Shown: piece after piece, positions 1 to 64,000 of the stretch | How the letters are laid out: each line of letters opens with the position of its first letter | How positions within the stretch are numbered: the stretch's first letter is position 1 | NCBI GenBank assembly: GCA_030248215.1 | Contig: JASANG010002537.1 | Coordinates: 186,001 to 250,000, forward strand | Source: Enoplolaimus lenunculus | Lineage: Eukaryota | Reading direction: 5' to 3' | DNA length: 64,000 nucleotides | Made by a program: the position numbers and the translations under genes | The notes under the pieces: model-generated | Databases searched by the model: none | What the model saw: only the letters and a program-made list of their open reading frames with translations | What the model was told of the DNA's origin: nothing

Positions 1-3000
1 TTTTAGATGTGGCGGTAGCTTGTCTCTCAGCAAAACCAACAGACGATCGCGCGCAGATGCAAACTCGACTGTGCTAGATGCCAATATGTCGGAAATTAAA
101 GATATCGGTTGAAATACAACGTGAATCACAAAAGCCCAAAGTGGACTACAAGGTTCCCATAAACGAGGACCCGTTGTAGTTTCCAGTCGCGTCAACCCAA
201 ATTTATCCACAAAACAAGCAATCAGCTGCATTACTCGCATCACTAGCTTGACCCTTGATGTTTCAAATTGTTTCATAACAGGATAAGGAACAAAACTGTC
301 ACTCAGATCCGCTTTAGCATTATGTTGGCTGCTCGCCAATATACTTTCAACCAAATCGGCAAAAGGTTGACGAATACAGTTTGAGGAAAACCAAAGTATT
401 GCTTTTATCACTTTCGACCCAGCTTCTGGTTTCAGCAAGCTTTCAACATCCGATAAATCTTTCAGCATAACAAAACAATAACAATCGACTGCAGCCATTA
501 CATCGCTCATCAAATCGCCAACCCTACGTATAATTTCTGGTGTCGATAACCCGGCATTCAACGTTTTATCTAAAAATTCATCAAAATTCTTGCAGCGAGA
601 TATTCCTCTCCCAGAGCGAGCAGCAAGAGCCTCCTCCTGACCAGCTGATTCAAAAACATTCACCAACCATTTTTCTCCAAGTTGCTTCACTTTGCCAGCA
701 ATGTACGCATTCACTGATGACGTTCCCTTTAAATACGGGCAAAACGCTTCCAACATCTCCATTACTTTCATTCTCATTGCAACCTCAGGTTGGCCAATCC
801 TGCTTAGCAACCAATCTACCGTAGTAGCTAAACTAGCATTATTACAATGAAGTGGTCGTAGACGATTTGAATTATCAGCTAAAAAGACTGTTGCTTTCTT
901 TGTAATAATACGTATTAAGTGATCTAACGCCGTGGTCAGTTCTTTCGTTGTGCCTACGGCATCACTGTCCCTGTCAGAAAGCACAAGAGCGTTTGTAAAA
1001 TCGACCAGCAACGCTAAACTATACGCATCCCAAATCACTGGCTCTTCTCGAAATTGTACATATATCGAATTGAATGTCACCGCAGCGCCCAGTCGCTTAA
1101 ACGGATTCGGATGTGCTGCATAACAAGAAATGTTACGCATTAAAGTGTGACACCGATCAGCTGCGGATACACCACGTGGAACATTGCCAGATATGACCGA
1201 GGGAGATTGTTTTATGGACCAAGACACAAACTCATTCAAACATTTTGCGCTGAAACGCCGCAATGCAACGTTCGACTCGTTCATAACTTCGGTCATTAAA
1301 AAATCGAGAAGCAATTTCGCTTCCATATTATCGACACCAACAAAACTTGTAAACCAGTGAATCATTTGAAGCACTAACGGTGCAAAAATTTGACGACCGA
1401 TCTAAAATAAAATAATTTGGTAGTCAAACAAGACAATACTGTTTCACTACGTAAACTTCATCCAATAAAAGCAAAGCTTTTAATGATATAAAATTAATTT
1501 TGCTCTTAAACAGGTTCTGCTATACGTCTTTTCATTTTCTTGATTACACCCAGTGTAATAACCCAATTTGAACAACGCGGCTCAATATGCACCCTTGTTT
1601 CTGCTACAAATACAGACACTTAACATACACCACAACAACAACAATCGAAAAGATTGCCAACACGCTGTAACGTTCTTTTATACAAAATTTCAATGCGGAC
1701 TTCCGTCTGTTACAAACTGAAAATATTCCTAAAAACCCTGTACAAAACCACCAAGAAAATGATGTTTGAATGCTAAATACTCGTTTGGCTGCACACCTGA
1801 TTCCAACTTAATAATTATTACCTCGTCCACATCACACGCCAACGTCATCAACGCTGGAAATATATGCGACAAAATCTTTGTTCGTGAACACAATTTGCTT
1901 GTAACATTTTGTACCGTTGAAGAACCAATTAAATACAACACTAGTGAATGTAGCAATTCACATGCAGACGTTTTAGTTTGCAAATCGCTCGACGACACAG
2001 CCAACTCGCATGTCCTAGGCAAGAAATTATCGAGAATGATGTCTAATTTTACATCACGAAACGGTACCGGAAAGATCAAATGTCGAATCGCGTTATCCCA
2101 GGCGAGACATGACGTGGTAGCTTGTTGAGTAGTCGCTTGAACAAGTGCACGCTGACAGCGCCCACCGCCAATAGCCAATAAGGTTACAACGTCTAAGCTT
2201 AGTTTCTGCGCAGAGCTGGTAACGAGCGGAGTGTCACCAGAGAACTCGTTCCCAGCAACGGCGTACGATTTTCGTGGAGATTGTCTCGTAAAACGAACAC
2301 GATTTCGAGCAGTCGGCTTTCGTTCTGTTTTAAAATTAGCCCTTGATACAGTTTTACTGGCTCCAGCATCAAGTATATCACTCAGTGAATTACTCACAAT
2401 CACCCTATCTTGTGACTTGATCTCAAGATAGCTATTCAAATACGGAGCAACTTGGTCGAAAATCTGATCAACCTTGGCCACAGGATGCGCTTCAACCCAA
2501 CGTGATAGCATACTTATACAAGAACTCGCAACCGGGGTATAACCAGTTCCAATCCTCAACGCCTGTACCACAGCAGGTAGAACTGTGTCCAATTTAGCTT
2601 CTAGAACCACCAGCGGAACTGCAAAAATAAATTGTAGCGCTTCCACAAGAACTTCATGTTCGTATGCGACACACCGGCATACTACATACTCTACAAATTC
2701 TGAGTACAGCTGAATGCACTGTGTGACTTCACGCGTTTGATTATTTATTAACCTGCGAACACCTTTTTTAAGACTAATATCATTGGCCATTTTAATTCCT
2801 GTCGAGAAAAAATCGACCCGTTTACAGCCCTCTACCACCAATTGTAGCAAACTGTACAATCCGGCATGAATAGTCGAGTGATCTGTTTCATGACTAGCGT
2901 ACACCCTTGAAACTAACTTTTGTGAAATTTCCCAAGCCCAATGCCGAAATCTGCCTTCGCGATCAGTCTCTGGCTCCAGCAACCATTCTTTCAGAAACAG

Positions 3001-6000
3001 CACAAGATTTGCAAAAATGCTGCAATCTTTAGGAGAATTGAAGAACACATTTTGACTGCCACTGCAGGTGTCTTTGGTAAACTGCATTCTAACACTTGTT
3101 GTCAAATCTAGCTGATCAACAAGATCAATGATTCTTTGAATCACACAATCATATACATGCCTCTGTAGCTTGCACAATTCAGCTTGCACTTTCGTTTTGC
3201 TACGCATACCAAGCAGACTGTTGTGAAGAGCATTTGTCACATCAAGTATGCCACGCCACAATGATGCATAGTCTAAATATGAAATCGGTTGTGCCAATAT
3301 CGATGACCACCTTGTTGGGTGGGCTTTTGATTTTTCCCACTTCTTCGCCGTAGTTTGGTTACCATCGTTTTCCGTCTGGTCCGTAGGAGGTGGATGTGAG
3401 CATGCGAACAACATTCCATGACCAATAATTCTATTCACCACAGAACCTAAATCTTTACTGACCAACGCATGGAAAACTTTCAGCAAGCTCACTATCGACG
3501 GGCGGCGATATTTTTCATCGAGCAAAGGGTAATGCTGCATAAACAGGGCGCATAACCGTTCCACAATACTGCAAAAAGCATCGAATTTTGCAAGTTTAAC
3601 TAAAGACTCGCTGGAAATTTCTGGATCACTCAGATTTATCGTTTCGAACTGAAGCAATAAACTTGAAAATGCATTCAAAAAGTGAATTGTGTACGGAATA
3701 TAGGCTTCAATTTCTGCCGACAAATCAGTCAAAAACAACTGTTCACACTGTCGCGAAACATCTTGCATCATTAATTGAAGATCATCTGGACCGCAGTACA
3801 TCTTGCACGGTGGCGCGAAAAAACTATAACTTTTGACTGCCATTGCAATCAAACGAGTATCCGTGCTTTGCATCAGAATCCTACGATAATGAGCGATAAA
3901 ATACTAAAATGTAAAAAAACATCCAAAAGAATAAAAAGTAAATAACATTATGACACAAAAAAATTAACCCAAACATAATATGGCATGAAAAATTACGTTA
4001 TTTACACAATTCACAGGAAACAGATTGTTTTTGTACTTTTCTTTCGGCTCTTAATTTTACAAGAATTTGCCTTATCCGTTGCAAAGTAGTGGCATAGCGA
4101 CCGTCCGCTGCCAACCATAATAAAACAACCATGGAAGCAAAGTTTAAGGAATTTCACTAAACCACACCACGTATCGTTTAACGGAAAAAACCTTACCCTT
4201 TCAACTTGAGACCCTAGGATTATAATTAAAAGTTGTATTGTGACATCGAATTCATTAATAAGTTCATTTTCAGATTTTAAGCTTTAACGCTCCGTATGTT
4301 AAATTTTGGCTATATGTATCTAATAAGCATTCTAATCTCTTACACTGACCTAAGCATGAACACGGCATACTTCAAAGTGTAATTTGTCTTTTGTTAAACG
4401 TAAGAAAAGAAGACATTGTTTGAAGCAAGCGTGGCTTCAAAACCTCCCTAGGAAGCTTTGGGTGTTCCCATGGGTTCTCTCAACACCATTGCTCTCAAGC
4501 AAGGACTTAGAATAAAGGAATTACATAAATATAATCAGCTTGACATAATTACTGGTTCGTTTCAGCTTATAGCAATAATTTTGCATCTTGAGGCTGCTTC
4601 AGTGGGTGCTGCGAGTTAAATGATATCTTTATAAAACTAAGATTCGGAAGCCGGTAACTCAAAATTAAATTTTCTATATCCAAAATTGAAAATGTGATTT
4701 CGGACATCCAGATATATACGAATACACGGATAAATATCTGGCAAGAATTGAGGGATATCCGAATAAAAATAAAAATCCGATGTCCATCAGTACTAAAAAC
4801 CGGGATGATGTCCCGCTGCACCATACAGTTTAAATACTGCAATGAACTAAGTGTACAGAATGTTATGCATGCGTTAAATAACCTACCGCAAATATTGATC
4901 GGCACTCTGCCACTTTAGTGTCATCACCTGCATAGTCTTTTAACATTTCCGCCATCTAAAACAAAACGTCGTATCTCATACCGGATATGGACAACTTGTG
5001 ATGAAACGTAACAAATCGTGAAAAAAATTCATGAAACTCGGGCACAAAATAACACGAATTTTTATTCAGCTTGCCAACAGGAATGCTAGTAGTAGTAACT
5101 GAAGGAAGACAACAAAGCATATATCCCCATTTTGCTCAAAATTGTGTGCCGATTGCTTAGAACCCGGCAGACCAGAGAGCCTGATATAAGGGCATATCTA
5201 ACGTGAATATGTTTAGCACATAACTCATTGAGAACACCGACAGTGTCCACCGCCACCAAATTTATTCTCAATTAAAATTATACCAATAGCAAAAAATATT
5301 GCTGACTTGCTCAAGAAATTTATCCATACAAGCAAACGCAGCGTGCTTAACATCCTTCGCGTCTGTGCGGTGCGCAATCCAATGATCCAAAGTTTGATGA
5401 ACATTCTGGAAAAAATCAACAACAATACACTAACAGCTCACATACAAGAAACATCTTCTTCAACGGAGCACCTAAATTACAGTAGAGTTCAATCTGATAT
5501 CCGGCACCGGCCAAAAATCAACATCCTGCTCCGGCTCCAGTATTCCTGAAGTCACTAATAGGTGTGCCCGTACACATGAAATACTGCACTCATATATGTG
5601 CGCAGGCCAACCTGCTATTCAGTCCAATTACTAATTGGCATTGGCCAATCTGCTATATTGCGTAATTGCAGTTTCGCCTAGGCTAAACTGCTATTAAATT
5701 TATTAACCAATCAAATTTGATAATTTGGACAGACGTGATACCGTTATACAATCAGCGTTGGTTTTACATCACTGCTGTTTTACTACATCTTACGATAGCT
5801 ATTTGGCCTAGGCTTACAGATTGGCCAAGGTCAGTTGGTAATCGACCTGAAAACAGATTGGCCTACGACATATAATTGCGTGTAAATATATTTTATATGC
5901 TGCATACTAGGGTTCCAACGGAAAATCTGTTCCGGCTAGAATTATTTTATTTTCCGTTACAGTTCGTTACACGTAATTCGGAGGTGCAAAATACTTGCAA

Positions 6001-9000
6001 TTCTTCCAATTCCTCGTCTGTTCCGGCAAAAAACTGAATTTCTGTTCCTTTGAAAACGTACTTTTTGTTGGATCTTTGCTGTAAGTATGCTGATATGCAA
6101 ATCACCGTATAATTAGACAACAAACATTAGTATCAGGGAGACAACGATGAATTTTCAAAGGACTACACACTTCTCGACGATGGATCATGAATCTGGATTT
6201 GGCTAAATTTTTTTCGGATACCACAGTTTTAGAACAGGCTGGCAAATTTAAAAATAAAATACTATTTCCACTTCAGGTTAAATGATCAATAACGGCAAAA
6301 ATAATATATATCATACTAACACTATAATCGGTCAATATTTTGTCTTTGAACAAGTATATATGGTGTTCTAGAAGTTGCAAAGCGTCTGAAACAATTTGAG
6401 TTAATATAAACGTGCATAACACTCATTTGATATTTGCAAATTAATTCGCTGTCTTTTTGCCAGTAATGACAAACTAGTAGTTTGCAGCAGTACGTATAGA
6501 AGGCTTCAACTAGCCATATAAATTAACATTTTTTCTTATAATCGATCGATCGCGGAAATAATTACAGAGTTAATTAATATGGCCTGCTAAATAATATGGC
6601 CTGTAGAAACAATGAAACTATATTCGAGCTTTCTTTTGCAAAACTGGAGACAAAGCGAAAACTATTAAATCTTAAAATACGGTCGTCGTTTCAAAATTCT
6701 AAATCTGTTTTGTCTATTCTTACATAACGGAGCGTCGTATCTGGAAAGTTTATTATCTGGTTGAAGCACCGTCTTGATGAATGGATAAAGCTGGGCAGCA
6801 ATCTCTTCTGCAATCAATACATCGGCATTATTTCGCCCAAATAATTTTAATACCTACGCATATGCCAAGCTAACATGACATTAAGCCGTAAAAACATGTA
6901 ACACAAGATAAAAACTGGCTTTAGCAACAAACACCAAAGCTATCAGTCAAGAATAATTTTTCTGTATTCGAGTCAAATTTGCAAAAACATGCACGTAATT
7001 CTAGAAAGTTACGAAAAGTTTCAAGTTGCAATCAACTGAGAATGATGCAAATTTCCATACGGCAGTTTAAAATAATACAGCTGATAAACAAGTTTAATTT
7101 TTGTTGCATGTAACACTGACCGTTTCCAAAATTTGTCAAAAATCCATCAAAACCTTTGAAGCAACCGGCTACAGATATTAGCTCAGCTTTGTGGATGCGG
7201 GATTGCAACTGAAATATAAGACATATGCTGATAATTAACTGTATTTACAAACTTAATAGTGTAATTTTCAAAATAAATCAAATACGCTATGACCTGGTAT
7301 AGTCACTTTTCCAAGTAGTGTGTTCTTTGATCTACATATGAGTAGCGTGTCCAATCGCGACCAAAACAATATATTAACAGATAAACTGAAAACTTTGCAT
7401 GCATTATAAAGCAGAAGCAAAATAATTCCAATCTGCAATTCAGGTTCAAAGCATCGACAAATATTAACCTGAGATCGAAGATCCTGGAAAAGTGTTAACT
7501 TTAAAGCATTTGATCGCGCTTGCATCACTGTTGGAGCATAAAAACACGCCACACCGAGAAATTCATAAACGCTGAACAACACTGAAAATAATTAGTGCCG
7601 AATAAGGTAAATAACTCAGCAATAAGCTGCTGAAATGGTAAATCAACACTATGTACAGCAACAAGATATAACCAGGGTGCAACCGAATTTATAAAAATAT
7701 ACGAGATTGAGCTGATACAGAATTTTGGTTGTACCAACGGCAACCTATGGTATAAACCAAATTGGCTTAAAATCGAAAAACCTGTTTCCTATCAAAAATA
7801 ATGTTAGAGCTAGATCAACGGGTGCACCAAACTTGAAAAAACATCATTCCTAGAAAATAGACGAAAGCAAAGCCCAATTTTATATTCCGGGCTATGTTGA
7901 TAAGATGGTGTACTTTTCGTTGTCCCAAAAATGTATACGCATTGCGCATAACGAACTTAATCCTTACATGTGGCAGATTTTTCAGCTTTGCTCTTCTTGC
8001 TCAAAATCCGATTAAACAACAGTTCTACAACTGCCTCAATGTCCACGTTTTCCGATAATCCTCGCTGGCAAACGCAAGTGACAACCTAAAACACAACGGG
8101 CGGGTTTCTGAAATCCTACTTAACTTTATTATTTACTTAAGTTAAACTTAAGTAATTACTTCAGCTGCCGACTTAAGGAAATACTTTTTTGAACAAAACC
8201 AAATACACGCCAAATGTCCGCCATTGTCATAACAAAGGGTAACTGTTTTGCTTTATATTAAAGAGGACAATGAGTCTACAATTTCAATTAGACCATGATT
8301 AGTATGTCTACTCGGTTAATTTGTAAAATATCACATTTTAGTCAGCGACTTAAGTACTTAGTTAACTTAAGTATGTTTTTAAAAACGACAAAATTGTTAA
8401 GTAATTACTTTTACTTAGCGCGTACTTAAATACTAAGCCGTAATTGAGTTGGGTTTCGGAAACCCTGCAAATATTATGTGTATACGTACTATACAATGTT
8501 GGGAATAGAAATAATTTGGCATCTATAGCAAATGTTTTTTATTTAACAAAAGCTAAATAGTCGAAAAATAACTGGGACACGCATAATAAACCATCGGGAA
8601 ACTCGAACAGAAATTGACTAACGTATGAATGTAAAACAAGACTTATAATACAAAAAGCTTGGAATGCATGGGTGTATGTTTCGTTTTACTAATAATCAAT
8701 ATGACTGTAAAGAACTCACGACAGAGATCGTTCGTATGAGCAAAGCCTTCAGCTTGATACCAGGATTTGACATTACCACATCACATAAAGCGCTCTAAAA
8801 GAAGCATACAAACGATAACTAATAGCAAGCGAAAATGCGGGCGATTATACGAATTAGAAAACTCGGATGCATAGAGAATTCCACTCGCTTATTCTATTCC
8901 GCATGCTACACAACCAAAAATCGAGTGTCCCGGTGGCATAAAAAAAGCATATACAAAATATTTTATTTACCACTGCTTTATTTATGCTTGCGAGTAGCTG

Positions 9001-10151
9001 ATGATATGCTCAACTAGCTTCACGATCAACATCAAAAACTCTGCGATAATTCGCCGTTTTCATGTAAAGTTTCCTATACAATCGCAATTAGCACATGTGC
9101 AATTTTATATAAAAGTCCAAGCATCGCATTAAGTTTCGCTTACCGTAAGCTGGACCAAAAAATTTGTCTGGAAATGATGCAGTATATCATTCGATTGCAA
9201 AAAGTTCAACAGCACCATTTTAGCTTCGGCAAACTAAAAACAGTTATGTAAAAATTTTAATAACAAGTATGTAGTAGTGTTCGTCTATTAACACAAATTG
9301 CAACGATAATAATGTACAATTGTGGTCAGAATAAAGTGCACCCGCACACGTACGCGGCCGCAGACGCACGCAGATGCAAACGCACATACCGACACGCAGA
9401 TAACCGCGAATGAACGCTACCTCATGCTATGTAATTTGACACCTATTTTATATCAAGCAGATGCTTGTTAGTAATTCCTGTACAAACAGGCGCAAATGCA
9501 CGCCAACACAAGCACATGCAGTAACACGCAACACTTTGTTTCGCGGATTTAGCACCCGCTGAACTCATAGGTAGTACACATCGTATTGCAAATATTATTT
9601 TGTATAGAAGGAAAATGTACAACAGTAATACGCATTACATACTCGATTTTCTTTTGCCCCGGATGTCAGAAATAAATTAAGGCCATCAGCTTGCTTCTTG
9701 AATGCAACAGACAAAATGTGATCTATAACGGCAGATTATGAAGCATATAATATGTATAATGACAATTACATGAAAATAATACCTCCTATTAACACTCAAC
9801 ACTTCTGCCTGTTTAAAAATGTTCAAAACATACTATTATAAGTTCTGGAGTTAAACAAAAATCAATCACTTTATTTTATATTTAGCTAGCAAATATACGC
9901 TGTTAAAGCGCATGCAAGTTTTTCTAAAGCCCGGAAGCAACTGAAATAAGCTCGTTATATCTACAGCCGGTTTCGTAGTCACATTTAAAAATAAACTGAC
10001 CAATTTGTTTTGGACCAGCAGTTTGTAAGAAGTCCAACAACACAGCACATAAATCTGTAAGGCAGGTGTTTGCGTCATCGTCGGTTGTGCAATCATTTGA
10101 AATAAGCTCAGCTAAATCGGCTAACCGAGCTTCAATTTCACCAACGTCCAT
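1..10151 (-). CDS. PRKDC: DNA-dependent protein kinase catalytic subunit, N-terminal HEAT region; multi-exon, 3' end beyond the left edge
   Basis: ATG at 10151 (MDVGEIEARL). Small GT-AG exons translate to DNA-PKcs-like peptides: LLFSVYEFLGVACFYAP..LFQDLRSQ (~7470-7580), ISVAGCFKGFDGFLTNF (~7120-7210), KLSRYDAP, ALQLLEHHIYLFKDKILTDY, HWIAHRTDAKDVKHAAFACMDKFLEQ. These are followed by a 2059-nt exon 3880-1822 (AVKSYSFFAPPCK..LAWDNAIRHLIFPVPFRDVKLDIILDNFLPRTCELAVSSSDLQTKTSACELLHSLV..LACDVDE) and an exon from 1401 past base 1 (RQIFAPLVLQMIHWFT..RRFSAKCLNEFVSWSIKQ..HPNPFKRLGAAVTFNSIYVQFREE). These match remembered human PRKDC motifs (LACDVD, QLIHWFT, EFLKWSIKQ, HPNAFKRLGA). Confidence 0.93.
5586..5884. 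mobile_element. palindromic MITE-like element in a PRKDC intron
   Basis: Imperfect ~65-bp inverted arms (catatatgtgcgcaggccaacctg..ttggccaatctg / cagattggccaa..cagattggcctacgacatata); no ORF. Confidence 0.55.
8101..8467. mobile_element. TIR MITE-like element
   Basis: Inverted termini cgggtttctgaaatcctacttaa / ttgagttgggtttcggaaaccctg, with many internal cttaag palindromes. Confidence 0.55.
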
Positions 10152-10297
10152 TTTTAAAACGATATTCAAGAAAAGATATCACAAACTATAAAATAAACGT
10201 GAAAAAAGCTCCTATGAGCCAGCATAGCGGTAAGTTGTTTTCAGAAATAGTATTGGTAACAATACACTGTTGCTTACGTAACAGTGAGTCTAAGGTG

Positions 10298-10676
10298 CCA
10301 GGGTACGACCGGATACCAAAACCGCATATTGAATTTTTTAGTGAAACCGGATATTGCATGTAAATATGAGCATTGTTAAAAGTAATTGAGTCGCGCAAAG
10401 TTATATGTTTACACAATTAAAACTAAACCTTAGCTTGGATTATACATTTTGTTTCAGCGGATTATACATTTTGTTTCAGCGAGTGAAAATTAACAGCTTT
10501 TACTTGCACTGAAAGATAATAGCAGCGATATGTTAAATTTGTTCACTTGTCTAAAGCAGCTTTGTGATATTCGGGGCCACAACCGTAAATATTCGGTAAG
10601 TTTATAACTATATCGGATCCGGGTATAGATATCGGTTTTTGCAGGATATTTAAACCGGATATCCGGTCGCGACCTG
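10298..10676. mobile_element. CAGGG-ended MITE (same family as 26221-26645 and 58861-59425)
   Basis: Termini cagggtacgaccggata / tatccggtcgcgacctg. The interior is the reverse complement of the aaaacagctttt..acaagtg block shared with the other two copies. Confidence 0.6.
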
Positions 10677-12334
10677 ACAATCACTACTCATAATCTACCA
10701 ATTAGCAATCAGATGGCAATTTGCAAAGGTCATATTTGAATTTCCATAACGGAAACACTTCACGGTATATGTTGTAACCGGAATACCAATTAGGATTAGA
10801 ATCCCTATTCAAATCCTTCCAGTTTTTTTTACGACTGCAGGTATAATCGAAACCGTAGTTTTTCTTCGTTTCTAACCTGGATTATTTGCAATTATGTGGG
10901 AAAATTGCCTGCAGTTCGGGTTTATGTTATATAGACAGGGAAATTATCACACAAAGGTCGTATCATAAGCAATATATTTCTGTCAAAAAATCAATATTAA
11001 TATCATTTACTGCTTGAGTGAAAGTAGCCAATATAAAATATTGCATCCAGTTTTAAGTCTAAGGGAAAACAAGCAGCAAAAATTATTGTGCCACGATTTA
11101 AGTACACCCTGACGGTTCCAGTAAAAATGATAATACTGCATGGGATAGTTACAGAACCGGCATTGTATTGACAAGTATGCATAAATTTAGGGTATCTGTG
11201 GGCTGGCAACAATTCTCAGGACCGTCGCAAGAGCAAACTGGCAATCATTTTTTGGCTCTGTAAAGCGAAACTACATTCAATTATTGATGTTACCTCATCG
11301 AAAACAATTGAAATAAATGATGCTGAACAAGTAAGCCTACTATTAAGATGTCAATATTCGGACTGATTCTGATTGTGCAATCGGAATCGGCACTCGTTTT
11401 GAATCACAATTCTAACCGGAATCGGAATTCCGGTTGCAATATAAACACCGGCCATTTCATTTACGACGTAATGGATGCATGCGGGACATAGTCAGCCGCT
11501 GGGGTTGCCGGCAACGAAATTTCCTAAAACGACGATTCCCCTTGGCTTGCTTGTTGCAACCTATTTGACAGTCTATCAGGGCAAGGGAAGTCCGGCGTCT
11601 GACCAGGGATAGGAGTCTCGATCTCGGTAACTCTCAAAATTTAGCAGATCTCGATTTTTTGAGTCTCGGCGGTTTGGAACCACCCTGAAGTCGAGGATTC
11701 AGCAAAATGCTGGTAAAAAATCTAAAAAGTAGAAGTTAATATTCTTTCAAACTTGGATATGGATATATAAATCTGCTGGAACTGTGCCAAAAATACATAT
11801 GTGGCGCGTTCCAGCTTTAATAATATATAGATATATACAGTATAATGGGGGCTCTTTTTTACTTTTCGTTCAGGGAGTTGGAGCCCCTCTGACCCAGTTT
11901 CAAGGGACGCTCAACAGGATAGAGTCTGCCGCCAAGCAAGCCTTCGCACTACGCGTTCCGTATAGTAGAAAGTCAAAAACACAGGTAAAAAGTACTTTGA
12001 TAGAATATATAGAATATATGTTACAATAATGAATTGCTTATTTTGGGTTGTTTGGGGGGCAACAGCCCCCACCCTGCTTAGGCCTTAGGGTCCCCTGAAC
12101 TTGCAGGGGGGTCAAGAGAGTGGCAGCCCCTGAGAACCAAATTTTAAAAAATTTTCTGTGTGGGGGTTTTTCCTAGTGGTGAGGAGAAGTAATATAACAA
12201 ATTGATTTAATATTAATATAAATTTTGAAAAAATTGCTTTGAATTCTGATAAAAAATTACATTTTCATTTATTTAAAAACTTGGACCAATGTATTGAACA
12301 CGGCCGTAACAGTAATATAATGGTATTCCTGGAA

Positions 12335-12685
12335 CAGGGTGCAACCGGAATTACGATTTACCGCAACCGGAATTTGAAAAAATTACCGAAAACAGAAAAT
12401 GAAAAATACATGCCACCGAAAAAATCATATTAATTTTATTTTTTGCATTACTATTGGTGAATTAACTCTAGTTGGTGATAGCTATTCACTTTATCTGCTG
12501 TATTTTAGATATTCATAATCGAAGCGCAATCTACCTTAGATGGTTTATTTTCGTCGCTTGTTAAGGTTTATGTAATATACGAATGAAATCTATTTAATTT
12601 TTATCGTTCTTTTTAGCAAATATCTTAATTTCCACCGACCAAATAGGTGAAAAAATGCTAGAACCACAATTCCCGTTGCATCCTG
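12335..12685. mobile_element. hAT-like MITE (CAGGGTGCAAC TIR); inverted relative of 57233-57581
   Basis: TIRs cagggtgcaaccggaatt / aattcccgttgcatcctg; degenerate 8-bp flanks tcctggaa / tcctgaat. The ORF track shows the same pseudo-peptide [11 protein letters not shown] at both copies. Confidence 0.65.
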
Positions 12686-12829
12686 TCCTGAATATAAACT
12701 TATGCCTAGGCGGCCCATGTTCCTTTCAGGGGCGTCGCATTTTCCCGCCGGACAGCAATAGTGCCGGAGAGCAGCATTTGCTACTCCTGTTTGTGCATAC
12801 GCGAAGACAATATTTCACTAATTATTACA

Positions 12830-13337
12830 GTTAGAAGCAAGCTAATTTTAGCATTAAACGGTTTTTGAGTGCGAGGAATCTGCGTAGACTGTTTACAAAC
12901 CTTAAAAATCGATAACTGAGCAGTTAGCTAATAGATAATTTGCATATTAACATAGTTTATAAGCCTAAATTAGGACTTTTTACAATATCTCACTAATTAT
13001 TAAGGTAAAAGCAATATAATTTCAGCACTAAAGAGTTTATAGGTGCGAGGAATTTGAACAAATTGTTTACAAACATCCAAAATCGATAATTGTATAGTTA
13101 GCTAATATATAATTTGCATATTAGCTTAATTGACAAGACAAAACAAGGACTTTTTAAATTATTTCAATAATTATTAGGGTTTACTGAAGGTTTTTGGGTG
13201 CGAGGAATCTGAATAAATTGTTTACAACCCTCCAAAACCGATAAATGAATAGTTGGCTAATAACTAATTTGCATGCTACCTTAATTGCTTACGTGTGTTC
13301 GAGCTTCGCTCAATAAATGTAGTCCTACTACGACTGG
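12830..13337 (+). mobile_element. Helitron/Helentron-like non-autonomous element fragment with ~155-175 bp internal tandem units
   Basis: Three gtgcgaggaat..tttacaa..agttagctaat..aatttgcatatt units (12868, 13042, 13198). It ends in hairpin GTAGT-cct-ACTAC then CTGG|T. Reverse-complement copies at 32222-32330 and 56090-57142. Confidence 0.55.
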
Positions 13338-13512
13338 TTAAACTTTGTTGTTGTTATATGTGGGTTGGTTAGCAAGATCAGTTAGTGTGGGGGAATGCGG
13401 CGCAGCAGCCCCCGATGTTGCTCAGGGCCCTTCCAAATGCGGGGGGAGGCGGGGGTACAGGGGGGTGGGCGGTCAGTAGCTTCTTGATAGAATCAATCTC
13501 AACAGAAACACT

Positions 13513-13880
13513 ACTGTCCCATTTTCCGTTTTTTGTGCGGAAATGCACTGATTTTTGTCCCACTGCAGTTTTCCAACCGAAAATTTGCAGCTGTCCTGTT
13601 CCCCATTTGCCCGAAACACAGCTGCCCCACTGTCCCGTTTACCCCGCGAAAATTCCCGTAGCAAAATTGTTCCGTTTTCCCAGCGAGACTGCAACTGTCC
13701 CGTTTTCCCACTTGCCCGAAACAGGCTTATACATTGTGCAGTTTTCCCAGCAAAAAAGTGCAACTGTCCCGTTTCCCCATTTGCCCTAAACAAACTTGTT
13801 CCACTGTCCCGTTTTTACAACGAAAAATTGCAGCTGTCCCGTTTTCCCGGAACAGGCCTCTCATTTTCCCATCTGCCCGT
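13513..13880 (+). repeat. degenerate ~30/60-bp minisatellite (ctgtcccgttttccc..aaattgcag)
   Basis: About a dozen ctgtccc/ctgtcct-ttttcc motifs at regular spacing; a reverse-complement array lies at 17380-17700. Confidence 0.7.
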
Positions 13881-14337
13881 AATGCTGTCGGCCGCAGTGT
13901 ATGAATGTCCCTTTCACACTCCTGTGCCTTTCTATCCCACGCGAAAATGGGACGCCCCTAAAAGTTACACTGGCCCCTAAGCGTAACGATGAGCTTACAC
14001 CTAAGCCTATCAAAAATTTGTTAAATTCATATTTAAATTTTAATCCTGTTTCCGCTGTCCAACTGTAGCAGTTGGCTAACTCTCACATTGTACGTTGTCC
14101 AAACAGTTGCGCTGTCCAACTCACAATTGTTCAGCAGTTTTACTGGATTTTGTCTTTTTCGATTACGTTTAAGTATTTATATTAGACACTTCAGAGAAAT
14201 CGTATACTCAAGCTCAAAAAACACAAACAGCACCATATTTACTTTCACATTTTACATCATAACAAGCGCTTTGATTTGAAAACGAAAAAATAACAGGCTA
14301 TAAACTTATAATTCAACACGAGTTTAATTAAGGAAAT

Positions 14338-14495
14338 AGAACATGTATATTCTTTGCCGATTTTGCATGTAAAGAAAGGATAGGTTCGATTTAGTCCAGC
14401 CAGCGTTCCAGGCCCAAGAACATGTATATTACTTGCAGATTTTGCATGTAAAGAAAGGATAGTTTCGATTCAGTCCAACCAGCGTTCCAGGCCCA
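14338..14495. repeat. 79-bp tandem duplication
   Basis: agaacatgtatatt..gtaaagaaaggatag..cagcgttccaggccca occurs at 14338 and 14417 with a few mismatches. Confidence 0.9.
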
Positions 14496-14890
14496 GCGTG
14501 AACTAAAGTTTGCTTGAATAGGAACTGAATTTTTTGCCGGGACAGGAAGCGGATATCAAAATGATTTTCAACGCCGAATTAGTTTTACTTCTTAGTAAAC
14601 TACTCAAAAACATGCGTTGCAAGTTTACGCGATTTTTTTCCACTTCATCAATCTTAAACTAAACGGAACAAGATTAAAGTCATTCATTTCGAGCTAATAC
14701 TTCAGCAACTCGAAGTACAAAATATTTTACTGTTCAAAACTGATTTGGCACAATACCGCATAAATACAGGCTCTTGCGTTCTGCAATGGTGGAACAGGAA
14801 TCGATTTCTCGCAGGAATTCCGGTGAAACCCTGACACAAACGCAACATTCGGCCTTATGTCCGCTATTTACGCGGTCGGCTTATACAATC

Positions 14891-16232
14891 TCACTGATTT
14901 TCGTTCATTTTGTGCCACTGTTCTGGAGTGTAAGTTTTCATCGTTAGCGCATGAATGGCTTCCATTTCAGCTTCAAGTGCCTTGTTAACAAGTCTACAAC
15001 GTAATTATATTGACGTGTCAATGTAAAAAGCTATTTCACAGCAAACCATAAAATACAGGACAACTCCGATTCGGAATTGCTTTTCGATGAACAAATTAAG
15101 TTTCTGACCAATTTAAAGGATATGCACGTATGTTACGTAGATATATCAATCAACTCTCACGGTTGTTAGCTGGCAAAAAATACCGGAAAAATTGATTTTT
15201 CCATGTTTTCCGAAGGGAGAAATGAAAAAATTTAAACGCTTTATAAAATGACCTGCAAAAGAATGTGATATAACATAACGTAATTTAGGTGAAATGCAAG
15301 TGTGTATAATTCGCCGCTTTGTGCACTGGGCAGCTGAACTCATTACCCGATGATAAGAATGACAATTGCCGCATTTGAGTATATGAATTTATGAATTCAA
15401 AGTTTGCCATGATGCCATGTGATTTAACGCTCGCTATGTTTCATCCACTGGTGAGGCCAAGGTTATGGCCCAAAAATTGAAAGTTTGGCTTTCTACGTGA
15501 TTGAATACAAAACTACAGTTGTCAAATACTGCTAGCGTTAGTCGTGACGAGTGAAAATTATATATAATTATCTTGAATTTTTCACTTTCACTTCAGCGTA
15601 TCATACATAACTCGAACTTCTTGACTTGCTCAAAAATGCAGTCACAGCAAGACGTTAAAGGTGAAAAAGCAGTTGTATGAAACTAAGAAGGAGCCGCTAC
15701 CGTAACTATTCTGCATCGGGTAGGTTTATCCCGGATAAGAAGAAATTATATACATTTTGCCGGAAAAAATGGAAGTACCTGTGACGCTGCAGTAAACTTT
15801 TGCCTTCGAATTGAGCAGAAACGACAACAACATCAAATTTAAAACCGCAACCATCGGATAAGTCTGATACAACCTGAAATAGATACGTACATAACTAACA
15901 AACAGTTAACAAAAATGTGACGAGAGGACTAAAATGCTCATGCAATATGTTGTTGCTAGAAACCAGCGTCTCTTCAGAGGACTCTTGAAAGTATTTTATT
16001 TTTCAAGAAACCAAGTTAACATGTGATAAATGTGGAATTCTGTATGAAGGAAAGAATCTAAGATGTAAATATAAACACATAAATCAAAGTTTATCTTTGA
16101 AGATATTTGACGGTTAGAATAAACACTAGTGGAAGGGGATGCTAATATCGACAAATAAAAACTGCTGTTGCTTACTAAATGAACTGGTGAAAGCGCTTCC
16201 TTAATTTTTCTTTCCACAATTTCGGTATGCAT
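14891..16232 (-). CDS. BOLA2: BolA-family protein (BOLA2-like), 3 exons, 84 aa
   Basis: Exons 16232-16176, 15873-15779 and 14993-14891 with GT-AG boundaries and matching phases: MHTEIVERKIKEALSPVHL|VVSDLSDGCGFKFDVVVVSAQFEGKSLLQRHR|LVNKALEAEMEAIHALTMKTYTPEQWHKMNENQ*. Carries the GCG, FEGKxLLQRHRLVN, IHAL and TPEQW motifs. Confidence 0.93.
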
Positions 16233-17379
16233 TATAACAATAATGTCAATCCGATGGATCTAATAGGCACTTTATAATAATTACAATTCAACAAAAAGTA
16301 CCATACCGGCGATTTGTAGCAGCGATGCAACTAGAAAAAACATAATGCGTATGTGATTTAATTTTGTTGATGAATTTTACGTGCATTCAAACTAGGATTA
16401 TAAATGAAAAATTAAACTCCGACCTATCAACACAGCAGTCAAGCGCAAAATTTTTGAATTTATGATGTAAAAAGGCACGTAATCGTAATTGGTCTTTTCA
16501 CGCTGTGGGTTAAAAATATCTCATCTCCTACTGACTTTTGTTTTTCATTCGATATACCGGCCTGATAAGCAAACGGTACCTAGTTCTTAAACGCTGGTAT
16601 AGCTAAGTAAAAATTTATTTATAATGCTGGCGTGTTAAACTAAGCTTTGAGAGTAAACTGTTTCGGCAAGACTATAATAGAGTAAATTTAAGCTGTAGAA
16701 TCGCCAGTAGCGTTTTCACACTATGCCTTAAAAATATGTTTTTTGGTGCAAGCTTTTCTATTTCATTTTTGCTGGGTCGGCCGACAAAACCAGTACAGAG
16801 TCAAGCCTCTGCGTTCTGTTGGTCCGTCGCAGGGTACAACCGGAGGTCTGCCTCCGGCTAGGTCGATTTCCAATCTTAAAATGGTCTCGTAAATAGAGTG
16901 CGTTAAATGATAATATCAGGTCACAATCAGACTCAGACATTTTTTGCTGTGGCGCGAGCAGTATAATGTGGATGGCCCATAAATTTTATTAATTTTGACG
17001 GAAATACAAATTTATCGGTATAAAATTTTCTCAGTTTGAATATTTACAACACACAGTTGAAAGAGCTGATTCATCGGTTTATGTGAACTTAAGATTTGAA
17101 AGAGGTGGTGACAAAGATGAGATGAATCTACGAGTCGCCCGTTAGCATGTTGACCGACGTACGACGTCTCCCGACCCCGACAACTTGTCGCCCGACAACT
17201 TGTAGACCCCGACTGACAACTCGTTGATCCCGACAACTTGTTGCCCAGGCGACTTGTAATCCGGCAACTTTTCGCCCTACAAGTTGATCCCAGTAACATA
17301 GCGCGCAGACTAATGGCATAATCGTGCCTTTCAAGACATGTATTGCATATAGTTTGCTGAATATGTTCGCTGGTAGCAC

Positions 17380-17700
17380 GAAAAATTGGGACAGGCTTGT
17401 TTCGGGCAAATGGAAAAACGAAACAGTTGCAAATTTTCGCTGGAAAAACTGGAAAATGGGACAGCTTTGTTTCGAACAAATAAGATAACAGGACAGTTCC
17501 AAATTTTCGCCGGGAAAATAACACATGCTTGTTTCGGATAAATGGGGAAACGAAACAGCTGCCAATTTTCGCTGGGAAAACGAAAAACTGGGAACGGCTT
17601 GTTTCGGACAAATAGGATAAAAAACGGGAAAATGGCACATGCTTGTTTCGGACAAATTAGAAAACAGGGCAGCTAAAAATTATCGCTGGGAAAACGGGAC
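17380..17700 (-). repeat. degenerate ~30/60-bp minisatellite, inverted partner of 13513-13880
   Basis: Repeated gggacag..ttgtttcggacaaat..aaattttcgctgggaaaa units; produces the spurious repetitive ORFs at 17012-17655. Confidence 0.7.
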
Positions 17701-18595
17701 AACGAAATAGCTCCATGTTGAACCGGCCTGGACGTAGCCCGGCGTGCCCCGACCGGGTCCGGGCCAACATTTTGGGCCCGCGGGCGTAAACGGGCCAGGG
17801 CCGGGCCGCCAGCCGAAATAAATCGCAACAGTTACCTTAGCCAGGGCCTAAGCCTAAAAATAGTGTTTAATATTTTTTTTGCAACCACAATACCGTTTGT
17901 TAGATGTTTTGTTTTGTGCTCCAAAAAATATGAACCGAGCAGGTTCTAACTTTGGAACAATCAAATTTTATATTTTGAAAGTCCGACACTTGATTTTGCC
18001 TTTTTTGGGTTGCCAAACTTCAATTTTCGTTTCTCAAGCACTTGTATATATTAAATTGTTGCTCTAAGGGAAGTACCCTGACTCACATGCTGATTGCCAT
18101 GAGCGCAAAACATACAATTCTATAAATGTTATTTATGCAACTGCTTCAATAGTGCAGGGTATTCGGTTTATAAAATTGCTGACTAATAAATACTTGCTTT
18201 GGCCTCCTGGGATTGAGTCGTGTAGGATTGTCTCCGTCTGATTTAAACCACTGCGACAGAGATTCTTTTGAATATCGTCCTTTACTTGAAGTGTATACAT
18301 GAGTTGTTTAACGTTCCAAGCAGAAGGAACCTCATTAAAATATTACGCTAAATCGCACAAACATCAGTCCATGTTTGTTGGGACGTTCCCATTTTATCAT
18401 AAAAAATGCCTGACGAAGGCGTACGCTAACCCTTTGCATCCTCTATTGCCGTCTTCTCACTAGACTGAAATAAGCTATAGGCTTGAATTTTCGACTATTT
18501 TTTGCTTGTGCTTAGGCTAAGCTTTGTTTTAGACTTGCGTTTATTACGCTGAGGAGGCTTAAACGTAGCAATAGTTTTGGTTGTTGGATTGTTAA

Positions 18596-20074
18596 CCCTT
18601 TCTCACATGAATATTTTCTATTTCCCCTGATACCTACTTTTGATGCTAGGATTCGACCTATAGTGACTGTAGTGGGAGGCGTATACCACCATCACTCAGC
18701 TATAGGAGCTTGACGCTCGATCCCGAGGGGGCTCTCACGTCTTGTGGTGATTCAGTACTATGTATACGTGTTGCAATTGTTAAACACGGTGCGATGTATA
18801 TTATTTATATTATTTAACGTATATGCACTGCGCCGAGTAGCCTATAAGCAACTCAATGTGAGTGTAGGTGGCTCTGCCACACTTAAACCGTTTTCAAATT
18901 AAAAACTAAAACACAAAATAAAACCTTAAATTAAAACCACACCTTAAGGGAGTCCCTGGCTCCACCTAGTCTCTCTTAGAACTTAAGTTAGGCTTAATCG
19001 TTGCTACAAGGCGCAGAAATTGATAAAATTATGCTATGGCGGCTGTGTCCGCAATGCAAACTTACCTGGGCCCTGCGTGGCCATGGAATACTCGTTGAAT
19101 AGCGTTGCATTTAGAGTTGGCTATATTTGCTAATAACGACATAGCTAGGTTATGTCAGCACCAATATGGTGCTTTAGTATTGTGAGTGTCCGGTACGTTG
19201 TTGTTGTTGTTGTTGTTGTTGTAAGGAGTGTACAGGGTGATTGGCTCTGGACCTCAACCGCATAGCGAACACCCAATTGTGGGTGTCGGCAATATGCAAA
19301 TGAGGTCGAGACGCACATGGGTAGCCGGGACCGGAATCATAATCATTCTAGAGCTAGTAGCGTTTGGTGTGTTCTCGGTTAGCAGTTAGTTTACCTTATA
19401 TTGTTTGCGGCGTATATTTACGGACATATCCGTGTGAAGGCGAATTTGGGTAAGTAAGTGGAACTAACTTAGATTAGGCATAGTCACGGTGGCGTAAGGA
19501 TGTGAAGGAAATCAGGCGTTACGGTTACAGTCGTGTTGCGCAAGGCACAGTATTTACCTAGTATTGGATACTGGTGTCATGTGCTAAAGGAGAACTTGGG
19601 ACTTGTACGGAGAACCTGGGGGAAAGTAGTTTAATGAATCTAACGGGGTTAGGTTTATTATTCTACCACGGATTGGGCCAAATCTAACGGGGTTAGATTG
19701 GTCGACAAAATTTGGTGTAACTCTAACGGGGTTAGAGTGCACGGTTTATATAATAGGGTGTAATTCTAACGGGGTTAGAATTGCACGGATTCTGGGAAAT
19801 AGCGAAAGTATTGGGAACTGTAAAGCCAGTGGCTGGATTAAACAGATTCAGACGTCGGCTTAAGGATTCCGGATCAGGCTGCAAGTTAAATTACATAACC
19901 TGTGATTTGCTTGTAATACTTGGTGTGATACAGGATTTGAGAGGGTTCCGTAAACATTTACCGGCCGCGTTTACTAAATCAGAACGATAAGCATACATCG
20001 AGAAAAAGAACTGCATAAAGGATACAGGATACAGGGCTTGACTAAAATCACGAACTTCTCACAGTGAGAAGGGG
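18596..20074. mobile_element. piggyBac-like non-autonomous element (~1.48 kb)
   Basis: TTAA|CCCTTTCTCAC at 18592-18606 and GTGAGAAGGGG|TTAA at 20064-20078, i.e. TTAA target duplication with CCC..GGG termini; no transposase ORF. Confidence 0.65.
18644..18710 (-). mobile_element. tRNA-derived SINE head or pseudo-tRNA inside the piggyBac-like element
   Basis: Minus strand reads agctcctaTAGCTGAGTGATGG..ataGGTCGAATCCtagc: A-box and B-box at tRNA spacing, with no complete cloverleaf. Confidence 0.45.
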
Positions 20075-20788
20075 TTAATTATATACCAAGGCTCTATAAA
20101 TTTAAAAATTAACTTGTCGCCAAGAGAACTCGTCACCCGACAACTTGTCGTCCACAATTAGGTTGAAATAACTTCCCATGTTCATTTGCAAATCCTCAGT
20201 TACATATGTAAATTAATAATTTACAATCGTTTCCGCGATCTTATCACCGGAAAAATCACAAACGGTTGAAAGCAATACTGTAGGTACCGGAATTTGAGGA
20301 AGGTGGGGTCCTGGAGTCATTTATGATCTGCAATAAAGAATAGTTGACATTTATGGACTCTGAGAAGGGTTTAGGGAGTCTCCGCTTACGGATTCTTATT
20401 AGGGATACCGAAACCTATTGATTGGGACTAAACATGGGGGCCCCTGTCTTTATCCCCCTTTCTTATTCGGGTCACTGCAGTAAGTAAGTAGTCTATGCTT
20501 AATTTGTGACTATAACTGTTGGTCACAATAAACTTGTAAATCCGCAGTTCCATCGGCTCGACAATTCGTCGCATATCATTTATGTTTGGGCTAACGCTTA
20601 GGATTACGGTATGGATTATGCTTAGATTTATTCATAAGCTTTAGGACACTAGGCGACATGCGACGAATTGCCGTAGGGTGTAGATTCGCTTTAAGTATAT
20701 ATCTATATATAAGCAAAATTAACAATCAGCGCTATGTTTATTTCTAAAGAATTAAAGTAGGCAGGCGTTAAATTATAAGTAGAGACAT

Positions 20789-21179
20789 CAGGGTGCAACC
20801 AGAATTATAAAATACCGGAAACGGAAAACTAAAAAATACTTTTAATACCGAAAAATTCATTTTAACGCTAGTTTATCGTTTTTAACGGGTAAACACACCA
20901 TTTCGAATGTTAAAATTCTGAAACAAATGCAGTAAATTGGAAACGTCTGATAAATTGTGGAGTATGGCACAAATTAAAAATTTTGGCAATACACGCTCAG
21001 ACAATTTTAGAAAAAAGTTTGAATAATATGCCAAATTTTCTTAAATTTTCGAATGAGGAAAATTTTCAATACCGAAAATAGCGGAAAATTCCGTTGAAGA
21101 AATACTGAATTTTTACCGAGAATGGATGATGAAAAATACCGAATTTTCATACCGGAACCGGAACTCTGGTTGCACCATG
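20789..21179. mobile_element. CAGGGTGCAACC-type MITE
   Basis: Termini cagggtgcaaccagaatt / aactctggttgcaccatg; internal ataccg(a/g)aa repeats. Confidence 0.6.
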
Positions 21180-21495
21180 ATAGAGATGCATTTTACAAAT
21201 CGAATACTCCAAATTATTTAAGTGCTAATTGAATTTACTGTTTTATAGAGAAGTGATTTATTTCGCGTCATTATATACTGCAAACTCGGAACACCTCAAA
21301 CGATTACTCGACCAAGTGTGCTACAGAAAGATATTTGCATTTATTAAAATAGAAAAACTATTATTTTGAAGTTGCGCAATTAACTGGCGATAGTCACTGA
21401 TTGCCATGCCAATACGCACTGATTGCCATGCCAATACGGCTAAATTACATATTGACCACTATAACAAGCACTCATCTCTGTGTATAATCTATCAA

Positions 21496-24400
21496 TTATT
21501 CAGATTCATCAAGCTCTTCATACGACACAGTACTTCTCCTATCACCGAAATCTTGAAATAACGCTACGGACATACTGCCAAGCGAACGCTGTTTAGTTTC
21601 TGGCAGGTTGAACGCAATCCAAACCGTAATTGGTACAACGATGCCGGCATACACAAGAAATACAAAACTACCAATCGATCTGTTAATTGGTGCGTATATT
21701 TGTACGCATACAACTGCAGCGATAAACATTAACAAATTGTTCGCTGCGTTCACTGTTGAACAAAGCGGATACGGAAAAATTTCAGCGGCAAGTAAAAATG
21801 ATATCGATTGCGGTCCAAACATAACGGCGTTAAGCAGTAGCATAATGTGAGCGATTTCTGCGTAATTTCTTTCCCATGAATCAGAAAGCTGAGGTAGAGT
21901 GCTGAGCACTGAAAACTTTTAAAAGAGTAGAATATGTGAACCTAAACGCGCTTGTAAAATATATGTTTCGATATAATTTCAATTAGATTTTGATTTCTCC
22001 ACGTTTGATCGAATTCAAAGACTACAATCAAATTCCATTAGCTTTCATTCAACTTCAAGTAAACTAACGTTTTGCGTTACAGAAACATATTCGCAACTTA
22101 TATTTTGCTTTTTTATTTCCCTGTTTTGTGGAAATGGGGGTTGACTTTTGTAAAGTAGATAGTACGGATTACGTGTAAATGCAGTATGGATGGAGTCATA
22201 GTGAACGAACAAACAAACCGTTCGTTAATAATGTTTTCGTTATTAATCCGATATCATACTTCAGGTTGCATACGAATCAGACCGAGAGGTACCGATTTTC
22301 CTGCAAGACAAGCTTCCTCTGGAGATAATCAAGTTACAGCCGTTATGTTCAAGACCAGTAGTCAAAGGCAATGAACGGGTACAGTCTCTCTACAAAACGT
22401 CCACTTGTGGTGTTCTGTGTGCAATACGGGCGCGTAGCCAAGAGGGGCAGAGTGGGCTCAGCCCCCCCCCCCCCCCGAAAACTTTTAGGCACCCCTTAGA
22501 AAGTTTTCAACTTTCCTTGTAACTCATTGAAAACCCTTGAACGCCCCTCCTGAAAATTTTTAGCCCCCCCTAGTAAGGCGAGCTGGCTACGGGCCTAGTG
22601 CGATAAACAAATAGTCTAAACAGAAATAAAATTGTTCAACTCACTAATTAAACTATACGCAGACACAACAAATCCTACGATAATCAATATACGACGACCA
22701 CAGCGTTCGATAGTAAATATTGAAAGAATACAACCAGGAACAACAATTACATTCGCGATCACAGATGCAAGATTAGCACTTTGTTCAGACAACGATAGCG
22801 TTTTCAACAGAAACAGCTTCGAGTATGACAAAACAACCAGTGTTCCAGCAAAATATGACCCAAAACCACTCAATAGACATACTGATAATAATACCAGACT
22901 CCGTCGTGTCTTAAACAACGGCCAAAGCGCACCCCAATCTTTAGTTTTATCATAATGTGAAGAAAAACTTTGTTCAGTGGTGAACTCGTCGAATATTGTA
23001 CGTGGATCTGTTCCTGAAACAACAGTAACACCCCGTGTAACCGAGTAAGACGTAAAAAACTACTGTTCACTAACAGTGCGCTGGTTACCTAACAGTGGCA
23101 CATTGCTCAAATGGCTGTTGAGTCGGTTAGAATGAAACGCCTTCAGTTAATTATTATAGAAATTTTTTAGTTGAACCAATAATCTCTGTACCCTCGCGAG
23201 CATAAAATATCGAAAATGCAAGTATATTTCTGAGTCGACAGTGGTATTCCGCTTTTATTAAAATGCCAGTTTTTATTTTTAATGCCATTTTAGCACTTTG
23301 GTTCACAAACTTCTTTTGTCCAGCTCAACAAACAAACTAAACGGGGTACGTTTTATAACGCAGAGTAATTTTCGACCATTTCGCGACACCATCAACCAAC
23401 ACTGCGCAAATGATGAGTCAAATTGACTCTCTCTCTCTGAAATTGGCTTTTCTGGACTACACAAACTCAGTCAAATTCAACTCCGCTAGGGCCAAACGTG
23501 CGACTCAGTAGTCGAATTTGACTCTGGTGGAGTCAAATTTGGCTCAGTTTGTAAAGTTCCGTAGAGCCTATTTCGGAAAGAGCCAATTTGACTCACCATT
23601 ATTTGCAGTGAGTGCAGCAAGAATTATCAATGAGTTTTCCAATCATTACATATTGTTTGTATTTCGTTTTAAAAAACTCCGAAATGAAAGAATCATCGAG
23701 ATTTTCCTAAATTGTTTTGAAATATACAACAAAAGACTCAGATTTCTAATTTCAACCAGAGAAACGCAATTTTTGCATCCAAACAGCATTAAATCAAAGC
23801 ATTTCACATTGAATTTTGCTTACGAACCGATTACAACAAAGAACAATAAAAACTTCTAAATTCGTTGACAAAAAATTTTAATACCTGGACCATGATAGAA
23901 CAAAATAGCGTTTTCGGCCTCGGCAACTCGTTTGTTCTTGACATACAGTATCTTTGGACTTTCGTGGATAAACGGCGTAGTCAAAATTAGCACTGCAGAG
24001 GGCAATGCGGTAAATCCCACTAAATACGGTAGTAAATCTAAGGTCCCGAAAATCTAAAACAAACAGCAGCCAAGACAGGAACCTAAATGAACAGGAATCA
24101 GTACACTAAAGGGTGACGCTATACTTGTCGTGTGGCGCTGTCCAGCGCGGACGGCACTATAAAAGTCAAAACGTTTTTATTTATAAATTGGTTTGTGCAG
24201 CCATTCGCTGCCTGATGGCGAATCTTATACGATACAGCAGTGTACCAGACGACACCTGAAAGCTTTAATTAAAATAATCAAGAATTGTAGTTTTAGCCAA
24301 AGCCAAATCCTTGACATAAGCTTATGACATATATCTCTCAACCGTAACTTTTTCACAAAATTGCTCAACCGCACACACAATTCTCGTCGCAAATCGATCT

Positions 24401-27400
24401 TATGTTTGTCCAAGAGCTTTAATTTTTTATAAATATCGCACGGTGCAGAAATTTATGTGCCGTTCGCAATATGAAATATTGCTTGGGCATAGAAAATGAC
24501 AAGTTAGTGTTAACGAGTGGCAAATTTGAAATTTGCCACTCATTAAACCTACCCTAACACTTCTTTCGTTAACGCTACCATAACGCGTGACACAGAGCAC
24601 TTAGTGACATGCGTTAGGGTTGCGTTGACGGAAAATTTACCCTTCATATATTTTATTTTATGACTGTAATTTTTTTAAAATAAATATCACATAACGCAGA
24701 AACATATTACTTTGACACGAATAAGTAAACGTAACCTTTGGGTACGGATGGCAACGTTTCTGTTCTTACTTGAGGCAAACTTAGAACAGAACCAAGCAGT
24801 TGAAACACAGTCAACGCAATTCCAATATTATTGACTACAAATCCGCGTACATCTGTAGGACTGCAATCGACCCCAAAAATTGGAACCAATACTGTGGATA
24901 TTCCGGACGCAAAGCCAACCAATAAACGACCAACAATTAGTAATTCGAAACAATTTGTGTATCTAAACCATTAAGTACGGCGTTTTTAAATGTAACATGT
25001 TACAAGTGTCTGTAACGTAAGCAAAACAGCACACAACATTGCATGTGTATGACTTAGGTTTAGGCTTTGTCTTAGGATATAGTTACGATTTTGCTTACAC
25101 ATAGAAGAGGTCCCAGAAACCAGAACACCCAATGATCTCACAAAGTTAAATTAAAAGTTTTACGATTGGCTGAACCTTAAGCAAACTTGTGAATTTTGTA
25201 CGGGTCCTATTCTATACATTGGTCCGGTTTCAAATTCAATTTATCAAAAGAATATTTACAAATATAATAAGTTCTAAACGAATCTATTTTTTATAGAATT
25301 GATACCCTGAAACAGTTCGTAACAGTGATTATGAGAGGGTAAAACGAAGTACCTTGAATAAGGTAACGGCTATAGGTACAGTTGTGATTCGGTTAATTAC
25401 TTGTTGGATCTCTATTTAGGTTACAGAATACTATTTTATTAAGCGAAAATTTCACTCAGCGATGGAGGCAATCTTGAATAGGAACTTATTCTTTTACCCC
25501 TACATCAAACCAGAGCCGTAATTGTTGTAACAAAATATTTTTGCTAATATATGCACCGTTGGAAATGTCTATAACGGTAAAACCAAATTGATCATATAGA
25601 GAAGATAATTTGAAAAAATTCTAAGGAACATAAGCATTCACGGCCCCGTAAAATTATGGTCCTATTACAGCAGTTTTTATGTTTTACCATAGCCAGCTTA
25701 TTGGATTTCACATATACACCTGAGCTACACGCGGTGGTAAAAGTTTGGCCCCCTAGAAAATTTTTAACCTTGCTTGTAAGTCGTTGAAAACCATTGTATT
25801 CTTTTCATACCAAATATTAGCCCCCTAGAAAAGTGAGCTGGCTACGGGCCTTATGGTTGAACGCCTTACATCATAGTACTCATTGCAAGACTTGCAACAA
25901 AACTAATACCACCAACTGCGAATCCAAGTGAATTTCGTAAGCCGAAAGCTCTTGTAAACCATGGCGCACAAATACAGCCCGGAATACCACCAAAATTCAA
26001 TGCATTGATACAAAATGCCCAAAGAGATTGCAAATTTGAGTCAGATATTGAACCATAGTGGGCTTTAAATGAAGAGTTGATGAAGAAAAGAAATTGGTTT
26101 TCTAAAATAACTGTTCACATCATTATAGCAACTCAGCCGCTGAAATCTTACTATATCTGTAGCGCCAAATATCTAGGCTCATCATACGGACACCGGGTGA
26201 CTAGGACATTGGGAGATTCGCAGGGTGCGACCGGAATATCCGGTTCCAGTTCAATATTCGGTAAAAACTGATATACGTATCCGGTTTCGGTATCCGGTAC
26301 AAACCTACCGGAAACAGGGTATTTACCGTTGTTGCGGAATATCACAAAACAGCTTTTTACAAGTGAGCTTCTTTTAACATCTTTTGCTGCAATTACATTT
26401 CTGGGCAAGTCAACAAGTTCTAGTTTTGATATTAACTTTCTACTTTTAATATATTTATGCAAGCGAGCGTTGAACGTATTTTTGCATTAAAAAAATTTCA
26501 GTTTATCAACAGCAATTATGAGCTTTATAAAGACGAAAACCTTGAGGACGCTAAAAATACAGCGAAAAACAAATTATTTTAACATATACAATATCAAGTA
26601 TCCGGTTCCTGGTCCGGTAAAAAATTGGTTAGCGGTTAAGCACGCGATAGCAGTTTAATAAAATTCAGATAGTAAGTCACTTTAAATGAGTGCATTCTAT
26701 TTTGCATATAGTTTGTGCTTTGACCTAGATATTCCTGGGCGCAATTATCGCATACCGTGATACAACTAATACCAAGAGTGTATGATATTTCATAGAGTGC
26801 GGCACTTGTTTATGTGTAATTGTTTCAAGTATCACGCGGTCCCAATATTGCAATACCGCTCCCTGATCATTCACGGGGTATTATTATGCTATGAACATTT
26901 AACTATTGCAATGCGTGCTTCTCATACACACGCCATGAGACTGCTAATTAGTTTAACACTAAAAATGCCTTTGAACCTCCCTCAATTGAAGTCGGGGCAC
27001 GAAAGAAAAAGGTCCATTAGATGCTACATAAGATTAACTGCTAAGAAATGCTGGTGTTGCACTTTTAATAAACTCTTGGTATTATTAATAGTTTACTTGG
27101 GAAGAGTGTGACGATTGCATTTTTTAACAGTTAATTCGTCGTAGTATCACGCGTACCTTTTTCCGTTATATGCACCCACGTGTGTGGGGTCAAAGGTGCA
27201 TTTTAGTTTTAAATCAACTAACAATTTCAATGCGTGAGACGGAATACACGCATTTCAACGGTTGTGTCGCACTGTATAAAAAATCATACACGCTTAGTGT
27301 TACTTGTAACTTTAAATTAGTGATGCCTGATTTTTTGAGTTCATGAATTACTATGATCTACACCAACCTCAATCAACAACTCTACAACTCGCTTAATCCA

Positions 27401-27533
27401 TTATGATTTCTTTACCTGGAATATTCACGTTCGAAGTATGATACAACAAAGGAAGCATTGTTTGCAATGTGAAACCATATGTCACGCCTAGCAACCGCCA
27501 TGACGGGAATTTCATTGAAGAAATATTACACAT
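21496..27533 (-). CDS. MFS sugar-porter (GLUT/SLC2A-like) transporter, 6 exons, divergent
   Basis: Exons ~27533-27416, 26101-25870, 24962-24770, ~24052-23885, ~23013-22643 and ~21909-21496. Peptides: YHTSNVNIPE, LQSLWAFCINALNFGG, FELLIVGRLLVGFASGISTVLVPIFGVDCSPTDVRG, IHESPK, IERCGRRILI, LAAEIFP, LPETKQRS. Confidence 0.88.
22427..22597. mobile_element. hAT-like MITE
   Basis: TIRs cgggcgcgtagcca / tggctacgggccta; 8-bp TSD gtgcaata / gtgcgata; partial copy at ~25735-25851. Confidence 0.7.
23400..23610. mobile_element. palindromic MITE-like element
   Basis: Inverted arms cactgcgcaaatgatgagtcaaattgactct / agagccaatttgactcaccattatttgcagtg; internal gagtcaaatt repeats. Confidence 0.65.
26221..26645. 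mobile_element. CAGGGTGCGACC MITE
   Basis: Starts cagggtgcgaccggaatatcc; interior closely resembles 59070-59370, and both give the pseudo-peptide KYPVSGRF in the ORF track. Confidence 0.6.
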
Positions 27534-30500
27534 TTGAATTTAGGTGCAAATACTGATTTTATGTTATAAAAATTGTAACATCGAAAATGCAGAGATCAAA
27601 CGTGGAAAGATAGTTAGTAATATAAGGCATACACAAACGTAAATTTGCGAAATACTGTTGTGATTCGAATAAGAGGGGGGCTGATATTTATTTGGCCTAT
27701 TAAATGGGTACTTCTCCTGTTATTGGGTTACTTTTCATAAAACTACTTTCAACTCAATATGGCATCTTACCCGATTGACTAGAGTTTTAAAGCACTATTT
27801 ACCTGTAAATAATCTTTCGACTCAGACAGGGTTCGGCTGATGGATACGCTTTTATGAAAAAAACAACGCAAGTACAGAATTTTTGCCGAACGCATCAAAT
27901 AACTGCTGCTCGAAATTCAACAACCATATTAAAATGACTTGTACACTTCACCCTATAAGCTCTAGTTTAAGCCTAAATGTAGATTAAGAATAAAACTACA
28001 CCAAAGTCGAACAATTTCAGTGTTTTATTCAACTTGATTCTACAGGCATTTAAACTCAAGGGTCAGGCTTGAACTTAGACTTGAAATTTTAGGAATAGGC
28101 TTGCCTTTCGTTATCGTCTGTCGCGGTACGTACTCGTACGTTACCGCTAGGTAATTTACGGACAGTAACGAACGACAAAGCATGACGACAAACGGCACGT
28201 ACTGCTGCGCACGACAACTATAGCGCCACACTATGATTTTGCCTAATTTCTACCTAAGTCTAAGATTGAGCCTAAAAACTATTGAACTATTGAATGTCTG
28301 TGAAGTGTACAGATGCCCAATTTCAAAATGTCTTCTTGCGGCTTTTATTTTGTGAAGCACAGTTTTAAGCTGAATAGCAAGCGTCGGGCAGGAACATTCG
28401 TTGAACAACAAAAATTTTAGATATTCAAACTGCCAAAAAATTTTCAATTTTGAGATAAAGTTATAAAACAGAGAGAAATTCATCATCCCAATTTTGCCCC
28501 ATTTTTCCCTATATGGGGTAGCCTGTCCAATAGACCGGTCAATTCCGTCACGCCCTGCTCTGCCCATGGGGCCCCACTGGGCGCTGCGCGCCTCACTTTT
28601 ATCCCTGAGAAAACGTACAAGAGCCACATTCTACGCAAACAACGCGCGCTAAACTGATTTTTTGTTCAAACGCATTGTTTTCATATCTTCAAAGCTCCTA
28701 TCATATAATAGTTCGTGCAGTACATCTATCAGCATTTTTAACAATGCTCACTATTGTGTTTATGCGTAAAAATGGAGATGCTAAAACTACTAGAAACACG
28801 GATCTATGGATACTGCCAAACAGGCTGCATCTCGGAGGCCTGTCTTTGTGTACGGCAAAATTGATATTCCGGTCGGGCAGAATTTTTGCCGGGGGTTCCG
28901 TCAATTTCGATAGTGAACTTTTCCTTAAATTGTATTGTTCAGTGAATTGCTTGTAAGATAATCTTCGAAGTTTTAATTACTAACATTTGTCAAAAAAGCG
29001 AAACAAATTTATGGCAATGCTTTTACGGACTGTTAAAATGGACAAATTCTAGGCCATTTCAAACCCTAAATTTGCTGACCTCAAGCTCCGCTTTCTCCTC
29101 GGGTTGCGTCATTCTGGACATTGTTAAAAATGTACGCAGAGAGAGAATGTTTACTTACAAAAAATACTACCAAGTGTTGCTCAAGCACCTCGTTTATAAC
29201 ATAGGTTTACAACACAGTTTATAGCATACATATATACAAAAGTCCTCCAAGTGTAGAAAAAATTCATTATGGTTAATTTGTTCTATTTGTGCCGGTCATG
29301 GCAAAAGTGTTGGTTTCTTTGTTCTAAAAGACTGACAGTGGAAGATAGTGAAAAGTGTGTGGCTAAATAACTCCTCTTTCAAATTATGTTGAAATTCAAA
29401 AGTACAATCGAAAAACTATACCACTTCAATACGATGCGGTTCTTCTACATTTGCATCTCTTACCGCAGTAATAAAATGCATTAGTCCAAAAGTCACACGA
29501 ATTATACAGGATTCCACACCTGGTGTACACTGATAATAAAAATAAACGGAAACAGATTGAGATCAAAATAAAGAAAATTGAAAACGGATATTAAAGTATG
29601 TTGCAAAAATGCTGTTTTTCTGTCAACACAATTGAGGCGTGCATATATTCACCGTTTTTCAAAAATATTAAAGACAACATGACGGATGCATCAAAATTTT
29701 TAAGATTTTGGATAAATTTTGCGATTTTTATTTCATTTCAAACTATTGTAGCATATGTAAGTAAAAATTGCGATATATACGTGAATTTTTTTAACTAATT
29801 TTGAACGTAAAAATGACACAATTGCCGTCGGTTTTATAAGTTCATGCAATAAAACTCTGCTGTGAGCTTAACAAGAGAACATATGACATGCTTTCGTAGC
29901 AACGAAGGACATGCATAATCTTGACCATGACTATAACGCTCTGGTAAGTACTATTTTCTTTTAATGCACATTTACAGTAACAATTGTATAGGTAACTAAA
30001 TTACAAATTTGTACAATTCAACAGGATCATAAAATGCAATCATAAGTATGCAAGTAACAGTCACATAATTCATGTCATACTGCTATAACAATAATATTGT
30101 CACATGCGCGGTTAACTGCCGCCATGTCACTGCAACAAATTAAACCAAGCGTTGACATCGCTTAAATGTAGTAACGAACTACAAGTAAACCCTAAAAAAT
30201 TCTAGTCATTATTTGCAAATTAAATACATTCAAGCAGGGTGTAACCGAACATCCGTTTCCGGTAAAAATTAGTGTCGGTTTCCGTTTCTGCCATATAAAT
30301 AACGGAAATTCTGGTTTTGTGCGCTCAAAAGTAGTTATGAATCACGCTCATATCTCGCAATTTTTTATTACAAATATGCTGCCATTGTTAAAAATATATA
30401 AATTAGGAAATTTGTCCAAAATCTTAGAAATTTCAATGCAACCGCATGTTTTCATTAAAATTTTACAAAGCCCGGTGAATATTTGCACGCTTCAATTTGT

Positions 30501-31713
30501 TAGCAGAAAAATATAACATCTCTTAAACTTTTATGCTTCAATATCCGCCTTCGGTTATTTTGAACACTATCCGTTTCCGTTATTTTTACTATCCGATTAA
30601 ACAAAGGGAACAAGCGATAAAACATATCACGCGAAGATATACAAACTTGAAGCTAATTTTTTGTTAATCTACATCTTTGGTTCAAATTGCTGCTATATTA
30701 CAAAACACAAAAATGCATTGAAACTATATACAATCTAAAATAACATAAAAACGTAACGGATATATAGTGTAAAAACAAACATAGCCCATCATTACATAAC
30801 AAAATAGTAAAATGTCCCTAGAACATCCAATATTTAATCATGCCGATTATTGAAATAAAAGCAAAAATAGCCTAACCATAAATCTGCTCTGTAGCTCAAT
30901 TCCGATATGCCTTAAAAATTATAATATTTACCGAAATGAGTGCAATACATTTGCTTCACGTTTTATAGATCAACTTCTCGCTAAAAAATGTTCACGTACA
31001 TTCTGTAAATAGTTTTGTATTTAAAGTACCATTTTAACAGGGATATGCCGATTAATCGGCATTGGCTATATTCGGCACTTTTCGTATCGGCATCGGTACT
31101 GCAAAAAAGTGCCAATACTTTCTGCACATTACAGTGAGTTAGAATGCTATCAATCTAAAACTTGTAGGTGTATATCGGTGCGTCTGATTAGGGAAACTGT
31201 TACCTCTGTTGCGTTTGTCTGAAAAAAATTTAAAAATGAACCGGTCATAAAATAATAACTTTGTGGTTGTTAGGGTTTAAGTGTTCGCATTTATTATAAT
31301 GATGTAATGTTGTATCTCTATTCTTTAAGCATTGTGTATTAAAATTGAAATCGGCACTGGCTTCGACAACATCATCGGCGTATTTCCAAAATAAAAATTG
31401 ACATCGGTATAGGAATCCCAAAAACTTTGGCATCGGCGGAACCTACAGTTTACACGTGGTGCGTAATACTAGTGCTTAATATATTATCATAGACTAATAC
31501 TTCAGAAAAGTTTTATATCTAGGCTTGTTTACGGCTACAAAAAGTTCATAAAATGAGGTAGAAACAGAATGCAGCCTCTCATTATTATCGAAAGTCTTCT
31601 TTGCAAAAGCGATGCAGTCTGCTATATCAATCGTTTTCTTTACAAACACGCTCCATTGTTTGATCGCTCAATCAGTGCAACATAATACTAATCATATTGA
31701 CAGAAGCGCACAT

Positions 31714-34700
31714 TTAAAACCACGGGCTCCATTCTTCCGATGTTCTTGCGTACGATAACGGGTCTGTCGCAATTGCTGCAAAAGAAACACCAATACATTC
31801 GTGGTAATACATTTATTACTATAAACACCCAATGCAGCGATGTGTGTACGTAAGCTTAGCAATACCGATGCTACCAAAATTCCCGCACATTATTTTGATC
31901 CTAAGTGCTATTTCCCTGGCTTCTCCACAGCTTGAAAATTTCCGCCGGGGGGCGTTTCCTGGGGGGCAGCTGATTTTGCTGCGGGCAGTTTTCCTGGGGC
32001 CCCCAGATGATCTGGGGGGTCCTGGGGGGCAGGCTTAAAATTTTACAAACCGACTTTTTGGACCATTTTTTTCATTCTAGACCGTGTTTCCAACTCAACG
32101 TTAGATTACTCATCGCTCAACATGACAAAAATTTCTCGCAAACGCTAATAACAATAATTTTAACTAATATTACGTATATACTGACAACTAAACCAGAAGT
32201 TGAAAGAAGCACAATTATATACCAGTCGTAGTGGGACTACATTTATTGAGCGAAGCTCGATCGCACGTAAGCAATTAAGGTAATATGCAAATTAGTTGTT
32301 AGCTAACTATTCATTTATTGGTTTTGGAGATTTAAATTTTTGACACAAATGCTCGTAATTGCCTCCTCATAAATTAAGGTCTTCGTTTCGATTCATACCT
32401 AGCAAACAATCAACTTGTTGTTCTGGCGACAAGCCACTAACTGGATATCCTCTTGGCAAGCATTTGTCATTAGCTGTTAAAATATCATCGTATTTACCGC
32501 ACAAAACGGTTTCGATGTTCGAACAAAGTCTTCGCGAGGATGCTGTTGCACAATATTTTAATTCGTCCCTAAAAATAAACAAATCTCGAAAACAAATTCA
32601 AAGCTCAAAAAGAGCACAATTTGAGAGCTTACGGTTTATGCAAATGATCTCTACCATCACTTACACTTACTCTTGGCTTCTGGGCAGTAGCATTTTAGTC
32701 TAGTATGCGGTTAGTACAGTGCTGTAGCTGAAGGTAATTCTCTTACCGGGTTTATGCTTTTACAGATACATTTGAACCTGACCTTAACAACTTTTGATCA
32801 TGTTCGCCTCCAAACAGCAATAAACAAGCTTCAATCCTAAATTTTTACGAAATTAAACCACATAAAAATTTATGCTGATTTACTTTAAGATCTTGACAGG
32901 ATTTTCGCCGTCCAGTTTTCGAGACACGATTGCATTTCGATATTTACAATTCCAGACGTCCACGGCCGTTTTCATGAATGCATTACTGTCTCCGTTGGCA
33001 TGCAGTTGACGCCGAATACACTGCTGAAATAAGATGCTAATCCCGAATACAAAACAAAACAAAACAAAACAATTTTAGCAGTTCAAATACGTCTACACAA
33101 GATTTTATTGCGACACGAAAACCCGTAATAGTTTTACCTAATATGGTTGATCCTCTTAACGGCTACTAAAATAACTTTTTTCCGAGTCCTATAACAAAAC
33201 ATTCAAAATCAATTAACACAAACTGCAGCTGAGCGCTGACCCAGGTACCTACAGTCACAGACAGAATTTAGTGCCCAGCAGGGTTCCAACAGTGACTAAA
33301 TTTTGCCAGAAGAAGAACAAGAAAAGGAATTGGATGTCTTTGCAGGACTCGGAACAGGGATTTGAAATATAATTTTCATCCCCGAGTTACTGTTGGAACT
33401 TTCAGAAAACGTTGCCAAAAATGACTTAAACGAATTTTGAACTATTTCACCATCAAGTTTTGTGAAAATACATCAGAAACAGCACTGATAAAAATTAACT
33501 AATTGCAAAAACACTCATTTTGATATGACAATTTTTGAAAGACGTTTCGAATATTTAAATGATTATGGATAATTTGACACGAAACTGTACAAATTTCAGT
33601 TTCTGCGTCTTTGAACGGAGAAACTGGAACAGGAATTGAATTTTTGCAGGAATTCTGGAGGAACAGGAATTTCGGTCGAACACTATTGGCCGGGAATTGT
33701 AGTTGCACCTGCGGTAGCATTTTATAATGGTTCAATCTTCTTTGCTCGCGACCAGGCTTTTACGGTTTCTTAAAAGTTTAATACTAGCAATTGTGTCGCG
33801 GTTATGATTGCAGTAACCGAAGTTAGGAACACGACAGCGATTGCATTTAGTTATTCTCTCCGAAACTGTACATGTGCAATGACCTTCGTATCACAGACTT
33901 AAAAACGCATTACAACTATGGCTTCAGCAACATAATTAATTAAAACACAAATTTTAAACAAATAAACCTGAAAACACCAGCTGTAAAACCTACCACCCAG
34001 TCAACAGAGGACTGTTTGGTCAGAAGCTCAATTGTGTTTAGTATCAAGCGTTTTTCGGAACGAAATACCCTCATTGCATGTTGCATTACACGACGATATT
34101 TTCCATCTACGCCCAACGGAAGTAATACGTTGACCATTTGTCGGGTCATTCGAAAGGGCACAAGCTCGTATAAGTGAAGAAACTGAAAATGATATTGCGT
34201 AACCTTACAAAGTTACACTTCACCAAAATTGGAACACAAATTTTGCCAAATTTTCAGGCGGAATCGAAATTCTGATGAAACCCTAGTGCGCAATGTGCGT
34301 TTACACACCATACACGAGCATCAGATGTGAAGCGTAATTTTACTAAAAATCGACAACAGCAACAAATGCTCCGGTAAATTTCCACCGGAATTGATTATTT
34401 TGGAACTAAATTTTGTTCAGTGGAAATTAAGCATTTCACTAAAAAATTACGATAAAAATAAAATTAGTACTGTATATCAACCTTCACAATCACTTAAAAT
34501 AATCCATTTAAGGTAGGTTTCGCTACCGTGGATAATGATACTCTAAAATACAGCAGATTAAATAAGCACTTATCTGCCACTAAGGTTATTCCACAAATAT
34601 TATAGCAAAGAAGTAGAATGTATTTCTAACTTTCCGGTTCTTGTAATTTTTTTAAATTCCGGTTCCGGTGAATTGTAATTCCGGTTGCACCCAGCCCACA

Positions 34701-37700
34701 AGATATATTCCGTTTAGTAGAAGAGCCCAATCTTTCGGGACACAACAAATGTCCAATTTATCTTGTTACTCCTTCAATAACAATCTCAATCTATTGAGTT
34801 CACTAACCTGTAGGTTAATTCCAAACGCGCATCCAAAACCAAGTCCTGTCACTGCTCCCGTTTTTTCAGACAATAAAAAGTGTCCCAAGTGCCGATCACC
34901 AATACCAAGCAAATAATGCGCTGCACACATAACGGCAAGTGAGCCACTGTAGATATTGCTGATTACATACAAAGCGTCTGTTTGATTTGTAAACTTAGCA
35001 AATAGTCTTTTCCTGAAGATGGAAGAAACACTGAAAATGTCTTAACATGATGATATTAAAAAGGTCGTGAATACCCATACCACTACACTTTTAAACATAT
35101 TGCCTCACCAAGTCAGCCAGTAAAGACAACAAAAATAGTTCTTCCTACTCCAGAAATCAATACTACAACCAACCACAATTTAAGAAAATATTTAGTACTA
35201 AATCCGGCTTCTTCGACAAAAACGAAACTCCTGCTTCAATCGTTTGCTTACTGCAGTGGAGTCAGCAATAAAGGAACATACCTGAGCATGTCAAATGGTA
35301 TGGCATCTTGCGCTGCTCTTATTCGTTTTAACGCACACTGATTAGATTCATTTGCAAACAGGCGATTGAAACTCCCAGAAGGCAACTCTGTTTTTGCCCG
35401 GTGCGAAAATACTCTGCGTGCCACACTACTAGAATGAATAAAGCAATATTTATTATACTAAAAGCATTGAAAAACAGTCTCGAGATGAATTCCAATAGTT
35501 ACTTGTGAATGCATTACTAGAACGATTTGTTAAAAACAATCCATTATTATGATACTATTACACACAAAAATCCAAAAAACCATAGCTAACATAGTATAAT
35601 AACAGTTGCAACACATACTAAACTAAAACCGAAAATCGTTGGTGGTAGCAATTTTTTCCGAATAGGCTTGTCTTTAATATGAGAGGCTATCACTTAATTT
35701 TCCTGCTAAAATTCAGCTGTCTACCAAACATATCGGAAGAGAGTCGCACAGGCCACTCCCCTTATGACCACCCCTATCATTAATCAAGCAAAAAGATTTC
35801 GTTTCAGCTTACACAGCTGCTTCTTGCTCTTCTGTTGTCAAAGCCATATTGCTCTGGAAATCAGCAGCATAAGGCAAAACTTCGATAAGACCAAGCCTAA
35901 AATATACCTATGAATGGAGGCAAAAACTAAAATCCGAAAAATGTAAGTGGGCAACAAATCTTCTTCTGTATATATATTACTGTTGTGCAATAGGTTAACA
36001 ACGCTACGTCTTAAATGACATAAACCAAAAGATAGCGAGTTATTGCGTTGAATGGAGGCCACCGACAAGGGCATAGCGAGTGGGAGTTTAAGAGGCAAAC
36101 CTTCTCCTTTTCTAATTTTTGTCCACATCGATTTGGAAATTTTACAGTCGGTGGCACAAGTAACCCCATTACTAAATCCCGGCTACGCCCCCAGGTCATC
36201 AATTTGATGACCGTTTGTAGTTGATGATGTAGCTTACTTCGGCAATATTGGTATCGTATCAGACATTTAAGCGCCAAATTACGATTACTCACCTGGTGGT
36301 AAGAGGAATGATGGCGTATGTTTCAATTCTTAAATCGCGTGTTTGAATTGTTGTGTTTGCTTGAAGTGCATGATTCATCAGATGTAGTAGCTGCATAATC
36401 CTTTGATCCGGCCGTAAATCCTTACCGCTTTTCACCAAAAATTTGTAGTCTTTGCCATCACTACCAATAAATGTTAGCCTCAATGGCATAAAATTGGAAA
36501 CAACAGTTTCTACCTAGAACAACAGCATAAATTAAGGTAACACTTGCACATTAAGTACACACATTTTGAAAAACTTGTAACTTTGTTTGGGTTTGCCTGT
36601 CATCACAAGAAATGTAAGGGTGGCGCTATACCTGTCGTCCGGTGGCATGCGGCGATCGCACATGCATTGAACACAAATCACCTGTCATTATCTGGAGTAG
36701 GAACACTATTTAAAACGTAAAAAGCAAAACAGAACGCCAGATACGCTGTAAACATTGTATTATAACCTACCTTCGTGGCAAAAGATCTAATGCGTATATG
36801 ATGCTGCGGTAATGGTTTGCGTCTGCCAGTATACTGTCCTGGTAGTTCAGGTAGCTCAGGTGGTCGTTCACGCATACCAGAACAAAACTCGGCTAGCCAC
36901 GGCGAAAACTGAGCAAGATTTAGCGGAGTTTCTTCATCAGAATCGAAGGATGATTGCACTACGTTAACGAGATCACGTGTATTTTCTACTAGTGCCTTAC
37001 GCTGAAATTAAACAGCTAGCTGGTACACTGAATCAAAATTTTACCTGGAGGAGGACAACCTTAACCGACAAGCTCTATGTCCTTCAGAACAAGAAATCAT
37101 TATTCATTATATATATACTCATGGGCATAAAAATACGGTATTTTACGGTTTTTAGAGCAGATAAGGTTCTCGAAATTTACTCCAAAACAACATACCTGGA
37201 TTAAAATAATATGTAAAAATTACAATCATAACGTACATTTGTCAATGTAAAGAGCGAACCATTTTTGCCAAACGCTTGATCAACAGATGCGCGAAATTTC
37301 TGTAATTTGCCAAAATAACATAATTTACTGAAATAGACGAGTTTCACTTCATACCAATCGTTTACCATGATCATCTACTATATTCATAACAAGTAGCGTT
37401 TGTTCTCATCTATATTCACATTTCTTTTCAACAAAGCGTTACAATATTTCAACTCATTTTCAGAACAAATAAAATAAAACACCATAAATTAAAATGCAGT
37501 ATCGGATCGCAAACGTACATTTACAAACCATTCAATTGAGGCTAATAAAAATACAAGGGTATTTTAATCATTGCGGATTTTTCAACTTTCAACATTACCT
37601 TGGAAAACATTAGTCTATATTCACCGGGTCTTGGAATATTGTGATTGGACTGAACTCCGCCTGCAAAACTTAAAGAATGTTAAACGACGAACGAAGCGGT

Positions 37701-40700
37701 TCAAAAGCAAAATCAATATCAAGTATGTTGTTATTTATCAATGGTACCACAAAATTTCATTTAGCTATAATTTTTAATGGTACCACAAAATTTAGTTTAT
37801 CATGGACGACTGTCACGAAGACATTTTCAAAATCAGTTTCCATACACCCTACTATTTCTACATCTTCTACGTCGCTTATTGTTTAGCCATAATTAAATTT
37901 CATGCGAAGGAATTTTACTGTGAAGGGCTTGGTGTCCGTTTTCGTTGTTGGGTGGGTACTGCAAGACGCATGTCATTTTAATCGCATGAACACAATACAT
38001 GAGTTAAGTGAATATTACTTTTTGGAAATAGATCCGACATCATTTCTTCGTACAATTCCATTAACTGATGGTGCGAAGCGTTAGAATCAATAAAGTGTTG
38101 TATGTCTTCGCAATAATTCTACAATATATGATCAAAAATAAACTAAATCTCAAGCGGTATTTCCATCTGGTTTTATAATTTTATGCTGCTGCGTTGTATT
38201 GACTATCGCTACAACCGGCAAAATGCCAAAACAGCAACACTTAGTTTAAAGTAAAAAGCATCCTCCATGTTCAAAAAGCAAGATAAAAACCAAAATTAAA
38301 TTTATTTAGTGCCTCAAATATTCGGTATACAGTTGTTTAGCCATTAAAATTACTGACTGCCAGTCAAGTTCATACGGTCACGGCAAATGATACCAACCTT
38401 AAATCGAGATGCTGGATGATTTAGGTAACCAAGCGCTTGTACGAGATCAGAAATGAGAGGCAAATCATCAATTTTCTTGTCCATCCTGAATAATACTTAA
38501 AACGTTTTGCAGATTCAAAACTTCCAACAGAAACAGATACAAAAACGTTTACCCAGTGCGTAATATTGTAAGACTAGAAAAGAAATACTACTTGATGCTA
38601 CAATTTAGCAAAGCAACATGGAACCCCTTGAAACATATATCAGAGCAGAGTGAGACAGTATATTACATTGCCGAATACTGGATAGTGCATTTTTACTGGA
38701 ATAAAACAGTAACCAGATATATCTTCTGAGTTCGTAGAGGGAGTAGTACAAAAGTATATGTTCATTAAATACGAATTTTATAATTGTTCGGTTGAATTTT
38801 TCATTTTTAGTTCCGTGTATCAAAACCATAACTTCAAGACTTGCCCACAAAGCTAATCGCAGAAAGATGTTAAAGATGCTTACCCGAAAAAAGCTGTTTA
38901 ATGACATTTGGAACCACGTATATTGGCTTTTTGCCGTATATTAAATGGAATCCGGACATAATCGCACCCTGAGACAGAGCACTCAATTTTTGTATTAACT
39001 ACATTACTTACGATTTTATGCTATTACAAATTTTTTACGCGAGGGACTAGGGAAAACTTTGCGCATACCCACAAAAATGCTTACCAGTTTATCAAACATT
39101 GTGCATCATAGTTTAAATTGTTGCCAAAGTCATTACGATTTAGCTTATATGGATATACCATAGCCTGAAAAACAATATCACATGAACAGGATAAAATTTT
39201 CCGAAGGAAGGAACGCTTAACAAACAAAATATATTATTAACGAAGACAATGAAAACGAAATCTGTCTATGCGCTTAAAGACTGAAAAAAATTTAAGTGCA
39301 AACTAGAAATTAATCGGAAAAATACTGAAGTCAAACTAATCTATAATCGGCGAACTACACTTCGCTGCCCCACGTAAAACACAACTTCGTCTAAATTTAA
39401 AAAAGATTTACCGCAGGATATTTTTCTGTAATTCTTCGCAGCAATTTGTGCAGTGCCAACCCTTCAGGTTTATTAATTAGTGATATCATTTGATCAATCC
39501 AATCAAAAAACAACCACTCTGGTATAGGTTCCACCTAAATATATGTCACAGCATTTTATAACACACGTTAGGGTAGGGTTCACGCAATTTTTGCGATATG
39601 GTAGCGTTAACGTATGACAATTTTGAAATTTGACAAGTAGTGTTAACCCTACGAAATTTTTCATTGTGAACGATGCATTACTGCAACCAATTAAAACATA
39701 TAAAAAAGGAAACACAACAAATTAAAATAACGATATAAAAAAATTTGAACATACTATTCAATGGTGTGTAAATACCATAGTATAGTCCACTGAAACATTC
39801 AATCCCATAATTTGCAGTCAACACTTATATGAACTTACATATAGCCGATATTAACTTATTAAAATCGCTCTCAAGCAAAAACTGAGTTCTGTTTATCTCC
39901 AGTTTACATTAGTAAATGCTACATAGCAACAATGATAAATGAACAGATTATAAAATAGAAAGACCGCTTACATTTTCTTCAAATATTTGTCTAGTCGCAG
40001 ATGGATATAGTTCAAGAACGTTCAATATGTTCGGAATGCGGTTTAGCGTAGCAGCGGTTGCAGAATACTTAATGCACAATAGTAAGCACTTGATAAGAGT
40101 ACATGCATATCTGGGACCATCAATTGCTGCAGATAGTTTCGCATCTGCAATTTAAATAGCACTCAACTCAGCAAAAGCAACTATTTAGCGAAATAGTTCC
40201 CTAAAATCAAGAGCATAGGCAGCGGGGACCCTTCAAAAATCCATGCTAACGAAACATTAATGTTATGAATCGAACCTCAGTCTGCATGTTTATAATAGTA
40301 TTCTAATTTGCATCCAAATGGGATAAAGCATAACTTAATCTAAAAGCTTCGCCAAAATGTTAATCTAACATCCTTATCAAAGTCTCGCCTACCAGTCCTA
40401 CTAAAAATACTCACCTCTGAGCATTTTATCGCAATATTCAGCCAATTCAAACCGTCCAAACGAATAACAAGTATTGTCATCAACTTTGTCCTCGAAGACT
40501 GCACTGGAATAGAGCTCGAAACATCTGTGAATCAAACAATTGGTCACCTGCAGAAAAGAAAATGATTACAGAACCATTCAAATTTCAACCAGTATTCTGA
40601 AAAAATATAGAATCAAAGTAAAAACATTATTTTAAAATCAAATCCCTCTTTCAGCCAGCTGCATGTTGGATCCAATAAAATGTTCTATCGAACACAACAC

Positions 40701-43700
40701 TGTTACCAAATTTTTTTCAAAATAAATTAACACAAGTTTCAGGACAGAATCGTTCAATAAAATGAACAAAGCTGTTGCATTGTCTCCATGACAAGTTTGT
40801 GAGTCAATATTACACAAATATGGCATACCTCTGCTAAATTTGTACTATTATGTTGCAGACCAGCTAACTGTAAAATTTTCGTTTGATCCGCCTGTGATAT
40901 CGCATGCCAAACGTCTACTAAATCTTGTTCCGGTTGCGTAATTAAAAAATCAATACACTGTGCAAGCAGGACATCCGAATACCTACAGTGTCCTGATCTG
41001 TTAGCAGTGCCTGAAATATCAAATACTGTTATAAAACACAATAACCTTGCGTGAACCGAGCAACGAGAGTGCATAAGAGTGCAACCGGACATCCGGCACC
41101 GGCGAAAATCAGTGTCGAATTTCAACATTTTAAACAAATTGAAGCAAGTAGTTACTAAACGACTGAGATTTAATGTTTATTTTATATTCAAATACGCACT
41201 TCCGGCGGTATAATGTATCTTTAATCGCTCGCAGTCAATAATGCATTTTACGAAATGTTTCTTCTTCGCGGCGATTCGGCTGCTATTTTAAATAAACTGA
41301 AAAACTCTGTTTACGTTTTTTAATTTTCAAGTACTCTCAGCTAATTTCCATCTTGTATGTTGTTACATTAATGACTATTAAACTTGCTTCTGACACTTTC
41401 CACAGTTGTCATCACATTGCCAAATGCTTTAATTGAAGGTGAGCATTTAGCTTCTGTGAGAGCTATATGTATGTTTGCACGGTGCCAGTCGCGATCCAAG
41501 TCACGTATTAATACCAAACCGTCACTAGTTTCATTTTCGCGATTCCGTTTCATATCTATCAAAATCTGAAACAAAAACAGACTTAATTTGAACCAGGAGG
41601 ACGAAAAAGCTGACGTTTCTGTGATGGTTAACATAGGCGGTGTTTGCGTCAAGCCCCATACACGCATGAAAGTTTTTGCATGGAGAACTAGCCTCTGCAA
41701 TCTGCACGAGTTGCTTGCACATGCAAGTATTTGCAAAGAACGTGAAAAGTCCAGTTCCTGCTTCTGCAATACTTGAAAAGTAATCAATTTTTAGCAAGAA
41801 TTCAGATGGAACATTGCTAATAAATTCCTGGCCTATATTCATGTTGAATAATTTGCAGCTGCAAGTTCTCCAAACTAATTTTCGGACGAAACTTGCAGCT
41901 GAAAGTTTCACCTGCAAGAAATATTCACGCGTTAAGGTTTGACTCGTATTAATTTATTGATTTAAAACGGTTTCAAATCTTAAAATTTCTATTTAGTGCT
42001 TAATAGATGTAAAACTAGTCTAGTCGCCGTCTCCGCGGACCGTGAAATCAAACAAATTTGACATTACAAATAGTTCAAGATCCTCACAAAAATTCAAAAA
42101 GTTTGAATTAATAATCAAAATTCAGATGCAAGAAATTCAAGCTACTGGAAAGTGCGTTCACATGTGCAAAAAACATAAAATTTTTCTTGGATCGCAGCTT
42201 TGGCCCGTAAGTACTTGCGCATTTCGCCTACCAACAGAGACAGCGAACGATCGTGTAGCCCCGCTACCTGGTTATATAGCGATATGAGAAACAGAATTAC
42301 CCTTTCGGTTACCCAAAACTGTATCTTTTTGAAAGGAAACACAAAACACTTTTATTTTATTGTGACAAAGTACAAATAGTTGCATTTTTGCGTTTAAAAC
42401 ATTTATGGCATCGCGTAAAAATATGGGTCATCCGCATTTATAACGTCTACGCTATGTTAAAAAATTCTCCAGTCTATTTCGTTTGCCCGGGATCAAAAAC
42501 AGCACAGCTTTGAGTTAGGGTTGTAGAGACGGTGTTTGAAACAGAGGAATTTGTCCCGGGCCTTTTCGAAGGGTATGGGCACAGTAGCCAAGTGAAAAAT
42601 AAAGTAAAAAAAATAAAGCTTGACGGCGATTTATTAGTTTAACTGTATAAAACGGCAATTCACAGCAGATAGAAATATTCAAAACAACTTTTGTTCAGAT
42701 AATCTATTTTTATTTTCGGGAACAACGGTTAAAAATGGACCGAAACCCAGACGAAATTCTCGGTCTCGGTCTCGCTTTTTTGACCGAGACCAGTCATCCC
42801 TGGCCATAACAGATCTGGTTTGTCCAAAAATAAATGAAAACAATATTCTCCAAAATACCATGATCGTAAGCACAGATACAATATATACCGATCTCCTAAT
42901 AGGATCTACTGCTAGCAGTATAAAATCTATATACGGCTGTCATAAACATACCTAACCATAAGAAATAACACTTAAACTTTTGTGAGCTTAATTTAAAATA
43001 AATTTACATAACAATTTACAGAATTTAAAAATTCTACCTGTTGCGATTTTTTCAAGCAAAAGAACGCCGTTGCAAAATTGCGCTGAGCTGATGCCGCGTG
43101 CGCTTCATTGATTCGCATTTTAGCAACAGCGCCTAAAAGATCAGTTGCTGGCTTTCGAGCTCGAAATCTATCTCGTTCCGATGATTTCAATAACAGTTTG
43201 GCAAGCACTGATCTGAAAACGCAATAATTATACCAGATACGGCATTTTAAGTTTTCGAAGCAATTATTTCAGTCGGTACCATAGCATTATACTATATGTT
43301 GTGTAAAAATTAAACTCTGCCCAAAAGTGCGATAGAGCAGCAGCAGCAGAAAAAAATATTTATTTATATATATCACAGTATTCTATGACACAGCATGTGA
43401 TGTTATTCATGTTTCTATGATAATTGCCATACACAAAGGTCACACATAAATTGCGAATACAGGTTAGAAACAATGCAAATTTTCGATTCCAATAACACCT
43501 TCTGAACTTACTCACAACTAATATTGTAAACGTTGTAAAGAAATTCAACATTCAGGGTAAATGAGAGTCAATCGTAGAAATTTTCACATTATAAGCCTAT
43601 CTAGAGCGACTATGACATGAACTGTTGCAAGTTATATCACACATACCATCTTTATCAGGTCTAGTAGTATTACGTAATAAAAGAGTTACCTGTTATGTGT

Positions 43701-46700
43701 TACGTTAGACCAAGTAATGGTATCGTCATATGTTGCGCTAGGCTGGTGACTCAGCCAGGAGGTAGCAAACTGACTAAGTGTTTGTTCATTAACACCTGAA
43801 ATAATACTCCGAATTTTGTGAAAATGTGTCAATGAAATTGGTATAGCAAAAGGCGGTTACACGGCACATTTACGGCGTTGCCAAATATATTTTAGCACCG
43901 TTGAGTTAAATCCGAAAAGAGTCCATATATTCTAAGAACAATTCAGACTAAATTTCCTTAAAGTTAAATTTATGCCTAAAACATATTTTTTTATAAAAAA
44001 TTCCAATTACACAATCATTCCTTTATTAGTACTGGACTCCGTTCTGCGACTAACCAGATTTAAAAGCGCTCAGAGCAAGCTTTGTTTCAATCAACGGCTG
44101 GATGACCTCAATACATCGTCTGGGATTAACAGCAGCATCGTCTGATGTCCATTTGGCCTACAATTTCAAGCACACGTGATAGAAAAGGTAGAATTATAAC
44201 TAAAAGTTTTCACATATAGCACAACATAGATTGACCTTTGAAAATGCCAGCAGATAACCATATCCACACTTCATATATCACTGAAAAGACTTACGCTCAA
44301 AAAACCTTTCATTCCTTCACTACAATATTTTATTGCCGTGTCATATTGAGTCTCCGAAATATGCCAATGAGCGAGATCATTTGAAATCACAGTCTAAACA
44401 GTAAAATTATATTTAAAGAAATACGATTTTAGCAACATACAGGCGGAAACAAATTACAAAATTTTTCTTCTAATGCTATTTGATTATTCTTAGAAATTTA
44501 ATAACGCTACGACGTAAAAAAACTATGACCTTTTATAAATGTCATTTAACAAAGGTAAATGTAGTCTACTTTTAACTTGGAGTTCAAAAACTAAAGTAAA
44601 CGTTAAGCTTACCTCTATTTCCGAGTGTTTTTCAGCGCTCAAATTGCTTTGTTCTACAGCCTCGGCTAACAGTTTATTGCAATGCGCGATGTCTTGGCGT
44701 TCTTCGATTTGACGAACCGCTGATTTGATCAACAAAGGGTAAAAATCCTTCTAAAATAATAAAAGAACCAATAACGTTTATTACTATATTCTTTTAAAGC
44801 AGGACGGAATCCTGCATTATAAATGCTTAAAAATGTGCCTGCCGTGATATAAGCAAGTCTATAACGTTTAAAATGATGCAATAAGAAGCATTTACGCAGT
44901 TATCAATAAGAATAATGTTACTAGAAATTTAGGTACCATTTGTGCTTAGGTATTTCCAGTCATGCACAATGTAGTTGAATATGAACAAAAGAGTACCAGT
45001 GTATTGGGTTCTATGATAGACGTGGCAGACACAACTGAACCGAAAGAATAACTAAACGGCTAATATCTGCAAACTTAATAATTAACACATAAATCCAAAA
45101 ATTGTACGTATGGTAATTTACTTCCAACCAGGATCCAGAAAACCAATCCTTAGGGTTGCGTTATTAGTATCCCCATGCGCGTCACCGGACGCCACAAAAA
45201 ATCAAGTTCTGAAACCGAAGCTCGGTGCCAGCGCAAACCTAATTCATGTTTCACAGAACTGTAAGCTGCAGTATATTCTGAAATCATATTTGCGATAATT
45301 ATCCGACTAACCATAATATCATTACTGTTGCGTACGCTGCGTTCTTTTAAGGTTCCGTTTAGAACATTCCAACACATATCTGACACCTCACGCCACCTTT
45401 GAAGTTGTGCAAGGCACTAGAACGTTAGTATTACATAAAATACAATATATCAGCTCAAGAACTATCAGAAGTATGTCGAGGTCAATTACTTTATAGTGTT
45501 TACCATTGTGAATGCTCAAAATCACCTCCCGTTAATTTTAAGATATGACACATTAAACTTATATTAACTATGATGTATGTGTATTTTTATAATAATATGT
45601 GTTATAAAAATGTCCAAAATCGCGACAGCCAACGGTTAGAGCTCTTATTTTTTCACAATCCAAACAAATAACTCACGTTTAAACGCCCTCGCGTAGCCAG
45701 ATCATGTTCTATCCCAGATAAACAAGAGTTCCTTTTATCGCCCGCAAGTGTATCGCATGCCTGTACACAAATCAGCAAACTATTAGTAAACTACCACATC
45801 CATGAGTCGTCATCACATAATCATTCATGGCATTTCGTCATTACTGCAGTTTTTATTTAGACAATAAACTTTTGTAATGAGAGCCGTTTTAGCTCATATA
45901 AAAGTTACTCCCCTCAAGAAAGGGAGTGTTAAGGGAATTTTATTGACAGTAACATCTGAAACAATCACCTTTTCATATTGAGCCACAGCTTCTTTGGCAT
46001 TTCCGGCTGCTTCAGCGCATATTCCGAGCAAAGTTGAACTTTGAACTTGTAGCTGTGTTTGAAAAATGCTTCGTACTTGATCCAGGCGATTGAGCGAACG
46101 ATAAACCCTTAAACGATCAATAAATTACATGATGCAACATCTGACGTTTTAGAAAGCAACCAGCCGGCACCGCTTTGATCACACCACTTTCAATGATTTA
46201 TTCATAGGCTAGGAGAACATACACTTGAATCCAAGGTGCCACCGAATACCAAAAATGGGGTAGCCGGATAATCCAATATGTGGTCGGAGCCGGGAAAGAA
46301 ATTCCAATCTAATACTAAGCGGCATTCAAATATCAGAACGTTGCTGACGATTCTTCAGTCGTTGGCCTAAGGTATCCAAAGTGTTTCCGTGACAAAGCTT
46401 AACACTTTACGCCGATGCATTGGCCCATGTGACTTTTAAGAGCATTAAGTCTTCCCTAGGTACTATATAGAGCAGTCTTAGGTTTTAAGGTATTAGTCAC
46501 ATACCTATTTTACGCTGCCATATAAACGCAGAGATACTGTTACGCGCCTAAAAATAACACTGGTCGTCTTTCTTGGTTTTCCAGCGTGATTGTAGCCCAA
46601 TAAAGATGGCGAACGTGCACGGGTACATTCAACCGTTTACATGACAGAAAAAACTTCAAAAAGTAGGTAAATCAGTTCCATGACAGTTGGCATAATTGCC

Positions 46701-49145
46701 ATTTCATGAATACACAAACACATAGTTTATTAATCGTTTCTGCGCCCATTTGCATCAAACCTTGGGTCAATATAAATTGTATCGAATGTATTTTGCAGGG
46801 TTCCATCGAAATTCCAGCAAAAATTGATCCATGTTCCTGTTCCGGCACTACGGAACGAAGGTGTCGGAATTTTTACGGCCATGATGAGTTCTTTTGTAGG
46901 AGTGATGAAAACGAAAAATAGACCGGGAAAAAATCGTTCAAGGCACGTTTTTCAAGAGTTTACTAAAACGTATATAAAACTGTAATGCGGTGCTGAAATT
47001 TATTTCAAATTTCGATTCCTGTTCCGGCAAAAAGTTCAATTCATGTTCATGTTATGACAATATTTAGATCTTGTTGAAATCCTGGCATTTTGTAAAATAT
47101 AGACACACAACTTACTTTGCAAGTTTGGCCCATTTATCACTTGCAGCTTCGTTACTGTAAGTCTGCCGGCGCGTAGGCAAACAATGAACCTGAAGACTTC
47201 GGTTATATAAACACTGTACGATTTCGTGTTCCAACTGCACCACAGCTGAAATACAAAATCGGTAACATGCTAATTAAACAGACGTGGTTTAAACCGACTA
47301 CCCTCGTAAGGTGACAAAGGACGTAAAACGTGTCGTTCCTGTCGTAATATGCCAATTCTAGCTTACTAGTTTCTCGATACAAAAGCGTATTAGTCTCCAG
47401 GCAATAATTAAAAATAACATTGTACAAACGAAAACAGGGGAACATAATAGCACAGCACGGGTTAACGGTGCACCCTTTCCTTAATTACGTAGTCCAGTTT
47501 AACAAATCATTTAATGTAATTTTGTAAATAGAAAAATTTCCAGTCTTACTATCAGCAGAATGTCCTGTTTCCAAAACGTTAGTCACTTCAACTAGAATAA
47601 CCTGTGTGGGAAATGTCCATATCAGAGGAAGCTCATATTTTGACATTGTATAAACATTGCGCGCAACTAAAGCACGACGGCAAGCAGAAAACAATTCCTG
47701 ATAGAAACACATTACCAAGCTACCGTTAATTACTTACTTGACATATTTGATTGCTGCAACTCAGAGCAGGTCAAAATATAATTCGTATTATAGCATGTAT
47801 CGTTTGCATATTGATAACTGATCAGCTAAAACACGGTTTTAAACAATAAACATTTTAAATAACCAAAACATACAAAATAAACAATTGTTTTTACGGTAGG
47901 AACGATGTTCTACAAATCATAATAACCGAGCTTGTGGCAACAGCAGAAATGAAATACAAAAAGTTTTTGAAAGCTACAACCTAACTCAGGTGAAACCAAT
48001 CTGTTTTAACAGAAATGTTGCGGAACAAAAACCAACCTTGCTATCGATTCATAATATACCTGGCTTAAACAAAATAATATTTATAGCTTTAGCCAATGAA
48101 CATTTCAAAATACCGATAGATAACTGGACTGTGTAATAAAATAAAGGGTGCACCGTCAACCCGTGCAATGCTATTATATGCTCTTTCTCTTTTCGTTTCT
48201 ACAATTTTATTTTTCAAAATACCGATAGTTTTCACGTACATTATCTGCATATTGCGCTGAGTAACCGCAAGTTAGCATTGTATCTTCAAGCATAGATCGC
48301 ATGAGTTGCACTAAATCCAAGCAAAGGTGAAGCCGTTTGACTTCACCGCTTCTACTGCAGCCGCTTGTATCGTACACATGATTTCTGAGACTTGTAAAAA
48401 ACGAACTCAAGACAACAGCCATATCAATTGAACTTTTCTGAAATAGTTACAAACGAAAAGAAATGGTGTGTTTTATCGTTAACTTAGATTTTTCAATTTA
48501 CAAATTTCAAATCAGTAAGACGCCGTTCACATAAAAATTTTGTTCAATGGTGCAACAGATTCTCATGTAGCACTATTTTTAGCCATCTTTTTCATATCAC
48601 AGAATTCTACTTCAAATATGGTTATATCCAGGTCTTTACAATCTGATACAGACCACAAAATTTTAGAATGTCAACCCGTTAAAACCTTAGAATGTCAAAC
48701 CTTTAATATATACGCGTGTGTATTGTGTGCGTAGCAATTTGTACCCTGTAAAAATGGTTTCTGTGTTATACTGCATGTGGAGAGTTTTGAAAAAATTTTG
48801 TGAACTGTGATAACCCTTGCATTATCATGTACCGCAAGATCAGGGATAGAAGAATTTTCTCTTAAAGCAAAAGAACCTAAACATTTTCTAATTTAACTAC
48901 AAACCACAAACCAATTGTTACGCCTTAGCTTGCACAATGCGACTATTCAGTTACTTATCATACTTGCTCAATGTCAAAAATTTCACCACTAGTGAACGAC
49001 AAATTACCTGATCGAGTAAATAACTAAAATTTTCCACGCCTTTGTACTTGAGGCAAATTTCGAGAAACCGTTGCGTTACAGGAGACTTGCAGCCACGAGG
49101 TTGATAACTTGATAAACTTGTCAATAAACAAGCTCTTGGCTTTCG
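31714..49145 (-). CDS. DNA-PKcs-derived portion: end of M-HEAT, FAT, PIKK kinase fold (pseudokinase), FATC
   Basis: Peptides [191 protein letters not shown] are collinear with remembered PRKDC (GQYDGRGKPLPEYH, GLSEETQVKCL, ATDPNILGRTWEGWEPWM*). Confidence 0.92.
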
Positions 49146-52100
49146 CTATAAAAAGTGCTAGTCAAAGTAGCTGCAAGGTTTGCAACATCAAAATGTCAAA
49201 GCATACGTGGCACATCAAAGTTCCGACCTAAATTGACGTGAAATTCTAAAAAATTTATATCTCTAATTATGTGCGCCCCGCCAGGACAAATATTTACAAC
49301 ACAATACCGAGTCGGTTATTTTGCACCGAAAAATACCAAATACATATTTTCTTAACAAAAAATTCGTGGTCCGGGACTCAGAACTTCTCAAAGCCAAAAC
49401 CAATACCCTGCCAAGAATGATTTACTATAAATGTATATATCCAAGCGGTCGCGTTACAAATTGTACAGGAGTAATGCGCGACGAACGGTTCGAACAGGCA
49501 GACATCCCTTATATATTACAGGCATACATACATGTTTCAATATATTTTGTGAGCTTTTTGTAAAAAGTCCTTAAACCTACATTTTAACGGTAATTCTAAA
49601 AATGTTGTTTTATTTCATAAATGTTAGGTCCAAGTTCAAGTTTATGCAATGAAAAACTACAGGTCCGGATCTCTGGGTATTTATTTTTAAACTTTGCATG
49701 TCTGATGAAAACAGTGCCCAAGGTGCGTAAGTAGTTTTTCAATTTTAACAAAACAGATTACGTTGGAATTAAAATATTAGTTACACACAGAATAGTATAC
49801 TACTACATTAAACTGTGTGATGTAATATTGCTATATTTTTAAAGCTTTGTGTCAAAACATCAAGTAACAATTAAGATAGTTTGACACACCTCAAATGCTA
49901 AACTTAGAAATGTTTTGCTTCCAGTAAAATTAAAACATTTGTACTGCAGCGCTTGGAAATTTTTAATATTAAGCTTAAAGAATATGGTGTATGAGTATGT
50001 GTTGTACCTCTTTAGTGCATCTTCTGACGGAATTTGTACCACAAATGGGCAATGAAGCGTTTCGGCGAGATGCAGAAGGTGAAGAATTGCAACGCTCGAC
50101 ACGGCGTTTGACCATGCGCAATTGTAATTGCGAAGTGCTAGCTTAATACGAAAAAGTAACAAAACGCTGTAAACGCACGAAAAGTTAAACTTAAAACTGC
50201 TTCTCCACAGCTTGAAAATTTCCGCCGGGGGCGTTTCCTGGGGGGCCCGCAGGAGTTTCCTGGGGGGCAGCTGATTTTGCTGGTGGGGCAGTTCTCCTGG
50301 GGGAATCTGGGGGGTCCTGGGGGACAGGCTTAAAATTTTGCAAACCGACTTTTTGGACCATGTTTTTCATTCCAGACCGTGTTTCCAACTCAACTGAAGA
50401 TAATAACAAAAATTTTAACTAATATTACTGACAACTTAACTAGAAATTGAAAGAAGCACAATTATATAAAATACAGATAATCTATAATTGAAACTGTGAT
50501 TAATATATATTGTATATATTAGTTACAGCTTCAGTTTATCATAAGGCTCAGGCGGGTTGAACTTGCTGTTGCAACGTACTTTCGAATGCTGTATGCCCTG
50601 AAACGGTCTTTATATAATTGTGCTTTTTTCAGTTCATTATTGAATTGTATTAGTTACTACGGGTATTTGTAACGCTATTAAAAATTATGACTACTCAGCG
50701 TAATATAAATCATATTTTGCCGAATATCCGCCTCAACAGAAGTCCAGGTCTTTACGCTTTAACATTGAAAATTTTTGGCCTAGAAAAGTCCTGGGGGCCC
50801 CCAGCCAAAAAATTTGCTGGGGGCATTTTGCTGGGGGCGGCCAAAAATTCGCCGGAGGGCGGCAAAATTTTCGCCGGGGGAAACTGAAAATTTCGAAAAG
50901 TGCTGCCCCCCCGCTGTGGAGAAGCCAGTAAAACAGTGGCCAAATATTTAAAGAGCATAAACTCTGGGTCAGGGACCGAAAATAAAAATAAGATTTTTAA
51001 CAACACTTTTCAATATTTTTATCTGCTTTGAATTACCGCTTTATGCAACTACACTAATAAATCGCCGCCAAAAATTATTTTTTACTTAATTTTTCACTGG
51101 CTACTGTCGCCATACACTTAGAACAGGCTCGGGACAAATCACACTGTCTCAAAACATTCTCAGTACAATCCAAATTTAAAGCTAGTGTTGTTTTTGCTCT
51201 TGGGCGAACCAAACAGACTGGAAAACTTTTAACATAGCGTGACGTTATAAATGCGGATGACCCATAATTTTTAAACGATGCCTTAAATGTCTTAAGCGCG
51301 AAAACGCCATTATTTGTGCTTTGTCACAATAACATCAAAGTGTTTTGGTTGGTAATTACTTATCGCTTTTTCACCTCTTTGGTCTTGGTTTGCTAACCAC
51401 CGAGACCGGGAAAAGCGAGACCGAGACCAGCCAAATCCCAAGACTTGCCGAGACCGACACCAGCCAAATCCAGAAACTTCCGAAACCGAGACCACACATC
51501 CCTGCTCTGGGTAAGGCAATAAGCAAGCACTAGGTAGGACCCAAAAGAATATCCGGCCCCGGGTCCGGCAAAAAATCGTCATCCGACTCCGACTCAGGTA
51601 TTCTACAATGCCAGATATTTATTGCTGATAAGTATAACAGAACTCTCAGTATTATAATATTATTTATGACCAAAATGACAAAACTCATCTCAAATATCCA
51701 ACTCCGGTGTTTTGCATAACGTAGAAACGTGATAAGCACATCCAAACATTCATATGTTATTTAAAGTAAGTCGCAAATGTTGCTATAATCAATGCCGATA
51801 TTTGATAATCAACATTTAATCTATAAATGTCGATATTGAGAATGAGACTATATCTTCCTAATTATTTAAATGCTTCAAAAACATACCTTGACAGCGCGAA
51901 AGCCTTTCACTGTACTTTTGATCTCTTACTGAGGCACAACTGGCACGACGGCGTTTGGCGGCAGCCTTAGTAACTGCTTTAACTCGAATATTGTTCTCGA
52001 GCCGAGGTTTAACGCCATCAGCGTCGAATGATGACCTGAGTAATCGGCGTTCTGTAATTCCATTAGCGACTCCTGAAAAGTGAGAAAAAATAAAAATACA

Positions 52101-55100
52101 CCAACAACATTTATACAAAAGAAATCCATAAACTTTGGACTGCACAAACAGCGAACAGTGTATATACAGCTGCCTTGCTAATATTCACAGTAAATGTAAC
52201 TGCTGTCATAAGTTAAACGGGATGTTAAACATTCATATTAGCAATAGCATCGAAACTAAAATGGCTAAAATCTTTTGGACCACAGTTTTAGAATCTCATG
52301 CCCAGGAAATTTTTTTGAAAAGGTAGGTATACACTTTTGAACGCAAAAAGTATTTTTGTCACACAAAATACCCAGATTTTCAGAATAGTGTTACATATAG
52401 AAACATTATTCTTAGTCGAAAAATTACTATTCTGCTGTATGCTCACTTTCTCAAAGTAAACAGGTCGCAAATTTGTTCCCTTCGCTCGCATATCTCACAT
52501 GTATAACCCAAAAGCAAAACGTGTTTTTCAAGATGTGTTATTTTTGCAGAAATGGTCTCTAAAACTATCTTTTGCTCAGAAAAAGTATATTTGGTCCAGG
52601 AAAACGCCCGTATACCACGAACAAATAAATATTGCTTCATACCTTCACGAGTTTCTTGCAGTTTTCGTTTACGCGAAGAGAAATCGTTTACTTTGACGCA
52701 TTCTACATCATCTTTTTTCGCAGTTAATTTTTGAGTTCGTACTCCTGTGTATCGAGTTTTCCAGGAATCTTTGATCTAAAAGAGCAATAATTCGTTTAAG
52801 AAATTTCTCTAATAAGCGGACGGTGCGTGAAACCCCTTTACATTCGTATGGAAAGCCCTATATACATGAGAGCACTCTTTTTCGCTCCTACATCACATCT
52901 CCTCATCTAATTGATGCTTGGCGCAGAGTACCTGCGCCACAACTTACTCGGTCTACCTTTAAATATATACGTATTAGGTGTCTACCTCGGGAAAGCGCCA
53001 AGAGCATTAAACAGTTAATTGAAGTTATTTTGAAACATACCTTTGAAAAATTGACCGGAACGGAACATGAAACAGACGGCGGCAGCGTTTTTGGCGCAGA
53101 ACTAATAATTACTGTTTGTGGTTGTCTTAACCTCGGCACGTTTCTTCTGCGAATACTTCTCGTACGACGGGTTCGATGGATGAAAGGTCGTAGTCGTTTA
53201 TCTGTCGATGACAATCTAGTGGCAAAATAGCGTTGCGGCGCCGTCGTGGTCACGTTTGTACAAATCTTACGTATTTTAGCAGCAGGTCCAATACTGATAC
53301 GTTGCTGAAAAGTGGAACCAAAAGCTACTACTTTGTCGCCACATGTTGTTGATTCAACTGAGCGGTTAGCAAACCTCTTTAAGGCCTCAGTACTACGTAT
53401 CGTAGGCTTAACCGTACATTCGGGCATGGAAGATCTTGTAGTCGGCTGTGAAGGCTGTTTTTGTTTCAGACTACTAGCGTGAGAAATATGGACTGACGGC
53501 TGTTTTTGATGCGTATCGCCTTGCGGTTGATCATCTCTCATCTGAGATGGCTGTTTTTCTTGTTGCCTGGGGGATTGTTGCGCTAGTTCCAGAAGCGGCA
53601 ACGACATGTTGTGTTTCTGTCGAAGCTGGCGTCTTGGCAGTTCTTGCTGTTGCAACGGTGAATGTTGCCGTCGCTGCTGTCCGTGTGGTTTTTGGGGTTG
53701 ATGATCTTTGTATAACGGAGATTCCTTGCTTTCCGGCAACTGTTGAATTGTCAAGTGTTTTTGTCGAATTTGGTGCTTGTCTTCTTGATATTTCTGATTT
53801 TGTTGTTGATGCGCCATGTTATTTTCTTCATGTAGCGTTTTCATGGGTGAGGTTTCACAGTTTTCGGGATCAAGCAGGGTACCATAGCAATGTTTTTCCT
53901 CACGTTGCGTGCGCTCAACCAATTGTTGAAGTAGCTGTTGCGATACTTTTTCGTACTGCTGCAGCTGATTATCTTCCGTTCTATGCTTCCATTCTGATTT
54001 CTCTACCTCATATCCTTTGATATATCCGTTCGGGTGTTGTTCTTGTTCCTCATTGTCATTGTTTACGTTATATTTCTGTTGTCCGCTCTGAAGCACACTA
54101 GGGAAGAACTCCAGTCGTCGTTCAAATTCTTGCTGTTGTTTAATCGGCATCAACTGCTCTCGTTCATCATTAAAGTTTTGATCAGCATGTTGCTGTAGCT
54201 GACTGTTCTCGCACTCCGGGACAGGCAATTCTATTTCAGGATCGTGCAATTTCTCTGTGTCTTCCATCAAACATTTGTTATCACCGGAGCACAAAGAATC
54301 ATTCGATTTGTCCGAATTAGGTATAGGCGATGGCAATGTCACCTCATTACAAACGGATTCCGGACAATTATTGTCCCGTGGCAAGGGAGCCGAATTTCGA
54401 GGTGTTAACATACCCTGGGTTCCACAACGAGACACAACCGGTGTAGACAATGCTTCCGACAGTTTTATACTGGAAGCCAGATGCGGCAGTGTATGTTTTT
54501 GCTGATGTTGCTGCCCAATTATAGTCGTTGCATTTGTCAGCGGATTAGCAATACGAGTGGGCAACAGCTTAGAATCCATCGCAGTACCATGGTCTGTTTC
54601 GCCAAAATACACCAATTCCACAGGCTGGGTTTTTAAAAGCTCGGTTCGACTTGGTAACACGCGAACGAGAGTATTTGGTTCTGTCGTTGTAAGCAGTTCC
54701 GTGGCGTCAAGTGACTGACCTTGTAGCTCACGAAGGATTGCAGTGAATTTCGGCGTTTTTGGTGACGAGGTATTTATCTCATCATCGTTGTCTCCAATAC
54801 TGCTACTATCCGTACTAGCCGTTTCGTCGTCACATTCGCCATCAGCTAAACATTGATTGTCAAGATTCAGCTCAACGTCGTTATTATTATTATTATTATT
54901 ATCACTAACATTACTGTCATTATAATCACATTTATAGCTGGCAAACGCTATCGATCCTTTACTGCCACCCAGCAATAGTGAACGTTTAGTCGAACTGTCA
55001 AATTTCGTCTCATCTGCAGAATTGTCGATGATTGGGCTCGCGTTAAGGGTGGTACGCGATTGTTTCGACTCAGCATCTGGTGGAACATAACCAGTTTTGT

Positions 55101-58100
55101 CAAAGATTACCGACACTGCGCTTATATTGTCTGCACGCACGGAACCCCAACGCAGTAGCGCATGCCGCACTATGAATCGGGCATGATTCTTGTGACCCAG
55201 AATTTCCTACAAATCAGTAATGGCAATTATTAAACCGAACCGTTACCAGCACGTTTTACAATGCAAAAAATACGCACAATTACGTACATACTAACTGGAC
55301 AACCGAACTAAACGTCTTTGCTTTGAATCTTGCGAAACCTGCAAAATAAACACCGTTAACTAAGTGACGGAAGAGTTAGTTAACTTTTCAAATCAGGCGT
55401 AACGCTTACAGTGAAAAGTTTGTTACGTATTAACCTTTGACGCCTAAATGAATTTCAAGACAATTTGATAATTCTCTGGTGATCTTACAAAATTTCCAGT
55501 TTTCAAAATCTTTAACGGATGAAAATACTTACGAGCCTGCTTGAAAATAAAGCAATACCATGCAGTCACAACAGAGTAGTAGTTCAAACATACGAGAAAT
55601 TTCATATTTAAAAACCTAAACGGTAAAAGGGCTTTCTTCGTCAATTTTAAACTATCGCATGAGCGTAGTCTGTGGGGGCAAGGTAATGATGGCTCCCACA
55701 ATGATTCCTAATTTTGGTAACAAATATGTATTATAAAACCACTTGAGTTTTGTATAAAATGAAAATCTCCACATTTGGCGTGACCCTTCTCAAACAAAAG
55801 TCTTGGCTGCGCCCATGGCCAGTGTGTCTATGCTTTGCACTGTAATATAGACCAACACACCCGTTTTTGCAAATTATCTAACGCTGTTTCGCATTTATAT
55901 TCATGAGAGTTGATGACTTCAACTGCATGGGCCGGGCGAACTACGTTCCAGACACCATCAGATCCCAAAATCAAGCAACTCAACCCAGAAGTAATTTCAT
56001 GCACTGATACATCTGGATCTGGCGACACAACGAATTTATCTAGAGCCGAATTGTACGACCATAGGTCACCTAAAAATAACAGCCTTTCATATTAGTCCTA
56101 ATTTAGGCTTAACCAATTAAGTTAATATACAAATTATATATTAGCTAACAGTTCGTTTAACGGCTGTGAAGGTTTATAAACAATTTATTCGATTCCTCGC
56201 ATCCAAAAACCTTGTTAATACTGAAATGAGATTGGTTATAACACCAATAATCAGTGAAATAATTTAAAAAGCCATAACTTAGAATTAACCAATTTAGTTA
56301 ATATGCAAATTAGCTATTAGCTAACTACTCATTTATAGGTTTTGTAGTTTGATGCACTTGTAACCAGGGTGCGACCGGAATTTCGATTCAAAACGAGTTC
56401 CGGTTCCGCTTCGGAGTCCGATTGCGCAATCAATCCGAATCGAATTTTGTCTCGTCATTTAAGCAAATATGCAAATTAGCTTTTAGCTAACTATTCGATA
56501 ATCGCTTTTAATGGTTTGTAGACAATTTATTCAGATTCCTCGCACCCGAAAACACATTATTGCTGAAATTAGATTGCTTGTATCCCTAATAATTAGTAAA
56601 ACATCGTAAAAAGAAAAACGCCTAATTTAGGCTTATCAATTATGCTTATATGCAAATTATCTATTAGCTAAGTACTCAATTATCGGTTTTAGACGTTTGT
56701 AAACCATTTATTCAGATTTCTCGCACCAAAAAATCTTCAGTAAACCCTAATAATTATTGAAATAATTTAAAAAGTCCTAATTTTGACTGTAAACAGTCTA
56801 CGCAGATTCCTCGCACCCAAAAATCCTTTAGTGCTAAAATTAGATTGCTTCTAACTGTAATAATTAGTGAAATATTGTGGAAAGTCCTAATTTAGGCTTA
56901 ATTATGCAAATTAGCCTGCAGCTAATAAACGGCTTAACATTTTAAAACCCCAATGGGAGGTTAACCCCAATGCGAGGTTAACACCCCAGGATAATTGGCT
57001 TTCAAACAAAAAGTTTATCAAAATCGGTTCAGCCGTTCCTGAGATTCTTTTAGGACGGACAGACAGACAGATGGACGGGACATCCAACTTTCGACCCCCA
57101 AGTACAAAACATAAACGCATGGCTTATGTAGTGCGACTACTGGTGATGATACACGTTACAGCGTACACTACACACTGCTGAGAATGCGGCTCCTTCGTAT
57201 AAATAGTAACAGTCAAACGATGTGCTGTTGGGCAGGGTGCAACCAAAATTACGGCTCCGGTATTTTTTCACCTTCCGGTTATTGGTCGGCGGAAATTAAG
57301 ACATTTTACTAGAAATGACGATAAAAATTAAATAGATTTCATTCATATACTATATAAACCTTGACAATCGCCGAAAATAAGCGATCGAAGTAGACTGCGT
57401 TTCCGTGGATTATGAAAATACCTATCTCCAACTAGGGTTATTTTACCAGTAACATTGAAAAAAGAAAATTAAAATGAATTCTTTGGTGGCATATATTTTT
57501 AAATTTGCGGTTCCGGTAGCGTTTCTATTTTTTAAAATTCCGGTCCCGGTTCCGGTAAATTGTAATTCCGGTTGCACCCTGCAATTGGGCAATGCTTACT
57601 ACCGGTTTCACGTGCCACTTACCAAGCGATCTAGCAACTGCTAGAAACGGTATGCGGTCCAGCGGCGTTGAACGTCTGATTGGCCCTGTATGAGATGGGC
57701 GCTTTGGCCGAGCCCAAACCACCCGAACAACGCCTGATTTGCATGCAATAGATCCACCAGATTCTCGAATCCGCACGTGTTCAGTCGGTGAATCAGGTTT
57801 ATGGTCAACAGTAAGCTGCCGCGGTACTAAAGGCATTGGCGGCTCAGGTTTCATACTCTTTCGTGCTATTCTTCGTTGCATTATTGCTTCGACGTGAGCA
57901 CAATTTTGAAGACAGTCGCCTTTCGTAAGAACTAAAATAATTACGGTACTGCACGCACGGTGGCACTTATAGCTGCACCATAAGTGTTATCTGAACAGCT
58001 ACGCAATGTAGTGCCGATCACAATCAGTTTTCCCGAGCAGCTTGATAAAGAACTGTCACCATCACTTTTATCAGTTTGTTATATACCTCTAAACTATGTT

Positions 58101-60959
58101 ATAATCAATTTTCAAATTCGCACTAGCCATGATAACTTCGCGACAGCCAACTATTTGCGACTTACATTCTCTTCCATTTTTCACCATTTTCAAGCACAAT
58201 TTTACACAATAATCATTCTGAATGCTTACCGCTGCGATGTCCAGCAACTATAGCTGAATCACCTACGTGACCAACATAAATTTTTCCGTTCCGAATAAAA
58301 GCAACTGATGCGGTTGTTCCTGATGTACTTGTATAGCCAGATGCAGTTCGCGGCCATCGATCTACAAAAACAGTCTGCATTGATGAGTACAATGGGCATA
58401 GCACCTTCATAAGCACCCACGATTACTTTGTCTGTGATCTAGATATTACAGAATTTTTGCTCATAAGTTTCAGATTTGGATTTCCGCGAAGAAAAATTTA
58501 GGTCAGTGTAATATTCAAGCCCACAAATGTACACTGCTTAGAAACTAATGAATTCTTGCCACCTCCATTTTACAGTACCGAGGGAAAACGAGATGTCCTT
58601 AACAGTAACGAGTGAGATGTTAAGCTTTGTCAAGTAAACATTTCGGATACCTTAGGCCACGAAATAAAGAATTGTTAGCTACGTTCTGATATGACGAATG
58701 TCATCTAGTATTACATTTGAATTAATTATCCGGCTCCAGCTCCGGTCTCGGCTGGATATTAGATTATTTAGATTATCCGGCTCCGGCATAACATTTTTTA
58801 TTAAATCGAATTTTCCGACATTAAACTGAATCCAAATCTCCGGTCGATCTCAATATATATCAGGGATCGACCAAATATCCAGTTCACTTTAATGTCTGTA
58901 AAAAATCTACATCAAAATCTAGTTATGATATTGACATAAACGTAACGGATACTGGGTATTTGTAGTTCCGATCTCCAATAGAAAAAACTACTTTTTACAT
59001 GAGAAAATGAAATACCAGATATTTTGCTGGGACTGCGACACAAGGTTCCCTTTTAATATCACGTAAAAACTGATATCCGTATCCCGCATAAACCTACCGG
59101 ATACCGGATATTTGCGGTTGTGGTGCCGAATAACATAAACCTGCTTTTCACAAGTGGACGCCTTTAACGTCTTGCTGAATTTCATTTCTGGGAAATTCAA
59201 AAAGTTCAAGTTTTCATACGTTTCTTCAACTTTTAACTTATGTTGCAGTTTATCAGCAGCAATTATGAACTCTGTGACGGACTAAAACCTTAAGCACGCT
59301 GGACATACAGCAAACAAAATAAATTAAACATATACAATATCCTTTAGCCAGTTCCTGTTCCGGTAAAAAAGTCAAATGTCCGTATCCGGTCTATATTGGG
59401 TAAATTAATATCCGGTCGCACCCTGCAGTGCAATCACAACCAGAAATTTTTAGACGGAATACTATTTTCTTTCATGGCGAGTTTTACGCCCTATCCACAC
59501 ATGCTCGTTTTTTCAGCAAAAAAACTTGCACTGCCACTTGCATGTGTCAGTTTGGTCTCAAAACTATTCTGAAGCTCTTGCAGCTGCAAATTATTCACTG
59601 GAATTCGTGTTATTATTCGCACGGGTGTGAACACACTTGTAAGTCGCTTGAATTTCTTACACCTGCATTTCGATTGGCCAACTAGAAGACATGATATTTA
59701 GCGCTTCAGACTGACTGGACTTGGTTTAGGAGATTCAGTGAAACAGGTTTGATACCCTGCAAATTTGTGACATTTTTGGTAATAATTTTTAAACGGATGG
59801 ACCAAATGTGACGACTTTGGTTTCATTTTACCTCGTTCATGGCAAAAAGTTAGTCCGTTCCCGCTTCTCCGTTTTTATAAGTTTCAGCTGAATGTTTTTT
59901 CAAAAATTGAATGAATGTCGTTTACGTGACATGACTACAGACTCAACAATTGTCTGTCAACACTCAAAATCAGGTATAGGCCAACTGAAAACTGGTGTTT
60001 AGGAAGAGCGAGACTCCTATCCCTAACCTTTTCCAGCCATTAAAACCACTTGTTTTGCTATCTGAATCTACGAAATGTTACACATGTGCGTACGTTCTAA
60101 ACCTACCAACTTCTTTCCACATTGCATGATGGGTTGCCAAAAATCCTTCTCGTATTGCAGAGAGCACTTCATCATCCTTTTCTGAATGAAAGGATTTTAT
60201 GGAAACAATGTTGCTCATTAAATGTTTGCGTGCAAATTGGGATGCATGATATCCGCCATGACCATCGAATACGCCAACAAAAACATATTGCACGCTACCT
60301 TAAAAGTAAATATAACATTGAGCAGTATCACAACTTCAAACATCTGTAGTGCGTAGTCGGCTTTAACTAACACTGTGACCGAACAGAGCATTCATATCAT
60401 CTGCACACAAAGTAAATACGTACACTTCACTTTAAACAAGTGATAAAAGTCGTTTGTAACAGTGATACTGAATGATACTTTTTTAATATTGTTCAATGGC
60501 CAGGCCATCACGCAAATTGTCAAGTCTCGGGATTTGGCTGGTCTCGGTCTCACTTTTTCAGTCTCGGTGGTTTGCAAATCGAGATCAAAAAGGTGAAAAA
60601 GCAACAAGCAATCACAAAAACTTTCCTTGGATCGCAACTTTGGCCCGGAAGTATCTGAGCATTTCGCCTACCAACACAGACAGCAAACGACTGTGGAGCA
60701 CCGCTACCTGGTTGTACAGCGATTGAAGGAACAGAATGACCCCTCCGGTTACCCAAAATTCAGCTCCTTCCTAACCAGATACGAGTTGCGAAGGTAACTT
60801 CATTTACCTATAAAATGCATGCACTTACTTAACAGCAAAACATAAAAGAAAAAATTACGTACCATCAGCAGCGCGGCTAACATGCACAGCGACCGAATCT
60901 TCCATGTACCGACGTCCGCCTTGCGACATACATGCCGAAATTCTCAGATAAGTGCCCAT
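31714..60959 (-). CDS. predicted PPM1D(Wip1)-DNA-PKcs C-terminal chimeric protein, ~40 exons, ~2,560 aa
   Basis: Manual phase-consistent exon chain: 60959-60863, 60298-60107, 58361-58230, 57931-57623, 56069-55861, 55206-53041, 52775-52643, 52072-51887, 50141-50008, 49145-49008, 48437-48240, 47825-47738, 47245-47116, 46107-45969, 45760-45677, 45416-45312, 44750-44613, 44393-44295, 44157-44055, 43795-43690, 43212-43038, 41565-41388, 41010-40829, 40547-40415, 40144-39972, 39534-39412, 39164-39085, 38485-38398, 38118-38019, 37660-37599, 37299-37237, 37001-36771, 36513-36293, 35896-35813, 35428-35282, 35012-34808, 34182-33994, 33023-32884, 32568-32399, 31775-31714. No internal stop found; one GC donor is used. 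Confidence 0.75.
31916..32220 (+). mobile_element. left half of the GC-rich TIR element seen at 50198-50928
   Basis: gcttctccacagcttgaaaatttccgccgggg..caaaccgactttttggacca..gaaagaagcacaattatat is nearly identical to 50200-50467; it is interrupted at 32222 by a Helitron-like end. Confidence 0.75.
32222..32330 (-). mobile_element. terminal fragment of the Helitron/Helentron-like family
   Basis: ccagtcgtagtgggactacatttattgagcgaagctcga..gtaagcaattaagg is the reverse complement of ~13280-13337. Confidence 0.65.
33279..33690. mobile_element. CAGGGTTCCAAC-type MITE (relatives at 5908-6078, ~14520-14833, 46797-47084, 61081-61210)
   Basis: Shared (c/t)agggttcca(a/t)c terminus and recurring ggaacaggaatt / aattcctgttcc subterminal motifs. 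Confidence 0.55.
42140..42800. repeat. dispersed repeat family with gagaccgagacc motifs (copies at 51215-51505 and 60530-60760)
   Basis: cttggatcgca.ctttggccc..gcatttcgcctaccaaca.agacagc is shared by 42186-42245 and 60626-60685; 42390-42475 is the reverse complement of 51215-51300. Confidence 0.7.
47443..48178. repeat. ~55-bp inverted repeat pair flanking a coding exon
   Basis: cataatagcacagcacgggttaacggtgcacccttt (47443-47478) versus aaagggtgcaccgtcaacccgtgcaatgctattat (48143-48177), extending inward to agtccagtt / aactggact. Confidence 0.8.
50198..50928. mobile_element. GC-rich TIR MITE (~730 bp) in the intron at the linker/DNA-PKcs boundary
   Basis: Termini gcttctccacagc / gctgtggagaagc; subterminal ctgggggg and gccggggg repeats at both ends. 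Confidence 0.7.
53041..55060 (-). other. long low-complexity linker (acidic, then Q/H-rich, then basic) within a 2166-nt exon
   Basis: ORF 52903-55170: poly-N encoded by a (TTA)n tract near 54881-54901, an acidic DECDDET..DNDDE patch, Q-rich QQHQQKH, QQQQEL, HQQQNQ runs, and basic RRTRSIRRR. Confidence 0.8.
55095..60959 (-). CDS. PPM1D: PP2C-family phosphatase domain, PPM1D/Wip1 orthologue
   Basis: [43 protein letters not shown], the Wip1 B-loop [59 protein letters not shown] and RADNISAV. All PP2C metal-binding aspartates are present. Confidence 0.95.
56090..57142 (-). mobile_element. Helitron/Helentron-like (DINE-1/HINE-type) non-autonomous element with internal tandem units; partial MITE nested at ~56365-56460
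   Basis: Repeated gattcctcgcac..ctaataatta..atgcaaatta..attagctaa units, aaaatcggttcagccgttcc, a (GACR)n microsatellite at ~57053-57078, and the end GTAGT-gcg-ACTAC-TGG|T. Confidence 0.6.
57233..57581. mobile_element. hAT-like MITE
   Basis: TIRs cagggtgcaacc / ggttgcaccctg; degenerate 8-bp TSD ctgttggg / caattggg. Confidence 0.7.
58861..59425. mobile_element. CAGGG-ended MITE
   Basis: Termini cagggatcgacc / ggtcgcaccctg; interior shared with 26221-26645. Confidence 0.6.
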
Positions 60960-61608
60960 TGATATTTTTTGAGTTTTCAAATATGAAATACATAAGATTT
61001 ATTTGGGTGATTACCTCTTAAATAAAAGAGTACTTAAAACAGATACGTATATATACAAAATTTGAATAACTGAAAAATTTAGGGTTCCAACAGGAACTAA
61101 ATTTTGCTAGAACAAGGCCAGAAACAGGAATTGCACTTCTTTGCAGGAATAGAAACAGCAACCGTAATTTGAAATAAAATTCATCAGCGAATTACTGTTG
61201 GACCTTTTAGAAATCTCGGCAAAAAATGGTTTAAGTGAGTTTTTAGTTATTATTTCATGTTCATCTCAATGCGGCGGATCAGAAAATTTCAATGTAGATA
61301 ATTGAACGTAGTGCCATACCCTGCATTATTTATTAAGCACACATTTTACAGTAAGTCTGTATATAATAATTTTTGCAGAATAATTTTTAGAATATTTTTA
61401 GAACATTTTTACACGCGCAACGCCGATTCGCAGTACTTCGAGGAATTGTGTGGTCGCGACCGTCGGAGAAGTTTGTATTCGTGGTCCAGGACGACCGCCT
61501 AAAGAAGGGGGAATGTGAGTACACGCGCTGCAGCTAGTGTATGTGCAGAGTGTGCAATGTTAAGACACATACTCGTGCACGTATACCACCAGAGAAAATT
61601 ATGATATC

Positions 61609-61681
61609 GGCCGCGTGGTGTAATGGGTAGCGCGCTTGACTCACTAGTGAGAGGTCCAAGGTTCGATTCCCGGCGTGGCCA
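61609..61681 (+). pseudogene. tRNA-like sequence (SINE head or pseudo-tRNA; nominal anticodon CAC)
   Basis: Acceptor GGCCGCG/CGTGGCC, A-box TGGTGTAATGG, B-box GGTTCGATTCC. The anticodon and T stems are mismatched. The downstream cgcagtac.tcgaggaat body is repeated at ~61429 and ~61722. Confidence 0.6.
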
Positions 61682-61824
61682 TATGTTTCGGATAAATTTA
61701 GGGGAAAAAATCATGGATATTCGCAGTACATCGAGGAATGAAGTCGTCTCGACCATGTAGTTCTGACTGTCCGACTAGGTAGGAACCGGGACATCAGACC
61801 TTTGTGCTAAGCAACTGGAAAAGC

Positions 61825-61896
61825 GGGCTAGAGCGGGATCGAACTCTCAGCCTATGGATTCTTAAGCGAGCACTCTACCATTGCGCCACGCAGCCC
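61825..61896 (-). pseudogene. tRNA-like sequence (SINE head or pseudo-tRNA; nominal anticodon AAG)
   Basis: Minus strand GGGCTGCGTGGCGCAATGGTAGAGTG..TTAAGAA..GAGTTCGATCCC..TAGCCC: A and B boxes intact, anticodon stem unpaired. Confidence 0.55.
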
Positions 61897-63180
61897 GCCT
61901 GTCCAACTACCATTTTCGTCAACTATATTTGTCGACCGTATGCTGCCAGCTAGCATACGTACAGTGCACTGCACTGTATTGCATGTGCACATAACGGGCA
62001 AGCATGTCTCACATGCTTACACTGACAATAAAACAAAAACAACATAAAAACAACATAAAAACACACATAATACCAATAAAACAAATTTTACGGTTGTGGT
62101 CCCGAATAACATAAAACTGTTTTTTCTTTTTAGATTGTGGAAATAGGTACAACACATTGTGCTGCAGCAACTCCAGGCATGCAAAGAAGCAAATAATTTT
62201 AAATCAGACCGCCGAAGGAGCGCTAAAAGTTTCCTCTCGCATAAGTGCGTAGGCAATGCCAATGATACACCCATTATTCAGTGTTCGATTTTTTCCACCA
62301 AAACGCTTTTTTCCAGTTACTTGAGAAAAAATTGTAAAATTTTTACTGGATAGTGAATTCTGCTTCACACCAATAAAAATCAGCTATAAATTATCGAACA
62401 ATACTAAGCTACTATAGTAAAAACTTACTAGATGTATATTTACCGCAAGAATACCGTGGTTAAATTAGCAGTTCTCGCATTTTCCGCGGTCTATCGCCCT
62501 GTTTTTGAATTATACACAGAAATCCCAACTAGCTAAGAGACTTATTTGAAGTTACCTATGCGTACAAAGTATGTTATTGAAAGTATACGATAATAACAAA
62601 CATTATAACAAGAATAACTTTTAAAGTGCACATATTTATAAAAAATGACCATCCTTTTAGGCGTCTCCGTCGTCTCTACGAGTCTCAACGAACTTTGTTT
62701 ATACACTGCGTTAAATGTCAACACGTCATTGTCTGAACTTTAGACGTTGAAAATGGTCTTGGCGTCAATATTTGCTTGCTCTGAGATCATTATCAAAAAG
62801 TGTTATTGTCACGAGACTACGTGTATGGCACTGAAATTTTCCTTGCCCCTCGGAAGGGACTCAAATTCGTGCAATGAGTGTTTACACGACTTGTTTGCAC
62901 ACATTTCATAGAATTGTGAGTTTATAAATGTATACACGTGTAATTGACCCGATGAATGTCTCTAGTCTAAAGCAGGCCGTTATGAAAGTCCAGTGTATAC
63001 GCGTGTAATGAGACGAGCTTGAATGTGTATTTTGATGCTGTTGCCAGTTGGGTGGGTGGGATGTTTTTTACATCTGCGTTTTCATTCTTCTTCTCATTTG
63101 ACAGTGATATAAATACTGAAGCGGAAACTCAGTTATTTACAAAATGTTTATTTTTAAACTCTAAGTCAGTTGCACATATT

Positions 63181-63383
63181 GGCCCATGTTACTTTAAGGG
63201 GCGTCCAGGTTACTGGTGGGTCTATAAAAGAGTAATTTTAGATTCTAGATTACATTTTTTGCTTAGGCTTAAGCTTAGGCTTAGGCTTAAGCTTAGAAAC
63301 ACATTCTTGCAATGCTTTAGGCTTAGCCTTACGCTTAAGAATACGCTTAATCTACTGTTACGCCCCTTAAAGTAACATGGGCC
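63181..63383. mobile_element. MITE with perfect 24-bp TIRs carrying TTAGGC telomere-like repeats
   Basis: ggcccatgttactttaaggggcgt (63181-63204) is the exact reverse complement of 63360-63383; interior gcttaggcttaagcttaggcttaggcttaagcttag. Confidence 0.85.
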
Positions 63384-64000
63384 GTGGCCCCCATATTAAT
63401 ACCTTCAATTTTGACAAAAGATCGACTTTTAAAGTCATTTTTTGCAACCCAGATAATAACACTTTTGGGCCACTTAGCTACGTATACTGCTTTTGAGTTG
63501 CTTGTGTGTTCGTTAATATGCAAGCTTATGACTTCAGAACAAGGAAAACTAATTTGCGGTAAGCCAAAGTAGGATCATTCGTACATTAAGCATGCCAACT
63601 TTTCGTTTAAACATTTCTCAAATATCATCAGTCGCACTAATTATGTATAATCTTTTAATTTCTCGGTTTCTGTGTTTAAGAGGTTGAAACGCCTGGGACG
63701 CAAAATTTGGTTGAGTCAAGAAAATTTTTAAGACTGTTAGCTTTGTCGTTTTCGTTATGGACCAAAGTTGTTGTATATACGGTATAGGCCTCTGAAGTGT
63801 TTGTGTTTCAGGAATCTAATTTGTACAGGTAATCAATACTCTGATGGTTTTAACTATCGTGCAAATTCTGTGCAGAGTGAAAGCGCCCCTTTGATGAACG
63901 CTGAACCTTCAACATACTCAAATAGGAATTTGGCGAAACGGCAATACTCGTAAGTTGTGTACTTTACTGCTTGCGTTTTGTTAATGCGCTTTCAAACACT

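Follow-up and report, generated by a model that had tools for sequence, protein, structure and literature searches.

A probable DNA-PKcs pseudokinase head lies upstream of a separately initiated DNA-PKcs N-terminus in Enoplolaimus lenunculus

In human DNA-PKcs (PRKDC; PDB 5W1R and related chains), an N-terminal HEAT region with its forehead and a head of FAT, kinase and FATC regions belong to one protein. Residues N3927 and D3941 of the kinase are described as invariant in 85 species, and the forehead residue R924 is reported to lie beside the YRPD motif, forming with it one conserved patch (PMC8021618). Contacts of the forehead, YRPD and the end-binding helix are reported to be disrupted by ATP (PMC10657183). 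According to the mouse study PMC6990542, a full-length DNA-PKcs that lacks kinase activity prevents end ligation and kills embryos, whereas the null is viable. TRRAP/Tra1, described as the sole pseudokinase among the PIKKs, keeps its FAT-kinase-FATC regions without catalytic residues and works as a scaffold. The division of human DNA-PKcs into N-PKcs and C-PKcs fragments mirrors a caspase cut. These fragments, residues 1-2713 and 2714-4128, are reported to be expressible separately (PMC4191403).

The 64,000-nucleotide stretch of E. lenunculus DNA that we analysed (the window) carries both ends of a DNA-PKcs in permuted order (Table 1). Along the minus strand, a Wip1-like phosphatase gene is followed by a DNA-PKcs FAT-kinase-FATC block (the head), a sugar-transporter gene, a BolA gene and lastly the gene for a DNA-PKcs N-terminus (the left gene). 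Much of this layout had been proposed by a sequence-only reading, and the following elements of it were recovered: the C-terminal block (48437-31713) lies upstream of a separately initiated N-terminus (ATG 10151) on the same strand, two unrelated genes (PF00083 and PF01722) separate them, and homology between the two parts is absent within the window (best blastp E 0.59). ARAGORN found no tRNA in the window, and TTAGGC is not enriched there (30 occurrences against 28.7 expected), which leaves the Wip1 matches as the basis of a nematode-like placement.

Table 1. Features of the locus, in window coordinates.
Feature	Position	Strand	Details
Wip1/PPM1D-like PP2C phosphatase gene	51858..60959	-	8 coding exons; PF00481
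Exon A, last or internal Wip1 exon	51887..52072	-	phase-1 donor 51887 strong, phase-0 donor 51930 weak
High-copy repeat cluster between Wip1 exon A and head	50228..51428	.	summed depth 29,000-54,000
Candidate bridging exon X, 38 nt, phase 1 to 0	49532..49569	-	acceptor 5.4, donor 7.8
Candidate standalone start of head	49207..49245	-	acceptor 49245 (9.5), ATG 49215, donor 49207 (6.0)
DNA-PKcs head, whole block	49145-31713	-	31 GT-AG exons, 1,421 codons open
Exons B-E of head	47116..49145	-	coding, in frame with FAT region; homology undetectable; no YRxGxxPD
FAT region of head	36771..47245	-	profile columns 2822-3560; 16/18 highly conserved columns kept
PI3K-like kinase domain, predicted inactive	33994..37001	-	PF00454, PDB alignment, column counts
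PRD/FATC end, conserved Trp	31713..33023	-	aligns to last profile column; stop codon 31715-31713
MFS sugar-transporter gene, intervening	21496..26114 (5' end beyond model)	-	PF00083 on four exons
BolA-like gene, intervening	15709..15894 (one exon located)	-	PF01722 above curated cut-off
DNA-PKcs N-terminal gene	1..10151	-	ATG 10151; 11 small exons followed by two large ones (2,082 nt and at least 1,401 nt)
Forehead R924->L codon, left gene	1983-1981	-	alignment

Like the human protein, this locus encodes an N-HEAT region and forehead (in the left gene) and a collinear FAT, kinase and FATC (in the head), with K3753, D3922 and the FATC tryptophan kept; unlike it, the C-terminal part forms a block of its own further upstream, the residues N3927 and D3941, the hinge tryptophan and YRPD are lost, and the left gene has leucine for R924. 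The head shares with TRRAP/Tra1 the retention of the three regions without the catalytic residues, but it is DNA-PKcs-derived, still has K3753 and D3922, and stands apart from its HEAT region. A split here would divide the chain at about the same loop as in N-PKcs and C-PKcs, which were engineered from an active kinase (PMC4191403). The D3922A kinase-dead mouse likewise has the structure of DNA-PKcs without catalysis, and is reported as lethal when this is one chain (PMC6990542); here the condition is natural, other residues are lost and the product is apparently selected. Degenerate DNA-PKcs-like proteins of Lepidoptera also lost YRPD within an invertebrate lineage, but are described as keeping the catalytic residues and lacking the forehead, and the account does not report them as split (PMC8021618). 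Finally, PP6 is a Ser/Thr phosphatase described as bound to DNA-PKcs, with gamma-H2AX a target (PMC4069685); that association is non-covalent and involves the PPP family, whereas the phosphatase here is PP2C/Wip1-like and, given splicing of the fusion, would be joined to the head by a covalent link.

The left gene has 13 exons with GT-AG introns throughout and 1,505 codons, its frame still open at base 1. It aligns to columns 7-1372 of the DNA-PKcs profile (894 bits), has Pfam matches to DNA-PKcs_N and DNAPKcs_CC1-2, and matches the N-HEAT and circular-cradle domains PF20500 and PF20502 (E 1.9e-58 and 4.6e-70). Base 1 falls at about mammalian residue 1,410, in agreement with the earlier estimate of roughly 1,400; the NUC194/CC3 domain and the ABCDE loop would lie left of base 1, outside the window. 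No RNA match is listed for positions 1-3903. Seven of 49 highly conserved columns are lost and 42 kept. Eight of the nine forehead residues given as invariant in PMC8021618 are also retained, the exception being R924->L (human numbers mapped through alignments), a position with a basic residue in 64 of 65 long homologues and in 47 of 47 kinase-bearing ones, with leucine in none of the 47. A six-frame scan of the window gave no match to YRxGxxPD, a motif that precedes the FAT region and shows the same Y, G and P in all 38 of the 38 full-length homologues.

The head comprises 30 exons from 48437 to 31713, all GT-AG and with 1,375 open codons, to which exon 49145-49008 (exon B) adds for a total of 1,421. 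It is collinear with profile columns 2822-4019 (736 bits, E 6e-225). In a test across PIKK families the catalytic exon scored 47.6 bits for DNA-PKcs against 26 for the next family, and one N-lobe exon scored slightly higher for mTOR (49.6 against 45.5). By these comparisons the FAT-kinase-FATC of the head is in order and closest to DNA-PKcs among the PIKKs. A TRRAP-type head was considered and rejected: matches to TRRAP gave E 0.86-0.89, with 0.89 against 6e-11 for DNA-PKcs in one exon, and TRRAP is absent from the best 60 of the 146 matches of the catalytic exon. Among 1.84 billion representatives no close relative appeared in the 150 of 514 matches listed, the best having 31% identity.

Where the head begins is less clear-cut than the sequence-only reading had it. 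That reading had its start at about 2,700; homology becomes significant near residue 2,920, and codon spacing would carry the head to about 2,750. The exons at 52072, 49145, 48437 and 47697 have no significant in-register DNA-PKcs match (anchored test, z at most 1.6). Compared with DNA-PKcs residues 2,700-2,900, exons A, X, B, C and D are not significant by HMMER, Pfam or local profile alignment, nor by anchored alignment, in which 5-12 of 60 shuffles score as high. In the local profile alignment 8 of 300 shuffles reach the score of exon A and 5 of 300 that of exon B, with ends out of register. An ESM Atlas search with exon C returned hypothetical clusters only. A Markov coding model (42 of 43 correct in leave-one-out) chooses the FAT frame of the head for exons B-E; exon B is coding, without an ATG.

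In the kinase domain K3753 (36432) and D3922 (34897) are kept, while N3927 is replaced by H (34882) and D3941 by G (34840), so that two metal-binding residues are gone and the kinase does indeed look dead, as had been read from the letters. Further changes are E->K (36423), W->V at the hinge (35880) and EP->QS (34014). The D, N and D of DRHxxN and DFG are kept in 47 of 47 kinase-bearing homologues, where the head has H and G for the latter two. Highly conserved columns are kept at 16 of 18 in the FAT region against 43 of 56 in the kinase, the losses including ATP/metal positions. Residue conservation thus suggests that the head is likely a maintained, catalytically dead pseudokinase.

The gene upstream of the head carries a PP2C domain in about its first 350 aa, with the metal-binding acidic motifs located, followed by a low-complexity exon of 2,166 nt (55206-53041). 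From its motifs we provisionally take it to be a Wip1/PPM1D relative; over about 350 aa it is 47-49% identical to three named nematode proteins, annotated as PPM-type or hypothetical. The gene would encode 1,150 aa with its last exon continuing to a stop codon of its own, which comes some 30 nt after donor 51887. This donor is strong (10.3; sites of at least 10 number two in 34.9 kb of non-coding and none in 10.8 kb of coding sequence), GC drops from 0.49 to 0.23 past it, and exon A is weakly like nematode Wip1 tails (summed score reached by 22 of 1000 shuffles).

That the head is fused to this phosphatase had been the premise of the sequence-only reading; it is one of several splice models. 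The best splice sites, donor 51887 and acceptor 49145, join out of frame, and no joint linking them is among the contig joints listed. In-frame routes run from 51887 via exon X or from the weak donor 51930 (score 3.9). Exon X would give a fusion of 2,575 aa; equivalents at the same threshold, which was set after X had been seen, number none in 10 control stretches, and X has a weak coding score and a GC of 0.24. We rejected exon B in the frame set by donor 51887, a reading that calls for a donor with a score of only 1.0, weaker than any of the 48 modelled ones, and for which the coding model prefers the other frame. A standalone start of the head behind Wip1 is possible; its intron of 61 nt is below all 48 modelled introns (minimum 137). 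Contigs of run X3 read through donor 51887 unspliced, but we discount this as evidence against fusion because they are also unspliced at most true sites, including 55861, 55206 and 57931 and both ends of exon 60298-60107. Cover by X3 contigs is almost nil at 47976-49303 and nil at 52694-53009, and the gap carries no weight. Among 2,787 candidates one long protein with a Wip1-like domain was found, with helicase and without PIKK domains, which is weak evidence. We regard in-frame splicing of the head to Wip1 as about an even matter.

Of the earlier interpretation, the permuted order and the dead head stand, as do both proposed origins, a split gene and a partial duplicate; the evidence, which is indirect, leans slightly to the split. 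We tentatively favour, at a little short of even confidence, a single PRKDC split near the ABCDE loop, the products of which would come together again on Ku-bound DNA ends and form a scaffold free of kinase activity. A local rearrangement would have broken PRKDC between about residues 2,600 and 2,750 and moved the 3' part behind Wip1, with a junction inferred to lie in or near the repeat cluster at 50228-51428; the left gene would then end near residues 2,600-2,750. Because the head lies upstream, cis-splicing cannot append it to the left gene; it would be retained to close the HEAT cradle as a structural lid. Once the chain was cut at a phospho-regulated loop and YRPD lost, autophosphorylation may have become dispensable for DNA-end release, and the active site, no longer required for it, could decay. 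Since a kinase-dead single chain is harmful in mice, a dead kinase would need an escape such as a split. The orphaned head would use the Wip1 transcription unit, by in-frame splicing (an even chance) or from its own start; the former would bring a phosphatase to breaks. The most elaborate version, in which a sole split DNA-PKcs has its pseudokinase head fused to Wip1 and docked on the Ku-bound cradle, dephosphorylating at DNA ends, seems unlikely.

Relative to the identity among homologues (seven best-scoring), that of the left gene is 0.79-0.81 and that of the head 0.78-0.82; such equal divergence favours a split, weakly, because identities near 20-35% approach saturation. Loss of R924 in the left gene beside loss of YRPD also leans slightly to a split, although R924 is one residue among the seven conserved columns lost there. 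Much the same locus would arise if the left gene is full-length and active and an ancient copy of its 3' third, placed behind Wip1, lost catalysis, which we hold to be a serious possibility, if a doubtful one; the duplicate would then be a pseudokinase module, Wip1-fused or free, targeting or tuning DNA-damage signalling, while the antagonist role that the sequence-only reading gave it is speculative. Partial and chimeric duplicates are frequent, partial duplicates outnumber fissions, and pseudoenzymes mostly arise alongside an active paralogue. Such an origin is in keeping with catalytic residues that are strictly invariant among all kinase-bearing homologues, an invariance that leaves a sole DNA-PKcs without kinase activity lacking precedent in the literature searched; it also fits the good preservation of the left gene in its conserved columns and forehead. 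That the two parts do not overlap is uninformative here, because residues 1,410-2,750 lie beyond view. A duplicate is harder to reconcile with a head no more diverged than the left gene, with the R924->L change seen in no kinase-bearing homologue, and with a free head without a HEAT cradle for Ku-DNA, whose retention needs a new function. Equal depth in run X1 (head 42-45, Wip1 41-50) gives no indication of a collapsed near-identical copy, and this lack of excess excludes a recent copy only.

One conventional, kinase-dead PRKDC misjoined at repeats, with the Wip1 donor and the start-less head exon coming from different loci, would explain why donor 51887 and acceptor 49145 are out of phase and why exon B is coding yet has no ATG, and a single gene would account for equal divergence and the R924/YRPD loss. 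The 1.2-kb repeat cluster (summed depth against about 45 elsewhere in run X1) is spanned by none of the listed contigs, and copies of its repeats occur at other places in the window. We nevertheless consider an assembly error highly improbable: a second misjoin would be required between head and left gene, the window contains no N, similar clusters inside Wip1 and head introns are crossed with exon order and frame intact, and over 42-62 kb the long contigs from runs X1 and X2 agree with it letter for letter (X1 being perhaps the assembly's own sample). Reinsertion of an excised circle yields a C-genes-N order, and the window could hold such a permuted extra copy with an intact PRKDC elsewhere, or a pathway being lost altogether as in other nematode lineages, DNA-PKcs being reported absent from chromadorean nematodes. 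With canonical splice sites and frames that stay fully open for 1,421 and 1,505 codons, both parts seem to be under continuing selection rather than in decay, and we judge either course very improbable.

For the split DNA-PKcs that we favour, the literature searched held no precedent of this arrangement, and it would be the first natural two-chain PIKK there. Catalysis by DNA-PKcs is regarded as invariant, and in mice a kinase-dead protein is worse than none. A head kept by selection while its active site and YRPD were discarded would part the scaffold role from the kinase role, and this separation makes testable why DNA-end release requires catalysis. Next to TRRAP, the head would be the second pseudokinase found among natural PIKKs, and a Wip1 fusion, if true, would couple the ending of the signal directly to the break. 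If it is a partial duplicate instead, the head would still be a DNA-PKcs-derived pseudokinase module of a kind as yet unreported; if no complete copy exists elsewhere, E. lenunculus would possess a naturally split, kinase-free DNA-end scaffold.

The locus is real and unusual, and its key structural question is whether DNA-PKcs has been split or duplicated. Every gene in the window lies on the minus strand and, read 5' to 3', a PP2C phosphatase gene is followed by the C-terminal FAT, kinase and FATC block of DNA-PKcs (the head), a sugar transporter, a BolA gene and the gene for the DNA-PKcs N-terminus (the left gene), with no N bases. This upholds the sequence-only reading, which placed the C-terminal part upstream of the N-terminal gene on the same strand with two genes between them. 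The phosphatase, which we take to be Wip1/PPM1D from its motifs rather than from a tree, gave six matches, three of them named; because all three named matches are nematode proteins, there is a weak indication from sequence that the host animal is nematode-like. A single exon of this gene (55206-53041, minus strand) encodes 722 Gln/Asn/Ser-rich residues with several S/TQ sites and no Pfam match, and a candidate optional 47-nt exon (55338-55292, minus strand) is in frame only if the upstream donor is shifted.

Genes of the locus in window coordinates
Feature	Position	Strand	Remark
PP2C phosphatase (Wip1-like)	ATG 60959	-	start codon
DNA-PKcs C-terminal block	49145-31713	-	head
Sugar transporter	26114-21496	-	PF00083
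BolA-like gene, between sugar transporter and left gene	15709-15894	-	PF01722
DNA-PKcs N-terminal gene	ATG 10151	-	left gene

The left gene has 13 exons with GT-AG introns and 1,505 open codons, and aligns to columns 7-1372 of a DNA-PKcs profile built from 27 sequences (894 bits); the counterparts of human residues 341-980 and 980-1229 lie in two of these exons. By profile alignment it passes off base 1 at about residue 1,410, in agreement with the earlier estimate. Seven of 49 conserved columns are lost, and eight of nine invariant forehead residues are present. The missing one is R924, a position held by a basic residue in 64 of 65 homologs, including 47/47 with a kinase; PMC8021618 assigns R924 to one patch with the YRxGxxPD motif (YRPD) that precedes the FAT domain. 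Eleven small exons are followed by exons of 2,082 nt (3903-1822) and at least 1,401 nt (1401-1, both minus strand), set against a median of 135 nt for the head's 30 exons, which suggests one-sided intron loss.

Those 30 exons (48437-31713) are GT-AG throughout with 1,375 open codons, or 1,421 when the head's first exon, exon B (49145-49008), is included, and the profile alignment is unbroken from column 2822 through the last column (736 bits). On these grounds the head is, as judged from sequence, a maintained gene rather than a decayed pseudogene. Highly conserved columns are kept at 16/18 in FAT and 43/56 in the kinase, and K3753 and D3922 are present; N3927 has become His, D3941 Gly, the hinge Trp Val and the Glu of GEDLR Lys. 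Of 65 long homologs, 47 carry a kinase, and every one of these has the D/N/D catalytic residues; N3927 and D3941 are given as invariant across 85 species in PMC8021618. Kinase activity has probably been lost. A motif scan found no YRxGxxPD-like motif in any frame of the window. Because the head lacks two features that define active DNA-PKcs, it is filed as a DNA-PKcs-derived pseudokinase, not an ordinary DNA-PKcs member, and would resemble TRRAP in its proposed scaffold role.

The fused part had been read as starting at residue 2,700. That start is unproven, since significant homology runs only from about residue 2,920 onward and four homology tests placed neither exons B-E nor exon A (52072-51887, the last or an internal Wip1 exon) on residues 2,700-2,900. 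A Markov model (42/43 correct in leave-one-out tests) finds exons B-E coding in the head's frame, and codon spacing suggests that exon B lies near residue 2,750. Exon A shows a weak likeness to the tails of nematode Wip1 proteins (summed score matched by 22/1000 shuffles; 6, 141 and 773 per 1000 against three individual tails).

Fusion of the head to Wip1 is, in our estimation, evenly balanced. In its favor, the exon A donor (score 10.3) is among the strongest in the window, where donors of at least 10 number two in 34.9 kb of non-coding and none in 10.8 kb of coding sequence; GC falls from 0.49 to 0.23 across it, and exon B is coding yet lacks an ATG. A candidate 38-nt exon (49569-49532) puts Wip1 and the head in frame (2,575 aa), unequalled in 10 control stretches at a threshold chosen after that exon was seen, and a weak donor at 51930 permits a direct in-frame join (2,548 aa). 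Conversely, joining the strong donor straight to exon B brings a stop at codon 1,181, Wip1's own stop lies about 30 nt beyond that donor and is followed by AATAAA at 51623, and the 38-nt exon has a poor coding score. Furthermore, the ATG 30 nt behind a strong acceptor at 49245 could be a standalone head start, although this requires an intron of 61 nt, below the length of any of the 48 modelled introns. Acceptor-like sites at 61016, 49245 and 10185 (minus strand) lie 57, 30 and 34 nt upstream of the ATGs of Wip1, the candidate head start and the left gene, a pattern that leader trans-splicing or 5'-UTR introns would produce. A weak search of 2,787 candidates found no long Wip1-PIKK protein.

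Three sequencing runs from one study cover the locus, X1 and X2 from one sample, possibly the assembly's source, and X3 from a second. Contigs of X1 and X2 over 51428-56325 and 42975-50228 show no differing letters and similar depth; the repeat cluster at 51428-50228 is crossed by none of the pieces listed for them. X3 appears to contain cDNA. One of its contigs (52070-51416, minus strand, depth 34.7) ends 2 nt inside the 52072 acceptor in adapter-like letters, presumably a template-switch adapter, and this end may mark where a transcript begins; nearby, a short frame starts from an ATG at 52063. Contig ends at 57621 and 56070 are compatible with a spliced joint through an exact 30-letter overlap, and no joint falls within 51430-56150 among those listed. 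X3 decides nothing on fusion, because it is unspliced across the 51887 donor and likewise across most true splice sites. Among repeats, a very high-copy element with units of about 170-180 nt (56100-57550, 12830-13300 and 32268-32332) reaches a summed depth of 400,000 against about 45. Two tRNA-like repeats at 61570-61900, over-represented in X3 relative to other repeats and not called as tRNA by ARAGORN, are probably tRNA-derived SINEs. One GC-rich element occurs in both the head's last intron (31930-32110) and the Wip1-head interval (50200-50960), 93% alike over 97 nt.

That PRKDC was split into two genes we consider just short of an even prospect. Against the top seven homologs the two parts appear equally diverged (left gene 0.79-0.81, head 0.78-0.82 of homolog-homolog identity), which, together with the loss of R924 from the same patch as YRPD, slightly favors a split over a head that is a partial duplicate. 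Against all 38 homologs, the kinase end shows somewhat greater divergence (0.80-0.90, left gene 0.89-0.95). A partial duplicate, a substantial possibility if clearly below even, gains from the left gene's losses extending beyond R924 and from the absence of any precedent found for a sole non-catalytic DNA-PKcs. Full-text searches, with subscription papers mostly outside their scope, returned no DNA-PKcs pseudokinase or nematode PRKDC case among the matches listed, and no Wip1-DNA-PKcs fusion, PIKK gene fission or inactive invertebrate PRKDC duplicate. A permuted extra copy or decay, and likewise misassembly, are quite improbable.

Kinase-dead DNA-PKcs in one chain is reported to block end ligation in mice (PMC6990542), and ATP to disrupt contacts of the forehead, YRPD and end-binding helix (PMC10657183). 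In the mechanism that we infer throughout for a split gene, cutting the chain at the ABCDE loop and losing YRPD would remove the latch opened by catalysis, and the head could then persist, with a decaying active site, as a structural lid. Its position behind Wip1 may have given the orphaned head exons a promoter. Wip1 is described as a checkpoint-silencing phosphatase in PMC3763429; if the in-frame splicing is real, the head would carry this phosphatase to DNA ends, and the fusion would be a covalent counterpart to the association of DNA-PKcs with PP6 (PMC4069685).

What the first reader, a model, noticed from the sequence alone, without database searches (positions are those of the whole stretch)
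31714..60959. Wip1/PPM1D phosphatase fused in frame to the FAT-kinase-FATC head of DNA-PKcs
Seen: the long PPM1D exon has a strong donor (AAG|GTATGT at 53041). It links through stop-free, phase-matched exons (52775-52643 phase 0>1, 52072-51887 1>1, 50141-50008 1>0, 49145-49008 0>0) directly into exons collinear with the last ~1,400 aa of DNA-PKcs, ending in a proper FATC (WSPWF*). I saw no N-terminal DNA-PKcs sequence between the two parts, and there is no room for it. Known: PPM1D removes S/T-Q phosphates written by the PIKKs ATM, ATR and DNA-PK, and is normally a stand-alone PP2C; I know of no described PP2C-PIKK fusion. Inference: this is a ~2,560-aa eraser built onto a writer's scaffold, possibly targeting Wip1 to DNA-PK or PIKK complexes to switch off damage signalling. 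The ~30 retained introns indicate a DNA-level rearrangement, not retrocopying.
Basis: partly seen in the sequence, partly recalled or inferred. Interest (0 to 1): 0.95.

Follow-up and report, generated by a model that had tools for sequence, protein, structure and literature searches.

The report
Wip1 joined to dead DNA-PKcs kinase
In this animal genome the gene for the damage-signal-erasing phosphatase Wip1 runs in one unbroken reading frame into a partial DNA-PKcs copy whose kinase has lost two invariant active-site residues, so it likely makes a phosphatase carried on a predicted-dead kinase scaffold, although no transcript has yet been seen.

Summary
Forty minus-strand exons (60959-31714) splice into one stop-free 2,563-aa frame: an intact PPM1D catalytic domain, a ~700-aa low-complexity stretch, then FAT-kinase-FATC of DNA-PKcs.

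1. The kinase is predicted dead (N3927→H and DFG Asp3941→Gly; both invariant in 42 of 42 orthologues), while most of the fold is conserved.
2. A second, normally conserved DNA-PKcs gene starts 21.6 kb downstream (ATG 10151) and runs off the window, so the fused part is most likely a partial duplicate.
3. The three 'linker' exons may be the degenerate ABCDE loop of DNA-PKcs, which would put the join at 53041|52775. This is suggestive only (p 0.02-0.06; two tests null).

The weak link is intron 9 (50007-49146): weak splice sites, with poly(A) signals behind a read-through stop. Yet the next exon looks coding and has no start codon. No RNA run, genome or close relative was available. Best reading (55%): a chimeric gene making Wip1 on a TRRAP-like pseudokinase scaffold, probably with shorter Wip1 isoforms. 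Main rival (30%): two separate products. The scan had not noted this before.

The parts
60863..60959 (-). Exon 1, PPM1D start (ATG 60959), with the RYMED metal-binding motif
55861..60298 (-). Exons 2-5 (60298-60107, 58361-58230, 57931-57623, 56069-55861): PP2C catalytic domain with DGH, B-loop and SDG motifs
   Evidence: Pfam PP2C; PDB 8t2j PPM1D
53041..55206 (-). Exon 6, 2,166 nt: end of the PP2C domain (DN motif) plus a ~680-aa Q/E-rich, then basic, low-complexity tail; ends in a strong donor (rank 4 of 39)
   Evidence: no Pfam hit
52776..53040 (-). Intron 6 (265 nt), the likely PPM1D|DNA-PKcs join; no AATAAA/ATTAAA; read-through stops after 45 codons
50008..52775 (-). Exons 7-9 (52775-52643, 52072-51887, 50141-50008), 151 codons; possibly the degenerate ABCDE loop of DNA-PKcs (~aa 2590-2750)
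   Evidence: for; against:
49146..50007 (-). Intron 9 (862 nt), the weakest link: donor rank 35 of 39, acceptor rank 39 of 39; read-through stop after 10 codons; ATTAAA 49967, AATAAA 49685 and 49614, TATAAA 49259
49008..49145 (-). Exon 10: open and coding-like in the fusion frame, no ATG in any frame; aligns to the YRPD region but has lost the motif
37237..48437 (-). Exons 11-31: end of the M-HEAT region and the FAT domain; first in-frame Met of a stand-alone product lies in exon 11; one GC donor at 41387
33994..37001 (-). Exons 32-37: PIKK kinase domain; K3753, D3922, H3924 kept; N3927>H and D3941>G in exon 34808-35012
31714..33023 (-). Exons 38-40: PRD and FATC with the conserved terminal Trp; stop at 31716-31714
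1..10151 (-). Second DNA-PKcs gene, N-terminal part (ATG 10151; large exons 3903-1813 and 1401 to beyond base 1), running off the window
   Evidence: (DNA-PKcs_N 1e-57, CC1/2 5e-70)

Best explanation
The PPM1D exons and 31-34 DNA-PKcs-derived exons form one open 2,563-codon frame, and the locus likely makes a fused protein: a Wip1 phosphatase with intact metal-binding motifs, tethered by a long low-complexity linker to a FAT-kinase-FATC module that is predicted to be a pseudokinase. [quoted passage not shown] Inferred function: like TRRAP/Tra1, the dead head would act as a scaffold or targeting module that brings Wip1 to PIKK partners or phospho-S/T-Q substrates and so shortens damage signalling; without the N-terminal HEAT cradle it would not load on DNA ends by itself. 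Shorter Wip1 isoforms ending in intron 9, or at the alternative acceptor 50166, are likely made as well.
For: Single stop-free frame over 40 exons, with T at -5 in 39 of 39 acceptors. Intron 6 donor ranks 4 of 39, with no poly(A) hexamer in introns 6 or 7. Exons 7, 8 and 10 score as coding in the fusion frame (+6.7, +8.7, +5.2 bits/100 nt); 0 of 338 intron windows reach exon 10's score; the read-throughs after exons 6 and 9 score -5.6 and -23.2. Exon 10 has no ATG, so it needs an upstream coding exon. A 5' end at 52775 would meet five out-of-frame ATGs before the first in-frame one. Kinase residues N3927 and D3941 are kept in 42 of 42 orthologues but lost here; near-invariant columns kept: FAT 33 of 41, kinase-FATC 69 of 87, against Trichinella 36 and 83. 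The downstream DNA-PKcs gene keeps 56 of 70 (Trichinella 52). Exon 7's best match lies 6 residues off the collinear diagonal, p 0.018-0.063 by band width.
Against: No transcript, read or database protein shows the join. Intron 9 has the weakest acceptor and a weak donor, with a stop and three poly(A) hexamers inside it. Exon 10 plus the first 15 nt of exon 11 are ATG-free, as a 5' UTR would be (chance 0.03-0.04; exon 17 is ATG-free too). Exon 9 scores higher in another frame (+8.4 against +2.4), and an alternative acceptor at 50166 (score 5.3 against 4.6) gives a stop after 9 codons. A 3-codon ATG exon candidate (49215-49207) sits behind a TATAAA in intron 9 (5 of 27 control introns have such a candidate). 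The DNA-PKcs origin of exons 7-9 failed a free-start test (80-216 of 300 shuffles as good) and pairwise BLAST. Conservation in relatives could not be shown. The function is wholly inferred.
Confidence: 0.55

Rival explanations
1. Two products, not one. Wip1 ends in exon 9/intron 9 (or at acceptor 50166), and the dead FAT-kinase-FATC is a separate ~1,330-aa pseudokinase expressed from the Met in exon 11, as a trans-spliced downstream operon gene or from a promoter in intron 9.
For: Weak intron 9 sites, read-through stop and poly(A) hexamers; ATG-free exon 10; TATAAA and a mini-exon candidate; a TAYYTT 'Ur' motif 24 nt upstream of exon 10. A FastTree put the head beside Trichinella (0.986), and Trichinella has operons (PMC7668243, passages).
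Against: Exon 10 is open and coding-like upstream of that Met. The Ur motif occurs before 18 of 39 acceptors. The last AATAAA is 469 nt from the acceptor, against 74-213 nt intercistronic distances for 16 curated Trichinella regions. Intron 30, which must be spliced, scores as low overall. The nematode placement was not recovered under a mixture model.
Confidence: 0.3
2. Split gene, not a duplicate (compatible with the fusion): the downstream gene stops near aa 2,590-2,750, so the organism's only DNA-PKcs is in two pieces and the cradle re-associates with a dead head carrying Wip1.
For: Order head - transporter - BolA - N-terminal gene on one strand is what a block transposition or circular-intermediate rearrangement would leave; the window shows only N-terminal sequence for the downstream gene (to ~aa 1,350) and no second copy of the head.
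Against: The window ends before the question can be answered. The downstream gene keeps the Forehead residues E932, H935 and G943 (R924 lost) while the head has lost the YRPD motif that packs against them, which fits a second, intact YRPD elsewhere. Kinase-dead DNA-PKcs is embryonic lethal in mice (PMC8394720 table).
Confidence: 0.12
3. The DNA-PKcs copy is an unexpressed pseudogene that happens to be in phase with PPM1D.
For: Catalytic residues, YRPD and ABCDE sites lost (4 of 24 near-invariant linker columns kept); one GC donor; no expression data.
Against: 1,377-1,528 codons without a stop over 31-34 exons (naive chance 2e-39 for 1,528 codons), splice consensus kept, 102 of 128 near-invariant FAT and kinase columns kept.
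Confidence: 0.05
4. Assembly artefact joining PPM1D to a DNA-PKcs 3' end.
For: No reads could be laid; a repeat element sits in intron 8 (50199-50468).
Against: No N in the window; introns 6 and 9 match nothing else in the window; a mis-join would not explain the phase-matched coding-like exons or the dead kinase.
Confidence: 0.04

Closest known systems
PPM1D/Wip1 (PP2C-delta; PDB 8t2j; C. elegans PPM-1.D)
   Same: Catalytic domain with the B-loop and metal-binding motifs. In C. elegans the C-terminal part anchors CHK-2 and sets localisation (PMC8849337, passages), so a non-catalytic tail with a targeting role has precedent.
   Different: Here the tail is ~700 aa and runs in frame into ~1,400-1,500 aa of a PIKK; no such architecture among 150 + 120 listed DNA-PKcs relatives.
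DNA-PKcs (PRKDC) FAT-kinase-FATC head
   Same: Collinear, 27-29% identical to animal orthologues over ~1,250 aa; K3753, D3922, R3923, H3924, W4124 kept.
   Different: No N-HEAT or M-HEAT cradle; YRPD and T2609/2638/2647 lost; N3927>H and D3941>G. PMC8021618 (passages) lists N3927, D3941 and the YRPD residues as invariant in 85 species.
TRRAP/Tra1 pseudo-PIKK
   Same: A PIKK head without catalytic residues, used as a scaffold; described as the only PIKK pseudokinase (abstract starts of PMC8926402 and PMC8625110).
   Different: Derived from DNA-PKcs, not TRRAP (best hits); keeps the ATP lysine and DRH; lacks HEAT repeats; carries its partner enzyme covalently if the fusion is real.
Chimeric genes by partial duplication and exon capture (general class; recalled, no call)
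   Same: Intron-containing duplicate placed behind a host gene and captured by splicing.
   Different: Joins the opposing enzymes of one signalling pathway.

Membership tests
PPM1D/Wip1 | PP2C fold with metal-binding Asp motifs (ED, DGH, SDG, DN) | tested here: met
   Motifs read; DGH and SDG aligned to 8t2j; Pfam PP2C on 4 exons
PPM1D/Wip1 | PPM1D-specific basic B-loop | tested here: met
   only PDB hit 8t2j, E 4e-16
PPM1D/Wip1 | Phosphatase activity on pS/pT-Q | not testable with these tools
   needs assay
DNA-PKcs | FAT-kinase-FATC collinear with DNA-PKcs | tested here: met
DNA-PKcs | Catalytic GDRHxxN and DFG | tested here: not met
   N>H and D>G; 42 of 42 orthologues keep both
DNA-PKcs | YRPD motif | tested here: not met
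   39 of 42 orthologues match YR.G..PD; here only Y and G align
DNA-PKcs | ABCDE threonines 2609/2638/2647 | tested here: not met
   whether exons 7-9 are this loop at all is inconclusive
DNA-PKcs | N-HEAT, Forehead and M-HEAT cradle in the same chain | tested here: not met
   absent from the chain; present in the separate gene at 10151
TRRAP/Tra1 | Orthology to TRRAP | tested here: not met
   kinase exon's best PDB hits are DNA-PKcs (1e-11), then TOR/Mec1; no TRRAP among 43 listed
TRRAP/Tra1 | No kinase activity, scaffold role | not testable with these tools
   predicted from residues only
Nematode-type operon (SL2 trans-splicing) | Poly(A) site ~75-215 nt before a trans-splice acceptor, Ur motif, spliced-leader reads | tested here: inconclusive
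   AATAAA 469 nt upstream; Ur motif present but common (18 of 39); lineage unresolved; no reads

The most novel reading that the evidence does not exclude
DNA-PK turned from kinase into phosphatase: the organism's DNA-PKcs gene is split, the cradle is made by the downstream gene, and the only head is the dead FAT-kinase-FATC carrying Wip1, so the complex assembled on DNA ends erases S/T-Q phosphates instead of writing them.
Probability: 0.1. Interest if true: 0.95.

Novelty: new variant of a known kind. Interest (0 to 1): 0.72.

Why it matters
If the fused protein is made, it is a natural PP2C-PIKK chimera and a PIKK pseudokinase that arose independently of TRRAP. It would give a direct test of what a DNA-PKcs head binds when it has no catalysis and no cradle, and of whether tethering Wip1 to a PIKK scaffold sets how long damage signalling lasts. 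Even under the main rival (two products), a conserved, intron-rich, dead DNA-PKcs-derived head is undescribed in my searches. It appears lineage-restricted, which limits its generality.

Tried and rejected
Transcript evidence: no RNA holder was listed for 51800-56100, so no reads were laid; this is no evidence either way. No whole genome is held, so the rest of the downstream DNA-PKcs gene could not be read.

Database copies of this protein or a close relative: none found. Searches (exon 32, 136-2,000 aa, 0 of 47 candidates; exon 6, 1,265-3,610 aa, 0 of 4,792) are weak negatives. One search's best 150 hits were at most 61% identical, on short stretches. None of those 150 matched the PPM1D part, and none of the 120 listed of 441 carried Pfam PP2C. 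P0046 (2,570 aa) looked fusion-sized but is a spider DNA-PKcs fragment. The one metagenome locus (L001) is an off-frame chance match in a bacterial transporter gene. The Atlas gave only generic PP2C clusters.

Homology of the end of exon 6 to DNA-PKcs: rejected (p ~0.6; p 0.85-0.99). Exons 9 and 10 alone find nothing in the PDB; exon 8 was not searched there. ORFs at 41953-41531 and 50366-49860 were left out of the model as repeat-containing intron sequence. Acceptor 50137 was rejected (G at -5, score -0.6).

A faster rate for the head than for the N-terminal gene was inconclusive. The lineage is unresolved: next to Trichinella in FastTree, unplaced under LG+C20. No structure or complex was predicted, because only single exons could be submitted. 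Five look-ups in the scan's notes gave nothing relevant.

Full report
OBSERVATION. I read the window on the minus strand and rebuilt the gene model. Forty exons from ATG 60959 to the stop at 31714 give 7,692 nt and one frame of 2,563 aa with no internal stop. 38 of 39 introns are GT-AG; intron 22 needs a GC donor. All 39 acceptors have T at -5, against 0.33 for any AG, which is an independent check on the model. The window holds no N.

THE PHOSPHATASE. Exons 2-5 hit Pfam PP2C. Three of four exons searched have human PPM1D (8t2j) as best solved relative, including the basic B-loop; the start of exon 6 found no PP2C. The ED, DGH, SDG and DN motifs are in the frame. Activity is inferred from these motifs. 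Exon 6 adds ~680 low-complexity residues.

THE KINASE IS PREDICTED DEAD. Against human DNA-PKcs the catalytic loop reads DRHLGH for DRHLNN and the metal site GFG for DFG. Of 150 hits from the representative library, 146 have the Asn, 137 have DFG, 9 deviate and 4 could not be parsed. In 42 full-length orthologues N3927 and D3941 are kept 42 of 42 times, while K3753, D3922, H3924 and W4124 are kept here too. PMC8021618 (passages seen; supplements not seen) lists N3927, D3941 and the YRPD residues as invariant in 85 species. Near-invariant columns kept are FAT 33 of 41, kinase-FATC 69 of 87 and linker 4 of 24, against 36, 83 and 20 for Trichinella. The fold is therefore still constrained while catalysis, YRPD and the ABCDE threonines are gone. 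That, and 31-34 stop-free exons, argues against a pseudogene.

A SECOND DNA-PKcs GENE. An ATG at 10151 opens a gene with Pfam DNA-PKcs_N (1e-57) and CC1/2 (5e-70) that leaves the window at about aa 1,350. It keeps 56 of 70 near-invariant columns (Trichinella 52) and Forehead residues E932, H935 and G943, but not R924. A sugar transporter and BolA lie between the two, all on the minus strand. No genome is held, so I cannot say whether this gene is complete. A partial duplicate is the simpler reading; a split gene is not excluded.

WHERE IS THE JOIN? MAFFT and hhalign place the start of exon 7 on a conserved Ser-Trp motif at about aa 2,590 of DNA-PKcs, and exon 9 on the basic motif before YRPD. 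For: a global test gave z 5.0, 0 of 1,000 shuffles, but its anchor was chosen after seeing the alignment; exon 7's best ungapped hit in a 4,106-column model falls at the collinear place, though its score is not above shuffles (185 of 300); with a band fixed from an unambiguous anchor 320 residues away the hit is 6 residues off diagonal, p 0.018, 0.026 and 0.063 for bands of 30, 60 and 100. Against: exons 8 and 9 are not significant (Fisher p 0.07-0.23 for exons 7-9); 6 of 524 windows of exon 6 did as well as a replacement; a free-start test was null and put 68-100% of the posterior for the start in exon 10; pairwise BLAST to amphioxus found nothing. Exons 10-12 score no better. I put the ABCDE-loop origin of exons 7-9 at about 60%.

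IS THE JOINED mRNA MADE? No RNA holder was listed, so this rests on sequence. Splicing from exon 6 through exon 8 is well supported: donors rank 4, 19 and 4 of 39, introns 6 and 7 have no poly(A) hexamer, and a 5' end at 52775 would meet five out-of-frame ATGs first. Intron 6 does hold in-phase alternative donors and an ATG in the read-through frame. Intron 9 is the weak point: donor 35 of 39, acceptor 39 of 39, a read-through stop after 10 codons and three poly(A) hexamers. Intron 30, which must be spliced, has an equally low total. Exon 10 is open (6.5% of intron windows are) and coding-like (+5.2 bits/100 nt; 0 of 338 intron windows, which were in the training set), while the read-through after exon 9 scores -23. 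Exon 10 has no ATG (chance 0.03-0.04; exon 17 shares this), so it either needs exon 9 or doubles as a 5' UTR. Exon 9 scores higher in another frame, which can only be entered by a poor acceptor, and acceptor 50166 would stop Wip1 after 9 codons. A mixture of fused and short isoforms fits all of this best.

LINEAGE AND OPERONS. FastTree grouped the head with Trichinella (0.986); a mixture model left it unplaced among long branches. The strict -5 T is nematode-like (recalled, no call). Trichinella operons have intercistronic distances of 74-213 nt in 16 curated cases (PMC7668243, passages); here the last AATAAA lies 469 nt from exon 10, and the Ur motif before it also precedes 18 of 39 acceptors. 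An operon is possible but not indicated.

MECHANISM. Shown: the frame, the domain identities, the lost residues and the second gene. Inferred: duplication and exon capture; a fused mRNA; a pseudokinase scaffold that targets Wip1 to PIKK partners or substrates. Precedents: TRRAP/Tra1 as a scaffold pseudo-PIKK (abstract starts only) and the C-terminal anchoring role of C. elegans PPM-1.D (PMC8849337, passages). Full-length kinase-dead DNA-PKcs is embryonic lethal in mice (PMC8394720, passages and table); a head without the cradle would be expected to avoid blocking DNA ends, which may be why it is tolerated (inference). That Wip1 reverses ATM-dependent phosphorylation is stated; PMC2954851 was seen only as a listing.

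NOVELTY. Searches for PPM1D with DNA-PKcs/PRKDC fusions, DNA-PKcs pseudokinase or paralogue, PP2C-PIKK fusion and nematode DNA-PKcs or Wip1 listed no paper that, by title and abstract start, describes this; the library lacks most subscription journals. No listed relative carries PP2C, but no close relative of this organism was found, so conservation is untested.

VERDICT. Real sequence feature; a chimeric PPM1D-pseudo-DNA-PKcs locus with about 55% odds that the full fusion is expressed. New variant of a known kind, interest 0.72.

Noticed in passing
window 10151 to 1, minus strand: Second DNA-PKcs gene with two very large exons (~2.1 kb and >1.4 kb), unlike the 62-231 nt exons of the fused copy; runs off the window.
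   Followed up: partly
window ~29121-21496, minus strand: Sugar transporter gene (Pfam Sugar_tr) between the two DNA-PKcs pieces.
   Followed up: partly
window ~15870-14890, minus strand: BolA-like gene; its first exon was not located.
   Followed up: partly
window 41387: GC-AG intron with an unusual A at -1, required to keep the FAT frame.
   Followed up: partly
window 61900-61820 and 61690-61610: Two tRNA-like stretches upstream of PPM1D, seen by eye; ARAGORN called no tRNA; possibly SINE heads.
   Followed up: partly
window 12807-13355, 32204-32333, 56110-56900: A ~170-nt tandem repeat family present at three sites in both orientations.
   Followed up: no
window 31919-32221 and 50199-50468: The same GC-rich element sits in the last intron and in intron 8 of the chain (85-93% identical), so insertions continued after the locus formed.
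   Followed up: no
window 53400-54600, minus strand: The PPM1D tail is unusually long and Gln/Glu-rich, with several S/T-Q sites that could be substrates of the phosphatase itself.
   Followed up: no

What the first reader, a model, noticed from the sequence alone, without database searches (positions are those of the whole stretch)
34808..36513. The DNA-PKcs-derived kinase domain is a pseudokinase kept in an intact frame
Seen: the catalytic loop reads GDRHLGH (34880-34897), so the Mg-binding Asn of DRHxxN is His. DFG reads GFG (34832-34840). The hinge LGLIEW reads LGLIEV. The P-loop SxxxPKR reads SNFMPLR, and EDLRQD reads KDLRPD. The beta3 Lys (FLVK) and catalytic Asp remain. Known: these positions (human N3927, D3941, W3805) are needed for ATP/Mg binding, and TRRAP is the recognised PIKK pseudokinase. 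Inference: several separate hits clustered on the ATP site, with no stop or frameshift over ~31 exons and an intact FATC, point to selection for a catalytically dead scaffold rather than pseudogene decay. That would be an independent PIKK pseudokinase derived from DNA-PKcs.
Basis: partly seen in the sequence, partly recalled or inferred. Interest (0 to 1): 0.85.

Follow-up and report, generated by a model that had tools for sequence, protein, structure and literature searches.

The report
Head-only DNA-PKcs lacking magnesium ligands
This animal genome carries an intact, spliced gene for only the head of the DNA-repair kinase DNA-PKcs, with all three magnesium-binding residues replaced, beside a second DNA-PKcs gene; it is likely a catalytically dead scaffold that arose independently of TRRAP, the family's one recognised pseudokinase.

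Summary
All three Mg2+ ligands of the human structure are replaced (E3756K, N3927H, D3941G), while the beta3 Lys, catalytic Asp and most of the adenine pocket stay. All 54 homologues checked keep E, N and D. Contigs of two runs match these codons exactly. The hinge, P-loop and Q-to-P changes are not diagnostic.

The 30-exon, 1,328-codon model has no stop. A contig from a second sample skips four predicted introns exactly. Neutral decay long enough to give these changes left an intact gene in 0 of 2,000 simulations.

New context: the gene encodes only FAT-kinase-FATC. A second DNA-PKcs gene starts 21 kb downstream and runs off the window. Best reading (0.5): a head-only duplicate kept as a pseudokinase scaffold that may bind ATP without metal, like STRAD-alpha. 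Rivals: a split gene whose only kinase half lacks the metal ligands (0.22), CASK-like residual activity, a recent pseudogene, or fusion to upstream PPM1D. No orthologue, fold or activity test was possible.

The parts
31714..48437 (-). Head-only DNA-PKcs-like gene (FAT + FRB-like + kinase + FATC), 30 modelled exons, 1,328 codons, no stop. The 5' end is unresolved; homology is significant from exon 2 (47825) on.
   Evidence: Spliced profile alignment: 753 bits, profile 2717-3927. Exons 2-3: 0 of 300 shuffles reach the score. Exon 1: 122 of 300 do. The exon 12 donor (41397) is weak.
48240..48437 (-). Candidate exon 1: a good acceptor, an in-frame ATG at 48422, in phase with exon 2; homology not significant
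43690..45416 (-). FAT exons 6-10, whose four introns are skipped exactly in one 503-nt contig of run X3
   Evidence: joints 43793/44053, 44156/44294, 44393/44613 and 44750/45312, ends CT..AC; none in X1
36293..36513 (-). Kinase N-lobe exon: ATP loop (S and P kept), beta3 Lys kept, E3756 to Lys (36423-36421), Q3760 to Pro, T3790/Y3791/P3795 kept
35813..35896 (-). Hinge exon: LGLIEVL; E3804 and L3806 kept, W3805 to Val (a variable position)
34808..35012 (-). Catalytic-loop exon: D3922/R/H kept, N3927 to His (34882-34880), I3940 to Leu, D3941 to Gly (34840-34838)
33994..34182 (-). Activation-loop end exon: invariant P3956 to Tyr, E3957 and R3962 kept, F4005/E4008/P4009 changed
31714..32568 (-). 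Last two exons with the FATC motif ending WSPWF-stop (W4124 and W4127 kept)
1..10151 (-). Second DNA-PKcs gene: start codon at 10151, N-HEAT and first M-HEAT part, 13 exons, 1,504 codons without a stop, running off the window
   Evidence: Pfam PF20500 E=1e-57 and PF20502 E=5e-70; models
51858..60962 (-). Upstream PPM1D/Wip1-like phosphatase gene with a long Q-rich exon and basic tail exons (52775-52643, 52072-51887)
21496..26114 (-). Sugar-transporter (MFS) gene between the two DNA-PKcs genes
   Evidence: PF00083 E=4e-11 on one exon; other exons read from the ORF list

Best explanation
The gene is an intact, spliced DNA-PKcs gene reduced to the FAT-kinase-FATC head with all three Mg2+ ligands replaced; it likely arose as a partial duplicate of the neighbouring DNA-PKcs gene and is likely kept as a pseudokinase scaffold. 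Shown: head-only homology, open frame, four real splice junctions, and loss of E3756/N3927/D3941 with retention of K3753, D3922, S3731, P3735, L3751, Y3791, E3804 and L3806. Inferred: the protein folds as a PIKK head, cannot position Mg-ATP for normal phosphotransfer, and may still bind ATP without metal, with Lys and His standing in for the cations as His/Arg do in STRAD-alpha. Inferred: without the HEAT ring and YRPD motif it would not be loaded onto DNA ends by Ku, which would spare the cell the end-blocking toxicity of full-length kinase-dead DNA-PKcs seen in mice. Speculative: it would act through the FAT/FATC surfaces as a partner, decoy or allosteric regulator of the parent kinase or of other PIKK-binding proteins.
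For: Mg2+ is held by N3927, D3941 and E3756 (PMC8791830, passage). Each is 54 of 54 in homologues covering the kinase domain and is replaced here. 29 of 36 columns at 90% or more identity are kept. Under neutral substitution at a divergence giving even 3/36 changed residues, a mean of 6.8 stops and 4.7 splice-dinucleotide hits is expected, and 0 of 2,000 runs stayed intact. Distance to six arthropod/mollusc DNA-PKcs relative to their mutual distance is 1.36 (FAT), 1.05 (FAT end/FRB), 1.44 (kinase) and 1.47 (FATC), against 1.21-1.25 for the neighbouring gene. The FAT keeps 42 of 50 conserved columns and the neighbour 52 of 68. A spliced contig exists in X3. A second DNA-PKcs gene with its own start codon is in the window. 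Pseudokinases usually arise by duplication (PMC13519141, passage). Kinase-dead full-length DNA-PKcs is lethal in mice and rescued by Ku loss (PMC6990542, passages).
Against: The kinase end of the neighbouring gene is outside the window and no genome is held, so an active parent is assumed, not seen. The head gene is only slightly more diverged than the neighbour, which fits a split gene equally well. No orthologue with the same changes turned up among the best 150 of 398 hits, so there is no dN/dS. In X3, kinase-region contigs run through introns unspliced, and the run's kind is only guessed as 'DNA?'. The 5' end and start codon are unresolved. There are no binding, activity or fold data.
Confidence: 0.5

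Rival explanations
1. Gene fission: the gene at 10151 encodes only the HEAT ring and this gene the head, so the animal's only DNA-PKcs would be a two-chain protein without a normal kinase.
For: The two genes are complementary within the window, and the head gene's homology begins close to the M-HEAT/FAT border (FAT = 2801-3579, PMC8549938; exon 4 maps weakly to human 2929-2973, E=1.1). Rates are similar in both genes.
Against: No YRPD motif or DNA-end-binding basic patch was found 5' of the head gene above control scores; it would have to lie in the other gene. Duplication followed by loss of catalysis is the commoner route. Every homologue checked keeps the metal ligands.
Confidence: 0.22
2. 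Not dead but metal-independent: a CASK-like atypical kinase with low, Mg-inhibited activity. This is compatible with either gene history.
For: CASK keeps the beta3 Lys and HRD and has GFG (PMC2639636, Table 1 passage). It is reported active without cations (PMC4718504). The same Lys, Asp and GFG pattern is here.
Against: CASK's activity is disputed as possible contamination (PMC13519141). The GFG kinase VRK3 is inactive, though it also lacks the catalytic Asp. The invariant P3956 and the F4005/E4008/P4009 positions are also changed.
Confidence: 0.15
3. A recently disabled or decaying duplicate with no present function, in which the first stop has not yet arrived.
For: The kinase and FATC are the fastest parts (1.44-1.47). 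The kinase keeps 57 of 76 conserved columns, near the low end of 17 homologues (0.66-0.99). Many X3 contigs are unspliced. The one listed exonic difference between samples (32966) is non-synonymous (A1225T).
Against: 0 of 2,000 neutral simulations stay intact. There is no copy at 80% or more DNA identity over the kinase exons in X1/X2, so the gene is not a young duplicate. All 29 introns keep GT-AG. Spliced junctions are seen.
Confidence: 0.08
4. The head exons are the 3' part of a PPM1D (Wip1) phosphatase-pseudokinase fusion transcript.
For: PPM1D lies directly upstream on the same strand. Its long exon has a strong phase-0 donor at 53041 that would join exon 1 (48437) in frame, and the exon ending at 51887 also has a strong donor. 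No 5' exon of the head gene is established.
Against: The tail exons show no DNA-PKcs homology (216 of 300 shuffles reach the score) and are K/R-rich like PPM1D tails. Read-through gives a stop at 51858 and poly(A) signals at 51820 and 51623. Exon 1 has its own in-frame ATG. None of the 120 PPM1D relatives listed carries a PI3K domain (the search was limited to 2,000 aa, shorter than such a fusion).
Confidence: 0.07

Closest known systems
DNA-PKcs (PRKDC; human structures 5w1r, 7otp and others)
   Same: FAT-kinase-FATC order. Best PDB match for two of three kinase exons (E=2e-10 and 7e-12); the third scores slightly better to mTOR (3e-12 against 6e-11). Inside the DNA-PKcs clade in a quick tree. 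Of the 19 FAT/kinase/FATC residues listed as invariant in 85 species (PMC8021618), N3927, D3941 and F4005 are changed; the others I mapped are kept.
   Different: No N-HEAT/M-HEAT ring or YRPD motif found in this gene. All three Mg2+ ligands are replaced. About 1,330 aa instead of about 4,100.
TRRAP/Tra1
   Same: PIKK-family pseudokinase with FAT and FATC kept; the only one recognised in the reviews read.
   Different: No TRRAP/Tra1 chain among the 43, 56 and 29 PDB hits. This protein keeps the beta3 Lys and catalytic Asp and has no HEAT region. TRRAP's own motif losses are recalled, not checked here.
STRAD-alpha, CASK, MLKL (cation-independent nucleotide-binding pseudokinases)
   Same: Loss of the metal ligands with the nucleotide pocket kept. 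STRAD-alpha has His at the catalytic-loop Asn position standing in for the cation. CASK has GFG.
   Different: These are typical-fold eukaryotic kinases, not PIKKs. This is an analogy of mechanism only; binding is untested here.

Membership tests
DNA-PKcs | FAT-kinase-FATC closer to DNA-PKcs than to other PIKKs | tested here: met
   Tree (quick method, SH-aLRT 99; outgroup only three TOR and one ATR-like row; no ATM, SMG1 or TRRAP rows).
DNA-PKcs | N-HEAT/M-HEAT ring and YRPD motif in the same polypeptide | tested here: not met
   Nothing above control upstream of exon 2; PPM1D occupies the upstream space.
DNA-PKcs | Invariant catalytic set K3753, E3756, D3922, N3927, D3941 | tested here: not met
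   K and D3922 kept; E, N and D3941 replaced.
DNA-PKcs | Ku/DNA-activated SQ/TQ kinase activity | not testable with these tools
   needs protein
Pseudokinase (sequence definition) | Lacks at least one of beta3 Lys, catalytic Asp, DFG Asp | tested here: met
   DFG Asp is Gly; definition in PMC4718504.
Pseudokinase (sequence definition) | Protein-coding gene under selection rather than pseudogene | tested here: inconclusive
   Intact frame, simulation, rates and spliced contig favour it; no orthologue for dN/dS and no protein evidence.
Pseudokinase (functional) | No phosphotransfer | not testable with these tools
   needs assay
TRRAP/Tra1 | Sequence closest to TRRAP/Tra1 | tested here: not met
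   No TRRAP/Tra1 in the PDB hit lists.
TRRAP/Tra1 | Subunit of SAGA/NuA4-TIP60 | not testable with these tools
   none
Cation-independent ATP-binding pseudokinases (STRAD-alpha/CASK type) | Metal ligands lost, partly to basic residues, with beta3 Lys and adenine pocket kept | tested here: met
   (sequence level only)
Cation-independent ATP-binding pseudokinases (STRAD-alpha/CASK type) | Binds ATP without Mg2+ | not testable with these tools
   needs thermal-shift or fluorescent-ATP assay

The most novel reading that the evidence does not exclude
This animal has split DNA-PKcs at the ring/head border into two neighbouring genes and dropped the metal-dependent kinase, so it repairs DNA ends with a two-chain, kinase-less (or Mg-independent) DNA-PKcs: a natural separation of the scaffold role from catalysis that is lethal when forced on the one-chain mouse protein.
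Probability: 0.22. Interest if true: 0.88.

Novelty: new variant of a known kind. Interest (0 to 1): 0.62.

Why it matters
The reviews read recognise one PIKK pseudokinase, TRRAP. N3927 and D3941 were invariant in DNA-PKcs of 85 species (PMC8021618). A head-only DNA-PKcs with the metal site removed but the fold and ATP pocket kept would be an independent origin of a PIKK pseudokinase, caught early enough that its parent is obvious. It would also be a natural reagent for an open question raised by mouse genetics (kinase-dead is worse than null): what DNA-PKcs does without catalysis, and whether a PIKK can bind ATP or transfer phosphate without Mg2+. The weight is limited by a single species, no orthologue and an unseen parent kinase.

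Tried and rejected
Sequencing error: rejected; X1 and X2 contigs show 0 other letters across the kinase exons.

A hidden alternative exon with intact motifs: the profile search of all 3,417 stop-to-stop frames found each kinase segment once.

Rescue by RNA editing: A-to-G could restore E3756 only, not N3927 or D3941.

Hinge, P-loop and Q-to-P changes as signs of death: rejected as variable positions.

Orthologue hunts: word search with the catalytic exon gave none. The HMMER search of 1.84 billion representatives gave 398 hits, 150 listed, identity 34-63%. Among the 152 proteins then held, 151 have the catalytic D, 151 the N and 150 the DFG Asp; the odd one is a repetitive protein, and two did not align at DFG. 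The metagenome scan gave 7 loci; the three translated read as TOR- or ATM-like. The ESM Atlas gave only generic PI3K clusters. These blanks are weak evidence.

No whole genome is held. No RNA holder is listed. Gaps in X3 cover (for example 46840-49427 and exon 27) are not used as evidence.

Polymorphism test: 11 non-repeat differences between samples were picked from the tables (9 intronic, 1 upstream of the gene, 1 exonic), too few to use; one search's table was cut.

The PPM1D tail exons as DNA-PKcs remnants: not significant; one homologue of 14 gave 4 of 300.

Taxon: not resolved. PPM1D scores 302-340 bits to protostomes, 285 to Styela and 271 to Asterias. The kinase sits weakly next to Trichinella/Trichuris on long branches.

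Earlier-findings look-ups by place, by sequence and by the first word set returned nothing.

Full report
OBSERVATION. Against human DNA-PKcs (PDB 5w1r, 3887-3948) the catalytic loop keeps D3922-R-H but has His for N3927, and DFG reads GFG. The N-lobe exon keeps S3731, P3735 and K3753 but has Lys for E3756. Contigs of runs X1 and X2 cover the kinase exons with 0 other letters; they are one sample, and X1 may be the window's source. A second sample (X3) carries the same E-to-K, Q-to-P and W-to-V; its cover of the His and Gly codons is marginal or unlisted.

WHICH CHANGES MATTER. [quoted passage not shown] I aligned 54 homologues covering at least 85% of the kinase domain; shorter hits were dropped. 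E, N and D are 54 of 54, so all three metal ligands are uniquely lost here. Of 36 columns at 90% or more identity, 7 are changed: the three ligands, P3956Y, I3940L, an F-to-Y and an R-to-S. The homologues lose 0-4, but they defined the columns; in a leave-one-out count the window keeps 0.75 against 0.66-0.99. Clustering on the metal site gives p=0.005, post hoc. N3927 and D3941 were invariant in 85 species (PMC8021618, passages and section 1.1; its supplementary alignments were not read).

THE GENE. A spliced alignment to a profile of 14 full-length homologues, refined by hand in the weak FAT stretches, gives 30 exons from 48437 to 31714, all GT-AG, 1,328 codons, no stop, 753 bits, ending in a FATC. 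Homology is significant from exon 2 (0 of 300 shuffles) but not for exon 1, and no YRPD motif or basic patch scores above controls. With FAT at 2801-3579 (PMC8549938, passages), the gene encodes just the head. One 503-nt contig of X3 skips four modelled introns exactly. Whether it is mRNA or a near-identical processed copy, this gene or a nearly identical one was transcribed and spliced. X3 contigs over the kinase exons are unspliced, so splicing there is inferred from the model only.

Upstream lies a PPM1D-like phosphatase, leaving no room for a HEAT ring. Downstream come a sugar transporter and then a second DNA-PKcs gene, which starts at 10151 and runs 1,504 codons without a stop to the window edge. 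Its kinase end cannot be seen; no genome is held. No second kinase copy at 80% or more DNA identity shows in X1/X2, so any duplication is old.

SELECTION OR DECAY. Neutral substitution sufficient to change even 3 of 36 residues gives on average 6.8 stops and 4.7 splice-site hits; 0 of 2,000 runs stayed intact (indels ignored). This excludes long neutral decay but not a very recent loss of function. Relative distances to six arthropod/mollusc homologues are 1.05-1.36 in the FAT region and 1.44-1.47 in kinase and FATC, against 1.21-1.25 for the neighbouring gene: modest relaxation, fold kept. No orthologue was found, so dN/dS could not be computed.

MECHANISM. Shown: a head-only, spliced, open-frame DNA-PKcs gene without metal ligands. 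Inferred: a folded PIKK head that cannot carry out normal Mg-dependent phosphotransfer. It may bind ATP without metal, because the pocket and beta3 Lys remain and two ligands became Lys and His; His at this position replaces the cation in STRAD-alpha (PMC4718504, passages). Full-length kinase-dead DNA-PKcs blocks end ligation and kills mouse embryos unless Ku is removed (PMC6990542, passages), so loss of the ring and loss of catalysis fit together. I commit at 0.5 to a partial duplicate acting as a non-catalytic scaffold or regulator beside an active parent; its partners are unknown. Rivals: split gene (0.22); CASK-like residual activity (0.15; GFG in PMC2639636; activity disputed in PMC13519141); recent pseudogene (0.08); PPM1D fusion (0.07; an in-frame splice is possible, but unsupported).

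COMPARISON AND NOVELTY. It derives from DNA-PKcs (quick tree with a thin outgroup) but fails two of that family's defining features, so it is not a normal DNA-PKcs. It meets the sequence definition of a pseudokinase and is not TRRAP. The reviews read name TRRAP as the PIKK pseudokinase (PMC7619004, passages). Six literature searches (listings only, plus passages of PMC8377203) showed no DNA-PKcs-derived pseudokinase or head-only paralogue; the library lacks most subscription journals. Earlier notes of this scan describe an unrelated dead PIKK-like protein in Naegleria (e1-684825, e1-675998; not tested here), which suggests that such origins may not be unique. Verdict: real, a new variant of a known kind, interest 0.62; 0.88 if the split-gene reading holds.

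Noticed in passing
window 1-3903 (-): The downstream DNA-PKcs gene has two very long coding stretches (2,082 nt and at least 1,400 nt) after 11 short exons, whereas the head gene keeps short exons throughout. This looks like regional intron loss. Two possible short in-frame introns (2393-2325, 641-570) lie inside them.
   Followed up: partly
window 53041-55206 (-): The PPM1D-like gene has a 2.2-kb exon with a long Q/H-rich low-complexity tail and two alternative phase-0 donors (53041, 52948), followed by two basic tail exons.
   Followed up: partly
window 41368-41953 (-): Two overlapping 140-aa open frames; the stretch from 41911 has a good acceptor but is not in the model. It may be an extra or alternative exon, and the exon 12 donor nearby is weak.
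   Followed up: no
window 31968-32435, 33372-33839, 34542-34775, 50075-51500: Very high-copy short interspersed repeats (summed contig depth up to 5e5 against about 50 for unique DNA), probably MITE- or SINE-like, inside introns and between the genes.
   Followed up: no
window 35462-35496: 35-base intronic deletion in sample S2 relative to the window.
   Followed up: no
window 34808-34816 and 34168-34182 (-): The activation loop differs from human at the T3950 autophosphorylation position and at P3954/P3956, which suggests loss of activation-loop regulation as well.
   Followed up: partly
run X3: Listed as 'DNA?' but it holds a four-intron-skipping contig and uneven cover. It may be an RNA run, or a DNA run with a near-identical processed copy.
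   Followed up: partly
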